From: Botryllus schlosseri
Taxonomy: Eukaryota
Direction of reading: 5' to 3'
Length of the DNA stretch: 64,000 bases
Assembly: GCA_051294905.1 (NCBI GenBank)
Contig: CM119371.1
Location: forward strand, 38,194,001 to 38,258,000
This document shows positions 1 through 64,000 of the stretch, one piece after another. How positions within the stretch are numbered: position 1 is the first letter of the stretch; every line of letters begins with the position of its first letter. The position numbers and the translations under genes were made by a program. Below the pieces are notes generated by a model. The model had not been told where the DNA came from, did not search any database, and worked only from the letters and a program-made list of their open reading frames with translations.

Positions 1-575
1 AGCTAATGAAAAGCTAATTAAGCTAATGAAAAAGTAAGCTAATGAAAAGTAAGCTAATGAAAAGCTAATGAAGCTAATTAAGCTAATGAAAAGCTAATGA
101 AAAGCTAATTAAGCTAATGAAAAGCTAAGTAAGCTAATGAAAAGCTAATTGAAAGCTAATTAAGCTAATGAAAAAGTAAGCTAATGAAAAGTAAGCTAAT
201 GAAAAGCTAATGAAGCTAATTAAGCTAATGAAAAGCTAAGTAAGCTAATGAAAAGCTAATTAAGCTAATGAAAAAGTAGGCTAATGAAAAGTAAGCTAAT
301 GAAAAGCTAATGAAGCTAATTAAGCTAATGAAAAGCTAATTAAGCTAATGAAAAAGTAAGCTAATGAAAAGTAAGCTAATGAAAAGCTAATTAAGCTAAT
401 TAAGCTAATGAAAAGCTAATTACGCTAATGAAAAAGTAAGCTAATGAAAAGTAAGCTAATGAAAAGCTAATGAAGCTAATTAAAAGCAATTAAGGTAATG
501 AAAAGTAAGCTAATCAAAATCTAATGAAACAAGGTAATGAAAAACTAATGAAGCTAATGTAACAAGGAAGCTAAT
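1..575 (+). repeat. Left arm of foldback-type MULE: tandem array of short AAGCTAATGAA/AAGCTAATT/AAGT units; truncated by the window start
   Basis: Direct tandem repeats; the reverse-complement array lies at ~21180-21625. Confidence 0.9.
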
Positions 576-1455
576 TGAACACCACGCATCGAAAAACTTC
601 GCTGATTGCAATTGCTAAATGTGTGCGTTTGTTGATTGACGCTGAATTGGTATCTTTGAAATAATAATTATTAACCGACATCAATGCCAGCCTCGTTTAT
701 AAATAAACTATGCTGCGAGTACTATCTCGCGATATTATTGAAAATACTCGTGATATACTCATTTACGACTATGAAAATGTTGCTACTTTATCGTTCCCAA
801 TGACTATGAAAATTATTATATTTGGAACCACTACACATCGCCGATTTTAGGTTGAACATTGTGCCAATGAAAACGTAGCTTTCTCTTTACAAAATATATT
901 GACCCTACATTGCTTAACTAGACCAGTTATAGAACTTTTTCTCTCCTGCGAACTGTTTGCTCTGGTTAAACCTGTACTCTACCAAACGATAGCTGTCCCG
1001 ACAACCCATAGCCGCAGGCGCGTAACATCAGTGCCGATATCCAGTCTGGTTAAAAAGGTACGATAACGACAGAAAAGGAATCCGTCGTGAAAAAATCTGT
1101 CAACTCATTTAGCGGATCACCGGTTCGTTGAGGCAACCTCACATTCGGGAGAAACCGAAATACGCCATCTCATCCTTGCTGTTCATGTCATTGGGTGATA
1201 ATTTTCAGTTTTGAAACACGAGCAAGCGTAACACTGTATTGAAAAATATAGCAACATATAAAACGAAACTGAGCATTCACTTGCAGAAAATTACGACAAC
1301 GAAAGGAAATACGCCAAAATGGACAGGGATTTCAGTACTTGCAGACAGAAAATGTTGTACATGTTGTATATGTTCAATTGTTCATGCTGGCAGTATAGGC
1401 ACAATTGCTGCAAATGTACAGTGCATTTATGAACTTGATTTTCTTTAGTTACAGC

Positions 1456-2561
1456 TCAACGAACTTTTCTTTTGCATTTAGTTCCTCCTGGCTTGCTGCC
1501 ACTTCGTTTCGAAGGATTATGCGCCATCAATTGCCCATCAGTGGAGAGTGATAATGATTTAGGCAGCTTACAGGCTGTCGGGGCGGGAAAATTCATTAAC
1601 TGCTGAAATGAACGGTCTTGCTCGTCTTTTGGCATGTCGTCCCAATCCCAAGGAGATACCAAATACTTTTTACAATTCTCAGCAAGGGTAAAAGTACCAC
1701 GGCCTGTGATACTCTTTCGTACATCCAAGTATTGTGAAGTGATCGCTGATTTGAGTAGATTAATTAGATCTGGTAACTTTTTCTTTTTCCAATCTGTCAA
1801 TCGCTTGAGAACATGGTTCATGCTCTCGCAGTTGTTATTGGTGAACCATTTGTGCTCGGCGCCGATAAAGCTACGCATTTGCCAGACCTTTTTTCGCAAC
1901 AACGGTAGCAATCTATTTTGTAAGTATGTGACCAGCATTGGGCATATGCTATGGCACCTAGTGAGTAGGTCTTCTTCTCTTCGATTAAATTCAATTTCGT
2001 CCTTGCTATCCAACAGATTGAAGACTTGATTCACCAGACTTTTTCTCAAATGCTTGCTTGCACCGATGCCGTGCTGAAGTTTGTCGACCAAATTTGTCTT
2101 TAAATGATTGACACAGAGAACGTGCTTGCAGTTTTTGAACGAATTTTCTATTGCTGAGTGTAGTGCAATTTCGTCGTCTGTCCCCACGACAAGGTGATCG
2201 AAAGTACCTCCTATAACGGAGCTAAGATGACTGAAGAAGTCGTTAAATGTCCCTCTATCTGACCTATGGTGGAGATATATGGGACCAATGAAAATCGGAT
2301 TTTCCTGCGTTCTGGTGCTAATCATCTTCACGTTTTTGAAAACTGCTACAGTAGCGTACACATTGCCTAGGTTGTATGTCTTGTCAATTCCAAGTACAGT
2401 TTTTCCAGTACAACACATCTTTTTAAGATCTGTTATTTGATCATCGGTGTATACAATTATGCTGGATGCTTTTGCTGGAGAATGGATGACTCTTCTCACA
2501 AATTTTTCCGTGTGCATCATGTTTATGACATCCAAAAGTTCGTCTGCATAACAGTCTCGCG
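1456..2561 (-). pseudogene. C-terminal half of MULE transposase (DDE core), cut from its N-terminus by the Maverick insertion
   Basis: Motifs LGIDKTYN (D1), VGTDDEIAL (D2), HVLCVNH (CxxH), TNNNCESMN (E); frame is open up to the TSD and in phase with ORF 17493-19562. Confidence 0.9.
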
Positions 2562-3784
2562 AGTAGTTATATAGATCGGTCGTGACGGGCTATGGGGCTC
2601 TTATGGGCGGGGTGGCATGCTAACGAGAAACCGGGGGTGGCATGCTAACGTTTTCGTCTTATGGCGGGGGTGGCATGCTAACGTTTTCGTCTTATGGTGG
2701 GGGTGGCATGCTAACGTTTTCGTCTTATGGTGGGGGTGTCATGCTAACGTTTTCGTCTTATGGGTGCGGTCGCATGATAACGCGAAACTCGTGGTGACAT
2801 GCTAACGTTTTCGTCTTATGGGTGCAGTCGCATGATAACGCGAAACTCGTGGTGACATGCTAATGTTTTTGGTATACGTGCGGCGACATGCTAACGACGA
2901 TAAATGTGTCTGTCGTGTATTCTTACGGTATCTGTGGTGATTCACCATGTGTTCTTATGGGTGCGGTCGTGATTCGCACTTTCAGACATCTCTCGCGTGG
3001 TGTTGAATATGTACGAGTCACCAACAATAACCGCACAAACGGAAACGCGGTTTGTTGTGAGGATTAAGCAGTGCGACCTATATTTCGAATGACCTGCGTG
3101 CGGAATTGTTTCTCGTCCAGCCGCTACTATCGATGATTACACTATAGACCGGTCAGTGTGAAATAATTTGATCGTAAATTATAATATATGATGTAGTTTA
3201 GTCGTGTCAAATGACCGATCGTGTTCCTCGCTATTGATTGCCACCTGAATAATACTTTCGACTTATTCGCTGTTTCGCACCTATAGAATAGTCTGCTGTT
3301 CACAGTCGCAACAAGAATCACAAGTATACACATTTACACATTCGTTTATTACTCTGAAATCAAACTCTTCACAAAAGCACGTACAATCGTATCATTCACT
3401 TTTTTATCATCACCAAAATTATCCAAGTATTCCTCGGTTGAAAACCCTTGAGCTCTTTTTATCAAGAATGCGATAGCATGATCTCCACACACATCCGAAG
3501 TTTTACTCTGTAGCTGTTTCCCAGTCACAGAAAATTCATCCGACTCCAGGAATTGGAATATCCGAGGTTTTAGTGGTCCGAAACCTAGCGAATCATGAAA
3601 ATGAGTATCGTCATCTCTGTATATACACACCCAGTGAGACCCAGGCAAACTCGACTCGTCGTAATTAATGATGATAGCGAATTTTCCGCTAGTTGGTTTC
3701 TTTGGTAACTGGTCTACTGGATAAGTTCCTAGATATAGACTTCGTGTGTCAGGATGGTTATAGAGAATATCATTAATCTCAGAC
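2562..3784 (+). repeat. Left terminal inverted repeat of the Maverick (1223 bp)
   Basis: Reverse complement of 16275-17497; mirrored ORF coordinates all sum to 20059, so no indels; one mismatch noticed at 3775/16284. Confidence 0.95.
2608..2900 (+). repeat. Subterminal tandem repeats in the TIR (~30-bp GGGGTGGCATGCTAACGTTTTCGTCTTATG units and two ~59-bp units); mirrored at ~17160-17450
   Basis: Visible tandem units. Confidence 0.85.
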
Positions 3785-3900
3785 AGAGCCGGCGTAGACG
3801 GTGATTCCAATACCAACAACATGCTAACACTCCAAATAGGTGTGAAATAGTTTGCAAAGCCCCGCAATCGCTGACAACATAATGTCTCGGTCATAGCCAT
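3349..3900 (-). CDS. Second (TIR-borne) copy of the adenain-like cysteine protease with a foreign N-terminal extension
   Basis: Peptide identical to 16267-16710 from SEINDIL onward; GSHW, FHDS, QLQ and VCG motifs present; expression unknown. Confidence 0.7.
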   Translation of the reverse strand: MAMTETLCCQRLRGFANYFTPIWSVSMLLVLESPSTPALSEINDILYNHPDTRSLYLGTYPVDQLPKKPTSGKFAIIINYDESSLPGSHWVCIYRDDDTHFHDSLGFGPLKPRIFQFLESDEFSVTGKQLQSKTSDVCGDHAIAFLIKRAQGFSTEEYLDNFGDDKKVNDTIVRAFVKSLISE

Positions 3901-6900
3901 CTTTTGCGACTTGGCGCTACAGACATCGATCGCTCAAGCGTTGAAATTTTCGTAAGTAGTTTGTCACAGAACCGGATTTCACTGGTAAAATTTAATAAGT
4001 AACGAATAACAGAACCGTTGCAGCGGGTGATTGGAATACCGACAAATTATCACTTATTTCTGATCCAACCCTAATCCTTTGGGAAGTTGACGCTTATTCA
4101 AAAAGGTGTGAAATAATTGTAAAACCCTACGCCACTGACATGACAATGCATCAGACATAGCGATCTAGTTATAGCACGGGTCGGAATCCATTCGCGAGAT
4201 GTTCTATAGGTAAATTGAGATAATCCGAGACCGAATATTTTGACTTTGGCGTAGTGTGAATTGAAATAGGATTGACAAACATGACTACCATCTTTCCAAG
4301 TACCATTTCGATATTATACACACATTGATTTGAAACAAGTAATGGAACATTACAACTCTATTCACGATCCGACTTTCGGTTTGTCAAAGAGACATTTTAA
4401 CATCTTACCATACTCAAAAGAATTATTCATAATATTAACCGATGTTAAAAATATAGTTTTCACTTACTTGATTATATTACTACAACTTGTAAACTTTATT
4501 AATTCATCCTGGTGAACACGAATAGTGTTGCTTGCTTGTAATATTCACATATTGATCTGAATAATAACAACTCATGAGAACCTACAACTTTATTAACGAA
4601 CTAGTTATTTTTTACGAAACTGGAAATGCAAACTCTATTCGTCTCGACATCTCAACATCTTACAACACTCGAAAGAGTCAATTATGAAAACACTGCCAAG
4701 TAAATCCGTTGTACTGTAAAAGCGATTGATAGTTTTCACGACGCGACAACTACAAATCAATGCTTGCGACTTGCGACTAACATTGAGTGTACGAGATTTG
4801 AATATACGAAAAATAACCGAGAATTAATTTTTCGCAGATGAATCCGTATACTTTAATGTAAGCTATCATAAGACAAGTAAGTCCTTTACGATGACATTGA
4901 TTCACAATCCGATATTCTCATTATACACATTTTGAAATCCCATCATACCCATTTTCGAAATCAACTCTTAACGAAAATACGAATAGTCGTGGCAACTCGA
5001 TTATAATCAAAGTAATTCATGATTATACAGATTGTATTACACCCAACACCAAAACAAAAGGACTTTTTAGTTGATTAAATTCATATCATTCGTCTTCAAC
5101 TTGTGTCTTTTCTAGATTGCACGGACCAATTCGTTACGAGCGAGTTGCAACCAAAGTTAAGAAATCTTTGTGAAATCTTTGGATGAATATAGCTAACACA
5201 ATCACTTATCGCTGTTTCAAGTATTTCACAGGTGTGTCGCCTATCTAAAAGTATGCATGCGTTCGATTCCCGTACCGACTGTCGCGGTATTTATGAATTA
5301 AGGTAAAGATGAAGCACCAGTGTCGTTGCTGTCGGAATTCGTGACGGCGAATTGAAACATACACGCATTACACAGTGTGAAAATATCACTTTGGATATCG
5401 AAGGGTGATTAATACTTAATCCGTCCACACTCTCTATAGAACGCGCTAAATGTAAAATATCGTGAGGTTACACTCTAACACTTTGATCATTACAAAAGCA
5501 AATTGGTATATGTTTGCTAGAAGCATCCTGTTCAACTAGAAGTGTCTAGTACACAACACTCGTAATATCAAAGAAATACTTGCTACACTGTAATTCACTT
5601 AACGTGTTTTGCATTGTTGTTCATTTGTAGTATTGATTGTTTTTGAACCCCCAAATAATAATTCCCGACATGAAACCAAACCGCTGAAAGTCGTTACCAT
5701 CACAACGAAACAATTTGTACGATGTTTGTCAAATGCATCCTATAGTTAGGTGTACTAGAATTATTTGTGTAACACATACGCCGACAATGCAATCGAAAAT
5801 TTTTCCGTTGTCATTCGCTAAAGTAAATGTCATCACAATACTCATCAAGCTGTCATCTGTAAATCAAGATTACATCCAACTTGTAACTGTATCGTTTAAC
5901 TACCGGGTTGCATCAGTTTGCTATTTTTGTCATTTAGTGACTGCTAAACATACCAAACGATACACATTCACTTACGAAATACTGTGTTGGTCGTAATTTC
6001 CATCATCGTGATAATCGAAGTACATTTGTTTCGAATTCGTAACAGCCGACTATGACACGACGATCTTTGGAAAAGTTATGCTTGGAAGATTGGTTGTATA
6101 TCACGAAAAATAATTACCACTCATATTGATACTGTTATCCCTTGTTCGGTATTTTCAAACGAGTAAAATTTATTACTTGAGTTACTCCGCTTACTATATT
6201 CAAATGTAAACACAGCTGTCTTTCAACATCACAAAGACATCGATATAAAGTATACAATCAAACGCAACAAGTTTTACTTTTGTAGGACACTAATTATTAT
6301 TCCACGCATCTCATTTCATACTAAGTGTATATGAAAGATGTTCATGGTACACGAATATATTCGCTCATGCTACGAACATACGCAATGATTGGTGACGCTT
6401 TCACACTATTTCGATTTACTGTAACAAAAACAACAACAACAATTTTCACTCTCTTGACTTACGAAAACAACAGACGAACCTTCATTCAATATTTTGTTTT
6501 TGTCAACAAGTTACTTTTTCATGAGACCCCCACTACTCTTACAAAAGTACGAAAGATATTTACATCACACAAAGTAATCAACTTTACTCGATATTCTCAC
6601 ATTACGAAACTAAAGAATGGTTGGTTTGACTCTACAAACTGTTTCGTTACCTCAAGACCTTTATTGTCTGAATGGTTGTTCATGTGTCTTAAGAACCGAA
6701 TAGTTCAACACAGCACTAGTACCAACAGAAACATCAGAGTTGTTTGCACAAAAGTTTGTATGTGTACAGTATGCGAATACCATGTGTAAGTCCAGCACAA
6801 TTGCGGTATCCATCCGAGTTTAGTTAACACAAATTTATTACAACGGAGCCACGTAAACTTTCGTGAAAGAAAAGCATACTCACTTCCAGAGGGTTATTTC

Positions 6901-7639
6901 AACGCCATAGCAGTACTCCAACAACAAAGTACATATGTTTTCTAGTCACCGTCCTTACATATTTCACATAGATCAATCTACTTTGCTAACGAAAAGTGCT
7001 GAGTCACCACATGATTACCCTCACAACAAAACAGCTAGAAGATATTATCATACAAAAATATTTCTAACCCTTTGCGCACCAGTGACAAATCATACAACAA
7101 ACATTTTTTGTGAGGTGAATTGCTGTTCAGTGCCAAGTCTACCTGTTGAAACGTACATTAAAACAACACAGTCACAATTCAATTAAAACCACGAATCTAT
7201 TTTCATTTCGTTGCCTACAGAAAAATAAATTTTAATTTCCCAAAACATACTTGTAGTCAAGAAAAATTTTTATTAATCAAAATCATCGACTTCTGTTTAC
7301 GGTGTTAGTGTGCGCATGTCATACACGTGGGGACCGTATTAAAATGGACACGACACGACTGAATGTAAGGAGATAGAAGTCTATCGCATAGATTTACATG
7401 TGGTCTTCGCTATGGTTTCAAAAAACGAATCATCTCTTTTGCGTTGATCTAGACCGAGCAAGTTAGTTAATGGCCATGATTGTGTTTGTCATATGCGAAT
7501 GATAGGGTTACTGTCAAATCTACATACAACAACCTTCTGGTACTCAAAATAACAATTTCATTCTCTCCCTTCGTAGTCATATACCGCCAACTCGGCTTTT
7601 TTGTTCATCGACAGCGGCGTTTAACAAGACCAACTACAC

Positions 7640-8100
7640 TGAACCCACGACGTTTACCTATGTAAAATTACCACTTTCACTTGACAGTCCGTCGTTTACC
7701 TGGCTAAACATATCATTTTCCTTTGGAGATCTGATGTTTACCAAGAGTAAGAAACCTTTTTCACTTGGAAATCTATTTTTTCCCTGGGTAACAAACCTTT
7801 TTCACTTGGAAATATATTTTTTCTCTGGTTAACAAACCTTTTTTCACTTGGAAATATATTTTTTCTCTGGTTAACAAACCTTTTTCACTTGGAAATATAT
7901 TTTTTCTCTGGACAACAAACCTTTTCCCCCGGGTAACAAACCTTTTTCCCTGAGCAACAAGCCATTTTCACTTGGTGGTCCGTCGTTTACCTGAGTAAAA
8001 ATATCATTTTCCTTTGGGGATCTGGCGTTTACCCAGTGTAACAATACATTTTCTCTTGGTCATCTAGCTTTTCCTAGAGTAACAAAACCATTTTCATTTT
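7640..8100 (+). repeat. Internal tandem array of ~39-41-bp units (TTTCACTTGGAAATATATTTTTTCTCTGGTTAACAAACC-like)
   Basis: Near-identical units at ~7755-7925, more degenerate units on both sides. Confidence 0.8.
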
Positions 8101-8799
8101 GAAATCTGACAAACACGCCTGACAATTTGGTATTTGTTGTATTGACGATAGTTTGAAATAGATTACAACGAACAGTGACGGAAATATACACAGACTACCG
8201 GTTTCAGAGTATACCTGCATCAGTCGTATCACATCAATATCATCGGTTAACCACATACAATATGCTCTTGTACACCGAAATACATGTTTTGGAAAATTGG
8301 ACAATAGGCTTCGATAGTTCTGTGATGTCCGGGTTCGTGCTTTGGATTTTCCAGAGTCAAAATGTCTGAATAAAACACCTCCTTGACGATGGTTGGTATG
8401 TGGATAACGGTGTTCGGAAAACGGTTGGATTTATGTAACCCATCGCGATAACAACTCCAGGTCGAGTTTTCCTCCCGCACGTTTACTATATTGTGTCTTT
8501 ATTGGTCACTGTATGTCTCGACATTCAGTTTGAAATCGGAAACCCTGATAAAGTACGTAACCGGATCCGGATATCAACTGTGAATCGATAAACCAATGAA
8601 CAATATTCAAAGTAAACATGTTACACCCTGTGTTTCCACGACAAAATACCATCCAGACATACATCGCGCTTGTTTGCCCACACCAGTATACGCGCAAATG
8701 GAGGTGTGTGACATTGCATGCAATGTGTTGGTATACAAACATCGATCCACAGACATTATCATAACCGGTAATTTTGATGTAGATCGAATGTCACTCGAG

Positions 8800-9464
8800 A
8801 CAACTTTGCGAAAAATGTCTCAGACTGTCGACGCGCTGGGGATCGCGAGCCTAACATGGATATAATTGAGCTAACGCAAAAACTCGCTGCGAATTCTTGT
8901 TATGATTGCGAGTTAATGAATCCGCGTAAACTCAAACAAACCACGTTCTGTGATAAAAGTGAATTGGACGCAAATGTGGAGGATCGCTTTTTCATCAAGT
9001 GTGAACAATTAAACACAGATCTATTTGAAATAACGAAGCATCCTCAAAAGATCGAGCAAGATAACTGCATTCAAGTATCGTTCTGGTTGTATAATAATGT
9101 CAAATTACGGATGTTGTCGTTTTTTTATGATTGTTTATGCAAATATTTTCGAGCCGACTGCTTCATGCTACTTTCGATGGATATCAACTCGTTTTTCATC
9201 GCGCATTCAGCACCGCTCGATGATATTCTCATTTCCGAGAAAAGGAACGAATTTTACTGTGATTACGAGAATTGGTTTCCGCGTTATTTTTGTGATGAGC
9301 ATCGAAACGAATTCTTGACTGATCCGATTTCTTTTGACCGCTCGAGACAATGCTGTAAAGATGCGTATGCTCATTATCTTCATCAACCTGGTTTGATGGA
9401 AGTGAGATACGACGCCGATGCATCTTTCCACGCTCTCAATCGCTTTCACAGTGACCCAAGATAA
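8800..9464 (+). pseudogene. Truncated, degenerate protein-primed DNA polymerase B fragment
   Basis: In-frame FAKNVSDCRRAGD...KLAANSCYD (motif B KxxxNSxYG altered), KLRMLSFFYD, MDINS (motif C DTDS altered), PGLM; in-frame stop at 8775; no exonuclease or motif A region recognised. Confidence 0.85.
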
Positions 9465-10090
9465 AATAAATCACGGCGTTGAATGTTATTGTGGTGTACT
9501 TGTATATATTTTGTGTGACTTTAATTTATTTGTATATACTGTATGTTTGATGTGATTTATTTGTATTGTGTGTTCATGTATCATTTGTTTTCCAGATGGA
9601 TAACACTATTACCTATCTAAAGTCTGTCATGTCGTTAGATTTTAATGGTTTACATGTAGAGATGATTACCTTGGAGCGGGAATTACCACAGTTCACGATT
9701 CTTGGTTCTACCAAACAACCCCCAATGTCGATGATACCCGATTGATGAAAAGCAGACCACCAAAACTTGTGATCGTGGTAAGGTCTATAGTTTGGTATAG
9801 TAACACTGTTAGATTTTAAAGCGCTATGAACGTATTATGAATCCTCTTATGTGATTTATTATTTTACAGATTGGGATCAGCTGCTTGACGACCTGAAGCA
9901 TTCGTAACGCTACAACTTCCACTGACGATGAGAAACAGATGAAGATTTCATAACCCGGCGAAAATTGCTAAATCGAACTTTACTGGGTTTATATATTCCG
10001 CTAGAACAAGATGACTACAACAGTGGATATTCCCAACCTTGTTGATATATAAACACATGCACTTTATCGAGTTTCAATAAACAACAAACG

Positions 10091-10699
10091 ATGGAATTGA
10101 TCCACCCATTCGCGTGTATTGTGAGTGGTCCTTCAAGAAGTGGGAAGACTACTTTCGTTGCCAAGCTGATTAGACATGCGACATCAATGATTAAACCTAG
10201 TGTGTCCAGGGTCGTATATTGTTACAATAATTATCAGGAGGTTTTCAAGACGATGCATAACGTAGAATTCCACGCTGGTCTAGATATTTTAGAAGAGTTG
10301 AAGGTTTGCTCTGAAGACACCTTGATTATAGTGGATGATTTCATGACTGAGACAGCGAAAATTGCAGACTACTTTACAAGATTTTCTCATCATTCGGCAA
10401 AGTCAATTTGCTATATCACACAGAACCTGTATCACAAGGGTAAAGGAGCACGTGACTTGAGTCTTTCAAGCTCGTATATGGTGATTTTCAAGAATCCGCG
10501 CGACCAACAGCAGATCAGTTTTCTTGGTCGACAAATGTACCCAAACTCTAGATTTTTAACAGAGGCTTATCGTGACGCTGCTAGACGACCTCATAGTTAT
10601 TTATTCCTCGATCTCACGCAAGAAGCACCTGAAAATCGACGCGTTATGACCAATATATTCCCTGGTGAAACCATGGTGGTTTATAGCCCGATGGTATAA
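10091..10699 (+). CDS. Maverick packaging ATPase (A32/FtsK-HerA-like)
   Basis: Walker A GPSRSGKT, Walker B IIVDD, ITQN, FKNPRD, PHSYLFLDL. Confidence 0.95.
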   Translation: MELIHPFACIVSGPSRSGKTTFVAKLIRHATSMIKPSVSRVVYCYNNYQEVFKTMHNVEFHAGLDILEELKVCSEDTLIIVDDFMTETAKIADYFTRFSHHSAKSICYITQNLYHKGKGARDLSLSSSYMVIFKNPRDQQQISFLGRQMYPNSRFLTEAYRDAARRPHSYLFLDLTQEAPENRRVMTNIFPGETMVVYSPMV

Positions 10700-10703
10700 A
10701 TAG
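10694..10703 (+). promoter_or_regulatory. TATA-like box GTATAAATAG overlapping the ATPase stop, 30 nt before the next ATG
   Basis: Identical decamer overlaps the integrase stop at 12469-12478. Confidence 0.5.
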
Positions 10704-10732
10704 CCAAGCACAGAGACGACTTTAAACTCAAA

Positions 10733-11080
10733 ATGACCAAGGTACCAGCTCGGACACGGCGGCATATTCCCACACTAGAGTTCCTACATAAAAGTAAACC
10801 CGAGATACGCAAGCAAATTATATCGGGGGCCAGCAAAGAATTGATCGAGTGTATATGCGATTGTACAAAGAACATTTTAAACGGTAACATCCCTCTTTCA
10901 AAGTATAAAAGAAAGCGACTATCAGCTCATAAATGTAGTTTACGTCGACTTGTCAGGAAAGACATCCCTATTCGACATAAAAAACGTATGGTCAACCAGA
11001 ATGGGGGTATGTTTATGACTCTATTATCAAGCATCCTACCCGTCGTCACTGGTTTACTCGGTAATCTTTTCAAAAAATGA
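10733..11080 (+). CDS. PZ-like protein, N-terminal part (basic, ending in QxGG plus a hydrophobic/amphipathic helix)
   Basis: ICDCTKNILNGNIPLS...NQNGGMFMTLLSSILPVV pattern; position between ATPase and integrase. Confidence 0.8.
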   Translation: MTKVPARTRRHIPTLEFLHKSKPEIRKQIISGASKELIECICDCTKNILNGNIPLSKYKRKRLSAHKCSLRRLVRKDIPIRHKKRMVNQNGGMFMTLLSSILPVVTGLLGNLFKK

Positions 11081-11472
11081 CTTCTTTTAAAAAAATCTTC
11101 ATAAATCCGAGCCCGATCAACGGAGCTGACGTTCAGAAATTGAATTTGGATATCGACAAATGTATGAGCGACATATTACAGATGAACATACCCCAAGAAC
11201 GAAAATTAGCCTTATATAACGACGCACTAAATCGTTATCAAACAAAACACGACACACTGAATCAACCGATGAAAATCGATATATCAGAACAAAGGAATCT
11301 ATTTTCGGCTAGTGAGTTGGACGCACTGCGACGCCTGATCAAGGGTGAACCATCAAGGATTCCTATACCATCACCGAGTAGCCAACGAAGCAAAGTAAAG
11401 ACTCAGCATGCCAAGACGAAAAGCGGTCGTACACCCAAGACCCCGAGACGATACGGATGGGAGCCATACTAA
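11077..11472 (+). CDS. PZ-like protein, second part
   Basis: LDIDKCMSDIL...ERKLALYNDALNRY pattern; ATGA overlap with the upstream ORF. Confidence 0.7.
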   Translation: MTSFKKIFINPSPINGADVQKLNLDIDKCMSDILQMNIPQERKLALYNDALNRYQTKHDTLNQPMKIDISEQRNLFSASELDALRRLIKGEPSRIPIPSPSSQRSKVKTQHAKTKSGRTPKTPRRYGWEPY

Positions 11473-12478
11473 GTATTTCACGCCAGGGCTACCCGGTAGT
11501 TACCGCGGTGCATACGTATTCTCTAGAGGGCGGAATAGAACCAAAGTCAAGGAGTTTCTTTCGGGCAAGGACGCGTACACAAAACATTTTCCATATCGAA
11601 AGAAATTTAAGAGACCTAGAGTGATTACGTCCGGTCTTGGTGTTCAGTATCAAACCGATCTCATGCATATGCAAAACCTTTCAAAAGAAAACGATAATTT
11701 TAAATATGTGTTGGTGACGATCGATTGTTTCAGCCGATTTTTATATCTGTATCCGCTCAAGAACAAAACCTCGCAAGGTATTATTCGCGGATTCAAGGAA
11801 ATATTTAAGGAACGTATACCTCATGTTATTCAAAGTGATCAAGGTTCTGAGTTTACTAACCGTGCGTTTCAGACTTTCTTGAAAGAGAACAATGTGCGAC
11901 ATTTTCATACAAATAGTGAACTGAAAGCATCGATATGCGAGCGTGTTATTCGTACTGTGAAGCAAGTGTTATACCGTTATTTCACGCATAATAAGACTTT
12001 GAATTATGTCAGTGTCCTGTCTGAGATATGCCGGGGGTATAACACTACTTTTCACGTTGCTATAGGGTGTCCTCCAGCAGATGTTGATTATTCAAATCAA
12101 GAACAAATTTTCCACAGGTTATACGGTGACATGACCCCTAAAAAACCCAAACTAACTATCGGCACACCGGTCAGGATTTCGAAATCACGTGGTAATTTTG
12201 TAAAAAGTGCCTTGGCGAGTTGGACCGAAGAAATCTTTTTCGTATCTCAATGTCGTAAAGGTGACCCTCCTACTTATCAATTGAAAGACTACCATGGTGA
12301 AGTTATAGACGGTCGCTTTCAGGGTGAAGAGTTACAACCAATAACGAAAAATAATAATATTTACAATATCGAAAAAATCCTGTCTACTCGCAGGAAAGGA
12401 AAGAAAACGCAATATCTTGTAAAATGGTTGGGTTATCCGTCTACATTTAATTCTTGGGTCTCGGATTTGTATAAATAG
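11408..12478 (+). CDS. Retroviral-like DDE integrase (c-integrase) with C-terminal chromodomain
   Basis: YQTDL (D), IQSDQGSEF (D), ICERVIRT (E); YNIEKIL...YLVKWLGYPSTFNSWV chromodomain. Confidence 0.97.
   Translation: MPRRKAVVHPRPRDDTDGSHTKYFTPGLPGSYRGAYVFSRGRNRTKVKEFLSGKDAYTKHFPYRKKFKRPRVITSGLGVQYQTDLMHMQNLSKENDNFKYVLVTIDCFSRFLYLYPLKNKTSQGIIRGFKEIFKERIPHVIQSDQGSEFTNRAFQTFLKENNVRHFHTNSELKASICERVIRTVKQVLYRYFTHNKTLNYVSVLSEICRGYNTTFHVAIGCPPADVDYSNQEQIFHRLYGDMTPKKPKLTIGTPVRISKSRGNFVKSALASWTEEIFFVSQCRKGDPPTYQLKDYHGEVIDGRFQGEELQPITKNNNIYNIEKILSTRRKGKKTQYLVKWLGYPSTFNSWVSDLYK
12469..12478 (+). promoter_or_regulatory. TATA-like box GTATAAATAG overlapping the integrase stop
   Basis: Same decamer as 10694-10703; ATGs at 12488 and 12506 follow. 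Confidence 0.5.
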
Positions 12479-12487
12479 ACACCGAAA

Positions 12488-12721
12488 ATGTTGTTCAACC
12501 AAACTATGGATTCTGATTCCGTCTCATCTCGCATGGGCCAAGTCTCGAACAGTCTGAAAAACCAGATTGTGTTTATTGTACAGATTTGTATGTTAGTGTG
12601 TGTAATCGTGTTTTCCTTATATCAAATTTCTGTCGGGGTGGATCGTGAGATATATTTAACGCTACTGTCTTCTTCACTTGGGTATTTATTACCGAATCCA
12701 TCACCTCATCGTATATGTTGA
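12488..12721 (+). CDS. Small two-helix membrane protein of the Maverick
   Basis: Two hydrophobic segments ending LLSSSLGYLLPNP; fills the gap between integrase and minor capsid. Confidence 0.7.
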   Translation: MLFNQTMDSDSVSSRMGQVSNSLKNQIVFIVQICMLVCVIVFSLYQISVGVDREIYLTLLSSSLGYLLPNPSPHRIC

Positions 12722-12734
12722 AAGAAACAATAAA

Positions 12735-13565
12735 ATGTTGTTGACTCTACCTTCGAATGCGAGTTTGGATAAATTTCCGAATACTAGCACAGATTTTCAA
12801 ACGGAACTTTACAAAGAATTAGAAATGAATCGCCATGAGCTAGGATTATGTGAGCTGACCTTCCCCAATGATTTTCAACCGCGAATTGAAGTGACAGCGA
12901 AAAGTATCGGTTTTGGATTTGTCGATGCGAATGGATACACCGATCGGTATTATATTCCCGAAGGCTCGTATTACAGCATCGGTGAAATGTTAGAATCGTA
13001 CGAGAAATATTACATGGGGGACATTTTCATTTTACAAGGATTCGGAGACTTTAGAATCACATTCAGAAGATTAGTCACGAGTAAAAAAAGATACAAGCGG
13101 GGTGTACCCATAAATACCGATACCACAGACTCTAGCGTCAAACACATACCCCGTACCACGCATGATTCACCCGAGCCTTACGGACTGATACCACTTGGTT
13201 CTGTGTTGGACACAATAACATTTAGACGCGTTGTATCTCGTCGCCGCGGAGTGGTAGAATTTATATTTACACCCGCGATAAAGTTGGAACGGATTGATAA
13301 GGTTTATGTGTATTGTGATCTGATACAACCAAGACCACACGGTAACAAGCTGCAACAACTTTTACGGGTGGTTACTGTAACCGCTAAACCGAATGAAAAC
13401 CAAATCAACATATTCCCAAAACCATACTTCTTTGCTTTAGCGAAAAACAATTTTAGAACAATACGAATTTATCTACGTGATGCGGCTGGCAACCCTATTA
13501 AATTTCGAAAAGCACCAGTGACAGTGACCCTACGCTTCCGTCGTAGAGCTGTTGATTCAATATGA
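12735..13565 (+). CDS. Minor capsid (penton-like) protein 1
   Basis: LTLPSNAS..FPNT start; VYVYCDLIQP..GNKLQQLLRVV...PYFF...IRIYLRD..G.PI.F C-terminus; ATG at 12735. Confidence 0.88.
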   Translation: MLLTLPSNASLDKFPNTSTDFQTELYKELEMNRHELGLCELTFPNDFQPRIEVTAKSIGFGFVDANGYTDRYYIPEGSYYSIGEMLESYEKYYMGDIFILQGFGDFRITFRRLVTSKKRYKRGVPINTDTTDSSVKHIPRTTHDSPEPYGLIPLGSVLDTITFRRVVSRRRGVVEFIFTPAIKLERIDKVYVYCDLIQPRPHGNKLQQLLRVVTVTAKPNENQINIFPKPYFFALAKNNFRTIRIYLRDAAGNPIKFRKAPVTVTLRFRRRAVDSI

Positions 13566-14233
13566 GTTACATCACGTTATCTGGCACCCAAGGTGAATTC
13601 TCGGTGGTGTTACCGAATGAAATTATTTGTAATGAACTCGCATTGATGGATATGAGTTTTGTCAGTGAATCTCTTGATCGAATTATAATCAATCACGATC
13701 AAGCACTCTGGGAGCTACATAATGAGAAAGATCGAATAGTAGATGCGTACCTAACACCACTTGGGAATTATGCAAACAACCTCGAGTTGACGCGAAGAAT
13801 ATTAGCTGAAAGTTTCAAACACTGTTTCACCGAAAGAATCAACGATGAACTTTTCCGAATTCGTTACTCGAAACGTATCACACTCCACCCCACGGATATA
13901 TTCACGAATTATTTCAGTGTAGTTGATCAAGTGTCGACGCCAGTATGTAATGTCACGTCAATCAAACCTAAACCAACTCAATCCCACCTCAGATATCTTT
14001 TTGTGTATATCAATGTACTACGACATCATCCGGTGGGTGATTACATGAGTCAATTGCTTCGTGTGATCCAAGTAAATAACGAGACGTGTATGAGACAAGA
14101 AGTTGTATATGAAAAACCTTTTTATTTCCCAGTATCGATTAACCACATCCGCGATATAAAAATCACCATCCGGGATCAATACGGTCAGTTAGTGCATGAT
14201 ATAGAGACCACATTGACACTCCACGCACGATGA
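13562..14233 (+). CDS. Minor capsid (penton-like) protein 2
   Basis: ELALMD; YLFVYINV..HPVGDYMSQLLRVI...PFYFPV...IKITIRDQYG. Confidence 0.8.
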   Translation: MSYITLSGTQGEFSVVLPNEIICNELALMDMSFVSESLDRIIINHDQALWELHNEKDRIVDAYLTPLGNYANNLELTRRILAESFKHCFTERINDELFRIRYSKRITLHPTDIFTNYFSVVDQVSTPVCNVTSIKPKPTQSHLRYLFVYINVLRHHPVGDYMSQLLRVIQVNNETCMRQEVVYEKPFYFPVSINHIRDIKITIRDQYGQLVHDIETTLTLHAR

Positions 14234-14625
14234 AAATAGTGACGTTAACCACCTCTATGCTTGGTGTTGATTTTGAACACAGACTACTCACCATCAACAA
14301 CATCCCGACAAGATATTGTGAATTAGCCCTCATGGAGATCGATTTCACTTTAACCGAACCGGTGATTGGTCAATATTTGTTTGTGTATTGCGATATTATT
14401 CACCCTCACTTACTTGGAGATGTGTTAGCGCGTTTATTACGAGTTATACCGCTGACACCTGGTGATGTCACGCATAATTGGGTAGCGACAAATCCGTATT
14501 ATTTCCCTGTTTCAAAAGATGTTGTAGATTCTGTATGTCTTTACCTCAGGGATGAGTTTGGGGAACCTATAAATATAATAAGTCGTTCATTGCAAGCTAC
14601 ATTTAACATTAGGAAGCGATTATGA
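14230..14625 (+). CDS. Minor capsid (penton-like) protein 3, minimal core without central insert
   Basis: ELALME; YLFVYCDII.P.LLGDVLARLLRVI...PYYFPV...LYLRDEFGEPI. Confidence 0.8.
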   Translation: MKIVTLTTSMLGVDFEHRLLTINNIPTRYCELALMEIDFTLTEPVIGQYLFVYCDIIHPHLLGDVLARLLRVIPLTPGDVTHNWVATNPYYFPVSKDVVDSVCLYLRDEFGEPINIISRSLQATFNIRKRL

Positions 14626-14993
14626 AAGTTGTTTTCACGTGTGATCATCATTCTGTCCATCGTCATTATAACCAGACAGGTGATGGTTATGGATATTTTA
14701 GCGGTGGAGTTCAAGCCGGTTCCGGTATTGGGAGTTTGTTTAAATCACTCGGTCGTTTAGTGACACCTATTGCGAAATACGCCGGCGGTCAATTGTTACG
14801 GACTGGAGGTGAAATAGCGAGAGATCTATTACGGGGTAACTCGATCAAGTCTAGTGTTGTCAAGAGAAGTAAACAAGCTGGTGGTCGAGTGATTGATAAA
14901 ATTTTAACCCCAAAAGCTATAAAAAGGAAAAAAACAAAGTCAAAGAACACTTCATCCAAACGTCGTCGTAAACAACAGGATATATTCGACTAA
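14622..14993 (+). CDS. PW-like basic putative core protein
   Basis: YNQTGDG..F.G..QAGSGIGSLFKSLGR; K/R-rich tail ending DIFD; lies just before the major capsid gene. Confidence 0.85.
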   Translation: MKVVFTCDHHSVHRHYNQTGDGYGYFSGGVQAGSGIGSLFKSLGRLVTPIAKYAGGQLLRTGGEIARDLLRGNSIKSSVVKRSKQAGGRVIDKILTPKAIKRKKTKSKNTSSKRRRKQQDIFD

Positions 14994-14998
14994 GAACT

Positions 14999-16270
14999 AT
15001 GTTGATGCACGCAGGTTCCCGAGAATGTCATAACTCGGGATTAAACATATTTAGTATACCCCACACACAAACCAGTATTGAGGAATCGCAATATGTCGTC
15101 GTCAAACCCCATAGTTTAGGTAATGTCATGGAAGTACAATTACCAAGGACGGATCGATATATGGATCTACAAAACACGTTCTTGAGATTACGTTTGAAGC
15201 TCACTAAACGCGATGGAACTGATTTAGCAAACGATACACAAGTGGGCCTGGTCAATAACATGTTGGATTCTCTTTTCAAACAAATCGATGTAACTATTTC
15301 AAATGAGGTTATCACAAATTCGGATAATTGTCATGCGTACAAAGCTTATATCTCTCGGTTGTTGAATGATACTCACGAGGCCTCGGAGAGTTTTGTGCAA
15401 GGACAAGGTTTTTATAAAGATGTCGCTGGATCTATGGATGTTCTTGGTGCAGCGAATACTGGATATGTTAAACGAAAAGACCTTACAAAAAACAGCACTC
15501 CGTTAGAGTTGATCGGAAAAATTCGAATGGGTCTTTTTGAACAGTCTAGATGTATGTTGGATAATGTCGACATGAAATTAAAATTTACACGTAACGAAGA
15601 TAATTTCTGTCTGCTCGGTGATGCGGAAGATGTACAAATTGTTTTACTCGAAATGGAGGTGTATGTCAAACAGATGAAGATCGCTGAAAGTGTAAGCTTG
15701 GCACACAAGTCTGTATTACAGAAGAATACTGCAAAGTATCCCTGGATACGCTTACAAATGTCGACTCATACATTCGCGGCGGGCTTGTCGAAAATTGATA
15801 GAGAGTTAGTTAGCGGCACCATGCCAAAGAAGATCGTAATTGGTTTAGTTGAGACCACGACATTTAACGGTGTTCGGACCAAAAACCCATTCAACTTTAA
15901 ACACTTTGATGTTCAAAATCTTTCGTTAAGTGTGGATGGGCGTCAAATTAACGGACGCGAATTTCATTTCGATTTTGATAAACATGGCGGACTCGAAGGA
16001 TATATGGCACTATTCTCTCAGACAGGTCGCTGGGAATCCGAGGCACCTTTAAATATTTCACGCAAAGATTATGTCAATGGATACACTCTTTTTGTGTTTG
16101 ATTTGACGCCCGATAATAGTTTGGGATGTTATCAACTTCATAAGACAGGAACTGTGCATCTGGTTTTGACTACATCGAAGCCGTTACCAACCTCCGTAAC
16201 CTTGTTATGTTTGAAGGAGTTTCAACATCTTCTACAACTGAATCAAAAAAGACAAGTCGTCGAAATATGA
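14999..16270 (+). CDS. Major capsid protein (PY, double jelly-roll)
   Basis: LNIFSIPHTQTSIE, NNMLDSLFKQIDV, AYKAYI, PKKIVIGLV, NPFNFKHF, GYTLFVFDLTPD. Confidence 0.95.
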   Translation: MLMHAGSRECHNSGLNIFSIPHTQTSIEESQYVVVKPHSLGNVMEVQLPRTDRYMDLQNTFLRLRLKLTKRDGTDLANDTQVGLVNNMLDSLFKQIDVTISNEVITNSDNCHAYKAYISRLLNDTHEASESFVQGQGFYKDVAGSMDVLGAANTGYVKRKDLTKNSTPLELIGKIRMGLFEQSRCMLDNVDMKLKFTRNEDNFCLLGDAEDVQIVLLEMEVYVKQMKIAESVSLAHKSVLQKNTAKYPWIRLQMSTHTFAAGLSKIDRELVSGTMPKKIVIGLVETTTFNGVRTKNPFNFKHFDVQNLSLSVDGRQINGREFHFDFDKHGGLEGYMALFSQTGRWESEAPLNISRKDYVNGYTLFVFDLTPDNSLGCYQLHKTGTVHLVLTTSKPLPTSVTLLCLKEFQHLLQLNQKRQVVEI

Positions 16271-16710
16271 ATACGTCTGAGATCAATGATATTCTCTATA
16301 ACCATCCTGACACACGAAGTCTATATCTAGGAACTTATCCAGTAGACCAGTTACCAAAGAAACCAACTAGCGGAAAATTCGCTATCATCATTAATTACGA
16401 CGAGTCGAGTTTGCCTGGGTCTCACTGGGTGTGTATATACAGAGATGACGATACTCATTTTCATGATTCGCTAGGTTTCGGACCACTAAAACCTCGGATA
16501 TTCCAATTCCTGGAGTCGGATGAATTTTCTGTGACTGGGAAACAGCTACAGAGTAAAACTTCGGATGTGTGTGGAGATCATGCTATCGCATTCTTGATAA
16601 AAAGAGCTCAAGGGTTTTCAACCGAGGAATACTTGGATAATTTTGGTGATGATAAAAAAGTGAATGATACGATTGTACGTGCTTTTGTGAAGAGTTTGAT
16701 TTCAGAGTAA
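16267..16710 (+). CDS. Adenain-like cysteine (maturation) protease, 147 aa
   Basis: ATG overlaps the capsid stop (ATGA); MNTSEI, YPVDQLP, GSHW (His), HDSLG (Asp), QLQ...VCG (Gln, Cys). Confidence 0.95.
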   Translation: MNTSEINDILYNHPDTRSLYLGTYPVDQLPKKPTSGKFAIIINYDESSLPGSHWVCIYRDDDTHFHDSLGFGPLKPRIFQFLESDEFSVTGKQLQSKTSDVCGDHAIAFLIKRAQGFSTEEYLDNFGDDKKVNDTIVRAFVKSLISE

Positions 16711-17497
16711 TAAACGAATGTGTAAATGTGTATACTTGTGATTCTTGTTGCGACTGTGAACAGCAGACTATTCTATAGGTGCGAAACAGCGAATAAGTCG
16801 AAAGTATTATTCAGGTGGCAATCAATAGCGAGGAACACGATCGGTCATTTGACACGACTAAACTACATCATATATTATAATTTACGATCAAATTATTTCA
16901 CACTGACCGGTCTATAGTGTAATCATCGATAGTAGCGGCTGGACGAGAAACAATTCCGCACGCAGGTCATTCGAAATATAGGTCGCACTGCTTAATCCTC
17001 ACAACAAACCGCGTTTCCGTTTGTGCGGTTATTGTTGGTGACTCGTACATATTCAACACCACGCGAGAGATGTCTGAAAGTGCGAATCACGACCGCACCC
17101 ATAAGAACACATGGTGAATCACCACAGATACCGTAAGAATACACGACAGACACATTTATCGTCGTTAGCATGTCGCCGCACGTATACCAAAAACATTAGC
17201 ATGTCACCACGAGTTTCGCGTTATCATGCGACTGCACCCATAAGACGAAAACGTTAGCATGTCACCACGAGTTTCGCGTTATCATGCGACCGCACCCATA
17301 AGACGAAAACGTTAGCATGACACCCCCACCATAAGACGAAAACGTTAGCATGCCACCCCCACCATAAGACGAAAACGTTAGCATGCCACCCCCGCCATAA
17401 GACGAAAACGTTAGCATGCCACCCCCGGTTTCTCGTTAGCATGCCACCCCGCCCATAAGAGCCCCATAGCCCGTCACGACCGATCTATATAACTACT
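16275..17497 (-). repeat. Right terminal inverted repeat of the Maverick (1223 bp)
   Basis: Reverse complement of 2562-3784. Confidence 0.95.
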
Positions 17498-19373
17498 CTC
17501 GCGACAGGCTACTGTGCCCTTCTTTGCTTACTTTTTCCCGGTGCTTAGTGTGGTGGATCTGACTTATATTCCGAGGCATTTGCGAAATACTTTCGGAATC
17601 ATTTTGAAGATCAACGTAAACTCGCTTTCCTGTCCCGTATGTAACCTTTTCCTTTATCTTCTCAATAGTGCTGGGCGGAGTGCGGATGTAATTTTGAAAG
17701 TTCACAGAGCTGTTTCCGTGTGGACTGCAGTCCCCAGATATACCCTTGTACTCCACGATACACACATTACATGGATCCGATGGTCCGCTTTCAATCCAGC
17801 TTATACGTTTTTCGTAACCAGGGTTGTTCTTTGATTTAGCGTAGTATCGCCCAACCATGAGTACGTCACCTGGAGAAGGCTGCGGTGATAACGGCAAGTA
17901 CTCCTTCATTTTTAGGGTACAAATAGCACCCCTGTGGCACCGCGGCTTGTATACATACCTGAGTCGGTCCTCGGTCTTCAAGTAATATGAATATGTTTGC
18001 TTGGTTTTCGTCCAAGCTCCCATGTCATCATAAAATATGCGATGAATTTTAGCAGCCTTTCGAAGTATGTTTGTTTTAAAATCAACGATAATGTAACAAT
18101 TGTCTTTCCGTCCTGGAGGAATCTTCGAAAGGGCGTTTTTACAATCCATAATTTTTTTCACCACATCCTCAATTTTCAAAAACTCGTTAAAGGGCAGCTT
18201 CGTTTCATTGTTCAGCTCATTGTTCAGGTTAGGTAGAACTGATTTGGTTTTGTCTCCGTCAGCAACTTCTCCTATTTCAGAATTCATCTGTTCCCCATTC
18301 ATTTGGTCAATAGGCGAATCTTCACTTAGGATACTGCTTTCTAGGAGCGAATGCTGTTGTTTATTAGCATTCACATCGCCAAGTTCGCTCTTATGAAACG
18401 TTTTGAAGTCGTCTTGTTCGCGTATATTCGGCTTGTCAATGTCGTCTTTTTCGCGTACATTCGGCTTATCAATGTCGCTTTTCTGATCCTCCGATTTCAG
18501 TTTTGATTCGCATAAACTATTTGGATCACTTGAAATCAGATCGGTGATTTTGATGATTGGCACGAAGTGATTCGGTCGAAATGGATTGCTTGTCGTGGGC
18601 ACGGTAGTTTGTGTCCACATCAGAGTCGCAACTGGTATGGCAAATTTCGACACACCCCGGCCGCAACATTTGCGCGTGAACGGTTCTGTCAGGTATTCAT
18701 TTGCCAATGTTGACGGATAATATGAGCGAATCGCGGAGCCAAGGGCGGCACTCAATGCGTAAATATGCATCATCTCGGACCAATGCCCCGGAATGCTTGC
18801 TTTTTGTACCAGACTGGCATAAGGCGATGACACAATTCTAACGTCAGCTATAAGGTCAACAAATCCCTCTGCGTCTTCGTCATAATATTTCGGATGCTCA
18901 ATAATTTCGAGCGCGGTCAGAAGCCTCAAGCGCAAGTGGTGTTTCGCAGTGCCGTATAAGGCAAGCGACATTGCGCGGTAAAAACAATTCCCATCGCCAT
19001 CAACTCGCAAGGCCGTGTGATCCGTGGTGATGATATAATGAAACTGCTTCAAAATCATAAGTGAAACCTCATCCACTACTGCTGCCTCATTTGGCATGCT
19101 CCGATCAGGCTCGAGTACTTTATACAAACGAAGAATCCGTTTTATAGCTGTACAATGTTCCGGATTTGCTCTAATATGTTGCAATGCCCACTCATAATTG
19201 AATTCACCTTCGAAGAATATGCAACAACGACATATGAAAATCTGGATTTTCCGCTCATTGAAGCTACCGATCTTCGCACAAGAACAGTGAGAGTATCTGT
19301 TGCATTCGTAGCATTCGACGTACTCGTCGGACTTTAAACAATCAAGTCCGCAAACAGTACAAGGATGAGACAT
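17498..19373 (-). pseudogene. N-terminal half of MULE transposase: PHD finger, OTU-like (vertnin-like) cysteine protease and linker; ends at the Maverick junction
   Basis: CTVC...C..C..YSHC.C...CRCC PHD pattern; VDGDGNCFYRAMS and PNHFVPI OTU motifs; first ATG 19373 (frame open from 19562); the TAG stop comes from the Maverick end. Confidence 0.85.
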
Positions 19374-20737
19374 AATCCAAGACGAAAACGCAACGTTGTT
19401 GCGGAAAAAACAATGAGAATTGCTATCCTTTCCACTGTCCTTCGCTACCTCAAATGATGACCCCAATGGGATTGCTACGAGCGCTGCCGCGCGGGGAAAG
19501 TTGCAAATTTTGCACAATTTCTGAAGCGAGGGGACGTCACAATCAGGTTCTTTGATAAACACATGTTAACTCTGTGGTGACGTGGTGACGTTGCAACTCT
19601 ACCTCAAGTACACGTACAAATGTATCGATATGTGAATTACAAAATTAATGTTAGAGACAATTAGTCACACTTATCAGTGGTCACACTAACGTAGTAGGTT
19701 GGTATTAATGGTGTTTCTACAACTATAGGATGGTCATTGGTCATTTTACACCAGGCTGGTATTCGTTATTACGGTTCCTGATCCACCGACTATTATGGGT
19801 CGGGGCCTTTGCAAGACACCGTCTACGCGGATCGTACGAGCAGTACAAGCCCACACCCTAAACCAGAAACACTTGGGTAGGAATACTGGAACCGACTTGG
19901 GCCTGATTCGAACCCCCAACCAATTCGTTTTGCAGCTGCGGAGCTGTGAATAGGCTATATTCAAGCGAACTAAAGCGGAACTAGTCAAGTATATTCCGCG
20001 CTAGTTAAGCATTATTCTTGTCGGATATTATAATAAAAGATCACGAGCGTGAATGCGTTACGACTCGCTAGTCGATAGGCTATACCTTGCCCCTCCCTGT
20101 GAAATATTATAAAGCAGAAATGATACGTGAATATCCCAATTCAGCGCAGCAAATATATGCAATTACAAAGTAGTACATATCCGGACGTTTTCAACTTTAG
20201 TTTACTCATTGCTCATTATCAGGATGACAATGGTGCCGATGTCTCACTAGTACGTCATTTAGGTTTCGCAAAGGTAACGAAAAAGAAGTCTTCCCAATTT
20301 TGAAATTATGCGCAGAATGATTCAGTTCTAAAGAAAACGATCAATAATCTAAATTATAATCTGTCGATCATGATGTGAAGTTTATTTGTAAAATAAAAAT
20401 TACTGTCAAGCCCGCAACCAATATCCTCGCGAATTCGGTTTACCAGACATATCGCGTTCCGAAACGGGTTAATCCAGTTTTGTATGATGCGTTGATTGAT
20501 AGCAGGCATGCTGGAGCTTGTGAGACAATGCTGTTTTCAAATCCTCCTTGCCTTCCTAACTAATTACCATCAAGAAATGAACTCCCTTTGAAACGTCGTT
20601 GATGTTCAATGTTCATGTTCGTTCACGCTATCAAATTCAGTTTGCGAACATAACCGGCCACATTATCATGTTAGGCATGCTGGCACTTTAGCACCGAGTA
20701 GGCAGAAAAACTTCGTCAGAGATCACCGCTGTATGTA

Positions 20738-21001
20738 GTGGCGAGATAACGTAGTGGTATAATCCACAGCTGCAACACCAATGGGTTGTGGGTTCGAGTC
20801 CGACCGAGGTCGGCTCCAGAATTCCTACCTAGGACCTAGGTGCCATCTCATCCGTGTAAGCGGTGTCTTATAAAAGCCAAGAATGTGGGCCGTTGTACAA
20901 GTCGGCCGCTACGGAATAAAAATGTAGAAAATTGCCTGGTGTAAATGACCATGACCATGACCATAGTAGTCGAGACACACCATGAACACCCCAAAACAAA
21001 C
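20738..21001 (+). mobile_element. tRNA-derived SINE copy inside the MULE
   Basis: A-box-like TGGCGAGATAACGTAGTGG, B-box GGTTCGAGTCC (20791-20801); related copies at 42548 and 50162. Confidence 0.75.
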
Positions 21002-21179
21002 CTGTCGGTGCCGTCAAATCTTCCGGTTTGCAGGGTGCAGTTAGGTCTGAATTGGCACTATTGCAATCATAATTCAAAAATCCCTATTGAGAATCGAATA
21101 TCCAGATTCTAAACTTGGATTTAAAATTTCGGATTTGATACATCCAGAATCATATGAGCAAAATACTAATCTGGACTTA

Positions 21180-21625
21180 CTTCATTGCTTCATTGGCTTC
21201 ATTTTTACATTAGCTGGTTTCATTAGCTTTTCGTTAGCTTACTTTTCATTAGCTTACTTTTTCATTAGCTTAATTAGCTTTTCATTAGCTTTTCATTAGC
21301 TTACTTAGCTTTTCATTAGCTTTTCATTAGCTTAATTAGCTTCATTAGCTTTTCATTAGCTTACTTTTCATTAGCTTACTTTTTCATTAGCTTAATTAGC
21401 TTTTCATTAGCTTTTCATTAGCTTACTTAGCTTTTCATTAGCTTAATTAGCTTCATTAGCTTTTCATTAGCTTACTTTTCATTAGCTTACTTTTTCATTA
21501 GCTTAATTAGCTTTTCATTAGCTTTTCATTAGCTTACTTAGCTTTTCATTAGCTTAATTAGCCTTTCATTAGCTTAATTAGCTTTTCCTTAGCTTAATTA
21601 GCTGCATTAGCTTTTCATTAGCTTG
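21180..21625 (-). repeat. Right arm of foldback-type MULE (TTCATTAGCTT arrays)
   Basis: Reverse complement of the 1-575 array. Confidence 0.9.
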
Positions 21626-21870
21626 CATGTACAAAATAAAGGCACCCGTTTCTAGAGTAACTGAGATATAAGGTTCAAGCGGACATGAGTTTATTCACAG
21701 TTAATTCTTCCCGATTTATTCGTATTAATCGTCGGCACTACGAATAGAGAATATTTTAAGGGCGGTCCCGATTTAGTGCTCGAAATAAGACACGGGTGCG
21801 GTTTCCGTGGCGAAAGGGCCGAATTTTTTCCACGCATGACAAATAGAAAAAGGGTTTTCCAGGTGGCGAA

Positions 21871-24800
21871 TTAACCGAACTGAAAATGAAATTCTCCAGG
21901 TCCGCCGCCTCCTGCAAAACAACACAAAAAATTTCAGTCTATATCGGATTTCGGAATGAAATTTTCTATAATATACGATATTTTTATGCAATTTCAAAAT
22001 AAATATAAGCCATTATTGGATATGGGATTACCAAAATTTACAATAATAATCTCTTGGAAGAACGAAATCAGAAATTTTCATTTTTGAGATAATTTTTGAA
22101 ATTCCGAAATTTTTACCTCCGGTCTGAAATTGATGGAAGCCACCACCGTGGCCTCCCCCACCACCGAAAAACATCTGGAAAATATTGGAGGGGTCGAAGT
22201 CGCCCATGGAAGGTCCGTCAATATCTTCGCCCCGGTCAAACCTCTCCCTGCAACACACAAAGTCGTGTAACGCCCAGAACTGTGAAAACTGCTGGATTTT
22301 CAAGTTGTGCTACTATAACTAACCAGATTTAAAAATCTACAACTAATCAACCAAGAACATCACGCAACAGAACACCAGGGTTGTAATGACTCGAGTCACG
22401 ATTTTCTGATGACTTGACTCGACTCAAGTCATTTTCTCAAAACACGGAAATGACTCGACTCGAGTCAATCTGTGTATTGACTCGACTTGAACTCGAGTCA
22501 TTGCGCATGATTCGAACCAAGTCATATGACTCAAGACACAGATTGACTCGAGTCGAGTCATTTCCGTGTTTTGAGAAAATGACTCGACATTATATTGTAA
22601 TTTCAAAGAATAGTAAAGTAACCACACTATTGGGATTTCGTTTATGTTGGTACTAGTACTTGAAAATACGACCAGAAACTGCCAAAATTGAGGAAATTTG
22701 TATATTATAAATGCGAAACATCGGACATCACCAAACAGAGTTAGAAAAAGTGGGTATAACAAGATTTTAACTGGAAACTGACCAGTCAACACATTGACTT
22801 CGACTCGGACTCTAGTCATAATACCATGACTCGGACTCGACCCTCTTCTCGGTGACTTGGACTCGGGGTGAATTGACAATGACTCGACTTGACTCGAGTC
22901 AAAAGCTATAAAAGTGAGATTGACTTGTGACTCGGAACCTTGCGACTTGTTTACAACCCTGCAGGACACCTGTAGCATGATTTAAGCCAGACGACGACAC
23001 TTCTAGTTGTACGGCAACTAATTTTTTTCAGATGCGCTGCTAGAACTAGAACTACTCACTAATCATATTGCGCAACTAGAACTGGAGCTAGAAATACTCG
23101 CTTTCTAACTAGAACGAGAACTGAAACTATTCAGAAAACCAGAAGTCTGTTGACCGTCAACTAGGAGCTGGATGACCATACCTATTTCATTGCACTTTGC
23201 GACAATGCTATCGGTCAATCACGACTTCACAAAAATGCCATTCCAAGAAACGCGTATGGCTTTGTACTGCATGATATGTATGCAGCGATACGACCAACAG
23301 AGGTTTCAGGTCTTTCACAGAGGAAAATAGTATTGAAAGAGACTCGGCTTGAGTCCAACTCAAATCATGATTGCCTGATGACTCGAGGCAAGACAAATGC
23401 ATGAGCTTGTGCACGACTCGAACCAAGGCATATGACTCGAGATCAGGACGGCCAATACTGACATTTCATTGAAGATTTGAAGAATAGTGAAGTCACCACA
23501 TGATTGGTATTTCGTTTATCAGTCCTGATACTTGAAAAATAGGACTAGAAACCGAGAATAATTGCGTTATTATGAAAGCGAGCCATTCTATATAACTCGA
23601 GCTGAGTTGAAAAAACTGTTCCGCAATGGATCAGAATCGAGCAAGTTCCGATGATAAGTGAGTAGTTCTAGTTAAGTTGCGAGTTTTGAAACGTGGGAAG
23701 TTACATCTCAGGTTCTAGTTGTTAGCTTTGAAAATGAGTAGTTCTAGTTTTGAGTTTTGGAAAGTGGGTAGTTTTAGTTCTAGTTGCGAGTTTCGCAAAG
23801 CGAGTAGAACTAGTTCCAATTGTTGGTTTTGAAGAACGAGTAGTTTTAGTTTGAGTAGCGAGTTTTGAAAAGTGAGTAGTTCTAGTTCTGAATTTTGAAA
23901 AGTGAGTAGTTTTAGTTCTAGTTGCGAGTTTTGCAAAGTGAGTATAACTAGATGTAACTGCTGGTTTTGAAGAGCGAGTAGTTTTAGTTAAGTAGAGAGT
24001 TTTGAAGAGCAGCTCTAGTTCTAGTTGCGAGTTTTGCAAAGTGAGTAGAACTAGATGTAACTGTTGGTTTTGAAGAGCGAGTAGTTTTAGTTAAGTAGCG
24101 AGTTTTGAAGAGTAGCTCTAGTTCTAGTTGCGAGTTTTGAAACATGGGAGGTTCTAGTTTCAGATTTTGAAAATCTTGCAGTTTGCAAAAGTCTGGCCGC
24201 ACCTCTTCTTGGGATCGCTGAGAACGGCGAAAGCTTCCCCGATTTCTTTGAACTTCTTCTCTTCCTCTTTCTGAACTTCTGGAGGGTCGTGAGAGTGTTC
24301 TACGTCTGAGTTTTGAAAAGTGAGTAGTTCTAGTTCTGAGTTTTGAAAAGTGAGTAGTTCTAGTTCTAGTTGCAAGTTTCGAAAGGCGAGTAGCTCTAGT
24401 TTTAAGTTGCGAGTTTTGAAACGTAGGAGGTTCTTAGGTTCAGTTCTAGTTGCGCATTTTGAAAACCCTGCAGTTTGCACAAGCCTGGCCGCACCTCTTC
24501 TTGGGATCGCTGAGAACAGCGAAGGCTTCTCCGATTTCTTTGAACTTCTTCTCTTCCTCTTTCTGAACTTCGGGAGAGTCGTGAGAGTGTCGGTCTATGA
24601 GAAAGGAGAGATCGGCTAACTAAACAGCGGGCTCGATTATGTAGATTTAATTTTTTAATCCATTTTATTTTCGGGAACGAAATGCAAAACCGCCAGAAAT
24701 AAAATTTTGACTATGCTTGAAACGAGGCTTTTTTAAAAAGTAGATTTTTACAAAACTTTTTGTACACATGAAGCATTACGAAGCCAAAAATGCATGATAT

Positions 24801-27800
24801 CACCATCAACCTGGGTGATGTAACAACGCCCGCTTCCTGTAGGCCTTTTTGAGGTCGGCGTCGTTCGCAGTTCGCTCAACTCCGAGTATCTTGTAGTAGT
24901 CTTTTCGTTTGCTCATCTTCAGCCTGCGCTCCGCCTCGTCCACCATTCGTTTGTGTTCTGAGACAAGATAACATGTCGAAATCTAATTCGACATTCAAAG
25001 AAAATGAGATTATTCTATCATATTAAAAAAAATTGTAAAATTACTCTTCAAAATCTTACAATCAAAACATCAAGTCTGCGGAAATATTGCTGTCCGGTCG
25101 GCGTTACATGGTATTTCACATTGAAATTAAAATGATGTTTACTCAAGAATTGAAAATCGGACTTTTTTTATAAAAATTTTAAAATTTTCAAATCTAGATA
25201 AAAAGTCAGAGTTCGATCTTGTGTTCGTTCCATACATTTTTCTTTCAATTTTTACCGGCTGCCTGATAAAATTGTTAGGTTGCCTGAGAAAAAAAAAGCG
25301 GCAAACCAATTATGGCTCAATAACAACCTATAGAACCATTGCGCTATGGGAAAAAGTTTCCAATTTATTCAATAAAAATTAATATGAAGTTTATTAAATC
25401 TTACTGGCTACCCCACGAAATTGTTAGGTTGCCTGAAAAATCTATGCGACTCATTCCGTTATAATTTAGCAAATTTTCTGACATTTGTAATGCATACCCT
25501 CAGAATTGTCCAATATTTACAAATGCTGTTTTTAATTGAATGAAAATTATCTTTGCCCTAGGTGGTTGATTATAATAGTAGTTACGGTGAGCAGGTTTGC
25601 AGTGCTGCCCACCACAACTACTATTATAACCAATCACTCAATACAAAGATAATTTTTTTTCGTGATTTCCTCGAGGAATAGAGACCAATTTAAAAATCCG
25701 ATTGTTTATCAATCACACTGCTCCAGAGTACATTTTGCAATAATTTAGTTTGTGTAAACGGAATCCTACATGGATTTTCAAGTCCGCTCCCCCCAATTTT
25801 GTTTTGTCCGTAACTTTTTTTTCTTCGAGTTTAGAGCGAAAATGTTGATTTTTTTGAATTCCTTGGCCCCAAAATTGTATAATTAGACATTTTAATTGAT
25901 TCTCCACCATCATTACAGCAAAAAATATGGATTTTAGAGATTTTTGCGTGCAGCGCCACCTAGTGACATGATAATTTTGAATTTCATTATCTTTTGAACC
26001 GCTGGAAATTTTTCAATCCAATTTTTTTTAATGTACCCAGAATTCAATAAAGAACAACATTTGTAAATATTGGACAATTCTGAGCGTATGCATTACAGCC
26101 CCTGTTAAGTTATAATGGAATTAGCTTTACGCAACAAATTCGACACAATTCCCACCCGTAGAAGCAGAGTTATTGATGCTCAAAATTTAGGATTTCGAAT
26201 CATAGTATTTACGGTGGGTAGATTTTTAATGAATAATTAAAGAATTTGACACCGTAAATAATATCTTTTTCAAATCAAAAATTTTGCGCTCCGATGACTT
26301 CGCTTCTACTGGTTGGAATCGAGCAAAAATTGCTGTACGTTGATTTTTTCGCACAACGTAGAAATTTCCCGGGGTAGCCAGCAACGTTTGATGAGTTTTT
26401 ATCAGATCTCAAGATCGAATTCTCCAGCTCCAATCAACCCACCTCTGGTGTGCTCCAGCTGGAATACTTTCTTGTAATCTCGCACGGCTTCCTCAAACTC
26501 TTCTTCGTCCGTGTACCTGTGAATACCAGAGACAGGCATGGAATTGGATTTGGGCACAGACAAAGAAACGGTCGGACGCTGCTTCCCAATTATTTCGACG
26601 CGTGGTCTGGATTTCGACTTGATTATGTGATCTCGAGTACTTCACAATTTTCATGCATATTTTTAAAGTTTCGGTCATTATGGGAAAAACTGTAGCTATA
26701 TTTTTGGTCTAATTTTGTAAACAAACTTTGGAGCTGCTGTTCTAGTTCAAAACTTTGCAGCTATAATTCTAACTCCAATCGAATTTGGAAGAAAAAACTT
26801 TGGAGTGTTCAACTTTGTAGCTATAATTCTAATTCCAGTCTAATTTTGAAAAAAAGATTTACAGCTATAATTAACTCCAATAAAATTTGGAAACATCTGT
26901 AGCTATCATTCTAATTCTGGTCTAATTTGAAAAAAACAAACTGTGAAGCTATAATTTCAATTGCAATCTAATTTGGAAAAAAGAACTTTGTAGTTTAATT
27001 TTGAAAATAACTTTGTAGCTATAGCTGTAATTCCATTCAAATTTGGAAATAAACTGTAGCTATAATTCTAATTCTAGTCTAATTTTGAAAAAATGATTTA
27101 CAACTATAATTAACTGTAGCTTATCATTCGAATTCTGGTCTAATTTGAAAAAAAAATGTGTAGCTATAACTCTAATTGCAATCTAATTTGGAAAAAAAGA
27201 CTGTAGCTATAATTCTAATTCTCGTACAATATGGAACATGCACAAAATATTCAGACTCACAGCTGGGCCCGTTTCAAGAACGCCTTCACGTATTTATCGT
27301 CGAGCTCGATCGCTATCGTGCAATCCCGAATGGCCTCTTTCCTTTTGCCGACCTTCGACCCGACCAGGGCTCTGTTGCACCTCAGCTTTGCGTTCGTCTT
27401 CCTGTTGTTGATGTCGATCTCCAGCGCCTCGCTGTAGATGTCCAACGCCTCCTGAAACTTGCCGGCGTTGTAGGCGGCGTTGCCGTCTTTCTTCTTGGTG
27501 GCCAGTAACTTGGCTTTCTGTGGTGAGACAAAGGATGATGCTGCTTCATCGGGCCAAGTCATGCGACTCGAGAATCGCACGGCCAAGACCGACATTTCAT
27601 TGTAATTTCGAAGAATAGTAAAGTTACCACACTATTAAAATACCATCGATTGGTACTGTTACTTGAAAACGCGACCAGACACCGTTAACAGGCAGGAAAA
27701 TTAACATATTATGAACGTGAAGCATTTGATATCACCGAGCATAGTTGTACAAAGTGATTTTAAGAAGACTTTACCTCGAAACTGCACAATGAACGCAATG

Positions 27801-30800
27801 ACTCGGACTCGACGCTCTTTCTAATTCCATGATTTTATAATAAATAATTATAGAGTTGATCACCGTAAATACTATTTTATTCAAATCCAAATTTCTCTAC
27901 CGCAATAACTTCACTTCTAGTGGTTGGAATTGAACCAAATTTGGCGTGCACCATCTCTACTGACAGCCTAACAATTTCACGGGGTCGACAGAAAAATTTT
28001 GAAATTTTGTTTTTCAATGGTAAATTCAAAACTTTCTACTGCACGAATTTTGCTTCTAGTGGTTGGAATGGAGGCAAAGTTGATGTGCAGCGTTTATTTA
28101 ACCAACCTAACAATTTTATCAAGTAGTCAGTGGAATTTGAAGGATAATTTTTTTTTGAGCAGCCCTAATGTTTAGCCCATTCAAACAGATAAAAAGCATT
28201 TTCTGCGGCCAATTTTTCATTACCGGTCTTGATATACTGGGATTACCATATTTTGGGATCCGCAAAGGATGACACTTTTCACAGGCTACACAAGTTACTG
28301 CAGCAGACGAGAAAACACGCGTATTTTATATTTATAGAGCCAAGTTCGTAGGGTTGACAAAAGAAAGGTTATTTTCAAGACTCGACTCTCGAAATACCCG
28401 CTTTTACCTTAAATATCAGCAGAGTTGGCTACAAAGAAAAAAAGCTAATTTTCCAACTCGACTCCCGAAATGCCCGTCGTCCGTGGGTTCTGCCAATATT
28501 TCACATAATTCATGGTCTTTTTGGGCATTTTACGCTAAAAAGGAGGACAAATTACCAAAAACAGGACATTCGGGCAAAAAAAAGATTCTTCTACAGGACG
28601 TACGGTGACCCTACGATATATACGAGGCTTGAATTAGTCATGTAGAATGCGGCGAGTCACATGACTTGGTCATGAGAGTCAAGTGACTCAAGTGACAACA
28701 AAAAATTGCGACTAGAGTCACCACAACCCTGGTTATCGGTATCAGCTAGATAACTTGGGCTCTACTTTGTGCGTTCTCTCACCTTCAGAGTCAGCCTGGC
28801 CTTTGTCAAGTCCGGCGACAGCCTCAAGGCGTGAACGAAGAAATTGACGGCTTTGTCGATGTTGTCGTCGTAGTAGAGGCACAAGGCTCGCACGTAAACC
28901 GCGTCTGCGTTGTTGGTGTCTCGTTGGAGAACGTCACTGGAAAAGCGAAGTGGGATATTGAGCGAAAAACCAAAGTAGTCCGCGTTTAGTCACAATGCGC
29001 GTTCTTACTCAAATACAAGTAAACATTTTCAAGACGCGTGAAAACTAATTCAATTGTTAGTAGAATATGAGAGGGCTGAAAAACAGGGCTGGGTAAAATC
29101 GAGGACCTGCATGCTTCGATACAGAATTGAATATTTCGCTCCGAGCCCAGTATGACTATCACAAGGTATGACATCACGCCAGAGTTGTGCATTGTAACTT
29201 TGAAGAATAGTAAAGCCACGACACGATTGGTGTTTCGTCTATCAGTCTTGATACTTGGAAAATGGGACCAGAAACTGTTAGGACTGAGGAAAATGACGAT
29301 ATTATGAATGCAAGCCATTCTATATCACACGAGCAGAGTTGAAAAACGGATATAACTCAAAACTGAACAGTGAACACCATGACTTGAACTCTGACTCGAG
29401 TCAAAACATTATGAATCGGACTCGGCCCTCTACTCAATGACAATGACTCGGTGGTGAATTGAAAACGACTCGACTTGACTCGAGTCAAAACGATTAAAGT
29501 GAGACTGACTCGCGACTCGGAACCTTGCGACTTGGTTACAACCATCCATCACGCGAGTACAGATGATGTGGATTTGTTCAAATACTTACCTTTTATGCGA
29601 CAGCTAAGAAAATATTGCACCGTAAAGATAAATTTGTTATCTTTTCGGCTACGCCTATATTGCTGCATTTCGTGACAATGCTGTTGATCAGTACTTCACA
29701 GAGATGTCATTTCGACTTAGGTTGGTGGTTTTGCATCGTGTTTTTCCAGCAATGTGCTACAATAATCGAGGTTCCAAGGATTCTACGTTATGATAAGTGC
29801 CGACATTATAATTCAGATTCGCGCGCTCCAACCATCGCGGTCGGCCCTAGCGGAACTCAACGGCGACTCACGTTGCTATGCTCTGCGCTTCCTCGTACCG
29901 GCCCAACAGCGCCAGACATTCCGCTTTTTTCATCTTGTACGCCACGCAGGCGGGCGCCACGTGCGACGCTCTCTCCATGCAGAACACGACCTGCGCGGGT
30001 ATGGAAATTAGAATATCATGGACTCAAAAAAGGCGGTTCAACGCTTAACCAGTGACAAATACCGGCGATAGATTCACAAATAGCGCGTGCCAGTCAGAAA
30101 ATTAAAATTATCTCACAGATATGAGCTATCATATTTTCAGATTTTCCAAATTCGATTAAAATTAGAATCATACCTCCACAGTTTATTTCAAAGTAGACTA
30201 GAACTAGAATTATAGGTACAGCTACAGTACATTTCAAATTAGATTAGAATTATAGGCACACATTTTCTTTCCAAATTAGATGAGAATTAGGACAAGGGTC
30301 ACAGGTTTTTCCAAATTTGTATTAGAATCACAGCCCCACAGCATATTTCAAATTAAACTAGAATTAGAATAATAGCTACAGTTTATTTCAAATTACTTCA
30401 GATTGATAGATAAACAATTTCCTTTCAAATTTGATTAGAATTAGAATCATACCTCCACAGTTTATTTTAAATTAAACTAGAATTGGAATTATTGCTAGTT
30501 TATTTCAAATCAAACTAGAATTAGAGTTACAGCAAGTTTATTTCAAATTAGAGTAGAATTACAGCTACACAGGTTTTGTCCAAATTAGATGAGAATTACA
30601 ATTACCAAATTCACAAAAGAGATAACAACAAAAAACCAAGTTCACTTCATGTCAAATACAGATTCAAATCAGAAAATCACACAGCCGATAGTTGAATATC
30701 CCAATTTTGACTTAAATATTTGACTACAAACTTTCAATTTCGACTCAAAATGATCGCACCTGTCTGAAGTCCCTTTTCTCCCAACATTCGTCACTCCTCT

Positions 30801-33800
30801 TTTCATATTCGCTGAGAACTCTCGCATTCTGGACCTGAACGTCAGTTGCACCGTCAGTAAATCGCGAAATGTGCCGTACCAGGGTCGCGATGACTCGAGT
30901 CACGACTCGGCTTGAGTCGCGATTTTCTGATGACTCGTCTTGACTCGAGTCAATTCGTGTATTGACTCGACTTGGATTAGAGTCACTGCGCATGACTCGA
31001 ACCAATTCATATACTTCGAGTCTCAGACGGCCAAGACCGACATTTCTTTGTAATTTCGAAGAATTATTAAAGTAACCACACTTTTGGTATTTCGCCTATT
31101 GGTACTGGTGATTGAAAATGCGACCGGAAACTGTTAAAGCGAGGAAAATTAGTATATTTTAGATGCGAACCATTCGATATCACTAAACGGAGTTATAAAA
31201 AAGTGGTTTTAAAAAGACTTCAACTGGAAACTGAGCAGTCAATGCAATGACTTGGACTTGACCCGGTGCTGAATTGAAAATGACTCGACTTGACTCGAGT
31301 CAAAACTTTAAAAGCGAGATTGACTTGTGACTTGGTTACAACCCTGTGACGCACAATCACTTGTCGATCAGAGGTGCCCATCTGGGTGTAACCAAGTCAC
31401 AAGGTCCCGAGTCACAAGTCAAACACACTTTTATAGTTTGGACTCGAGTCAAGTCGTGGTGTTGAGACTCGAGTCTGAGCACAAGTCATTGTACCTCGCA
31501 TTCATAATGCACAATTGAGTAGTATATTCATATTGAAATGGGAAGGAATTTTGTGCCATCTAAAATTGTACATTTAGCTTGAGGGCTCTCTTCAGCCCAA
31601 TTATTCGAAATTTCATGCAGGTGATACGATTGTTGATATACGTTGCAGGGATGGCGTGAACCTCTGAAAGGTTCTGGTTGTGAGCGAGTAGAACTTGACG
31701 ACATCACTTCCACTTGCACTCAAGCAGCAAACCCGACTACTCTGTGGGTTCTTGCAGCCATCAAGCATAAAGCAGAAAATATTATATCATGTACATTGTA
31801 CAATTGATGATGAACGTGATCACGCGCTACACAACCGTATCAAATCACCTCAGCCATAATAGCCCTCCCGTTAGGGTCTAAATCTTTGGCTTTCTGTAGA
31901 GAGAGAAGTGCCGCTTTCGCGTTCCCCAGGGCGATGTGACATTTGCCCTCACGCAGATGACCCTAAACAGGAACAAATATATGAATAAATAAAAACATCA
32001 TTTGGACAACTACAAAATTTTCAGCTATTCCAAATCAGATTAGAATCAGAATTATAGCTAGTTTTCTTTTTTCCAAATTAGACAAGAATTATAATTATAG
32101 CTACAGCTTTTCCCACATTAGACAAGAATTAGCATTCTAGATACACTATTTTCCAAATTAAATCACAGCAATATTGATTTCGCAAAAACTTGAAAATCGA
32201 ATGAAATGAATGAAAAAACTAGAGAGAAATAGAACAAAACCAACAGTTCATATCAAAACGTAGCTGGTTCTCTTAACCATGAGAATGCTAAATGTCTGCA
32301 CGCCAATCTTGGCTTGTTTCGCACTGTACAGCTCTCTTGTAGCTTTTTCAGGTCAACCAGAAATTAAATCGTAATTGAAATATGAGAGCATAGAAACATT
32401 TCACAAATTAAATTCAAATTACGTACCGACATTTCACTCAATGTAATTATTCAACTAGAATTATTCAGTCCAAGTCTGACACCCAGATCTTGTCAGAAAG
32501 GATACCTTTGCGAATACAGGGTCGATTCTGACGCTGGTCTGCGCGTCTTCTAGAGCCTTCTTGTAGTTGGAGTCCATCATGTACGCGGCCGATCGGTTCC
32601 CGTAGTAGCTGGCGTTCTTTGGGTTCAATTCTGATGAAACGATGAATCTCTAATGGTGTTCATTTACAGGTCTATCATATTTGTCAAGGTCCGTTGACAT
32701 GAGCGTGTGGCTTAAGTTAGGATTGATTTCGGGGGTTTGGTCCGAAACGTACTGAAGTCGGAAAATTTAAAACGTACCGGTAGGGCCTACATTTGGTCGA
32801 GGGGTGGCATACTTTTCAACATTCACAACTACATCGATAAGGGGCACACGAAAAGTCTTCGAGTTAATAAATTCTTTACTGCAATGAATGTTGTCGTGAA
32901 AGCAATACTCAAGTTTAGTACCGCCAACCATATTTTCAAATACTTTTAACAGTAACTCGCAGTTGGCTACTTACAAAACCGCAAGGTGTATCTTTGCGAC
33001 TTCCGCAATATTACTGATGAGACTACAAACAAGTAGAATTTTCGTAAATATAAACACTACAAACCCTACAGCCACTATTTGTAACCCAAGCCATATTTAT
33101 AGTAGAAGGGAACTTCATTTGTAGGCTGAGCAAGTTTTTAAAAGTAGTTCTAATTGACGTAGTGCGGTTCAAAGTAGTAAGATCAAGCATTATATGCTTC
33201 AGACATCGCTTGCACTGCCTCAGGGGTCAATTTCACTAAAAAATCAGTAATTTGCTTTCAACTTTTGCTCTGTACATTTTATAGACATTTAGTTCTATGG
33301 AAGCGAGACAGAAATAATGATGTTTGTGCTGCTTTTAAGCCCAAAACTAGCTTTCTAGCATAAGCGGTTATGAAGATATGGCAAAATTAGCCATTTTCAG
33401 CTTGTCCTCCATGAAATTGCACGGCCACTAGAGGGTGCAGGAGCAGAGAAACATTTCACACATTAGATTAGAATTACATAACTGGCCATTTCACTATAAT
33501 TGGTCTAATTGTATAACTTGGTGATACTATGATACTTTTCATACCAATAAGCAATGGTCATGGTCAATCCCAAAATACCTCGGAACGCATAAAAACTCAC
33601 CGATAGCCTCAGAATACTTTTTCACTGCCTCTCTGTATTTTTTAGTCTTGTAAAATTCATTGCCTTCTTCCTTCCTCTCCTCCGCAGACCTGAAAAAATC
33701 GTCGCAAGTCATGAAACGCCGAGTCACGGTCGGACTGATACAACAAACTAAAGTTGAACCACAGAAATTTTCAACTTTTCCAAATTACATTAGTATCATA

Positions 33801-35085
33801 GATACACAGGTTTTCTTTTTCAAATTAGATTGAAATCAGCGTTATCGTCAGTCAGAATTTGCACGAGAAGTACAACAAAAAACAAGTTCATATCAATTCT
33901 GAGTTTATTATGATAAGCATGGGAATGGCAAATGTCAGAATACCAAGAAAGACGTGGATAACTAGATAATCCTGGCCGGCTTATTACACTAATCAGTGAA
34001 AATGCGACTGGTAATTAAATTTTATTCTTATTTTAGGTTACCCTGAATGCCGCAGGAGAGCTGTATAGCACGAAACGAGCCAATCTTGCTGTGCAGACAC
34101 TTGCCGTTCTCTTGCTTATAAGAATCAACTATGGTTTGTTATCAACGGAACTCTTTTCAATGTTCAAGTGTTCGCGAATTCAGTAATTCCAATTCAGATC
34201 TAATTTGGAAAACAACGTGCAGCTATAACTCTAATTTAAATCTAATTCGATAACAACTGTATAGCTATAACTTCAATTCTACTCACTGCTCTAATTTGGA
34301 AAATACTTAACAGCTGTAATTCTGACTCTAATCTAATCGGGAAATACTGAAAAATATCTTGTTGACCGAGTCTGGCCGAAGGTTGGCTCGTTTCGCCGGG
34401 GTTGCAACGGCCCGAGTCTTGAATTGACTCAAGTCGAGAGTTCTTGCCGACTAAACTTGACTCGAGTCTTTTTCGAATGCTTAAAATGACTCGACGATTT
34501 TCGTATTGAGTTGATTTGTACTCGAGTCATATGACTCGAGACTGGGACGGCCAAGACAGACATTCCATCGAAGAATAGTAAAGTTACCACATTGTTGGTG
34601 TTTCATGTATCAGTCCTGACCCGAAACTTGGAAAATATCGCCAAAAACTGCTAGGGCGGAGGAAAATCACAATATTTTGAATGCGAGCCATTATATGTCA
34701 CTCAGGCAGAGTTTTAAAGAGTGGATGACCATGACTCAGACTCTACTAGCAATCGGTGTTGAAGTGAAAATGACTCGACTTGAGTCAAAATTATAAAAGT
34801 GAGATTGACTTGTGACTCGAAATCTTGTGACTTGGTAGCAACCCGGCGTTTCGCACTATACAGATCTCCTTCAGCATTTCCAGGATAACCAGAAATTACA
34901 ATTATAGTGAGAGCATACAAAGATTCCACAGATCAGATTCTAATATCAGCATTAGGCTCTAATTCAGTCTAATTATACAACTAGAATCACCAGATCTAGA
35001 ATTCAACAAACCTGGTGTTCACTTCCATGTCCACCTCCATAGCCTCTGCGGTCGGCGTCGTGGCGGTCATGTCAGTCATTGGCAT
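21871..35085 (-). CDS. DNAJC7: DnaJ homolog subfamily C member 7 (TPR + J domain), 13 coding exons: 35085-35012, 33689-33601, 32630-32506, 31962-31849, 30834-30760, 29990-29872, 28936-28783, 27517-27261, 26516-26443, 24957-24811, 24594-24495, 22247-22117, 21911-21871
   Basis: GT-AG exons join in phase: [71 protein letters not shown]. Confidence 0.95.
22376..22961. mobile_element. hAT-like MITE with GACTCGAGTC arrays (CAGGGTTGTAA...TTACAACCCTG); further partial copies at ~23340, 27550, 28630, 29130-29545, 30880-31346, 31381, 34400-34845, 40220, 44185
   Basis: TIRs plus near-perfect 8-bp TSD CAGAACAC/CAGGACAC. Confidence 0.8.
23650..24480. repeat. Intronic degenerate tandem repeats (GAGTTTTGAAAAGTGAGTAGTTCTAGTT) around a duplicated DNAJC7 exon
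   Basis: Visible repeated units. Confidence 0.75.
24203..24305 (-). other. DNAJC7: Duplicate of DNAJC7 exon 11 (candidate mutually exclusive exon)
   Basis: Encodes [31 protein letters not shown]; same GTGCGG donor; in-phase AG acceptors. Confidence 0.6.
26690..27220. repeat. Intronic degenerate tandem repeat (TGTAGCTATAATTCTAATTC...TAATTTGGAAA); related tracts at ~30150-30600, 32030-32160, 34190-34340
   Basis: Visible repeated units. Confidence 0.7.
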
Positions 35086-35473
35086 CTTTGGACGTGTGGA
35101 CCAATTACTAATTAAACGACCCAACTGAAAGATGACAAATGTTTTCACTTTCAAAAACACAGAACAGTATAGGATATCAGCGCTAAGACGCTTTCACGAG
35201 TAGGTATCAAGACCCATACATAAATACATCCCCCGTAAACCAGATAAAGCAATCGAGTATAGGCTGTTGTTCAGGCGAGATACATAAGGTAACAATTTAC
35301 GAAATGAATATTTCAAATTTGTCAACACTCAGTGGTAAGATGCAACAGGTGCATAAATACAATTATACAATATGGTTGAATTGCTGCTGAATTTTCCAAA
35401 TTTCTATGCTATAATGTGGCAGTTTTTCTAACTATAACGCTATCAAGACCTTCTTGGAGGTACAGGACTTCCA

Positions 35474-35696
35474 CATACAATTGAATAGTATATTCACATT
35501 GAAATGAACCCGAATATTTTCGGCTAACACTCGTCGAGATCTCATTTCATGCTGGTAACGTGATATTTCGAGATACAATTGTTGATACACAATGTTCTTT
35601 CGAATTCTCTACTAGTTGCTGAAGATTACCCCTGACGAGTGTCAGCCGAAAACATTAAATTCCACTTCAATATGAATATGCTATTGAGCTGTATAT
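35474..35696. mobile_element. Small hairpin MITE-like element with imperfect long inverted ends
   Basis: ATACAATTGAATAGTATATTCAC...TTTTCGGCTAACACTCGTC mirrored by GACGAGTGTCAGCCGAAAA...TGAATATGCTATTGAGCTGTAT. Confidence 0.55.
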
Positions 35697-36401
35697 CAAG
35701 ACCTAAACATAAATACAATTCCCATAAAGCAGTTTGATACATTGTTCGCCCAATGTACTGAGATTGCAATATACGAAACACATTTTTGTAAGTCAGCATA
35801 TATTCTTAGAACCTGGCCAAGATATTTAACTGCCCTGGTCTTCAGAAATATAAAAGTCACGTAGTATATTTTTGGACTGAATGAAATTGTCCCGAAACGT
35901 GAAATTGTACACCGTGTATCTGGGCCTGGATCTGAATTTCCAATATATTGTTCACGGGCGGTGCATAACAATGCAATAAACAAAACAAACTACTTTTCTC
36001 CAGTATTTTGCCTATGTTGTTGCAATTGTGTCGCAGTTTTGGTAATTGTAACACTATCAATGAATTCGATGTAAAGATTTTTTTGAAATCGGCACATATT
36101 CTCAGAAATACCAAGTCAGATAATATGATGTTGGGATCATTGAAAGTGTGAAGAACCTTACAAACTTTAAATGCAAGCCTAAATTGATACAGTTTTTTTA
36201 ATACTCGCAAGAGTCACGGCCCGCGCAAAAACATAATCCCAATAAACCTGTTCACCATATTGTAGATCCATAGATGATGCGTTACAATTTACATAACGGA
36301 AGCTACAAAATCGCACATGTTCTTAGAATGCGTCCAAAAGATATCAGTCTTCAGAAACAACAAAAGTCACATAGTATGGTTTAGGACTATTGAATTTGTC
36401 T

Positions 36402-37730
<1,329 letters not shown>

Positions 37731-37793
37731 TTAGAGAAAAATCTGTAAAGACACATCGTGCGATGGTGAAATAAATTCATGTAAGCCTATACG

Positions 37794-38574
37794 CAGGGTT
37801 GCCATCGACATGGACCCAAAAATAAGGACAGTCGAAAAATTAGATTAGAATTAAACATGTGTTTTTGTACATACTTTGTATTTATACGAGCCGTGATAAA
37901 TCACATTCCAAACTTTGCACCAGAAAATCTGCTTCAGCAACTCCTCGTTATCAAAAAGTGCTTCATAGATCTCACGACACCTCAGGTCTGAAATTACCCT
38001 TATTTGTAGCTCGGATTTCAATTCAATTCAATTAAAAATTTCATCGCTATCATAAGCCACAAGACTGCGATACAATGAAAGATAGGAAGGTGTCGAAACG
38101 ACTTGGAATAGTCTCTGAAATCAGACACCCACCTGGTCTACGCGACTTAGAATAGGAGGCATGCACACGGAATTGAAAGTATAAGAAGATAATATAAAAG
38201 GACAGGTGACATGACAAAGAAGGAGTCATGAGTCCGTGCTATACAATCACTCACTGCCCTACCTATTTCACTACTTGGATGTCAATCCTGTGTTGTGTAC
38301 GCCTGTACGGTAGGTATACGCCACGAGAGTTCCTTTCATTTATGATGTCATGAAAGCTCGGCGCATAAGCATAATTTTATAATATTATGAAACAACAGAC
38401 ACCAGAGGAAAACGATCGACGATCGTAGTTCTATAGTTGTTGAAAATAAGACAAGATAAGGACACAAGTCAAAAACAAGGACATTTCTTAAAAATAAGGA
38501 CAGTTGAGTTTTTTAAGACCTGGATATTCAAAATAAGGACAAACCTCAGAAATAAGGACGGTATGGCAACCCTG
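37794..38574. mobile_element. hAT-type non-autonomous element immediately upstream of PSMC2
   Basis: CAGGGTTGCCAT...ATGGCAACCCTG TIRs; exact 8-bp TSD CCTATACG. Confidence 0.85.
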
Positions 38575-41373
38575 CCTATACGGTTCCATCTACTTTGTGA
38601 ATGTCGGGAATGTAAGCCGCAATGTCGTTGTGCAATATATATACTTGAAGAATCTCAACGAAATGTTGCCGCAATACGGTACAAATTATCATCATCATCA
38701 TCATCATTGGTTTATCAGCAATTTTATCAGTTCAATACACCACAAAAATGCGATACAATGAAAAGACAGGAAGATGTCGAAGCGACAAGGAGTAGTCTAT
38801 GGAATCTGACACCCACCTTGGCCTAGGCGATGTAAAGAGGAGGCATGCACACTGAATGAAAGTAAAGGAGATAGTATAGAAGAAGAATGCGACAAGAAAT
38901 AGGGCGGCATGTCATGGGAAGCGAGATCGATAGGTCAGTCGTGGTCCGGTAATCTTGAGGATGGACTGTATTTATGAGAGCAAACAGCAAAGCGTGTATA
39001 CTGATGAAAAACCGAGCTGTAGCGAAGGGATTGAGAGATTATCAACTCACCTACGGCCGGAATGACAATTACAATAGTATCACAAAAACTCCAGATGTGA
39101 TTTGACAATATAGTAAACTTACAAGTCACTAAATACCGTAAAGCATCTAATGAATGCTAGTCTGCACTCGAGATTACCAGACCACAATCTGACATATCTG
39201 TTTCACCTTACGACACATGTCTCTTCATTTACATCGCTTCTTTAACGTGAATTCAATCTGTTCTACTTTTAAGTTTTAATTCGGCATGCATGATGTATCT
39301 CATTCACATGTTCCAAGACTATAGGTGGATGCAGGATTGAAAGAATATACTTTAGGTGGTTAGCAATTCTTCCAACTTTCTCATTTATTCACAATATCGA
39401 GATGTTTCAAAGTGCTGACTATTTATTAGGTGGACAGAACTAAGACGCCTTCAGAAGCACGTAAATTTGCGAATTAGTGATATTAAGATGACCGAAAAAT
39501 ATAGACATAAGATTGTGCCGTGAAATTGATTCCTTTGATTCAGTAGTTAATAAATATAATCACCTACAAGAAACCAGAATATCTCCCAGTAATAAATAGT
39601 AAAGAAGCTAAGAGATACCGTTATAAACATCAGGATGAACGGCGAACAACGCTGAGTCACAGAATACCTTACTGGCAAAAATCTACTAGAATCTTCTGAC
39701 CCAGTCAACCGTCACGAATGATACCATGGAGCTCTCAATCCCGATCACTGTAAATTAGGCGTAATAATCAATGATATAATAATCAATGATCGTCAGATTA
39801 CATTTTCATCTGAACAAGAAACACGCCATGTACGATGTGATAAAACACAAAGCAATGTAATGAATGAAATCATACTGGTTACTACGTTTCCACTGCGCGC
39901 GAAGCGCGACGAAAACTACAGGCTTGACTCAACTTTGATGAAAATTAAATGTTGATAGTCCATGAAAACAGCCCCAAAATTCCTCAGGCTATCTTCGTAA
40001 TTGAAGGATTGAACTATTTCTACTTGACGAACTGGAAATAGCGTAAAGTACGTATTTATAGCACAAAATGTTACGAAGTAGAAGTAGAAGGAGCGAAAAT
40101 CAGATCTACTTGAGTACGTACCGGAAGTAGAGGAAAGCTACTTGAGTACTTCGAAAAAGTAGAAGTACTTCGTTACTGACCACCTCTGGAAATTGCTTGT
40201 ATTTCGACTTGAATGTCGATATTGTTCCGAGGCATAAGTCAATCTCACTTTTATAGTTTTGACTCATCGAGTCAAGTCGAGTCATTTTCAATTCACCACC
40301 AAGTCAAGTTCGAGTCCAAGTCGACGAGCAGAGGGTCGAGTATAAGTAGAGAGTATAGTGTTATGACTCGAGTGCAAGTCAAAGTCATTCTGTTGGCTGT
40401 TCAGTTTCTATACTTAAAGTCTTACTGCTAGGCCCACTTTCTACAACCCAGATTTGGTGATATCGAATGCTTCACATTCATAATATACTAGTTTTCCTCA
40501 ATTTCAACCGTTTCTTGTCGCATTTTCTAGTATCCGCACTGATAAACAAATTACCTATCCTGGTAATTTTACTACTAAAATCTGAGCCTTAAATCTAAAA
40601 AAGACCTGATGAAGAAAGAAAAAGAGCATGAAATAGCTTTTAATGGGACTAGCAACCCAAAAAATCAAAATTTTCGATTTTTTTTCTGGTAGGAAATATT
40701 AACATTGTATCTCTAATGTCGCCTCATGGCCTTATTTCACCCAAACAATAATTAAAAACTGCAAAATTTCTATTTTATTTTATTTTGATAATGGGGTGGG
40801 GGGGGGGGTTTCAAGTTTCAACCAAAAGATCTCATATTTTGTCTGATAACTCTATAAAATATATGGTTTGACAGGTATAAAATATGTATATCTATATTAT
40901 CTCCGGGTACAAATTTGTTAGATTGTTGTCAGTTGTCATTCAAGCATTCTGGCGCTCATTCTTATCATTACATCGGTAATACTTGTTCATTGACTTTTTA
41001 CTTTCCAATGTTTGTAAGTGTTTTTCTCAATTATAAAATTTTGTTACGTCACATCACGGTAAACCAAAAATTTGTATGAAATATTTGTCCTAAATGATTC
41101 ACTCAAGGTTTTTTGGAAAGCTGACATCCAGACCTGTGCTATGCTAAAAGTTTTTTGACATAGGTCTACCATGCTAAGAGTTACAGAACTTCAAAGCAAA
41201 CTTACTTCTCCGAGATGAGTATCGCATATTCCTTCAAATTTTAGCATAGCACAGCACTGTCCTAGTGCTTCCTAAAGAAGGCGTTAGATCGGAAAAACGG
41301 CTTCACAATTTTGAGATTTTGCATTCCCCGTGTCGGTGCATTTTCTGTCCTTCGAATCCACTATATGCCAGTC

Positions 41374-43840
41374 CAGACATGGGGTGATTACTTCATGAAT
41401 GTAATCGATTGCGATTACGATTACTTCCGAATGACGCGATTACGATTACGATTACGATTACAGCAAAATCAGGAAGTAGTCGATTACGATTACGATTACA
41501 TTGGAAAAGTAATCACGATTACTCACGATTACATTTATTTTACATCTTATAAGCTGTGCTGGAAGACAATATATGGATTGCGCTGAAAAGGCCTAATGAG
41601 ATAACAAACTCCCTTTAAAAAAGATGCGTCATTTGCTTGTTACGTCATAATGTAACTATTGCCCATTTTTATGGAGGTCAATTTATCGCGCCCATCGATT
41701 TGCATTCTTGCCAGGGCCATAACTGCCGCACCCCAAAGTTCCCAATAGGGTGGAGAGCGAGCTCGTAGAGGGGACTCAAAAAGTATTTCATAAACCAAAA
41801 TAGTTATAGAGTATTTTCGAGAGATCTAAGTAACTTGAAATCCTCTCTAGATCAGTGATTCCTAACCAGGGCTCCCAGCTAGCCAACTCGCAGCTCCTAT
41901 TGACGTTGGAAAATCCAACAAAAATAATAAAAAATCAATCTATAACACACAAAAAAATTGATATTAAAAATTACACTGGCTTGGCTTGGAAACTTGAGTT
42001 TATAATTAAGGGTGGACACCAATTCCTTTGCTGTCGAGTAACGATTCTCTACTCAGCAACGATTTCGTTACTCAACTCACGTCAGAAAGTATGCTCACAC
42101 TCAAATGCGTTTGGATGGGCACTCAGATTTAAGTTTGCTTAACATCGGACTTAATTAAGAGCAAGTGGTGTTACAACACGTTTTACAAGGCCATCTGACC
42201 ATCAAACCAATTGAGTTGATTGTTAAGTTCAACGGCCGCATTGACGGAATGAATGCTTTTTTGCCCATGATGAAATTGTTTTCAAGTCCCATTGTAGTTA
42301 ATGTGGTCACGGACCCTAGTAATTTACAACTTGAGTTGCTAGACATGCAGTCATGATAAGACATGACAATTTGTTTGTGCGTCTCACGAAAGTTTTTCTT
42401 TTAGTCTGCTACGTTTGAGTCAATACAATATCTTTTGATTATATAACAAATCGGAGGTCACGAATTAACAACATACACTAAAATAAATATAACAAGATAA
42501 TATGAATTATGAATTACGTGCCCCCAGTTCTACTGCTAGGTAATTGTGTGGCGAGATAGCGCAGTGGTATAATCCATGGCTGCAACACCAATGGTTCCTA
42601 CCAAAGTGTTGGAGGTTTATCTAGGCTCCTACTCGCCGCCTCATCCGCATAAGCGGTGTCTTACAAAAAACCTAGAAGTGGGCCGTGCTACAAGTTGGCA
42701 GATACGGAATCAAAAATGTAGAAAATCGGCCTGGTGTATAGGACCGTTAGTCGACAAACACCATGATTACCTCAAACAAATAAACAAACTCTACAGGTAG
42801 ATCTGACCATCGGGAGCTGAGAGAGGATTAAAAACTAAGAGTAATATAATGCAATTACTAATATTATTTACTTATCAACTTGAGATTGCCACCCTATGGG
42901 GCCAAAGACCAACGTTTGTACTGGGGGACGAATTGCTGTTTTGGTCCCGAGTCCAGCTACACGCTAACATGATGTATAAGCACATGGCCATGGCGGTAGA
43001 TCCCAATGTTGAGTAAATAATTGTGAAATAACGATTGGCGCCCGTTTCAAGTAGAGTCATATGAGAATAACAAGAAGCGAACATAAAATTCTGCCTTCAA
43101 CTTAATCAACTTAATACTACAAGGTGCAGTTACGAGAAACGGCAAAACGGCTTGTTTATGATATATATATATCATCAGCTGTTGATTTTACTGCTTCGTT
43201 GTGGAAACCCCAATGTTTTATTTGACGAGTAAAAAATATCAAATCTTTGTCCGGTGTCCGTACGTACTAGATAGGCCTACTGCTCGCCAAGCAGCTACGG
43301 TCAAATTGCGTTTAACTAAGCATAAGCAATTAAGCATAACCATCAGCCATAAGTTACTATTTGAAACTAGGCAGAGCGGAGATAAATTATACTGCTCCGA
43401 AGTAGTGGCGTGTGAAACGTGTTGATAACCTGATATACAGCACGGCGGGTGTTCTTACAATGACACTAATGTACGACGTACGTATATCGAATATCTATTT
43501 AGTGTGGATACTTCTTACACAATGACGCACAAAGCTAATAGGCTGTTTCTGACGTAATAATGAGCTGTGGTGTTTGAAAATCAGACGTTTGTGCTGTCAC
43601 GAGCCTGGTATAATATCTCTTCCTTGTTCACGAATGTTCAGTTTATGTCATATAGTTCTTGCCAAAATAAAAAGTAATCGTTCTTTCACAGAGAAATCGA
43701 TTAGATATGGGAAGTAGTCGATTACGATTACGATTACTTCGGATTTTTTTCGAATGTAATCGATTACGATTACGATTACTTGAAAATGCTGTAATCGTCG
43801 TAATCGATTACGATTACTAATCGCGATTACCCCATGTCTG
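41374..43840. mobile_element. Nested hAT-like element with (GATTAC)n subterminal arrays
   Basis: CAGACATGGGGT...ACCCCATGTCTG TIRs; flanks TATGCCA(GT)C / TATGCCAC. Confidence 0.7.
42548..42790 (+). mobile_element. tRNA-derived SINE copy (B-box region deleted)
   Basis: Similar to 20738-21001. Confidence 0.7.
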
Positions 43841-44751
43841 TATGCCACAACATGCAGAGTAGAAACAAATTCATTGCTTTATTGCATGTAGCATAGCGAC
43901 ATCTAGCGACTGGGAAAATTTCATGGTGATTGGGGTAGCCATACGAAATTTAGGTTTTTGGGTTGCTAGTCCCCTTAAAAAGGACCGATGAAGAAAGAAT
44001 AATATTGAAGAAGACGGTGACATCGGGCACTAGGTCGAGGTGGATGCCAATTCAAGAGAACCCAAGTGGTTGGTCGTTCGTCATCCCCTATCTGTTCATT
44101 ACATCGCATTGCGTGTATTGTATATCGCATTGGACATTGTGCGCGTGTCTTGGGCAGATCAAAATATAATCTGTTGATTGGTTGATTGACTCGAGTCAAA
44201 ACTACAGAAGTGAGATTGACTCGTGACTTGGTTACAACCCTGAGTTTAGAGCTTTTCTCGTTCACTCGACTCCCGTGTCGCTAAATATAAATTTGTTGCA
44301 AAGCTTTCTTAAGTTGAATAGGCCTACTATCTCGCAATACAGAATAATAGTAGGAGTAACTTGTAACACGAGAAATGTTGAGTGTTGGTGAGATTTAGAG
44401 CTCAATAGTGACTCTAGCGGTTATCCGTAACCTCGTGATTTGTTAATCAGTTTGAGGCTTGGTGCTGGTGATGATTTTTGTCACTGATTCAATTAGTCAA
44501 GATTAGGGATATAATGGATTTGGTTATTGTATTGTTTGGTGCATCGTTCAGATGGATGGATGGATTCAGACCGATTTGTAACCGCTACCTTGAAGTTGAC
44601 GTGGACTTTCTATTTATAAATTTGTGATCCTATTTCAGTAATTGCTTGAATTACTTTGACCGTGTCTCAGGGGTAGGCTCGGATCATAGGATGCATAGAA
44701 ACTAAGGTAGTGGTTTGAAACGAGGTAGCAAGCTACTCGAACAGTCTAAGC

Positions 44752-46393
44752 CAATGGTTCTTAACCTTTTTTCCTCCAGCGGCTCCTTTCAAAAATTATC
44801 GTGCTCCAGCGCCCCCCACCTCATATCCTCATATTGTAAGGATTGCAATAAAAAAATGGGTAAGAGGGGGGCGTAACAGCACTTCTTCAGTACCCTAAAA
44901 ATGATTGTCTTGCGCACCCATAGCGTGATATATCAAATTTCTTAGGCAATGTTCCCTCTAATTTTTGACGAGTCTCCGCACACTCACCAACTCACTGCGT
45001 AGACACTTAAAAACAGTGCGTAACGTCTAAAAAAAGGTCATCACTTCCGATTTTTTGTGCGCAACTTAAATTTTCTGTGCGCATAGACCGTGTCAGCACT
45101 GCACATTTGCGCACGTGCGCAGCTTCGAGGGAACCTTGTTCTTAGAGTTCTGCCTGAAGAACCCCGTCGCGTGATTTCGATGGTCAGCAAAGTTTGTGTG
45201 ACCTGGTCGCCCTAGGCGCCAAAATTTTCTATAATGCATGAATGAATAGGTGGTAATTGCATATATGTCGCTAGAAAATTTTTATCCTCTCAGTCCACGT
45301 AATCAGATTTCTCAGTAGCGCTGAGTGAGATGTTGTATTGGAAAATGGAGGCCATGTAATTATTAATTGAACATTTTCGGGCGTGCCCGTTGGTACAATT
45401 AATTCGTTACATGTTGTTATTTCATTACTTTTTTTCCGCTATATAGTCAAAAGATAATGAAACACATAAACGTAATTAACTAAAGTAAGCACACGATTCC
45501 AAATTTGGATTTCTTCACTGGCAAATATTCAGGGTCAAATCAAGGTTGTTAGAACAACAATCGGGCACGGTCTCATACCCTGTAGTTTGAACCATCCCGA
45601 AGTCACATCTGCGATTGGCAATACGGGGAAATTAATGGTATCGGATTTTGTCTTGGTGCTTTGTGTAACAATAAGTAAGTCAACTGAGAAGGGGATGCAT
45701 ATTTCTGCTCACATTGAATTTAGTACTGAACCCAGCAGTTATTAATGTCAACATGAATGTATTCCAAACAAAGCAACTGATATTATATAACGTTCATGTG
45801 AGGTTGTGAACCGCAACACTATAGATATTAGATAGTATCATCCTTTATGATACGATGAAGAAATATTATGGCGATTTAATTTTGTAGCTTTCAAATACAA
45901 GTATACTTAGTTATTACTTTCATGCAAAAACCTTCAAAACTCATTTTACGTACAAGGGACTCTCACACTTAAAAGTGATATACAGTGCCTCCTTCGATTT
46001 TCACGCGCTGTGCGCAGCGAGATATAATACCCAATTCGAAACATTTTGTTGAAAATAACCCTAGCAAGCGTGACGGCAGTGTATTAACGAGAAATTGGAG
46101 AACTAAAATTACGCACAATTTGTTTTACATGAATTATATCAACCCACTACATTTATGAAAACATTTGTAGCAAACATCGCCGCGTAGCGCGACCAAAAAT
46201 TTATGGATTTGACATGTTTTGTGGAATGTTGATTTGCTCTGAATACTCATTAAGGATATGTCCTACTACCACATCATCCATTGCGAAGCCATTTTTCTTC
46301 ATCGCCCCCCATATCGCCCCATGAGCGTTTCTGCCCCCTTCAAAATCGCCAGCGTCCGTTGGTGGACGCTGGAGGCAAGGCTAAGAACCACCG
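44752..46393. mobile_element. Old hAT (Charlie-like) non-autonomous element with a nested small element at ~44947-45138
   Basis: CAATGGTTCTTAACCT...AGGCTAAGAACCACCG; degenerate 8-bp TSD GTCTAAGC/GTGTAAGT. Confidence 0.55.
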
Positions 46394-47057
46394 GTGTAAG
46401 TGGATACAGCCAAGTCTCTAATCGAGCCAAATATACCGTACCATCGTAACCAGGCGAAGATCAAAAGTACGTGACATAACTTGTTAGAAATGATAGACAC
46501 CTGATTAGACATATCCCGACAGACAGATATCAGATTATGACTCGATACCCTCGAAACCGATTATTGGCACCTTCACCAACAACCGCGATATATTCAGCCG
46601 ATATCGAATGCTTCAAAGCATGTATTCGAACATATTTGCAGCCATCGTCATCCTTGCTCATGAAATAGACTACAAAGGCTGCGTTAGGACACCCGTAAGC
46701 AGAAGCGTCAGCTACAAGAAATATAATTGTATTCCCAGTCTAATAGCAGTCGCTTATTATAGAAATATAAATCGCTGCTATCATGATATGGCTTGTTTTA
46801 CCTCAAATGACCAATAGCGATGTTTCTTTCAATGGCGCAAAATCGAATCGGGTTTTTGCTGGTACAGCCTGCCGTCAAAATGTATGACCGCTAGATGCCG
46901 ATATATATCAATGACATATGCATAATTAAATCATTCATCCGTAGTTTCTCCCCCAAAATCAAGACATATTCTCTTATAGACGTATTTTGCGCAATAAAAC
47001 AACATTATCTAAAATGCAATATCAACTCAAAGGAAGTAACACGCAGTAGGGCAAACG

Positions 47058-50000
47058 CTAGCTTTTTGGCGTGAACTTTAAAAGCGTGTCGTCCGGTACG
47101 AGTCTCTTGTAAATGTCCAATGTCTCTTTGTCTGTGTCTGGCATCAGTTTCACGACTAGAGGCAGCCGGCTCATCTTTCTCACCCAAGTCTGCAGCTTGA
47201 CGCATTCGCGGCGTTCTGTCTTTGGGAGCCACGGCCCCACCTGCGAATGTTTTGACAGGTAAGTCACCCAGAAATGGTTGGTAACGAAGGACTGTAGGCC
47301 TACTTTATAGAAGTACTCGAGTAAGTTATGCTAACATGCATGCAGTACCCGAGCGGCTATATAGGTAGACTACGTCCACATCTATTTCACATTTTCCTAG
47401 TAAATCTGGATACTTTTTACATTGTGGAATTCGAAAAGAGGAAAGTCTTTTTGGGATAAGTTTTCATCACTTATGTGGTTGAAGTCGTCATCGGAACCGC
47501 ACTAATATATTTTCCGAGATTGCGCCTGGGAGCGTGGCCAGCCGAAAAAAAGAAGGGGGTTTGAAAGAAAGGCGAGGGGTTTGGATTTTTGTCAAATTTA
47601 CCAATATATCATCAATTGATTAAGGTTAAGTAGGCTCGCATGCGAAAATTACGAATATACAAGCTTCTCGTAATCAATTCGCGTACAAAGAAAACAATCT
47701 CAGCGGAAGAACGCGTGCCGTTGAAGCAGCCGATTCTCGCTAATTGACATCACGCTTCTCGCCAATTGGCAGCACGCAATAATGATAATACGAATTACTG
47801 AATAATAACGGAATATCGAAGATAAAATGGGACCTGGGCATTTCAAAGGGAGGGATTTCAAATTAGAAAAGGGATGGATTTCGACCCCCCAAAATCCCCC
47901 GCCGACTACGCGCCCGATTGCACAATGCACATAGTCGTAGCGTCATTATTAGCTTCATCATTTATGTAAAGTATGCGAAACCTCGACCAAGTCCAGTGTT
48001 CGAAACTATTATCATTCGACCACCTGTCAAGACCATAAGAAAAGACCGCTACAACGTTTCGAACCTTTTCGATCCATGGATACAATCCGTAGTCGAGAAC
48101 GTCTGGTGCTTTCCCGCCGAAAAACGGCCCAACGGACCCGTCGAGAATGTTTTCCAAATAGGAGATAGACTCAAAGAAGAGGTCCAACCCTTCTCGAGGA
48201 TTCCCCGTCAACACCGAACGATAAAACAGAGGCTCGATCTAAATGAGAAAGGTTCACTATGATCACGTAATGATGTCATGGCTGATTCCTCCAATGCCAA
48301 ATTTGGACAGCGCCTAAATTGGTCGTTCTAAACCAGGGGTTCTCAACCTGGGGGGCGCGCCCCCCTTGGGGGGCGCGGGAGGCTCTCAGGGGGGGCGCGA
48401 AAAATTGACGAAGTCAGTATAGGGGGGGCGCGAAAAATTGACAAAGTCAGTATAAATTGTACGTGTCTGAACATGTGTTTCACATCCATTATGAGAAGAC
48501 GATTAATGAAGGTGAAATTTATTCCATATTCAAGAAAGCTTGCAAAATACAAACTCTAGCAACAGCGCTCAACTGAGTATAGTCTGATTTCAACTTCATT
48601 TGAGCAAATTTTTGAAATTCTTTGGAGATATAGAGAGCAATTCCCACGTGTAAGTCATTCATGGCTTCATAGCTTTGACAGTAGCCTAAAGCTTGTCGCG
48701 CTGGGCAGCTCTTGTTAGTAGCTTACGAACTGCACTGCCTAAGACAGACTTAGATGCAACATAGGTTACCCGGTTTCGCCCTCAATTAGGCTATAAATCA
48801 ACACAATTAATTCATTTCGAAAACTGATCAAATTTAGCCTGGCAGGACAGAACGACGCCTTGCTCTCTGTACTCACTAGCAGCATCAGGATTAGTCTCAG
48901 GGTGACCTACATTGAAATTAATTGGATGTCTTGTTCAATGTTTTTTGTTATTTTCAAACAAATTTGAAGAAATTTGTCAGCAATGTAAAAGACTCAACAA
49001 CTGGATTGCAGATTCAAAATTTGCGTAACATATACCTTATGTATGCTATTAGATCAGGGGTGGGCAGCCTGCAGCCGTAGAAGGGAATTTGAGCGGCCGT
49101 CGACGCCTAATTCAATTAGTATGTGTTGGCGGCCGTACACATGCCAATTGCAATTACGAATTCACTCCCGCATTTTCGAGAGATTTTAATTAATCTTGAA
49201 ATTTTCTTCGCCCTCCGCGCAATTCAACAAGACTTCATTTTTCTATTTTAATGCAGTAGCGCCCTTCTTAATCTGAACCAGAATGGGAATTGGCAAGAAA
49301 TAGCAATTCGTTTGCGGCCCTGAAAAATTTTCGCGCTCCGCGCGACAATATGAACCTCCCGGCAACTATTCATAACATTGCCACTCGCGATTTCGGTGAG
49401 TACAATAGGCCATTGTGAAAAGTAGAATAGTCCGGAGTTCACCGGAAATGGATGTGGACAGTTTACCGTAGGAATTTTGCGTCCAGATCGTTCATTGCGG
49501 CTATGCCCTGGAATGTGGCCTTACGCTACATAAGCAATCGAAATGCGGTCATGATTATCAAACACGTTGCCCACCTCTGTATTAGATGATGTGCTCTTTT
49601 TGACATGACGAAAAATGCAAGGGGGGTCAGGGGGCGCGAGTTTTTTGACCATCTCCAAGGGGGGCGCGTGTCAAAAAAGGTTGAGAACCACTGTTCTAAA
49701 CCTTCTTAGACTCATCGCCCCATTGTCAAGCTCGACACAAATTTTCGGCCCTTTCATTTACGGATACGAAGAAAAGGACGTTAAACGGGAAATTTATTCA
49801 TCTAACTCTGATCGCTCGTGAATTGACTAAAAAAAAGTCATTTTCAAAGTAGGTACACATGAAACTGGTTTTCGCGTCTATACTTTCCGTTAAGTTTTTT
49901 GTTGTTGTATTCATGGTGTTTGTCGACTACCATGGTCAATAGTAATTTACATCAGGTCAATTCTTTTCATTTTTACTCGTAGCACGGCCCACTTCTAGGC

Positions 50001-52791
50001 TTTTTACAAGACATCGCTTACACGGATGAGATGGCGAGGAGGAGCCTGATAAACCTCCAACACTTAGGTATAGGAACTCTGGAGTCGACGTCGGTCGGAT
50101 TCGAACCCAAAACCCATTGGCTTGTTGCCTTGTATTACCACTAGGCTACGCTATCTCGCCACTTCAGTCGAATTGACCTCTTCTTTATAGTCAGCTTTCG
50201 CGTCATATTCAGAATAAGCTATCGTCACATGCATTTGTTGGCCGTGGTAATTAAATATATCTCACTGGATGTTCTAACGGTTGCCAGTGAACCCGTCCCT
50301 CGGTGAGCCCGTCCCGTGAACCCGTCCCTCGGTGAACCCGTCCCTCGGTGAACCCGGCCCTCGATGAACTCGGCCATCGGTGAATTCCGCCCTCGGGAAA
50401 TTTTGAAATTAAGTGTATTCACAAGTATTATTATGAATTATTAAACTAATAATGTCATTATCAACTGATTTGTCGATCTTGTAAGGAGGTCAGGGCATGC
50501 GTAGATCACGCAGTCACGGAGTGCTCAGATCACGTGATCACGATTGCGTGGTCGGCTCATTGTTGAATTGACTTGGCGAGGGGCGGTCGTGCGACGTTCG
50601 ACATCCTCGTATCTCTTCATGACATCGCATTGAGTCTTATCGCATTGTATAATGTGTGTGACTTGTTCAGATGAAAAATATATCCCAACGATTGTTATTG
50701 CTCACATATCAACCACGCGTGGTCTGCTCGTTATTGCAACTTTAGGTTGAGGTGGGGTGTTAGGGTTGGGTAGGGTGGGGGGGGGGAGACATTAGGGTTC
50801 GGGGAGTGGGACATTGGGTTCGGGTAGGATACTAGGGTTGGGGTAGGGGGGATATTAGGGTTGGTGGAGGTGGGATATTAGGGTTAGGGTTAGGGTTAGG
50901 ATATTAGGGTTGCCGGAGGTGGGATATTAGGGTTGGGGAGGGGGGATATTAGGGTTGGGGTAGGATATTAGGGTTGCCGGAGGTGGGATATTAGGTTTAG
51001 GGTTAGGATATTAGGGTTGCCGGAGGTGGGATATTAGGGTTGCCGGTAGGGGGACATTAGGGTTCGGCTAGGATATTAGGGTTGCCGGAGGTGGGATATT
51101 AGGGTTGCCGGTAAATACAAAATTTCCCGAGGGCGGAATTCACCGATGGCCGAGTTCATCGAGGGCCGGGTTCACCGTGGGACGGGTTCACCGTGGGACG
51201 GGTTCACCGAGGGACGGGTTCACCGAGGGACGGGTTCACGGGACGGGTTCACCGAGGGACGGGTTCACTGGTAATCGTTCTAACAATTCGCTCCCTATTC
51301 GCCCCTTTGGTATTTTCGCCTACGTTGGGATAATGTAAATGTCTGAGGTCGCACTGCTATAAATTCCGACTCAAAAAGTCTCCAGTCTTACTATGATTTT
51401 GGTGTATTCTACCCATCAGAGGTGCATTTTAATATCAGCTGTGAAAAGTTTTTCAGTTCACTGTTGCGGATCAATATTGCATTTATCTCATGACTAACAA
51501 TCATATTCTTGCAAACTAGAGTGGTGAATTTATAATAATGAACCAAACTCAACGAGTCCTGACTCTAAAATACCTTATCTCACCCACCACGCATACGCAG
51601 GGCAAATCACGACTACGACAATGGGAGCGTATAAATATGCAAACTGATATATATGACCCTCGGATTAGATCCACTGTTTTAGTGGTTTCCAACTTTATTC
51701 AATCGCCCAATCATATTTGTTTTTGAGAGTAAAAGTGTTGCTAGAATACAGCGCCTAATATTTGGCTTGAAAATGGGAAATCTTGGAATCAATTGAGCAG
51801 TCGAGCAAGAGATTTAAATGTTTGAATCAGGCCCGCGACCAAAACTGATTTCACACCCCTGCTTTAACGTATTCATCATATTCTACAAAATCGGATTCCA
51901 CGAGACTTGCCGAGGAGGTGTGTCGTAAATAATCGTTGCGTGGTTTCAATGTCGGTTCTAATGGGCCTATCAAGATTTCCACGAATCAGTACAAGAATCT
52001 CCACCAACTAGTTCCACCGGATGACAACGGAAAGATTCATACAACCAAATTAGACTCGCCCACCGATATTCGGTATCCGATTGGACGACACGCCCTCCCT
52101 TCTCGACTAATGGCGTCGCATTCACAACGACCGATTTGTCGGAATCGCCTGTGAAGCCCGATTAAGGCGCGCTTCCAAGGCTAAGTCAACAATAACTCGA
52201 TTTTACAGAAATTTTATAGACATGGTAATGAATGGAGTATAAAATTAAATAGAATGTTCATAATGAAATAAATAAGAATACTTTCGACTGACACTCGTCT
52301 TGGGCAATAGTCAACAATTGACTATCACAGGCCAGAAATTTAGAAGGTTATTTCAATATGATGAATATATTATTCAATTGTATATCGAAGTTCTGTAATT
52401 GGGAGAGTCTCATCTGGAAATGCGAATCAATGAAATATAAAAAGAAATGTTCCAATGTGGACGCCAATCATTTTTCTCACGTTGTCAGCGAAATCCGTTA
52501 AGATCTTTTCAGTATTTTCTCTTTTGTGTACTGCGGCCAAGGATGCGTCTGACTCCAGAAAGCGAATCGCTTCGAGAAAAGTCTTCGCGCGAACCTTCCC
52601 GTTTTGCAGCCGAACCGCTTCTTTGTTCGTTCGAACTTCGACCAGCTCGTGTCTGTAACGCTTGCAGTTAGTCGCGAGTACTACAGACAGACAGAGGGAC
52701 GGACTCACGGTATGTTCTTCGCTTGCAGCAGCAACATCATGCTTTGCGAAATCGGGTCGTGAACACTGCCATACAATGTTAGAGCTGACAT
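47058..52791 (-). CDS. Divergent glutathione S-transferase (omega-like) protein, 220 aa, 4 exons: 52791-52709, 52652-52481, 48238-48065, 47291-47058
   Basis: GT-AG exons join in phase: MSALTLYGSVHDPISQSMMLLLQAKNIPHELVEV...YLENIL...PFFGGKAPDVLDYGLYPWIEK...KLQTWVRKM. Confidence 0.75.
48334..49693. mobile_element. hAT (Charlie-like) non-autonomous element in the GST-like intron
   Basis: CAGGGGTTCTCAACCT...AGGTTGAGAACCACTG; exact 8-bp TSD TTCTAAAC. Confidence 0.85.
49055..49579. mobile_element. Nested hAT MITE
   Basis: CAGGGGTGGGCA...TGCCCACCTCTG; exact 8-bp TSD TATTAGAT. Confidence 0.85.
49900..50162 (-). mobile_element. tRNA-derived SINE copy
   Basis: Reverse complement of the 20738 family; B-box GGTTCGAATCC on the minus strand. 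Confidence 0.75.
50278..51277. mobile_element. Non-autonomous element with repetitive TIRs (GTGAACCCGTCCCTCG units) and an internal degenerate TTAGGG tract
   Basis: ~125-160-bp inverted arms; TTCTAA on both flanks; G-rich tract ~50740-51110. Confidence 0.8.
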
Positions 52792-54656
52792 TGCTACAAA
52801 TTAGACCTGCCGGGTAAAAAACCAGGTTCGTGACATATTCGGTATGTCAAAATTTATGAAAAATCTAAACTTTCATCGTCAAATAATGTACGAATATCGA
52901 GGAAGGTATTCAGTGTACAGGCAACTCGAGTGACTAGGTTAATGTTTATGGGTCAATCACAGTGACTCGTTCCTTGTTTTATTACTGAAAATCACGTCGC
53001 ATGGCAATGCGGACCTAGTTATCTCTTCTAAAATTTACTAACCGGACTGTGCATCAACAACAGTGTTAAAAGATCAGGGCCATTAAAATATGATTTTCAC
53101 AGAAAAAAAGTCGGCTATAATGAATATTTACAGCAAATCAGCGTGAATTGCGCTGTGCAAGATCAAAAGCAAAAAAGTATCATTCCATGTACACATCGTG
53201 CGACCAGTATTAACAAGGCATTACTGCAGGCGAGTCCAGGTTAGGTCAACATAACCCTATATGATATATAGTATCGAAGAAGTTGCGTAACAAAAACGTC
53301 TCAGAGTCCAAACTTCCAGTAGGGCATTACAACACGATGCAATTCATAGTCACAAAATATCGCTCACAGCGCATCGTATGATATAACACTTTCTTCTGAG
53401 TACAATGTGAATCTAGGATATTCTCGCATTCTGAAATTGTAACACCTTTTCCCATTTGCTACAAAACTATTCTTGCAAATAACAGAAATGTAGCATCTCC
53501 GTACGTAAGTATCTCATCTTTGCATAGACTGCTTGATCTATCTTCTAAACGATTGATCCTCATCCCACCAGGCGTGCACGACGCACAAATGAGACTGTCA
53601 GCCAGTTTCACGAATTCTTATAATAAGGTCAGCTGTAAATCGCGCCTCTCTATTTTCAAACTCTAAAAACCGGCTTCCCGCTTGTCATATCACAATTACG
53701 TAATCACGTCTTCTCTCGTTTCATCTCTCCTTTTAGTTGCGTTGATATGATTTGTCCGCCCAAACAGCTGTGTTTACACGCGGTCTCTTATCAGCGAGTG
53801 GTTGCGTCAGTAGACGAATCGATCAAAGTTCTCTAGAACGGACTTTGAACCGACTACGTGCCTGCGAACACGGCCTGTCCACGTGGTGACGTAGCAATAT
53901 GCATTCGCATCTTGCTGAAAATAGCTGAATAGATGATAAGTGCGTGGAACCATTATGCATTGAATACTAGCCTGCACTCGAGATTGACGGACCCACGATC
54001 TGACGGATCGACTTCGCTGTTTAACTCATGTCACTTCAATTTCACGGCTTTTCTTTTTTATGTACGCGTTCTAATAAATCATTTCAATATGAATATATTA
54101 TTTAATTGTATATTGAAGTTTTGTACCTCCAAGAAGCTGTTCAAATAACTTCGATCATGAGTGCGATTTAAAATTGGCAGCTCCAGCAATTTTATTACGC
54201 GTGAATGTATTTGGGACGCGGATTCGCGTGTGTGTTAGGTAAAGACATGTTCTCAATATGTGTAGAAGTATTTTATATCTATAATGACTAGTTCGATTTT
54301 GAAGACCTAAAAAAAGAAAAATTTTGACCTAAAAAATCAAAATTTTGACATTTTTGACTGAAAAAACTGAATTTTGGCCAAATTTTGACCTAACGTATGC
54401 AATTTAGGTGTTTTCTCACATAATGTTGAAATTGTACCACTTATCTTCATTTCTGGTTGGAACTAGCTGTGCTAACGAAGTAGTTTGACCTGAAAAAAAA
54501 AACGTTTTTGGATTAGAAACAGACAAATTTTTACATGAAAAAAGTGGTATTTTAACAAAAATCTGGCCCTATGAAGAATTCCAGTAGTTACAATACGTAT
54601 TATGGTAGAAATAATTAAAATTTGTTGCAGTACAACGAGAGATACTTTCCTACATT

Positions 54657-54851
54657 CTAGGGTAGAAAGTGTACGTCTTTACTAAGAAGCTTGCCAAGAA
54701 TGGAGAAAGAACGTTCAACAGCAGCAGTTGTTGGCTGACAACACTCAACTTGTGCGTACACTGCTGGTGACACACCGTGTTGCTTCATTCTGATAATGTT
54801 GTCTACATCACAATTTTTCATCAAGCGCTTCTTAACATAAGAATAATGCAA
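54657..54851 (-). pseudogene. Transposase C-terminal relic (hAT-like)
   Basis: PTTAAVERSFSILGKLL motif; flanked by AAATTTTGAC repeats. Confidence 0.5.
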
Positions 54852-56582
54852 TGCCCAGGAAGTCTTTCTTCAGTTATGATATTGCGGTACGTTGACCATA
54901 ACACCATGTCTATACCAATTTGTTTTATTTGAACGTTTCTGATTCACAATGAACAGACAAAACGCCGTTTACAATGGTAGGCGTATAAAGTAGGCTACAA
55001 GCTGTAAAATATCAAATGATAAGTTCACCGACAGTGCTAAATCTACGATACAAACGAAATGCAGACGTCAAAATTTTTTTGACTTTGTAAACAATTTTGA
55101 CAGATTTTGACCTAACGCTACCATTTTGACAAAATTTTGACAAATTTTGACATGTCAAAAAAAATCGCCCTAATAACAACTTCGTTGTTGAAGCGTATAT
55201 TTAAGGTATAGCATAGTTATGATCCTGCCAGCATTGTATGTCCTGGAGGTAAAACAAAAGTAGAATCAGCAAATCTATGAACAGATAGTTCCTCACAGAT
55301 TCAAATTTACATCCCCATCTAAGAATCGACACAGCTGCCTTTCATCCCAAGAGTTACCAAATTGGTTATTGAGGATGACCTGCTTAAATCATCTTGTCAA
55401 TGTCTCTTACGCGCGTAAGTTATCAATAAATAATAGTTTGTTTTAAATATATATAGCCTACATAGATATTATCTCCATAATTCATCGGTCCCTATATAAC
55501 AATTATTCACATACAAATATTGCGCTTCAGCTAATAATCCTAATTTAATATAGTGCGGCCCGCGAATGGATTCAGATGTTGAATGCGGCCCGCGAGCTGA
55601 AAACGCTGCCTCTCGTGATCTACACCTTTAGTGAATAAAGGCATAGAATAGCGCATGTCTATTAGTTTGTTTTCCTCGAAAGGTCACGACACTATTACTA
55701 TAATCTATGTACCTCCGTCAGTCATCACGAAAACATTTAATGAAAGCGCAAGGGTACGAGTGCTAATAAGGTTGTTATTTGATTGAAAGACCACTACCGA
55801 TCATTTCAACCTTTTCCTATCTTTTCACGTCACTATAAACTTGCGGCGTTTAGTAACGATGAAATGATTACTAAACTAATAACGCTGATGGAATCGCTAA
55901 GTTCCGACTAACACTATCTACAGCTGATCCTCTGATTAGTTATATCTGTCGTGTCCGCACTAAAACTATATGATCAAACATAACTAATTATTTGAGGACG
56001 TCGAGCTCCGTCTTGTCGGTTGATCACACTCTTGCAGCACGCTAACTACTTAGAAAAGAATGGAAGTACTATTAGTCCGTCATACAGCACACTATTCATT
56101 GGCACGTGCTTATAATGGTGGATTGGTGCATTTGACCCATTTTCACCAATGGGAAGGGATGAGAAGGCACAATTTAGGCCCTGAAAGGGGCTGATTCCCC
56201 ATATATATACACCAGACGCTATGATATAAATTTCATAATGACAGATATAAAGCATTTACAGTGAAAACCAGTCTTTCCCAAACTTTTGTTACACAGCCCC
56301 CCTTGGCCAATATCCCAGGTGCCAAACGATTCCCCCCCTACGACCCACCATCATGCTCACACAATCTACGTTACCGCGTCTGGAATTTTGTCGTTGATAT
56401 AATTCATCGGCATCACGCTGCTAGCTGTTTCAAAGTCACTATCCAGGAGGAGAATCCTGCATCATACTTGTTGCACATGCGTTTCTAAATGTTTGTACAA
56501 TAAGACCCGCTGGCAAAGAATTCTCTTCGTAATGATTGATTTGGTACAAAACTCAATATTGCATGCCAATGATCATCTAAGG

Positions 56583-57859
56583 TAGTGTTTCTCAACATTT
56601 TGACCTCGCGGCACACTTTGAAAATGAAAAATAGTTCGCGGCACACAAGCACAGTGGTTCAGAACTATTTTGGCTTTTAGCCAAACCACCAGTTCTGCGT
56701 AGCAGCAGCCACAGTCCTACAGAGGTGGTCACTGACGATGTACTTCTACCTTTTCGGAGCACACAAGTAGGGTTCTCTCGATTTCAAAATGGAAATTTAG
56801 TTTTCTTTTATCTCTGCGGACATGTCACAAATACGTTTACGAATGGTATCATCTGACATGGGAATCGTTTTCAATTCTTCCGAAACATTTTTTACAATTT
56901 TAGTGCAGGCTGGAAAAAGAACTTTCTCCGCTTCCGTGTGAGGCTTTGAATTATCAGGTATTACCTCTGCTACTACATAACTGCTGATATCTCGTTAAAA
57001 CTTCGGGCTGAGCTTGAATTCATAAAATTGGCTCGACAATAAAGTCTGCCCACCACCGCATTGTCGATGTATTTAACCGTGGCATTGGACAGTCCAATGA
57101 CGATCCCCACTAACAAATACATAGACGCAGAGGGCAGAGGCGTATGTACATTGTACATGTACATGGATACCAAACACATTTCCACGCATATCTTGTAATA
57201 GCACCTGTGAGGGTAGCAATACCTTAATATAGTGTTACTGGCAGCCACCCGCAGTTCAATTATAGTTCCAACAAACCGGGATATTAAACCTCAGCGGCGG
57301 TCCAATTTGTTAACTGATGTAATTTGATCAACTTTACTTCTCAATTCAACAAGTAAAAGATGAACACCTTCGGCCACACCTCAACATCATGGTCCAATTG
57401 CCAGAGTTTAGTTATCAGCGTCCTAAATGCTACAATATGTGGGCAAACTAGCGTATCACACCCATTGACGGTAGAGGCCCCTGTTTGATTCATGGCAGTG
57501 CAGTACCAAGTAACGGAGCGTCGCAGTTTTATGATATTATCCGTCGTATACGTTGCTGTGCTCAGAGCGTCTTTACAATAAAAAGTCGAGAGAAAGACCC
57601 ATAATCCATGACCTAATGAGGATGCCAGATTGAGATACTACTTTGAGATACCGTAACTTTAACTATGATCGTCTCAACATCTTTGTATCCTTTCATTGCA
57701 TCGCATTGTACATCGAATGTCTTGATCGGATAAATTCAATGGAATTTCCAATAATGACACCCTCAAAATTTGGATTTTTGTTATACTTCGTCCTTATTTA
57801 CCACATTTTCTCGCGGTACACCTGAGCAGTCCCATTAGTACATCGGTTGAGAACCACTG
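56583..57859 (-). mobile_element. hAT (Buster/Charlie-like) deletion derivative with a transposase relic at ~56700-56950
   Basis: TAGTGTTTCTCAAC...GTTGAGAACCACTG; exact 8-bp TSD ATCTAAGG; minus-strand KPHTEAEK..FPAC and IPMSDDTIRKRI motifs. Confidence 0.8.
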
Positions 57860-57955
57860 ATCTAAGGAGAGCGTTGGTGACGATGTCAGATCTAATGCGC
57901 CTTGTATTGTAACACATGGAACAACGTAACCACATATTCATATACTCCTTCTTAG

Positions 57956-58921
57956 CAGTGTTGGGATGACTCGAGTCATGACTTGACTCGAGTCAGACTC
58001 GAGTCAACTTTTTCGTATGACTTGACTTGACTCGAGTCACTTTGGAAAAATGACTTGACTTGACTCGGAGCTTCAAAAATGTGCATTGACTCGTGACTCG
58101 GAGCAAAATTTACGAGTCAATTTCAAGTCATCAAGTATAAGCGGTGTCGAATAAATCACTGTATCTTGTGGATGTTCGGATTGTTCGAGATACCCTGGTG
58201 TCACTTGTGAGAACAACCAGTCATTCTCTGATTGTACGTTACAAGGTTCCTCCATTGTTCGATCACAAATAAATTGACCACAATGTAGAAAATTAATCCA
58301 AATATCGATGTGTCTCTGTTTCTTAGACGGCTCAATGCTTAGGTTGCCCAGTGCTCACATTTACCAATCCTCTTGTGTGATTTAAATCGAACGAATATAT
58401 TGGGTGCGTTTATATTCTCATGGGAGTGTAGATAAGTAGTGTAGGCTATTGTACCATATCAATTTGTTTCAACTTCTCGAAGCTTCGTATTAGGTCCTGT
58501 ATTTTGGCTGATAAGAACTGACTGTAGTATGGAGCTGTACAGTTACTCACGTACTTTATTAGCAGTTCTACGTGTGCGTCAGGGATATACCGTCTTTTTG
58601 CATGCATATATAACGAGATATTCGTTATTTGATTAAGATAAATGATTAATTAATCTATCTTTCACACAGCTAGCAAAATGTAATGACTTTGAATAATCAC
58701 TCATACTTCGAAAATTCAATTTGACTTGAATTGTGACTTGACTCGTGACTTGACTTGACTTGACTTGACTCGACTTGACTCGAGTCACCTCCAAAAAACG
58801 AGTGACTTGACTTGACTCGAGTCACCTTTGAAAATCGATTGACTTGACTTGACTCGAGTCAAAATCTGCAATGACTCAAGATGACTCGTGACTCGAAAGT
58901 AGTGACTTGATCCCAACACTG
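57956..58921. mobile_element. hAT MITE with GACTT/GACTCGAGTC arrays
   Basis: CAGTGTTGGGAT...ATCCCAACACTG; exact 8-bp TSD CTTCTTAG. Confidence 0.9.
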
Positions 58922-59225
58922 CTTCTTAGTGCACAAATATGAATATTATTAATTATTGGATTTCCCGGAATGATTTCTATAGTGCCCGTTTCATTTCAGC
59001 GCCCTCCAATCGACTATAGTTTGTAGCTAGCGCCCCCTTCGACGTAACGCCTCCCTCGTGGCGAGATTTTGAGCACGACTACACATAATAACGGATCTCC
59101 AAATCCAATAAACTGAACTGAACTGCACAGAGCAGTATAACCACAGAGCGAGTGTTTCGATCGATCAAACCTTTTTTATTGAAGCTGGCACTGTTATCGC
59201 CAAGCAAACAGATGAGATTACATAA

Positions 59226-59530
59226 TCAAGGCGGGCAGTATTCGCAGACGTAGTAGCTCAGGCTGTCTCCTTCCTGGGCGGAGAACGCGAGGTTTTTGAA
59301 AGTAGGAAAAATCGCGATGGCCCGAGACTCAAACTCCATGGCGGAGTAGGTCACTGACACGCCCGTTTCGGAGACATACTCTGTTCCGTCGGTCCACAGA
59401 GCGGACATTGTGTCTGAAGTCCCGTCTCCGTCGGTCAGTCCCAGCCAGACACTGCCCGACACACCGAGTAAGTCGCGGAGAAGAGCCCTGTAAACGCGAG
59501 GAGATGGATAAGAGAGACCCAAATTATTGT
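59226..59530 (-). CDS. C-type lectin-like domain, terminal exon or pseudogene fragment
   Basis: VWLGLTD...W.DG...YVCE pattern; AATAAA ~50 nt after the stop; 5' boundary unresolved. Confidence 0.5.
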
Positions 59531-60078
59531 GCCCGACTCAGGTGGCGACTGACACGGACCCTTGTCGTCATCTAGTACTGGGATCTTCATCCGGGTGTAT
59601 CGTACCGAAATGTTTAAAAGGTGTACCACTCCGAGGGGGGGGGGGGGGGGGTAGCAGATTCGCATCACAATAGACCTTTAACTAGCTATCACAATAAATA
59701 AGCTAGTTCATGCTTCACAACAGATTGACCGGATGTGCAATATCGTACAATGTCCGTATCAACTGTGAGCAGCTTGAAAATTATATTCCTTTGTGAAGTC
59801 ACCAGCAAATGTTTCTCCTCATCATTTAGTCATTGGTAATGGACATGGATAACAACAAGCAAGAGAGTGATTAGCAAAACCGGAAGGTCCATCATCATTA
59901 ATTTTGTCATCAAAATTTTCGAAGACACCCCCTCCTACAGCTCTACCAGTTAATCTGATCAAGTGGTCTGAGAATGGATGGGTGTTTGACAATATATATG
60001 GAAAATTACCAGTATTATCGACGAAATTTATTTATGAGGTTGAAAAAATTTTCACGCTCGGCGCGACTATATACAATC

Positions 60079-61013
60079 TAGTGTTAGGATGACTCGAGTC
60101 ATGACTTGACTCGAGTCAGAATCGAGTCACTTTTTTCGTATGACTTGACTTGACTCGAGTCACTTTGCTAAAATGACTTGACTTGACTTGACTCGGTGTT
60201 TCAGAAATGTGGATTGACTTGTGAAACGGAGCAAAATTCACGAGTCAATTTCAAGTCATCAAGTAATCGGTGTCGATGAAAATCACTGTATCTTGCATAT
60301 GTTCGGAATGTTCTCGAAACGCTGTTGTGACCCGCAAGAGTGACCAATCATTCAATGATCGTGTGTTTTACTCGGCCTCCGTTGTACTCTCGCAAATAAA
60401 TTGAGCGCAAATCAAGTCATCGAAGCTTACAGCTTACGTTGTCGTAAACTATGTATAGTAAAGAAATTTAAAAGCAAATAGTCTATTTCTGTTCTCTGTT
60501 CTTACCTTAACAAAAACTCTTGTTTTATTGAAATTGAATGGGAATATAGTTTATATAGTCCTCAAACATTGCCGCAGGCTCGAATTGTATCATATCAATG
60601 TGTAAATGGGTAACGTATTGCATCTTATCAATTCGTTTCTCTATTCTCTATTTTGGCTGGTGACTATAAACTGTGGCTATGCAATTAGCGTAGTTTAGCG
60701 TGTATATTTAACCCTGTATTTGTTCATCGGTTCAAAATCATTGACCAATCAATCTGTATTTCAGACAGCTAGCAAAATGCAATGACGTAATCATGCCTTA
60801 TACTTCGAAAAAGCAACTCGACTTGAATTGTAACTTGACTCGTGACTTGACTTGACTTGACTCGACTTGACTCGAGTCACCTCCAAAAATCGAGTGACTT
60901 GACTCGACTCGAGTCACCTTTGAAAATCGATTGACTTGACTTGACTTGAGTCAAAATGTGCAATGACTCGAAATGACTCGTGACTCGAAGGTGGTGACTT
61001 GATCCCAACACTG
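60079..61013. mobile_element. Second copy of the same hAT MITE family
   Basis: TAGTGTTAGGAT...ATCCCAACACTG; exact 8-bp TSD ATACAATC. Confidence 0.9.
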
Positions 61014-62481
61014 ATACAATCCCAGTAACTTTTTCTAATAATATTACTCGCGATTTGTGTGGGGGTTTTTCTGTTTACGCAATTAGAAACACACAAAGGT
61101 AAATCTCAAGAAAACAGTGATGGCTCAGTACACCTACGCCTCTGCTTTTACCTCTTTTCTTGGTGTAGCGAATAGATACCAATCTCTCTATCTACTAGTG
61201 CGGGCTGATCGACAAATTCTCTGGCCGGATTTCTGTGACCGAGATTTAATTAAAAAAAACGGGTAGGCGTACTTATGTCTATTAAAGTACAAATGTAGTA
61301 AATCATACGCTGCAGGTCCAATTTTAAATATTGAATATTTTAAAAAGAAACATGACAATAAAAACTCACAGATGTGTATTGAACACAGGTTTGTATTGGC
61401 GGCTAACGGCGTGTGGCTGGTAGCTACAACAGTCATGCTCCTCTACAGCCTCAATGACGATTGTGACCGTATCAAAAAATACGAATCCGGCTCCGATCCG
61501 ACTCCGGTCGTATCAGAAAAATATGAATCTGGCTCCGACCAAATATGAAAAAAATCCGGTCGCATATCCAGTCCGGCTTCGGTCCACGACCAGCTCATGT
61601 ATCTACAATCTACATGCGTACAGCCCGCGGGAAAGTCGCGGCATCGATCTGACTCATAATGAAACCAGTACTCACTCTCTGTCCTCCGCGGTCCTGACGT
61701 TCTGCTGTGCGAGACCCACGTTAGCACCGATTGACGCGCATTCGCTTTCTGCGTCGTCTTCCCGGGCCGTGTTCGCGCCGACTTCGTACTGACATCCCTT
61801 GTATGTTTTCCAATCAGGCTGTAACGCAAAGGGAATACCGTGAGTGAGAGATCATTGAAAGAAAAAATCGGTATCGGGCATAACGCCGTAGAACAATATA
61901 GAGGGGAGTTTCGTGACGTCTAATGTTCCGGTAGGGAGCCAGACCACCATATTCAGCGACTTTTAGACTTGGGATAATCACATATGCCTATGATATCATA
62001 CAAGCAGAGTAATCGCTCTTGGTACTCCGGCAAACGTACCGTCGTGAATTTATACTCAAGAAGCTGCTGGTTCGTAATACAGAACTCGAAGATGGCCTTC
62101 AATACAACATCCATTGTAATAAAATATTTATTGAACTCGAATACTTTTCGGGTGCCTCTTTTCAAGAGGTATATGGTGAAAGTATACATCACAAAGATTG
62201 TTTGAACGAATAACGCAACAAATCCTCAAATCGATTCGCTCAAAAACTTGCGCAAATGACCGCAAGCGTTCGCGCGCCAATTCAAGTTGACTGCAAAACC
62301 TGACTCATCTGACGATTATCAAACATACGCTTCGTCGAGCGGTCAACATTTAAGTGAAAATCCTTCTTGCGCTCAAAACTATAAGGACGAAAAGTTTACT
62401 GTCATTGCGCGAGGCAGATTTCTGTTTCATTTAAAAGTGTTAGAATCAACCAGTATTCAATTGACCAAGCCTATTCTAAGT

Positions 62482-63366
62482 GACAGACAGACAGACAGAC
62501 AGACAGAAGTTTATTTTCATGTGTAAGACAGTAATGCTGTAAAATGGTGGCCAGCGATACGACCTTCAGGTCTTCAAGTCAGCTGGTCACCTCATACATT
62601 AAACAGACAGTCAATATAGGTCAACATGCAATACCAATTACATATAGGCTAACCCATATATGTATATCTATAGTTAATGATTTGGCATATCACTGCTGTC
62701 AATCTAGCTACATAATAACAAGTAACTAAACAGTTGGTAAAATAACAAGTAAACAATACAAACGGTACCAAACTCTCAATGGTATGAGAATGAAGAAACT
62801 AAACAGTAGCCATTAGGTTATGATTGGAAGAGCTGCTTTTATAATGATATTTAAGTTCGTTAAAAGACATACTTTTCAATTCAGTTGGAGTCTCACCCCA
62901 TAGTTTTGGTCCTGAAAAGACAATGGATCTTTGAGCCATTGAAGACACACGTGGAATAAAATAGTTGTTAGAAGAAGCAGATCTGGTATTATAAGTATGG
63001 ACGTCTTTTTGGAGAAGAAATAGGCCTAGCAATGCATCGGAAATATTGCCATTATGGTATCTATGCATCAACTTTGCAATTTCTAAAGAGCACATTTTGG
63101 AACTGCTAATATGTTGAGGGATCTGTTTGCTTGCTGAGCACTATCCTAGACGGCATATTGATCGGATAGCTCTATTTTGTTGAACAGATAAGGCTTGCAA
63201 GTACGTTTTGAAAGATGTGCCCCAAAAAATAACACCATAAAGGTGAGGATGAATAATGGAAAAGTATAGAGTTCTTAGAACTGATCTGGGAAGTAAACGA
63301 GATACCCGTGACAGCACACCACAAGCACGAGAAACTTTTGACACTAGCAATTCGATATGTGAACAA
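62482..63366 (-). mobile_element. 5'-truncated, frameshifted LINE (CR1/L2-like) 3' end
   Basis: LRTLYFSIIHPHL.YG..FWG, QNRAIR, HTYNTRS, GPKLW motifs; AATAAA then (CTGT)n tail on the minus strand. Confidence 0.8.
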
Positions 63367-64000
63367 AAGGATTTTCTGTATTGCGTTGTTACTATAGCTG
63401 CACTGTTACATTGCGGACTTCATGGTGTGCAATTCTGATTGTACGCCATATTTTGCCTTTTTGCTTTAGATTTTCCGTCTGTTTAAATCCCTATAGTGTG
63501 CCGTTAACTCTTGAAAAAGGGCTCATGAAAAGTCTTCGAGTTCAATAAATATTTTATTACAATGGATGTTGTATTAAAATCAATTACAAGTAGAAGTAGG
63601 TGAAGAGAAGGTGATTTAGAGCTGCTAAGTTGAAGTAATCTTAAATTGTTAACACTTGAGTAATTAGTGCAGCTAGATCAGATCTACTTGAGTAGAGCAG
63701 TATATACTTCGTGACTGACCACCATTGCTCCCACGTGTCCATGTGCAGGCTTTATAGTTCATTACATATCCAACAATGGCTGAATTCAGAGGAGAAGTGT
63801 TATCATATTTTGAGAGCCGTCAATGAGGACACTTTTCACACGGTGCAAAATATTCTATAGTGGACGAGAAAACGAGTCATTTTCCAATACAGCTAATGAC
63901 ATTGGGTCAATTCCCCCAATAACCGCTTATAGTTTAGATTAGGCAAGTTGACTAGGAGTAAAACAGGGCACTTTTAGTACTCGTATACCTATGGCTGTGT

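Follow-up and report, generated by a model that had tools for sequence, protein, structure and literature searches.

A polymerase-truncated Maverick/Polinton inside the transposase gene of an OTU-domain Mutator-like element in Botryllus schlosseri

The host element and the insertion site

The window (the whole 64,000-nucleotide stretch of Botryllus schlosseri DNA analysed, positions 38,194,001 to 38,258,000 of contig CM119371.1) contains a 14,936-bp Maverick/Polinton lying within the single transposase open reading frame (ORF) of a Mutator-like element (MULE) (Table 1). The MULE begins at G000:C1:38193877, which is 124 bp before the first base of the window, and its ends, which start with GGGTGCCTTTATTTTG on both sides, are identical to those of the C12 copy (L026:2124-8783; 6,660 bp). 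Its terminal inverted repeats measure 483–514 bp at 89–90% identity between the two ends, with window positions -123 to 352 pairing with 21189–21647 at 89% over 483 bp. Target duplications of 8 bp were found at four MULE loci (GTTTCTAG in the window, and TTAAAAAT, CCCTATGC and CGACTCGG), as compared to the 8–11 bp given for MULEs in PMC6446971.

The N-terminal half of the transposase matches the Pfam OTU model (E 3.8e-5, 24.6 bits, cut-off 23.3), and the window protein covers the whole Pfam MULE model (1–99 of 99; E 7.4e-5) at 23.6 bits, below the cut-off of 27.6. Among nine transposase homologs (E 5e-45 to 6e-106), five carry PF10551 and two OTU, and the OTU region is visible in the alignment for six of the nine. 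The aspartates of DKTYNL and GTDDE and the glutamate of NNNCES are conserved across all ten aligned transposase sequences, and we take these motifs to be the MULE catalytic triad. With a DDE transposase, 8-bp duplications and inverted ends of hundreds of base pairs, the host is a Mutator-like element. It resembles MuDR-6_HM of Hydra, listed in PMC6446971 as an OTU-bearing MULE, in that an OTU (ovarian tumour) protease domain goes with the Mutator-type transposase, whether fused to it or alongside it, but it has 8-bp duplications, ends of ~500 bp built from subrepeats and an extra Cys-rich N-terminus; the two are compared here on described traits.

Table 1. Coordinates of the features at the nested locus (positions in the window).
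Feature	Position	Strand	Remarks
Host MULE, outer element	1..21647	-	About 6.7–6.8 kb without insert and one CTCGCG; ends match C12 copy
MULE left inverted end (in-window part)	1..352		Short AGCTAATGAAA-type subrepeats in arrays
MULE transposase, C-terminal 367 codons, catalytic domain	1456..2561	-	DKTYNL, GTDDE, C..HL and TNNNCESMNH motifs; 100% identical to end of L026 ORF
6-bp target duplication of Maverick, left copy	2556..2561		CTCGCG
Inserted Maverick/Polinton, 14,936 bp	2562..17497	+	Polymerase-truncated hybrid; termini AGTAGT...ACTACT
Maverick left inverted end, 1,223 bp	2562..3784		33- and 58-bp subrepeats; part of second protease copy
Segment matching one arm of gene-less palindromic Maverick satellites	3171..8798
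Second predicted adenain-like protease ORF copy	3349..3900	-	Different N-terminus; residues in common with ORF 16207–16710
Protein-primed DNA polymerase B remnant	8778..9464	+	Last 221 codons only
P-loop ATPase, predicted packaging ATPase	10091..10699	+
Integrase with C-terminal chromodomain, 356 codons	11408..12478	+	Open frame; Pfam rve, Chromo
Three tandem ORFs, 295, 223 and 131 codons	12678..14625	+	Common C-terminal domain of ~75 residues
Major capsid protein, predicted double jelly-roll, 423 codons	14999..16270	+	Structure model
Predicted adenain-like cysteine protease, 167 codons	16207..16710	+
Maverick right inverted end	16275..17497
6-bp target duplication of Maverick, right copy	17498..17503		CTCGCG
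MULE transposase, N-terminal 625 codons	17498..19373	-	Cys-rich start, OTU-like protease domain, conserved middle; 100% identical to L026 residues 1–625
MULE right inverted end	21189..21647
8-bp target duplication of MULE, right copy	21648..21655		GTTTCTAG; left copy immediately before window

The sequence-only reading of this locus had placed the Maverick inside the MULE transposase gene, and this is borne out by exact borders, a 6-bp duplication and uninterrupted paralogs. The left junction reads ...aacagt CTCGCG followed by AGTAGTTATATAGATC..., and the right junction ...GATCTATATAACTACT followed by CTCGCG acaggc. Its borders of 2555/17504 were correct in location but a few bases off, given where the duplications lie. 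On the minus strand, ORF 17493–19562 ends ...GHSSLSRE* as described, its TAG stop lies inside the Maverick end, and ORF 1456–2535 carries the frame onward; the ORF split in this way is the only one that encodes a transposase.

To recover other copies of the MULE, 400 bp to the left of the junction was used as the query and all 25 candidates were scored, giving 24 other loci. At 16 of these the element is uninterrupted and CTCGCG is present once, being exactly the 6 bp that the two MULE flanks have in common, while the remaining eight are fragments lacking the insertion site. The uninterrupted copies that the earlier reading proposed looking for therefore exist in the same genome. The C12 copy has one 991-codon ORF reading ...KEGHSSLSRDCYADELLDVINMM... 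across the site, and the product predicted from excision, ...LSRDCYADELLDV..., occurs naturally in an uninterrupted paralog; the single open frame expected on removing the Maverick and one CTCGCG thus needs no artificial join. Neither transposase half in the window differs at any residue from the L026 ORF (the 625 and 367 residues sum to 992 rather than 991 because one codon sits in the duplicated 6 bp), and hence the host copy was intact when struck, as had been thought probable. Between the MULE flanks and the C14, C12 and C5 copies, too, identity is 100%.

The same 6-mer would be found at both Maverick ends by chance once in 4096, and because it also lies at one matching position within a known sequence, neither chance nor a misjoin is credible. 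A repeat-induced assembly misjoin setting a Maverick copy inside a MULE copy is very improbable. In its favour, assemblers tend to err at multi-copy elements that hardly differ from one another, and both elements are of this kind; in addition, neither junction is bridged by an independent contig. However, a misjoin would not put a whole element, true tips included, at a single MULE point, nor yield a flanking 6-bp direct repeat that occurs once in 16 uninterrupted copies and has the length of the family duplication (13/13). Among independent short assembled contigs none bridges either junction and three carry the uninterrupted MULE form, the latter because other MULE copies exist in the genome.

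A defective, hybrid Maverick

The inverted ends of the Maverick are perfect for 1,213 bp from the tips and differ by one mismatch in 1,223 bp (automated repeat detection gave arms of 1231 nt at 100%, a rounded value for a match that extends into the duplication). In each of the 13 sampled Mavericks for which both ends were recovered, the 6-bp duplications on the two sides match and the tips are AGTAGT/ACTACT, and an (AGT)2//(ACT)2 end motif with a 6-bp duplication is reported for Mavericks in PMC8097293. Animal Maverick/Polintons, as described in that vertebrate survey and in PMC6431247 (which cites Kapitonov and Jurka 2006 and Pritham et al. 2007), share with the window element these duplications, long inverted ends with such tips, an rve integrase and a double jelly-roll capsid; its P-loop ATPase, predicted to be a packaging ATPase, and its predicted adenain-like protease would be further shared features.

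The integrase matches Pfam rve (E 2.6e-16, 60.2 bits, cut-off 32.6) and Chromo (E 1.4e-8, above cut-off). The capsid structure model (pLDDT 92.7, pTM 0.90) was compared with known capsid proteins by Foldseek and matches those of iridovirus (E 4.5e-16), Sputnik (3e-14) and mavirus (3e-12) as well as PBCV-1, with E-values across the four from 1e-12 to 5e-16, and in BFVD it also matches adomavirus, virophage and MELD virus capsid proteins. The genome holds at least 144 candidate copies of the capsid gene, and the 40 scored are 97–100% identical. Pfam matches of the predicted packaging ATPase, AAA_14 (E 4.4e-5) and Pox_A32 (E 0.0082, 16.1 bits, cut-off 22.8), are both below their cut-offs. For the predicted protease at 16207–16710, Pfam and PDB sequence searches gave no match, and the nearest Atlas clusters in a language-model search are named 'Adenovirus endoprotease' (score 0.97; Peptidase_C5 on 13–38% of members), which we treat as a lead only. 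The three tandem ORFs resemble each other in their C-terminal domain (E 2e-11 and 3e-13); none has a Pfam match above cut-off (DUF4049 on the 223-codon ORF, E 0.0025, is below it), and our guess is that they encode a virion protein.

Compared to known Maverick/Polintons, the window element has its polymerase reduced to the last 221 codons, and its left 5.6 kb consists of non-coding satellite-arm DNA. The polymerase remnant is identical at 221 of 221 residues to residues 894–1114 of a 1,114-codon ORF in the C13 Maverick copy; polymerase ORFs of siblings range from 1,114 to 1,280 codons, and the 1,280-codon ORF (C3 copy) matches Pfam DNA_pol_B_2 (E 9.5e-8). Because only these last codons are kept, this Maverick is a defective member of its family, and the breakpoint at 8798/8799 is unique to it among the 40 matches scored. 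The satellite-arm segment matches each of the two arms of a palindromic satellite (C8:16509794-16522136) with 98.4% identity along 5,661 bp, and no ORF longer than 154 codons occurs between 3900 and 8778. The earlier identification as a Maverick is right, but the element is incomplete, with ~890 polymerase codons gone and a gene-less satellite arm joined on. Relative to gene-carrying siblings its inverted ends are lengthened from 758 bp to 1.2 kb, and the protease gene consequently occurs twice. The hybrid would have formed during joint copying of satellite and helper DNA and so have preceded integration, as one duplication is common to both ends and the 1.2-kb ends are homogenised.

Integration, target choice and the fate of the composite

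With a probability of about 90%, we interpret the locus as an ordinary nested insertion, in which a polymerase-truncated Maverick/Polinton entered the transposase ORF of an OTU-domain MULE at codon 625/626; the MULE was otherwise intact and had recently been active, and this one copy was inactivated. Integration would have been carried out by an rve-type integrase, encoded either by the element itself or by one of the many gene-carrying copies, making the staggered 6-bp cut that characterises the family. In agreement with the earlier reading, the insertion is probably of recent date, as suggested by the perfect duplication and by inverted ends that differ at one position in 1,223 bp; age was judged here from identity alone. 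Recent activity is indicated likewise by the 100% identity of the MULE flanks to other copies and by the near-identity of the scored capsid genes.

The site may have been chosen for its loose fit to NNCGNN and not for being a MULE, with CG at positions 3–4 of the duplication in 9 of the 13 sampled Mavericks. Among 30 sampled Maverick termini, only the window's own two lie within the MULE family. The Maverick-side genome searches scored 40 of 1,091 termini and 40 of 144 capsid genes, and on that side both the single locus and the lack of targeting are sample-based statements. Chromodomain integrases of chromoviruses target heterochromatin, and the chromodomain of this integrase, which passes the Pfam cut-off, could likewise steer insertion to silenced, repeat-rich chromatin, making a landing in a transposon the expected outcome. 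Among the sampled insertions one lies in a ~177-bp tandem repeat array (C24) and one in the window MULE, and a few flanks have short repeats in common. We regard such steering as unlikely, given that a recognisable repeat is found at only 2 of ~16 sampled Mavericks and that the clearest target feature, the CG, is at the level of sequence.

The MULE and its guest together form a composite of 21,771 bp (21.8 kb), and the sequence-only reading had proposed that it could be mobilised in trans as a unit of >21 kb. Both MULE arms are indeed present, with the 8-bp duplication GTTTCTAG, and the first 63–64 bases compared per tip are identical to the intact copy; the movement itself was pure inference and is not supported, the composite being found at one locus only. 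At least one MULE copy retains the full 991-codon transposase ORF, and a 2,752-bp MULE deletion derivative occurs at two loci with different 8-bp duplications, while other short derivatives recur at three to four loci each, and trans-mobilisation therefore works for small MULE elements. It is nevertheless very improbable that the composite moves or moved whole through MULE transposase supplied in trans, making the local 8-bp duplication itself and opening to the Maverick a further, cut-and-paste route of the kind that piggyBac provides for the herpesvirus in Teratorn. At none of the other 24 MULE loci is the site occupied by a Maverick, among seven MULE copies whose left and right markers are spaced as in a full-length element the ~15-kb enlargement is seen in the window copy alone, and every recurrent derivative is small (1.0–2.8 kb). 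If the MULE inserted by itself and the Maverick integrated afterwards, everything is accounted for in fewer steps.

Precedent for fusion of a transposon with a virus is provided by Teratorn, the teleost piggyBac-herpesvirus fusion (Inoue et al. 2017, as described in PMC6431247), which like the composite has a virus-like genome between cut-and-paste transposon ends. According to the same description, Teratorn has a working transposase and multiple copies in some fish genomes, whereas the insertion here has destroyed the transposase, only one copy of the composite is found and it is not seen to move. Presence at several loci with an outer duplication and carriage of a working transposase were both looked for in the composite and neither was found. 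We give very little credence to an incipient Teratorn-like fusion, in which a Maverick-derived genome, itself a natural product of recombination between a gene-carrying Maverick and a gene-less palindromic satellite, could spread by cut-and-paste between working MULE ends without a polymerase of its own.

Significance of the nested locus

Nested transposon insertions are a general phenomenon, for example in the MULEs of maize and rice (PMC3903597). As in nested insertions generally, a guest with its own target duplication splits a gene of the host element and leaves the host ends intact; what differs here is that a virus-like Maverick has entered an OTU-MULE of an animal. Our literature search found no paper describing this Maverick-in-OTU-MULE pair. 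Our verdict is that the nesting is genuine and ordinary, and of low novelty. A composite at a second locus, if there were one, would show a cut-and-paste transposon carrying a Maverick.

Two by-products of the analysis are perhaps more interesting than the nesting, namely the CG-centred target preference of the Maverick family and the hybrid between a gene-carrying Maverick and an abundant palindromic satellite. Such a hybrid, if true, would show that helper and satellite Mavericks recombine during copying. The nested locus is a natural knockout of one MULE copy whose presence or absence can be scored in populations, and it serves as a dated marker of very recent activity of both Mavericks and MULEs in B. 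schlosseri.

Insertion of the Maverick into a MULE transposase gene

By reading both junctions, we delimited a Maverick/Polinton element (the guest) of 14,936 bp in the window, G000:C1:38194001-38258000 of this 495.5-Mb animal genome, with tips of AGTAGTTATATAGATC on the left and GATCTATATAACTACT on the right, flanked on both sides by the direct repeat CTCGCG. Read from the tips inward, its ends are perfectly complementary over 1,213 bp and differ by one mismatch in 1,223 bp, and an inverted-repeat scan of the window paired the corresponding stretches. The ORF to the right of the guest terminates in ...GHSSLSRE* at a TAG that belongs to the Maverick tip, and the same frame is resumed on the other side of the element. 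Borders and frame as given by the sequence-only reading were accurate to within a few bases.

Features of the window (window positions)
Feature	Position	Strand	Remark
Host MULE, with insert	124 bp before window to 21647		21,771 bp; left end seen via L027, the stretch left of the window
Transposase ORF, resumed part	1456-2535	-
Transposase ORF, first part	17493-19562	-
Cys-rich transposase N-terminus	19194-19373	-	first 60 residues; L026:3523-6498 (-) in the intact copy
Guest (Maverick)	2562-17497
CTCGCG direct repeat	2556-2561 and 17498-17503
Inverted repeat of guest	2554-3784 with 16275-17505		~1.2 kb
Stretch like satellite arm	3171-8798		98.4%
Predicted protease ORF, left copy	3349-3900	-
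Predicted protease ORF, right copy	16207-16710	+
Polymerase remnant	8778-9464	+
Stretch matched by siblings	8799/9777-17497		96-98%
Three tandem ORFs	12678-14625	+	295, 223 and 131 codons
Proteasome-type ORF	36402-37706	-	434 codons, uninterrupted

To look for uninterrupted copies, we used the 400 bp on the left side of the junction as a genome query, scored each of the 25 candidates and compared their 1.5-kb surroundings with both MULE flanks and the Maverick end. We found that the site is uninterrupted in 16 of the 24 non-window loci, where the flanks overlap by exactly 6 bp and CTCGCG occurs once (seven full-length-type copies at 99.3–100% identity, two at 99% that represent a deletion derivative, and seven at 83–90% that belong to a subfamily). 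The other eight loci are fragments that do not include the site, and a Maverick sits at it in none of the 24. One intact MULE copy on contig C12 (L026; 6,660 bp, with the 8-bp duplication TTAAAAAT) has a single ORF of 991 codons containing ...KEGHSSLSRDCYADELLDVINMM..., which is exactly the peptide predicted to be restored. When the two window pieces were translated separately, unjoined, residues 1–625 and the last 367 residues of this ORF were each matched at 100% identity, placing the insertion point at the 625/626 codon boundary, ahead of the catalytic domain. Since both halves are identical to the L026 ORF, the host gene was intact when hit. The uninterrupted paralogs and the 991-codon ORF agree with the proposal that a Maverick entered a MULE transposase gene whose frame is restored on its removal, and the insertion is, as was also proposed, probably young.

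We also considered that an assembly misjoin had placed the Maverick in the MULE. The public-run data used here are short assembled contigs, and no contig has at least 31 letters on both sides of a Maverick/MULE junction, at either of the two junctions. Contigs running from MULE flank to flank occur in runs X16, X17 and X18 for the left stretch and X2, X16 and X18 for the right; these represent the uninterrupted form, are explained by other MULE copies, and neither confirm nor deny the insertion. A misjoin is, however, strongly argued against by the presence of the whole element, with both true tips, at one single MULE point, and by a flanking duplication of exactly the family's length whose 6 bp occur only once in each of 16 other copies.

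The host MULE family and mobility of the composite

The host MULE has inverted ends of ~480–510 bp made of short subrepeats and is surrounded by the 8-bp duplication GTTTCTAG; for MULEs, PMC6446971 gives 8–11-bp duplications and long inverted ends. In Pfam searches its transposase shows an OTU-like protease domain just over the cut-off, and MULE and Transposase_mut domains with scores just under theirs. Precomputed tables for nine transposase homologs (E 5e-45 to 6e-106) list PF10551 in five and OTU in two, and in the alignment the OTU region is present in six of the nine, together with conserved blocks DKTYNL, GTDDE, C..HL and TNNNCESxNH. These domains, homologs and conserved blocks, along with the ends and the duplication, assign the host to an already known type of MULE; an OTU-bearing one is on record in PMC6446971 as MuDR-6_HM of Hydra. 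The Cys-rich start of the transposase (C..C...C..C..H..C) has no Pfam name, is found in none of the nine aligned homologs, and may form a small zinc finger.

Beyond the host MULE, the proteasome-type ORF is the only one of at least 200 codons in window 21700-64000. It encodes an AAA ATPase of the 26S proteasome regulatory subunit 7 type (Pfam AAA, 5e-42; PRS7_OB, 1.6e-37) and, being intron-less, could be a retrocopy or a single-exon gene.

Several MULE copies are 100% identical across 2.4–2.5 kb, and internally deleted derivatives recur: one of 2,752 bp at two loci (L070:3530-6281 and L071:3499-6250, extracted from contigs C16 and C2) and further short ones at three to four loci each, as judged from marker spacings of 1,033–1,040 and 1,372–1,454 bp. 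The identical copies and recurrent derivatives together indicate that the MULE family is active. As the two 2,752-bp copies carry different 8-bp duplications (CCCTATGC versus CGACTCGG), defective MULE copies have moved in trans.

The sequence-only reading had gone on to propose that the composite of host and guest could itself be moved in trans as a unit of more than 21 kb. The cis parts for MULE movement are present in it, and family elements of 1–2.8 kb are mobilised in trans; but the composite exists as a single copy, has three times a full MULE's length and carries a broken transposase of its own, and we regard its movement as a unit as highly improbable. Of fusions between a cut-and-paste transposon and a virus, Teratorn is the known example (PMC6431247), and literature searches, judged mostly from listings, returned no publication on a Maverick inside a MULE. 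A Pack-MULE-like capture of the Maverick by the MULE was rejected, as the guest has both true tips and a 6-bp duplication of its own.

Gene content and structure of the guest

The guest integrase has rve and chromodomain matches, both over the Pfam cut-offs, and its P-loop ATPase a weak Pox_A32 match. A model of its 423-codon protein, built with 50 aligned homologs (pLDDT 92.7), has matches (E 1e-12 to 5e-16) among double jelly-roll capsid proteins, namely those of iridovirus, PBCV-1, Sputnik and mavirus. Tips of AGTAGT/ACTACT with a 6-bp duplication are given as Maverick marks in PMC8097293, and matching 6-mers flank 13 of 13 sampled family elements with both ends in hand. Integrase, capsid fold, tips and duplication thus identify the guest as a Maverick. 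It belongs to a large, young family: the genome holds at least 144 capsid gene candidates, and the 40 scored are 97–100% identical across the full length of the gene. A 167-codon ORF adjoins adenovirus endoprotease clusters in a language-model search, which serves as a lead only; this predicted protease ORF has no Pfam match, and its best hit in a PDB sequence search is a chance match (E 0.69). The three tandem ORFs, between the integrase and capsid genes, have in common a C-terminal domain of ~75 residues (pairwise E 2e-11 and 3e-13; motifs ...LLRV.. and ..PYYFPVS...), with no Pfam match over the cut-off and a weak DUF4049 match (E 0.0025) on the 223-codon ORF.

The family assignment of the earlier reading stands but has to be qualified, since the guest is a polymerase-less hybrid by the following comparisons. 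Gene-carrying siblings on contigs C3, C8, C13 and C10 match the right part of the guest and have the outer 750 bp of its left end in common, while their middle is a different 5.8–6.3 kb with an ORF of 1,114–1,280 codons, which in one sibling matches Pfam DNA_pol_B_2. The guest has no ORF of more than 154 codons between 3900 and 8778 and retains only the last 221 residues of the polymerase (221/221 identical), so that ~890 polymerase codons are missing. Most of its left part instead resembles each 5.66-kb inverted arm of a palindromic element on C8 that lacks genes, and the arms of this satellite stop at the same base, 8798, where the guest switches. Such palindromic satellites form at least 13 inverted pairs in the genome, and copies on C6 and C4 have Maverick tips and 6-bp duplications. 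The junction 8798/8799 is unique among the 40 hits scored of 1,190 candidates, the rest matching one side only, and a search for microhomology at this breakpoint found none. The guest is thus a hybrid of a satellite arm (left 5.6 kb) and a gene-carrying Maverick (right 8.7 kb).

The inverted ends of the guest are alike over 1.2 kb and those of the siblings over only 758 bp, and the C8 satellite arm is only 90.6% like this 1.2-kb end stretch. As the longer ends span the greater part of the predicted protease gene, it is present twice. We suggest that hybrid formation and homogenisation of the ends would both have occurred during copying as free DNA, prior to integration; the single duplication around the whole guest fits this order.

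Target choice of the Maverick family

Among 30 family termini sampled from about 16 elements, this MULE harbours just the window's own two, and two others gave weak MULE matches of less than 90 bp. The left-right marker spacing in full-length-type MULE copies is 5,145–5,158 bp in five, 5,605 bp in one, and 20,100 bp in the window's copy alone. From the sampled termini and the spacings together, the Maverick does not favour this MULE. The 6-bp duplications, read at termini L028-L057 and in the window, have CG at positions 3–4 in 9 of 13 elements (TCCGCT, CTCGCG, CACGTG, GACGTG, GACGCG, AACGCC, GTCGTC, GTCGGT, ATCGTA) and TG in three of the remaining four, at a CpG frequency of 4.4–4.7% in the window and sampled flanks; an apparent CG-centred preference of the family is visible in these sequences. 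Another satellite- or Maverick-type copy (L044/L046, G000:C24:275526-292188; duplication CCCCCA) lies inside a tandem array of ~177-bp period, which occupies both of its 1.5-kb flanks.

One transposon nested in another is a well-known kind of event, and the nesting itself is therefore of low interest; the parts that deserve a further look are that the guest is a hybrid and that its family has a putative CG-centred target preference.

Follow-up and report, generated by a model that had tools for sequence, protein, structure and literature searches.

Mavericks, also known as Polintons, carry as a rule terminal inverted repeats (TIRs) that end in 5'-AG...CT-3'. To our knowledge, the replication of these elements has so far been inferred from genes alone, and pPolB and the terminal protein (TP) may act in trans. 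Non-autonomous Polintons were reportedly described by Kapitonov and Jurka in 2006. Full-text literature searches gave no account of palindromic, protease-carrying elements with Maverick ends such as those considered below.

PMC11161782 presents a TP-vOTU-exo-pol domain architecture of the Maverick pPolB, which is matched by the pPolB encoded in the complete Botryllus relatives of the element analyzed here. Defective vertebrate Mavericks are portrayed in PMC8097293 as old fossils with stop codons and frameshifts. Inactivated or derived pPolB domains have been reported from polinton-like viruses, Tlr1 and transpovirons (PMC5499653) and were reassessed later (PMC11161782). According to these two papers, the domains are part of fusions with an SF1 helicase and have no exonuclease domain; the first Asp of motif C alone is changed, with motifs A and B kept, and the domains are now predicted to be active (PMC11161782).

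A very recent Maverick-type insertion

We analyzed a 64-kb window of the Botryllus schlosseri genome (assembly GCA_051294905.1, contig CM119371.1, positions 38,194,001 to 38,258,000; all positions below are window coordinates), which contains a Maverick-type element at 2562-17497. Its length of 14,936 bp falls within the range of three measured complete Maverick copies (14,076-15,959 bp), and its ends, the left of which starts with AGTAGTTATATAGATC, read AGTAG...CTACT, that is, 5'-AG...CT-3'. The element is flanked by the 6-bp target-site duplication (TSD) CTCGCG (2556..2561 and 17498..17503) and interrupts a host-transposon ORF on the minus strand, the downstream part of which (1456..2561) is MULE-transposase-like and the upstream part of which (17504..19565) contains an OTU-like domain. 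All three examined paralogous copies of this transposon (L021-L023) have a single CTCGCG at the empty site and show 0 mismatches to the flanks over 800 bp on the left and 400 bp on the right; identity is 100% over 803 bp in seven other copies. The element is a real, very recent integrase-type insertion, and the exact 6-bp TSD of the original prediction is borne out.

The two arms occupy 2562..3784 and 16275..17497. An exact comparison shows that they are identical over 1,213 bp (2562-3774 versus 17497-16285), in agreement with the 1.2-kb, near-identical TIRs noted earlier; the first mismatch is at 3775 and homology ends at 3784|3785, and an alternative TIR figure of 1231 nt takes in a partly palindromic flank. 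The left arm holds subterminal repeats of 33 bp and 58 bp (2632-2869). A protease ORF is located at each end. The left one (3349..3933, minus strand, 194 codons) takes its first ~50 codons from the adjoining X module, as in the palindromic X-elements described below, and the right one (16144..16710, plus strand) starts outside the repeat. Searches with the protease gave no Pfam match and no PDB sequence match; 23 of its 30 neighbours in a protein-language-model atlas are clusters with PF00770 in 13-38% of their members, a lead pointing to a putative adenain-like protease.

The ORFs of the right half (8799-17497) are all uninterrupted, as had been claimed for the ATPase, integrase, capsid and protease genes; the integrase and the major capsid protein (MCP) are supported by profile and fold matches, respectively, whereas the ATPase, like the protease, is a putative assignment. 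The candidate packaging ATPase (10046..10699, plus strand, as are all the following ORFs; 202 aa from the first Met) gives weak P-loop matches, namely RNA_helicase at 22.0 bits (cut-off 21.5), AAA_14, and Pox_A32 at 16.9 bits (below the 22.8 cut-off). Next to it are two small ORFs of 126 and 135 codons with no assigned role (10700..11472), intact in the six copies compared bar one stop in one copy, and a retrovirus-like integrase with a C-terminal chromodomain (11399..12478, 359 codons; rve, PF00665, E 2.6e-16; Chromo, PF00385, E 1.5e-8). Three paralogous ORFs of 301, 225 and 141 codons (12660..14625; paralogy at E 1e-11 and 3e-13) have a common C-terminal domain of ~75 aa. A model of a 131-aa paralogue (pLDDT 64, 8 strands) found weak best matches (E 6e-3 and weaker), jelly-roll folds among others, suggesting all-beta proteins that are possibly jelly-roll capsid-associated and thus candidates for a single jelly-roll penton (minor capsid) protein. 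A small basic ORF of 126 codons with no assigned role (14613..14993) precedes the 432-codon MCP ORF (14972..16270), for which a double jelly-roll fold is predicted: the AF2 model (pLDDT 92) matches the MCPs of iridovirus, PBCV-1, Sputnik and mavirus in Foldseek (probability 1.00, E 8e-17 to 1e-11). Compared with six other copies, the retained genes show dN/dS of 0.10-0.16, a value that reflects the time before the single-copy chimera proposed below came into being. In one bulk RNA run, ~6% of which was read, 99 reads fell on 3785-16274, with none on 10457-12541 or 12959-15877 and a depth of 0.09 in the 12542-12958 bin.

The X module, the X|polB junction and the polB relic

The segment between the left arm and the polB remnant, which we denote X (3785..8798), consists of 5,014 bp of AT-richer, apparently non-coding sequence and includes a tandem array of 41-42-bp units (7716..8096). 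Its longest ORF has 154 aa, in line with the earlier remark that this half has no long ORF. There was no Pfam match in X at E<0.05 (scan of the 19 longest ORFs out of 54 listed), no Rfam match and no tRNA match. Neither at the DNA level nor in translation does this segment resemble the polB-side half of complete Mavericks; instead, palindromic, Maverick-ended non-autonomous elements (hereinafter X-elements) have arms that match it at 98-99% identity, so that the notion of an old, decayed polB in the left half has to be abandoned.

X-elements form an abundant family of 13-14 kb palindromes, in which inverted arms (end, protease and X) surround a center of ~0.9 kb. The protease|X junction occurs at 30 other places among 40 scored, 28 of which form 14 inverted pairs. 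Two X-elements, with measured lengths of 13.2 and 13.8 kb, are each flanked by a 6-bp TSD of their own; their termini read AGTAGT...GATCG, and their arms of 6.1-6.4 kb are 99.7-99.9% identical. Window positions 2562-8798 correspond to one such arm (end, protease and non-coding X). The window has this single X-type arm rather than a palindrome: X ends 44 bp before the inner arm end of one X-element and is followed by polB.

Both window arms are mosaics: variants of the Maverick type extend to 3574, six sites in 3618-3703 are X-type, and the Maverick type returns at 3709-3773. This combination is private to the two arms of the window element, which alone among 40 scored matches reached 100%, ahead of 97% for the runner-up, and no parental X-element with the window's arm type was present among the scored matches. 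Sister Maverick copies are 99.6-99.8% identical to each other, yet their own TIRs are only 94.3-99.7% identical; thus, the ends are not regularly homogenised in each cycle, and the perfect arms of the window element call for a special event.

The X|polB junction (8798..8799) is blunt and homology-free, and occurs once in the 495-Mb assembly. Probes of 201 bp and 60 bp were each spanned by 1 of 40 scored matches, and the query 3785-10045 matches end to end in the window only, all other matches stopping at query position 5014 or starting at 5015. Elsewhere, polB sequence adjoins the right half in all 22 copies examined, out of 23 other copies (all but C178). Thus, the polymerase-less form is known from one copy in the assembly, an outcome that the original prediction had itself listed as counting against it, and no satellite lineage with the window structure is seen.

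The polB relic (8799..9464, plus strand) comprises the last 221 codons and the stop of a pPolB of the clade denoted A below, namely residues 909-1129 of the 1129-aa protein. Full polB proteins used as tblastn queries against the whole 64 kb match 8799-9461 only, which leaves no hidden polymerase and agrees with the original prediction of a sole pPolB trace with altered DINS and NSCYD motifs. The relic ORF (8778-9464) carries both motifs and has no Pfam match. Three complete copies match the relic at 100% identity, and the loss of the polymerase must therefore be very recent.

Two polB clades in the genome

DINS and NSCYD had been taken for decay of the window copy but are inherited signatures of a monophyletic polB clade, clade A, which comprises 21 of the 41 polB genes in the genome. 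In all 21, the ExoI Asp is replaced by S and the motif A Asp by T, and motif B reads NSCYD; motif C is DINS in 20, the remaining gene being cut short there. The ORFs are open in 19 of the 21 genes and under purifying selection (dN/dS 0.18-0.26), there is no PF03175 match to clade-A polB, and the C-terminus is ~85 aa short in the five members compared. All four motifs (ExoI D-x-E, motif A Asp, motif B NSxYG, motif C D-T-D) have their canonical form in the outgroups and in 19 of the 20 clade-B genes; the remaining clade-B copy has a changed motif C and a stop. Clade-B polB passes PF03175 (31 bits, cut-off 25.8) and is 99.91-100% identical at four loci. The canonical-polB sister elements, which have the same 16-nt termini, are recently active too. 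A potential helper with a matching terminus, of the kind that the original prediction proposed to look for, is a clade-B copy that agrees with the window element in the first 16 nt and is flanked by a TSD of its own.

Clade A, in turn, is apparently a Maverick lineage that is predicted to be polymerase-dead and otherwise gene-complete, with recent transpositions, purifying selection and co-resident canonical-polB elements. Given this altered but conserved polB and the recently active canonical sisters with shared termini, helper dependence is plausible at the level of the clade; the idea of a helper-dependent lineage thus finds support for clade A but not for the window structure, which exists in one copy.

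Right halves that are 97-98% identical lie beside polB genes that are only 76-100% identical, and along the window, segments that show 0% divergence from the closest relatives alternate with segments at 2-4%. On this comparative evidence, recombination is routine in the Maverick family of this genome.

Origin of the element and relation to known systems

The anatomy, the single occurrence of the junction, the empty site, the mosaicism of both arms and the genome-wide state of polB are observed, whereas the order of events, a supply of replication functions in trans and packaging are inferred. The reading we favor, with a probability of roughly 0.55, is that the window element is a fresh, one-off chimeric and replication-incompetent Maverick that was formed, had its ends equalised and was then integrated using clade-B functions. 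The right 8.7 kb (8799-17497; the polB 3' end, ATPase, integrase, capsid-region genes, MCP, protease and right end) derives from a clade-A Maverick, and the left 6.2 kb (2562-8798) from one arm of the abundant palindromic non-autonomous element; the two would have come together by illegitimate recombination or a template switch while both genomes were replicating outside the chromosomes. Both ends would then have been rendered identical and the chimera integrated as a unit, with polymerase and TP coming from resident canonical-polB (clade B) Mavericks. Since the element has no coding sequence for TP, vOTU, the exonuclease and most of the polymerase, it cannot, by its anatomy, replicate itself. 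Accordingly, the original picture of a freshly inserted copy that cannot make its own polymerase and keeps integration and capsid genes remains valid; the intactness of these genes would stem from very recent inheritance from functional parents, not from upkeep by a satellite lineage of such structure.

A rearrangement in place, which we consider rather unlikely, would have started from a complete clade-A Maverick already inserted at this site, in which a break in polB was repaired from an X-element by homologous invasion in the shared end/protease region, end-joining at 8798|8799 and subsequent arm-to-arm conversion, so that the polymerase-less form never moved. The unique junction fits this scenario, as does the combination of one joint in shared sequence (the mosaic at 3575-3775) with one blunt joint, the pattern expected of one-ended repair; moreover, mosaicism is widespread among chromosomal copies and could also be caused by ectopic conversion. 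However, at least two further events would have to fit into a very short time, with 0 differences over 1,200 bp of flanks and 0 over 1,213 bp of arms, the X-type patch is present on both arms, the donor-side right arm included, and the replacement would happen to leave a length within the family range.

A propagating satellite lineage, which lost polB long ago, maintained its own capsid and integration genes and moved on a borrowed polymerase, as the original prediction envisaged, is improbable, even though the anatomy (no polymerase, intact integrase and MCP) is suitable, recently active helpers with matching termini are present and mobility despite an apparently dead polymerase is already seen in the parent clade A. 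The single-copy junction in 495 Mb, the foreign left half in place of old polB decay and the recent loss implied by the identity of the relic all speak against it, and the low dN/dS of the retained genes is history that predates the chimera. Least credible of all is a wrong joining of X-element and Maverick reads, although both parents are high-copy repeats and, among the listed short contigs and reads, none bridges 8798|8799. The joint offers an assembler no shared sequence for switching, which argues against a repeat-induced misassembly, the TSD and the empty-site match are perfect at both ends, the private mosaic of the two arms is found nowhere else, and the element has a length usual for its family.

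Returning to the chimera, we tentatively place it in a broader scheme, which we regard as possible though less likely than not, namely a three-tier Maverick community. The first tier would be the canonical-polymerase clade B; the second might be clade A, devoid of polymerase and exonuclease catalysis, as an evolutionarily stable, virion-complete satellite of clade B, in which constraint on the TP/vOTU part of polB is undiminished, the virion and integration genes are all retained and transposition continues; and the third might consist of genome-length palindromes reduced to the ends and the protease gene. The window element would then be a clade-A by X-element recombinant that was replicated, end-equalised and integrated without a polymerase gene of its own. 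This genome amounts to a natural experiment, with contemporaneously active elements that have a canonical pPolB, a conserved pPolB predicted to be motif-dead, or no polB. Because the three forms have their termini in common, along with near-identical recent copies, direct tests become possible of trans-complementation, of packaging-size limits and of parasitism among endogenous virus-like elements. For annotation, a polB relic with mutated motifs does not necessarily signify decay, and an ORF-free half may be of foreign origin and not the remains of a gene.

The window element resembles autonomous Mavericks/Polintons (polintoviruses) in its 6-bp TSD, long AG...CT TIRs, rve integrase with a chromodomain, double jelly-roll MCP, candidate packaging ATPase and putative adenain-like protease. 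It differs from them in having only the last 221 polB codons, a foreign, non-coding polB-side region of 6.2 kb and a protease at both ends, and, with its pPolB incomplete, is by definition a derivative rather than a full member of the group. The X-elements, with their ends and one gene, giant palindromes and near unit genome length, resemble non-autonomous DNA transposons and defective-interfering or snap-back viral genomes, and they look as parasites of a replication and packaging machinery might be expected to look. With the defective vertebrate Mavericks, as depicted in PMC8097293, the window element shares a non-functional polymerase and the presence of many copies in one genome; unlike those fossils, it shows a clean, very recent replacement instead of stops and frameshifts, and the polB of its parent clade A is open, under purifying selection and altered at catalytic motifs. 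In this last respect, clade A is akin to the pPolB of polinton-like viruses, Tlr1 and transpovirons, a selected pPolB-derived protein with non-canonical catalytic motifs. From the latter, as characterized in PMC5499653 and PMC11161782, clade A differs in that ExoI is changed, motif A has lost its Asp and motif B its Gly, motif C is altered at its second Asp, and the five members compared are without the C-terminal ~85 aa; it also keeps the layout of TP remnant, vOTU, exo and pol.

Insertion site and right-half genes

The Maverick at 2562-17497 (14,936 bp, as delimited by reading of its ends; termini 5'-AG...CT-3') is flanked at both ends by CTCGCG, a target site duplication (TSD); the inverted-repeat search of the window returned longer arms (2554-3784 and 16275-17505) because the flank is partly palindromic. 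The insertion point lies within a long ORF on the minus strand (1456-2589 and 17493-19565), whose product has OTU-like and MULE-transposase-like domains. This ORF is part of another transposon, at both edges of which tandem repeats of ~20-120 bp form inverted arrays (1-528 and 21205-21624). With an 803-bp probe, seven other copies of the interrupted ORF are 100% identical, and the interrupted transposon is likewise very young. All three fetched copies of this host are uninterrupted and carry a single CTCGCG, with no mismatches to the flanks of the element over 800 + 400 bp; therefore, the insertion is real, exact and very young. Farther along the window, an uninterrupted 442-codon ORF on the minus strand (36402-37730) matches the 26S proteasome regulatory ATPase (PF00004, E 4.8e-42; PF21236, E 1.7e-37) and represents an intronless gene or else a retrocopy.

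All ORFs to the right of 10046 are open, namely those for a P-loop ATPase (weak Pfam matches only), an rve integrase with a chromodomain (detected with Pfam), three paralogous proteins with a common C-terminal domain, a small basic protein, two further small proteins, a 432-codon product and a putative protease. The AlphaFold model of the 432-codon product (alignment of 43 sequences, pLDDT 92) matches the double jelly-roll major capsid proteins (MCPs) of iridovirus, PBCV-1, Sputnik and mavirus (Foldseek E 8e-17 to 1e-11), and this protein is accordingly a double jelly-roll MCP by predicted fold. The putative protease has no HMM match, and its language-model neighbours fall in clusters partly assigned to the adenovirus protease family. 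A search for the penton by fold gave a low-confidence eight-stranded all-beta model whose weak matches include several jelly-roll folds. Given that the penton was not found by fold and the protease lacks an HMM match, the description of the element as virion-complete is established for the MCP; beyond it, completeness is plausible. When nine genes were compared with six other copies, the differences were mostly synonymous (dN/dS 0.10-0.16, dS 0.05-0.08). The integrase ORF is shorter in the complete copies on contigs C10 and C6 (293 codons) than in the window and C13 copies (359 codons), and the alignment contains 4 gap columns.

The polB relic and two clades of Maverick polB

As the original prediction had noticed, NSCYD and DINS are present in a polB trace, the ORF at 8778-9464. 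Elsewhere in the genome, complete relatives encode an uninterrupted 1129-codon polB ORF, to the last 221 codons of which the relic is 100% identical, and the stretch 8799-10298 is identical to three complete copies. Searches with tblastn across all 64 kb, using four kinds of queries (the complete polB protein, a canonical relative, the upstream terminal protein (TP)-like ORF and two other left-side ORFs), detected polB at 8799-9461 only, which rules out the hidden or spliced polymerase in 3785-10000 for which the prediction had left room.

A protein search of the genome yielded 41 long polB matches that were scored (75-100% identity, 36 without stops). The motif columns, read in all 41 fetched matches, separate 20 genes with canonical catalytic motifs (clade B) from 21 genes in which these motifs are altered (clade A). 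The ExoI motif is FDIES in clade B vs FS(I/M)ES in clade A, motif A is DSNSLY vs TSDSLY, and motif B is KLAGNSSYG vs KLAANSCYD; motif C is DTDS in 19/20 clade B genes and DINS in 20/21 clade A genes, one match being cut short there. Stops are absent from 17/20 clade B and 19/21 clade A genes, so that DINS and NSCYD, which had been taken for decay of the window copy, are instead a signature shared by the 21 genes of clade A. The relic also lacks ~257 bp that, in clade B and the outgroups, code for the final ~85 residues, and five aligned clade A proteins all stop at the same point.

Database relatives (30-43% identity, partly with PF03175) have canonical residues at all four motifs, and a clade B protein passes the PF03175 threshold (31 bits vs the cut-off of 25.8). 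Clade A polB showed no match to PF03175, nor did single-sequence and profile searches against Pfam and PDB sequences detect a polymerase; the polymerase homology of clade A rests on the database relatives with PF03175 and on the PF03175 match of clade B. The six-frame PF03175 search found no match in this genome and likewise none in control genomes. In the maximum-likelihood tree, clade A is monophyletic (21/21, support 1.0, stem 0.22) and nested within a clade B grade, indicating a single origin from a canonical ancestor.

In family B polymerases, the motif A Asp and the second Asp of motif C bind the catalytic metals. Pairwise dN/dS over the whole gene is 0.18-0.26 in clade A (dS 0.16-0.28) and 0.10-0.17 in clade B. 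The vOTU-like part, together with the zinc finger, is equally constrained in both clades (0.15 and 0.19, respectively), whereas constraint on the exonuclease part (0.16 vs 0.06) and the polymerase parts (0.22-0.36 vs 0.06-0.08) is 2.5-6 times less in clade A. Judging from these sequences, clade A has very probably lost synthesis and proofreading, while its protein continues to be required, priming or end binding being the simplest role. According to the main text of PMC11161782, polinton pPolB consists of TP, vOTU, exonuclease and polymerase, and the vOTU is proposed there to release the TP.

Several peculiarities are seen upstream of and within polB of the complete copies. In three near-identical clade A copies, a separate 276-codon ORF upstream of polB (L003:2500-3330, L003:4021-4300; L003 is one of the fetched Maverick loci) contains copies of the first and the last segment of the polB N-terminus, with a middle part between them that is absent from the polB ORF; it looks like a stand-alone TP-like gene derived from a partial duplication. 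A 257-bp stretch upstream of polB (L003:3406-3662) is 77% identical to the polB stop region (window 9408-9663), a second internal duplication. Other polB variants have a longer N-terminus in frame, with ORFs of 1209-1300 codons.

The X module and its joint with polB

The left half of the element had been interpreted as old, decayed polB. Instead, the segment 3785-8798 (hereinafter X) is foreign: it is 98-99% identical to a different repeat present in the genome as inverted pairs, is AT-richer than the right half, and shows no similarity, at the DNA level or translated, to either half of complete copies, polB-side or right. X gave no Rfam match at E<=0.1 and no tRNA, and a role as a carrier of RNA or tRNA genes was rejected. 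It is apparently non-coding as well: mismatches in its diverged part lack 3-base periodicity (26/17/30 and 59/46/66), and 35-41 gap columns occur there per ~1 kb.

The protease|X junction (3784|3785) is common to 30 other places among 40 scored matches, 28 of which form 14 inverted pairs. The two such elements viewed in full are 13,794 bp (arms of 6,446 bp, 99.69% identity; TSD CTTGAT) and 13,213 bp (arms of 6,138 bp, 99.90% identity; TSD AGTGTC). In both, the termini are AGTAGT...GATCG, each arm carries a 194-codon protease ORF and the centre measures ~0.9 kb. These X-elements are Maverick-ended, non-autonomous giant palindromes, and given the shared junction and this anatomy, the left 6.2 kb of the window element is one X-element arm. 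X does not end exactly at the boundary between palindrome arm and centre, since the arms of one element extend 44 bp past the end of X. In 13 of the 14 pairs, the junctions are 11.0-13.6 kb apart, so that, with the outer ends added, most X-elements come near the 14.1-16.0 kb of complete copies, possibly reflecting a packaging-size constraint. Shorter inverted pairs, ~7.9 kb overall (e.g., C1:21141334-21149231, C4:20122902-20130800 and C15:4427749-4435647 of the 495-Mb assembly), share only the X core (query 1696-4302) at 97-98% identity, and X therefore belongs to several palindromic families. In the contig runs, word depth over X is ~10x that over the Maverick right half, a depth that is not a copy number.

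At 8798|8799, X passes directly into polB with zero shared bases. Used as a genome query, 3785-10045 finds an end-to-end match in the window only; all other matches end at query position 5014 (window 8798) or start at 5015. Probes of 201 bp and 60 bp across the joint were each spanned by 1 of 40 scored matches, the window itself, the rest being one-sided, and none of the short pieces listed from three contig runs bridges it. Of the sequencing runs listed as matching, none is catalogued as RNA. Among 24 right-half copies, 13 have polB among the long polB matches scored, 8 more are directly adjoined by a polB C-terminus (clade B-like in 8/8 over the C-terminal stretch) and one has a polB 30-mer nearby; with one copy on a small contig left out, the polB body is absent from the window copy only.

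Recombination and the origin of the window element

Three clade A copies are 99.55-99.78% identical over 15.1-15.2 kb and have the TSDs GACGTG, GACGGG and CACCAC; four clade B polB genes, each at its own locus, are 99.91-100% identical, and one clade B copy (15,959 bp, TSD ACCGTA) has the same first 16 terminal bases. Both clades are recently mobile and have ends in common. Right halves are 97-98% identical whichever polB clade adjoins, and the divergence of the window element from its closest relatives alternates between 0 and 2-4%; therefore, recombination between elements is common. About 251 bp beyond the right end of the clade A copy on C14 (L029), there is another right Maverick terminus, which is of a different subtype; this arrangement suggests adjacent or nested insertions.

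Complete copies have terminal inverted repeats (TIRs) of ~750-790 bp and a single protease gene; in the window element, the repeat reaches through the protease gene to 3784. Its arms share 1,213 identical bases (2562-3774 vs 17497-16285), followed by one mismatch at 3775, and similarity stops at 3784|3785. Column by column, the variants in both arms are Maverick-type up to 3574, switch to the X-element type at six sites within 3618-3703 and are again Maverick-type at 3709-3773. This mosaic is private among 40 scored matches (100% between the two arms, 97% for the next best), and the ends were therefore made identical after, or while, a two-parent mosaic formed. Ends are not regularly homogenised in this Maverick family: the TIRs are 94.3, 97.9 and 99.7% identical in the three copies that match at 99.55-99.78% over 15 kb. 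Among complete copies on C10, C13 and C6 (L001-L003, L016-L018), which otherwise agree at 99.6-99.8% identity, the terminal ~16 bases vary; even the ends of a single copy differ (AGTAGTTATATAGATC vs AGTAGTATAGTAGATC), and one of the terminal variants is identical to an X-element end.

A clade A Maverick and an X-element are the parents of the window element, a one-off recombinant. We consider it somewhat probable (roughly 55%) that the chimera formed outside the chromosome, where the two parents would have recombined, and that the recombinant would then have integrated as one unit. This origin is favoured by the extreme youth of the insertion, the private mosaic in both arms and a length within the family range, as well as by the demands of a serious if doubtful rival, rearrangement in place, under which at least two further events would have to be accommodated at this extremely young site. 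That elements of this structure propagate as a satellite lineage is improbable and not supported: among the scored matches, the joint probes, which also bear on the suggested search for other copies with the same polB loss, are spanned by the window alone. An assembly error that brought X and polB together is unlikely, considering that the joint lacks homology, the insertion signature is perfect and the arm mosaic is private. The proposal of a Maverick that is polymerase-dead but virion-complete and depends on a helper suits clade A far better than the window copy.

Non-autonomous Polintons were reportedly described by Kapitonov and Jurka in 2006. Full-text searches of the literature, including PMC5499653, PMC11161782, PMC8097293 and the preprint 10.1101/2025.02.07.637071, brought up no clade of true Mavericks whose pPolB is open and under selection yet motif-dead, no palindromic protease-carrying Maverick-ended elements and no recombinant of the two. 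The main text of PMC11161782 cautions that loss of only the first Asp of motif C is no proof of inactivity; in clade A, by contrast, the second Asp of motif C and the motif A Asp are changed, and the ExoI Asp and the C-terminus are also lost.

Follow-up and report, generated by a model that had tools for sequence, protein, structure and literature searches.

A recent, non-autonomous Maverick of Botryllus schlosseri with the maturation protease gene inside its terminal inverted repeats

The window, the whole 64,000-nucleotide stretch of Botryllus schlosseri DNA that was analysed (assembly GCA_051294905.1, contig CM119371.1, positions 38,194,001 to 38,258,000, forward strand), contains a Maverick/Polinton inserted into the transposase frame of a Mutator-type element:

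2562..17497: whole Maverick/Polinton, 14,936 bp, with (AGT)2//(ACT)2 ends, a motif given in the available text of PMC8097293
2556..2561, plus strand: left copy of the target-site duplication, 6 bp, equal to 17498-17503
17498..17503, plus strand: right copy of the target-site duplication, a perfect match to 2556-2561
17498..19373, minus strand: 5' part of the host Mutator (MULE) transposase frame, with an OTU domain (Pfam) and 625 codons without a stop, continuing at 2555
1456..2555, minus strand: 3' part of the host MULE transposase frame, with a terminal stop only (Pfam MULE, E 6.1e-05)

When its two parts are joined, the MULE transposase frame has 991 codons in frame, broken only by the Maverick. 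This unbroken host frame, together with the perfect target duplication, indicates that the insertion is clean and recent. The inserted sequence has the structure of a Maverick/Polinton: terminal inverted repeats (TIRs) with the end motif, a 6-bp target duplication, a retroviral-type integrase, an adenain-type protease and a packaging ATPase, the last from weak matches. It is a real and recent Maverick, a non-autonomous derivative with a protease-containing repeat. Between the repeats the following features were recognised:

3785..8875: gene-poor left interior, common to a high-copy family, with a median depth 10-20x that of the core genes
3782-3960: duplicated and diverged unit at the start of the left interior, resembling 4008-4212 (alignment score 115.5, against a shuffle maximum of 90.5 in 300 shuffles)
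8856..9464, plus strand: 202-aa open frame, polymerase-fragment-like, with its own ATG and overlapping an 89-aa frame
10091..10699, plus strand: packaging-type ATPase, from weak matches (AAA_14, E 4.4e-05; Pox_A32, E 0.008)
11408..12478, plus strand: retroviral-type integrase with chromodomain (rve, E 2.6e-16; Chromo, E 1.4e-08)
14999..16270, plus strand: putative major capsid protein, 423 aa, so called for its size and location (no Pfam match), its stop overlapping the protease ATG
16267..16710, plus strand: native maturation protease (adenain type), 147 aa, its ATG overlapping the upstream stop

An intact protein-primed DNA polymerase is absent, stop-to-stop frames in 3900-10100 reaching at most 228 codons, so the Maverick would need a helper polymerase. 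Here the 202-aa frame gave language-model feature matches of 0.95-0.96 to a 'DNA-directed DNA polymerase (Fragment)' cluster and to a cluster with PF03175 on 17% of its members; it had no Pfam match, and a longer homologue was found in 0 of 154 candidates. It is probably a truncated remnant of a protein-primed DNA polymerase. For the 89-aa frame at 8596, all leads scored below 0.9.

The candidate major and minor jelly-roll capsid frames have fitting size and position and no Pfam match. ATGA overlaps are found at five plus-strand gene boundaries (11077, 13562, 14230, 14622 and 16267), and those in 11077-16270 suggest that the genes may be coupled by stop-restart on one message. Three successive frames of 276, 223 and 131 aa (12735-14625) look alike in their C-terminal pattern on visual inspection, and may have arisen by triplication of a minor-capsid gene. 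In the left interior, degenerate T-rich tandem repeats of about 42/84 bp lie at 7649-8108. Protease-like sequence before the second of the two duplicated units was considered and rejected, as its score was below the shuffle mean.

The native protease was assigned from a profile of 100 sequences, which matches ASFV S273R (E 3.8e-14) and adenovirus protease (E 4.9e-10); its relative P0001 is 95% identical and of equal length (147 aa). Searched as single sequences, the two protease copies in the window matched no Pfam or PDB family, and Peptidase_C5, present in 2 of 5 aligned members, is absent from both. The second copy results from the extent of the TIRs, which are arranged as follows:

2562..3784: left TIR, 1223 bp, with one mismatch to 16275-17497
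16275..17497: right TIR, 1223 bp, an inverted match to 2562-3784
2562..3310: outer TIR part, non-coding, 749 bp, with subterminal CATGCTAAC-motif repeats
3311..3784, minus strand: segment apparently added to the outer part, 474 bp, comprising protease codons 4-147, the stop, a poly(A) signal (3345-3350) and a 3' tail
3775..3784: junction zone, with the sole arm mismatch (3775) and a 2-base overlap (3783-3784) with a protease-less left end
3349..3900, minus strand: fusion ORF, 183 aa, 39 foreign residues followed by protease residues 4-147

Alignment of the two arms confirmed that, as originally predicted, the inverted identity runs from the termini through nearly the whole protease CDS and ends about three codons short of its ATG (2562-3784 vs 16275-17497, 1223 bp each). 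With a single mismatch over 1223 bp, the arms can have diverged by no more than about 0.4%. That mismatch lies at 3775/16284, where it changes the third base of protease codon 6 synonymously, fewer than 10 bases from the inner end of the TIR; the chance of such a position is 0.8%, which was counted in favour of a copying of one end over the other, and suggests that the junction zone is special. Beyond it the identity ends abruptly, 2 of the next 10 bases and 26 of the next 100 being matched (background). On the right, the TIR starts at the third base of protease codon 3, 8 bases from the A of the ATG. The arms together make up 2446 of the 14,936 bp and the core genes are present; the Maverick is not a core-gene-less palindromic satellite.

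The left copy is fused in frame to unrelated sequence with ATGs (at 3900, 3894 and 3822), giving the 183-aa ORF with intact His/Asp/Gln/Cys that had been described before this analysis. From residue 40 on, the ORF is identical to residues 4-147 of the right protease, and the catalytic residues His89, Asp103, Gln131 and Cys138 are in place. In a structural model the pLDDT block means are 41-69 over residues 1-40 and mostly above 90 thereafter, and the 39-residue extension is predicted to be disordered; the top five fold matches of the model are all adenovirus protease. What the fusion lacks is conserved: in 148 homologues (156 fetched, minus 5 over 260 aa and 3 cluster duplicates) residue 1 is Met in 129, residue 2 Asn/Asp in 117 and residue 3 Thr/Ser in 110. 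Of 144 homologues, 116 start at the same position as the native protease and 3 have at least 19 residues before position 4. On this conservation, the loss of residues 1-3 may carry a functional cost.

The length of the repeat is less unusual than had been supposed. The prediction of a TIR expanded to 1223 bp was right about the length, which, though long, falls within the published ranges for Mavericks, 46-1447 bp in vertebrates (PMC8097293) and 100-1500 bp elsewhere in the literature. Its premise that protease-coding TIRs were unknown was mistaken. Butterfly polintons (Pieris, Euchloe) are reported with TIRs of about 2 kb that contain hexon and adenain, each present twice per insertion, and related butterfly elements are without polB yet apparently still mobile (bioRxiv 10.1101/2025.02.07.637071). 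Adenain inside the TIR, in two copies, and the existence of polB-less elements are thus common to the butterflies and the window. In the butterfly TIRs, however, hexon is enclosed as well and both genes are described as present twice, whereas the 1223-bp TIR here starts at 16275, after the putative capsid stop (16270) and inside protease codon 3, and its second protease is without codons 1-3 and fused to 39 foreign codons. The two are the same kind of arrangement, not the same family. The available text of the butterfly report proposes no mechanism for gene-coding TIRs. It was the only report found in a literature search for polinton adenain in two copies with TIRs, with most subscription papers outside the search, and the available text of PMC8502044, PMC11296320, PMC9356565, PMC11131425 and 10.64898/2026.07.28.741278 holds no further case of protease in polinton TIRs. 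Even as a single copy, the Maverick therefore extends the published arrangement to a second animal group after butterflies, the first in the literature found.

Vertebrate Mavericks are described as 12.7-24.6 kb in size, with (AGT)2//(ACT)2 ends and a 6-bp target duplication (PMC8097293). The end motif, the target duplication and, with the putative capsid gene, the integrase-capsid-protease module are shared with the Maverick in the window, and its size and TIR length are in range. Unlike them, it has no intact polymerase, all its recognised genes are on one strand, and the protease is terminal and inside the repeat.

Relatives were surveyed in four public sequencing runs (X1, X5, X6 and X24; 4 of the 24 listed) mapped on 2380-16274. 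X1 may be the assembly's own source, X5 is an independent sample from 2020, X6 carries another species label and X24 is RNA. Sister copies are known here from read contigs and summed depth, not end to end, and summed depth does not measure copy number. Across the left interior (3772-8875) the median depth is 10.5x (X1), 20x (X5) and 9.8x (X6) that of the core genes, with 10 of 11 bins above 3x core depth in each of these runs. The outer repeat is as deep (high depth in bin 2844-3307), and in all three DNA-type runs the protease bin is much shallower than the bins on either side of it (46k vs 181k and 118k in X1, 1.0k vs 57.5k and 10.7k in X5, 44 vs 126 and 98 in X6). This suggests that the abundant relatives are mostly without the protease at that place. 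Depth was also considered as proof of two proteases per element and set aside, as it is not robust in that use.

At 3242, 3513 and 3555 both arms carry alleles that account for a minority of the depth in X1 (12-28%) and that X5 and X6 show seldom or not at all. The other letter at these positions accounts for 88, 72 and 78% of depth in X1, 90, 100 and 100% in X5 and 100% in X6; at 3555 this majority letter encodes Glu80 of relative P0001. The shared minor alleles indicate that each arm resembles its partner more than the rest of the family, and that the left copy derives from the lineage's own right end.

The runs also gave several observations on the interior. Depth over 8856-9803 falls to 0.15-0.35 of the core value in X1 and X5 and almost to zero in X6, suggesting that the polymerase-like remnant marks a minority sub-lineage. 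The segment 4700-5606 is a low-depth island within the high-copy left interior, and X5 and X6 contigs match it without any difference. In X6, under its other organism label, the gene block 10205-16274 is found in long contigs at about 98-99% identity, which may reflect a close relative, a mislabel or a recent transfer. The sole RNA-rich bin in X24 is 9804-10090, with a depth of about 20 on both strands; the reads continue into unlike sequence and would thus come from a related repeat elsewhere.

A protease-less left end was seen in one X5 contig (depth 80), in which 3310 is joined to 3783 via 20 other letters; the short side of this join is 23 letters with 88% likeness, a class flagged as unreliable. 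At face value the contig suggests that the old TIR was 749 bp, that 474 bp were gained and about 20 bases replaced, and that 2 bases were common at the switch. On this contig and depth, the outer part (2562-3310) is probably the older TIR. A 37-letter piece in an X1 contig was tried as a decayed protease remnant and rejected (198 of 1000 shuffles score as well); native sequence as the alternative source was no better (294/1000 and 548/1000 shuffles).

From these results it is reasonably likely that the right end, outer repeat and protease together, was copied onto the left end of a free linear form, most likely in a fold-back (panhandle). On a free linear molecule, DNA synthesis would copy the outer repeat at the right end together with the protease gene next to it, and would then switch at the 2-base overlap to the left interior, a short way inward of the old repeat. 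The TIR would thereby grow from about 749 to 1223 bp with only about 20 bases replaced. A fold-back form, with the two inner junctions side by side, would be the most likely setting, and this adjacency would explain why the switch landed near the old repeat boundary. The product would keep intact termini, so that a polymerase supplied in trans could replicate it before its clean and recent integration, and the left protease frame would be a passive by-product without the conserved start. Repair of ends through a panhandle has also reportedly been studied experimentally in adenovirus. A replication model with annealed TIRs has been given for polintons in a figure legend, and is a precedent for the fold-back setting.

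The original prediction that one end was copied over the other is supported by the three shared minor alleles, which place the origin of the left copy in the lineage's own right end. The clean termini, target duplication and host-transposon frame imply, moreover, that the left copy arose before insertion. The more specific proposal, a footprint of a panhandle or strand-displacement intermediate, would be compatible with a junction that appears to land about 20 bases inside the old boundary and with the 2-base overlap, both from one contig. A deletion of genes at the left end, also proposed, is unsupported, since by one contig only about 20 bases were replaced and the loss of the polymerase, whose remnant is at 8856-9464, lies 5 kb away.

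Similar end products are known in other linear genomes. In monkeypox virus, one end has been replaced by an inverted copy of the other, with duplicated genes and a fusion frame at the breakpoint (bioRxiv 10.1101/2022.09.16.508251). The inverted end copy and the fusion frame are as in the Maverick, but poxviruses are hairpin-ended cytoplasmic viruses and their events span many kilobases with gene loss, whereas here 474 bp were gained and apparently about 20 lost, followed by integration. The ITRs of linear Hydra mitochondrial genomes hold a non-functional partial cox1, the last gene, and are kept alike, which is attributed to concerted evolution (PMC2518934). These too are inverted terminal repeats with a partial copy of the last gene, but of an organelle genome and not a mobile element.

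The timing of the event is less clear, and three hints of a junction older than the present copy were counted against a single recent copying. It is possible, though doubtful, that a left end with protease goes back further within a sub-lineage and is simply inherited here, with the arms kept alike by repeated fold-back correction and the protease-less form either ancestral or a later deletion. In one X5 contig (depth 44), a stretch of 24 letters or more that runs up to 3779, within the protease copy, continues at 4091. One X6 contig ends exactly 30 letters past 16274, as for a graph branch at 16275 with the assumed contig word size of 31 letters; a variant at 16305 would, however, end it at the same place. 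The protease bin is at 2.39x (X1), 2.34x (X5) and 5.76x (X6) core depth, but removing 41 bases of possible overlap with an abundant repeat lowers the excess to 1.71 in X1 and makes it negative in X5, and point depths in X6 are 9.4 at 3513 and 15.8 at 3555, against 6.5-10 for core genes. Each of the hints is thus one contig or summed depth. Precedents exist in the butterfly family, which keeps two protease copies in three species (bioRxiv 10.1101/2025.02.07.637071), and in the Hydra repeats, described as evolving in concert (PMC2518934). If the junction is older, the shared private alleles would reflect later homogenisation of the arms against each other rather than one recent copying. An inherited end of this kind overlaps with the preferred copying of the right end in mechanism and differs from it in timing.

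An exchange between two molecules, in which a damaged left end recombined with a sibling's right end without any panhandle, would leave the same sequence if the molecules were near-identical, and this was counted against the copying explanation. The same end product, with a breakpoint inside genes, is described for monkeypox virus (bioRxiv 10.1101/2022.09.16.508251), and the Maverick is mosaic elsewhere too, with depth steps at about 4700, 8875 and 9800. Such an exchange is nevertheless unlikely: a junction about 20 bases from the old repeat boundary would be left unexplained, and the shared minor alleles demand a near-identical sibling as donor.

It had further been proposed that the left copy yields a second protease isoform, uncoupled from the capsid gene. 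The open 183-aa frame stands, its catalytic residues are intact and its core fold is confidently predicted, and a poly(A) signal was copied along with it. The ATG at 3900 has a purine at -3 and a G at +4, a context found at 214 of 4715 control junctions, and 49 open codons occur at 248 of the 4715. On the other hand, an in-frame ATG without a stop occurs at 1204 of the 4715 control junctions in the same region; by these counts the extension frame is somewhat above average and not remarkable. Conserved residues 1-3 are gone, many contigs (97 in X1, 28 in X5) depart from the extension sequence past 3819, and any transcript reading in from upstream would be ended by the minus-strand poly(A) signals at 4495 and 4589. 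As for a minus-strand transcript across the junction, none was clear in the one RNA run, X24, where neither strand reached a depth of 0.6 in the two junction bins; about 6% of this run was read, 543 reads mapped and 96% of them continue into unlike sequence, and its core genes are equally silent, so that it has little power for or against expression. A transcribed and selected second protease with an N-terminal extension is therefore quite improbable.

Lastly, it is highly improbable that a chimeric read or repeat mis-join placed the right end on the left during assembly. In favour of such an artefact, the arms are nearly identical, exact sequences of the window's proteins were found for 0 of 6 in the searched protein collection, and none of the 24 pieces listed, out of these and 102,260 more, spans 3784/3785 with at least 31 letters each side. 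Against it, the flanks differ and continue correctly on both sides, the target duplication is perfect and the host transposon in frame, the arms differ at one base, the minor alleles are present in X1 reads and two contigs from other samples hint at the same junction.

The arrangement itself is already published; the Maverick adds a better-resolved junction and a testable link to hairpin satellites. Replication of Mavericks via a fold-back intermediate is a model, so far without direct observation, and a TIR that has grown by 474 bp, landing near the old boundary and carrying private alleles, is the footprint that this model predicts and one that can be counted across genome copies. If the junction was inherited by many copies, each with private alleles common to its two protease arms, the family would be a natural, countable record of fold-back correction in Maverick replication. 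Tentatively, the Maverick may also be a gene-carrying link to palindromic Maverick satellites, the left 6.3 kb being a satellite-type arm that ends at the polymerase remnant and the protease-bearing repeat the result of a smaller step in the same copy-back that generates whole-element hairpins. A second protease would matter more, but has little in its support. Relatives outside the runs were also sought: protease-based locus searches gave none in 22 viral-contig stretches or 196 metagenome contigs, and DNA-pattern searches gave 0 matches in viral contigs and 21 in metagenomes, none of the 21 resembling the Maverick.

Some features of the surrounding DNA may be added. The Mutator-like element around the Maverick (1-21624) has inverted repeat-rich ends (1-485 vs 21205-21624, up to 98-100% alike), its left end may precede the window start, and the N-terminus of its 991-codon OTU-MULE frame is Cys-rich. 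DnaJ/TPR-like intron-split exons, recognised by eye near the Maverick, fit an animal host. On the minus strand at 36402-37730 an uninterrupted frame of 442 codons was recognised by eye as 26S proteasome ATPase-like; it is intronless amid intron-split neighbours and is possibly a retrocopy. A further inverted-repeat pair (126 nt, 88%, 764 nt apart) lies in a GC-skewed region at 50270-51285.
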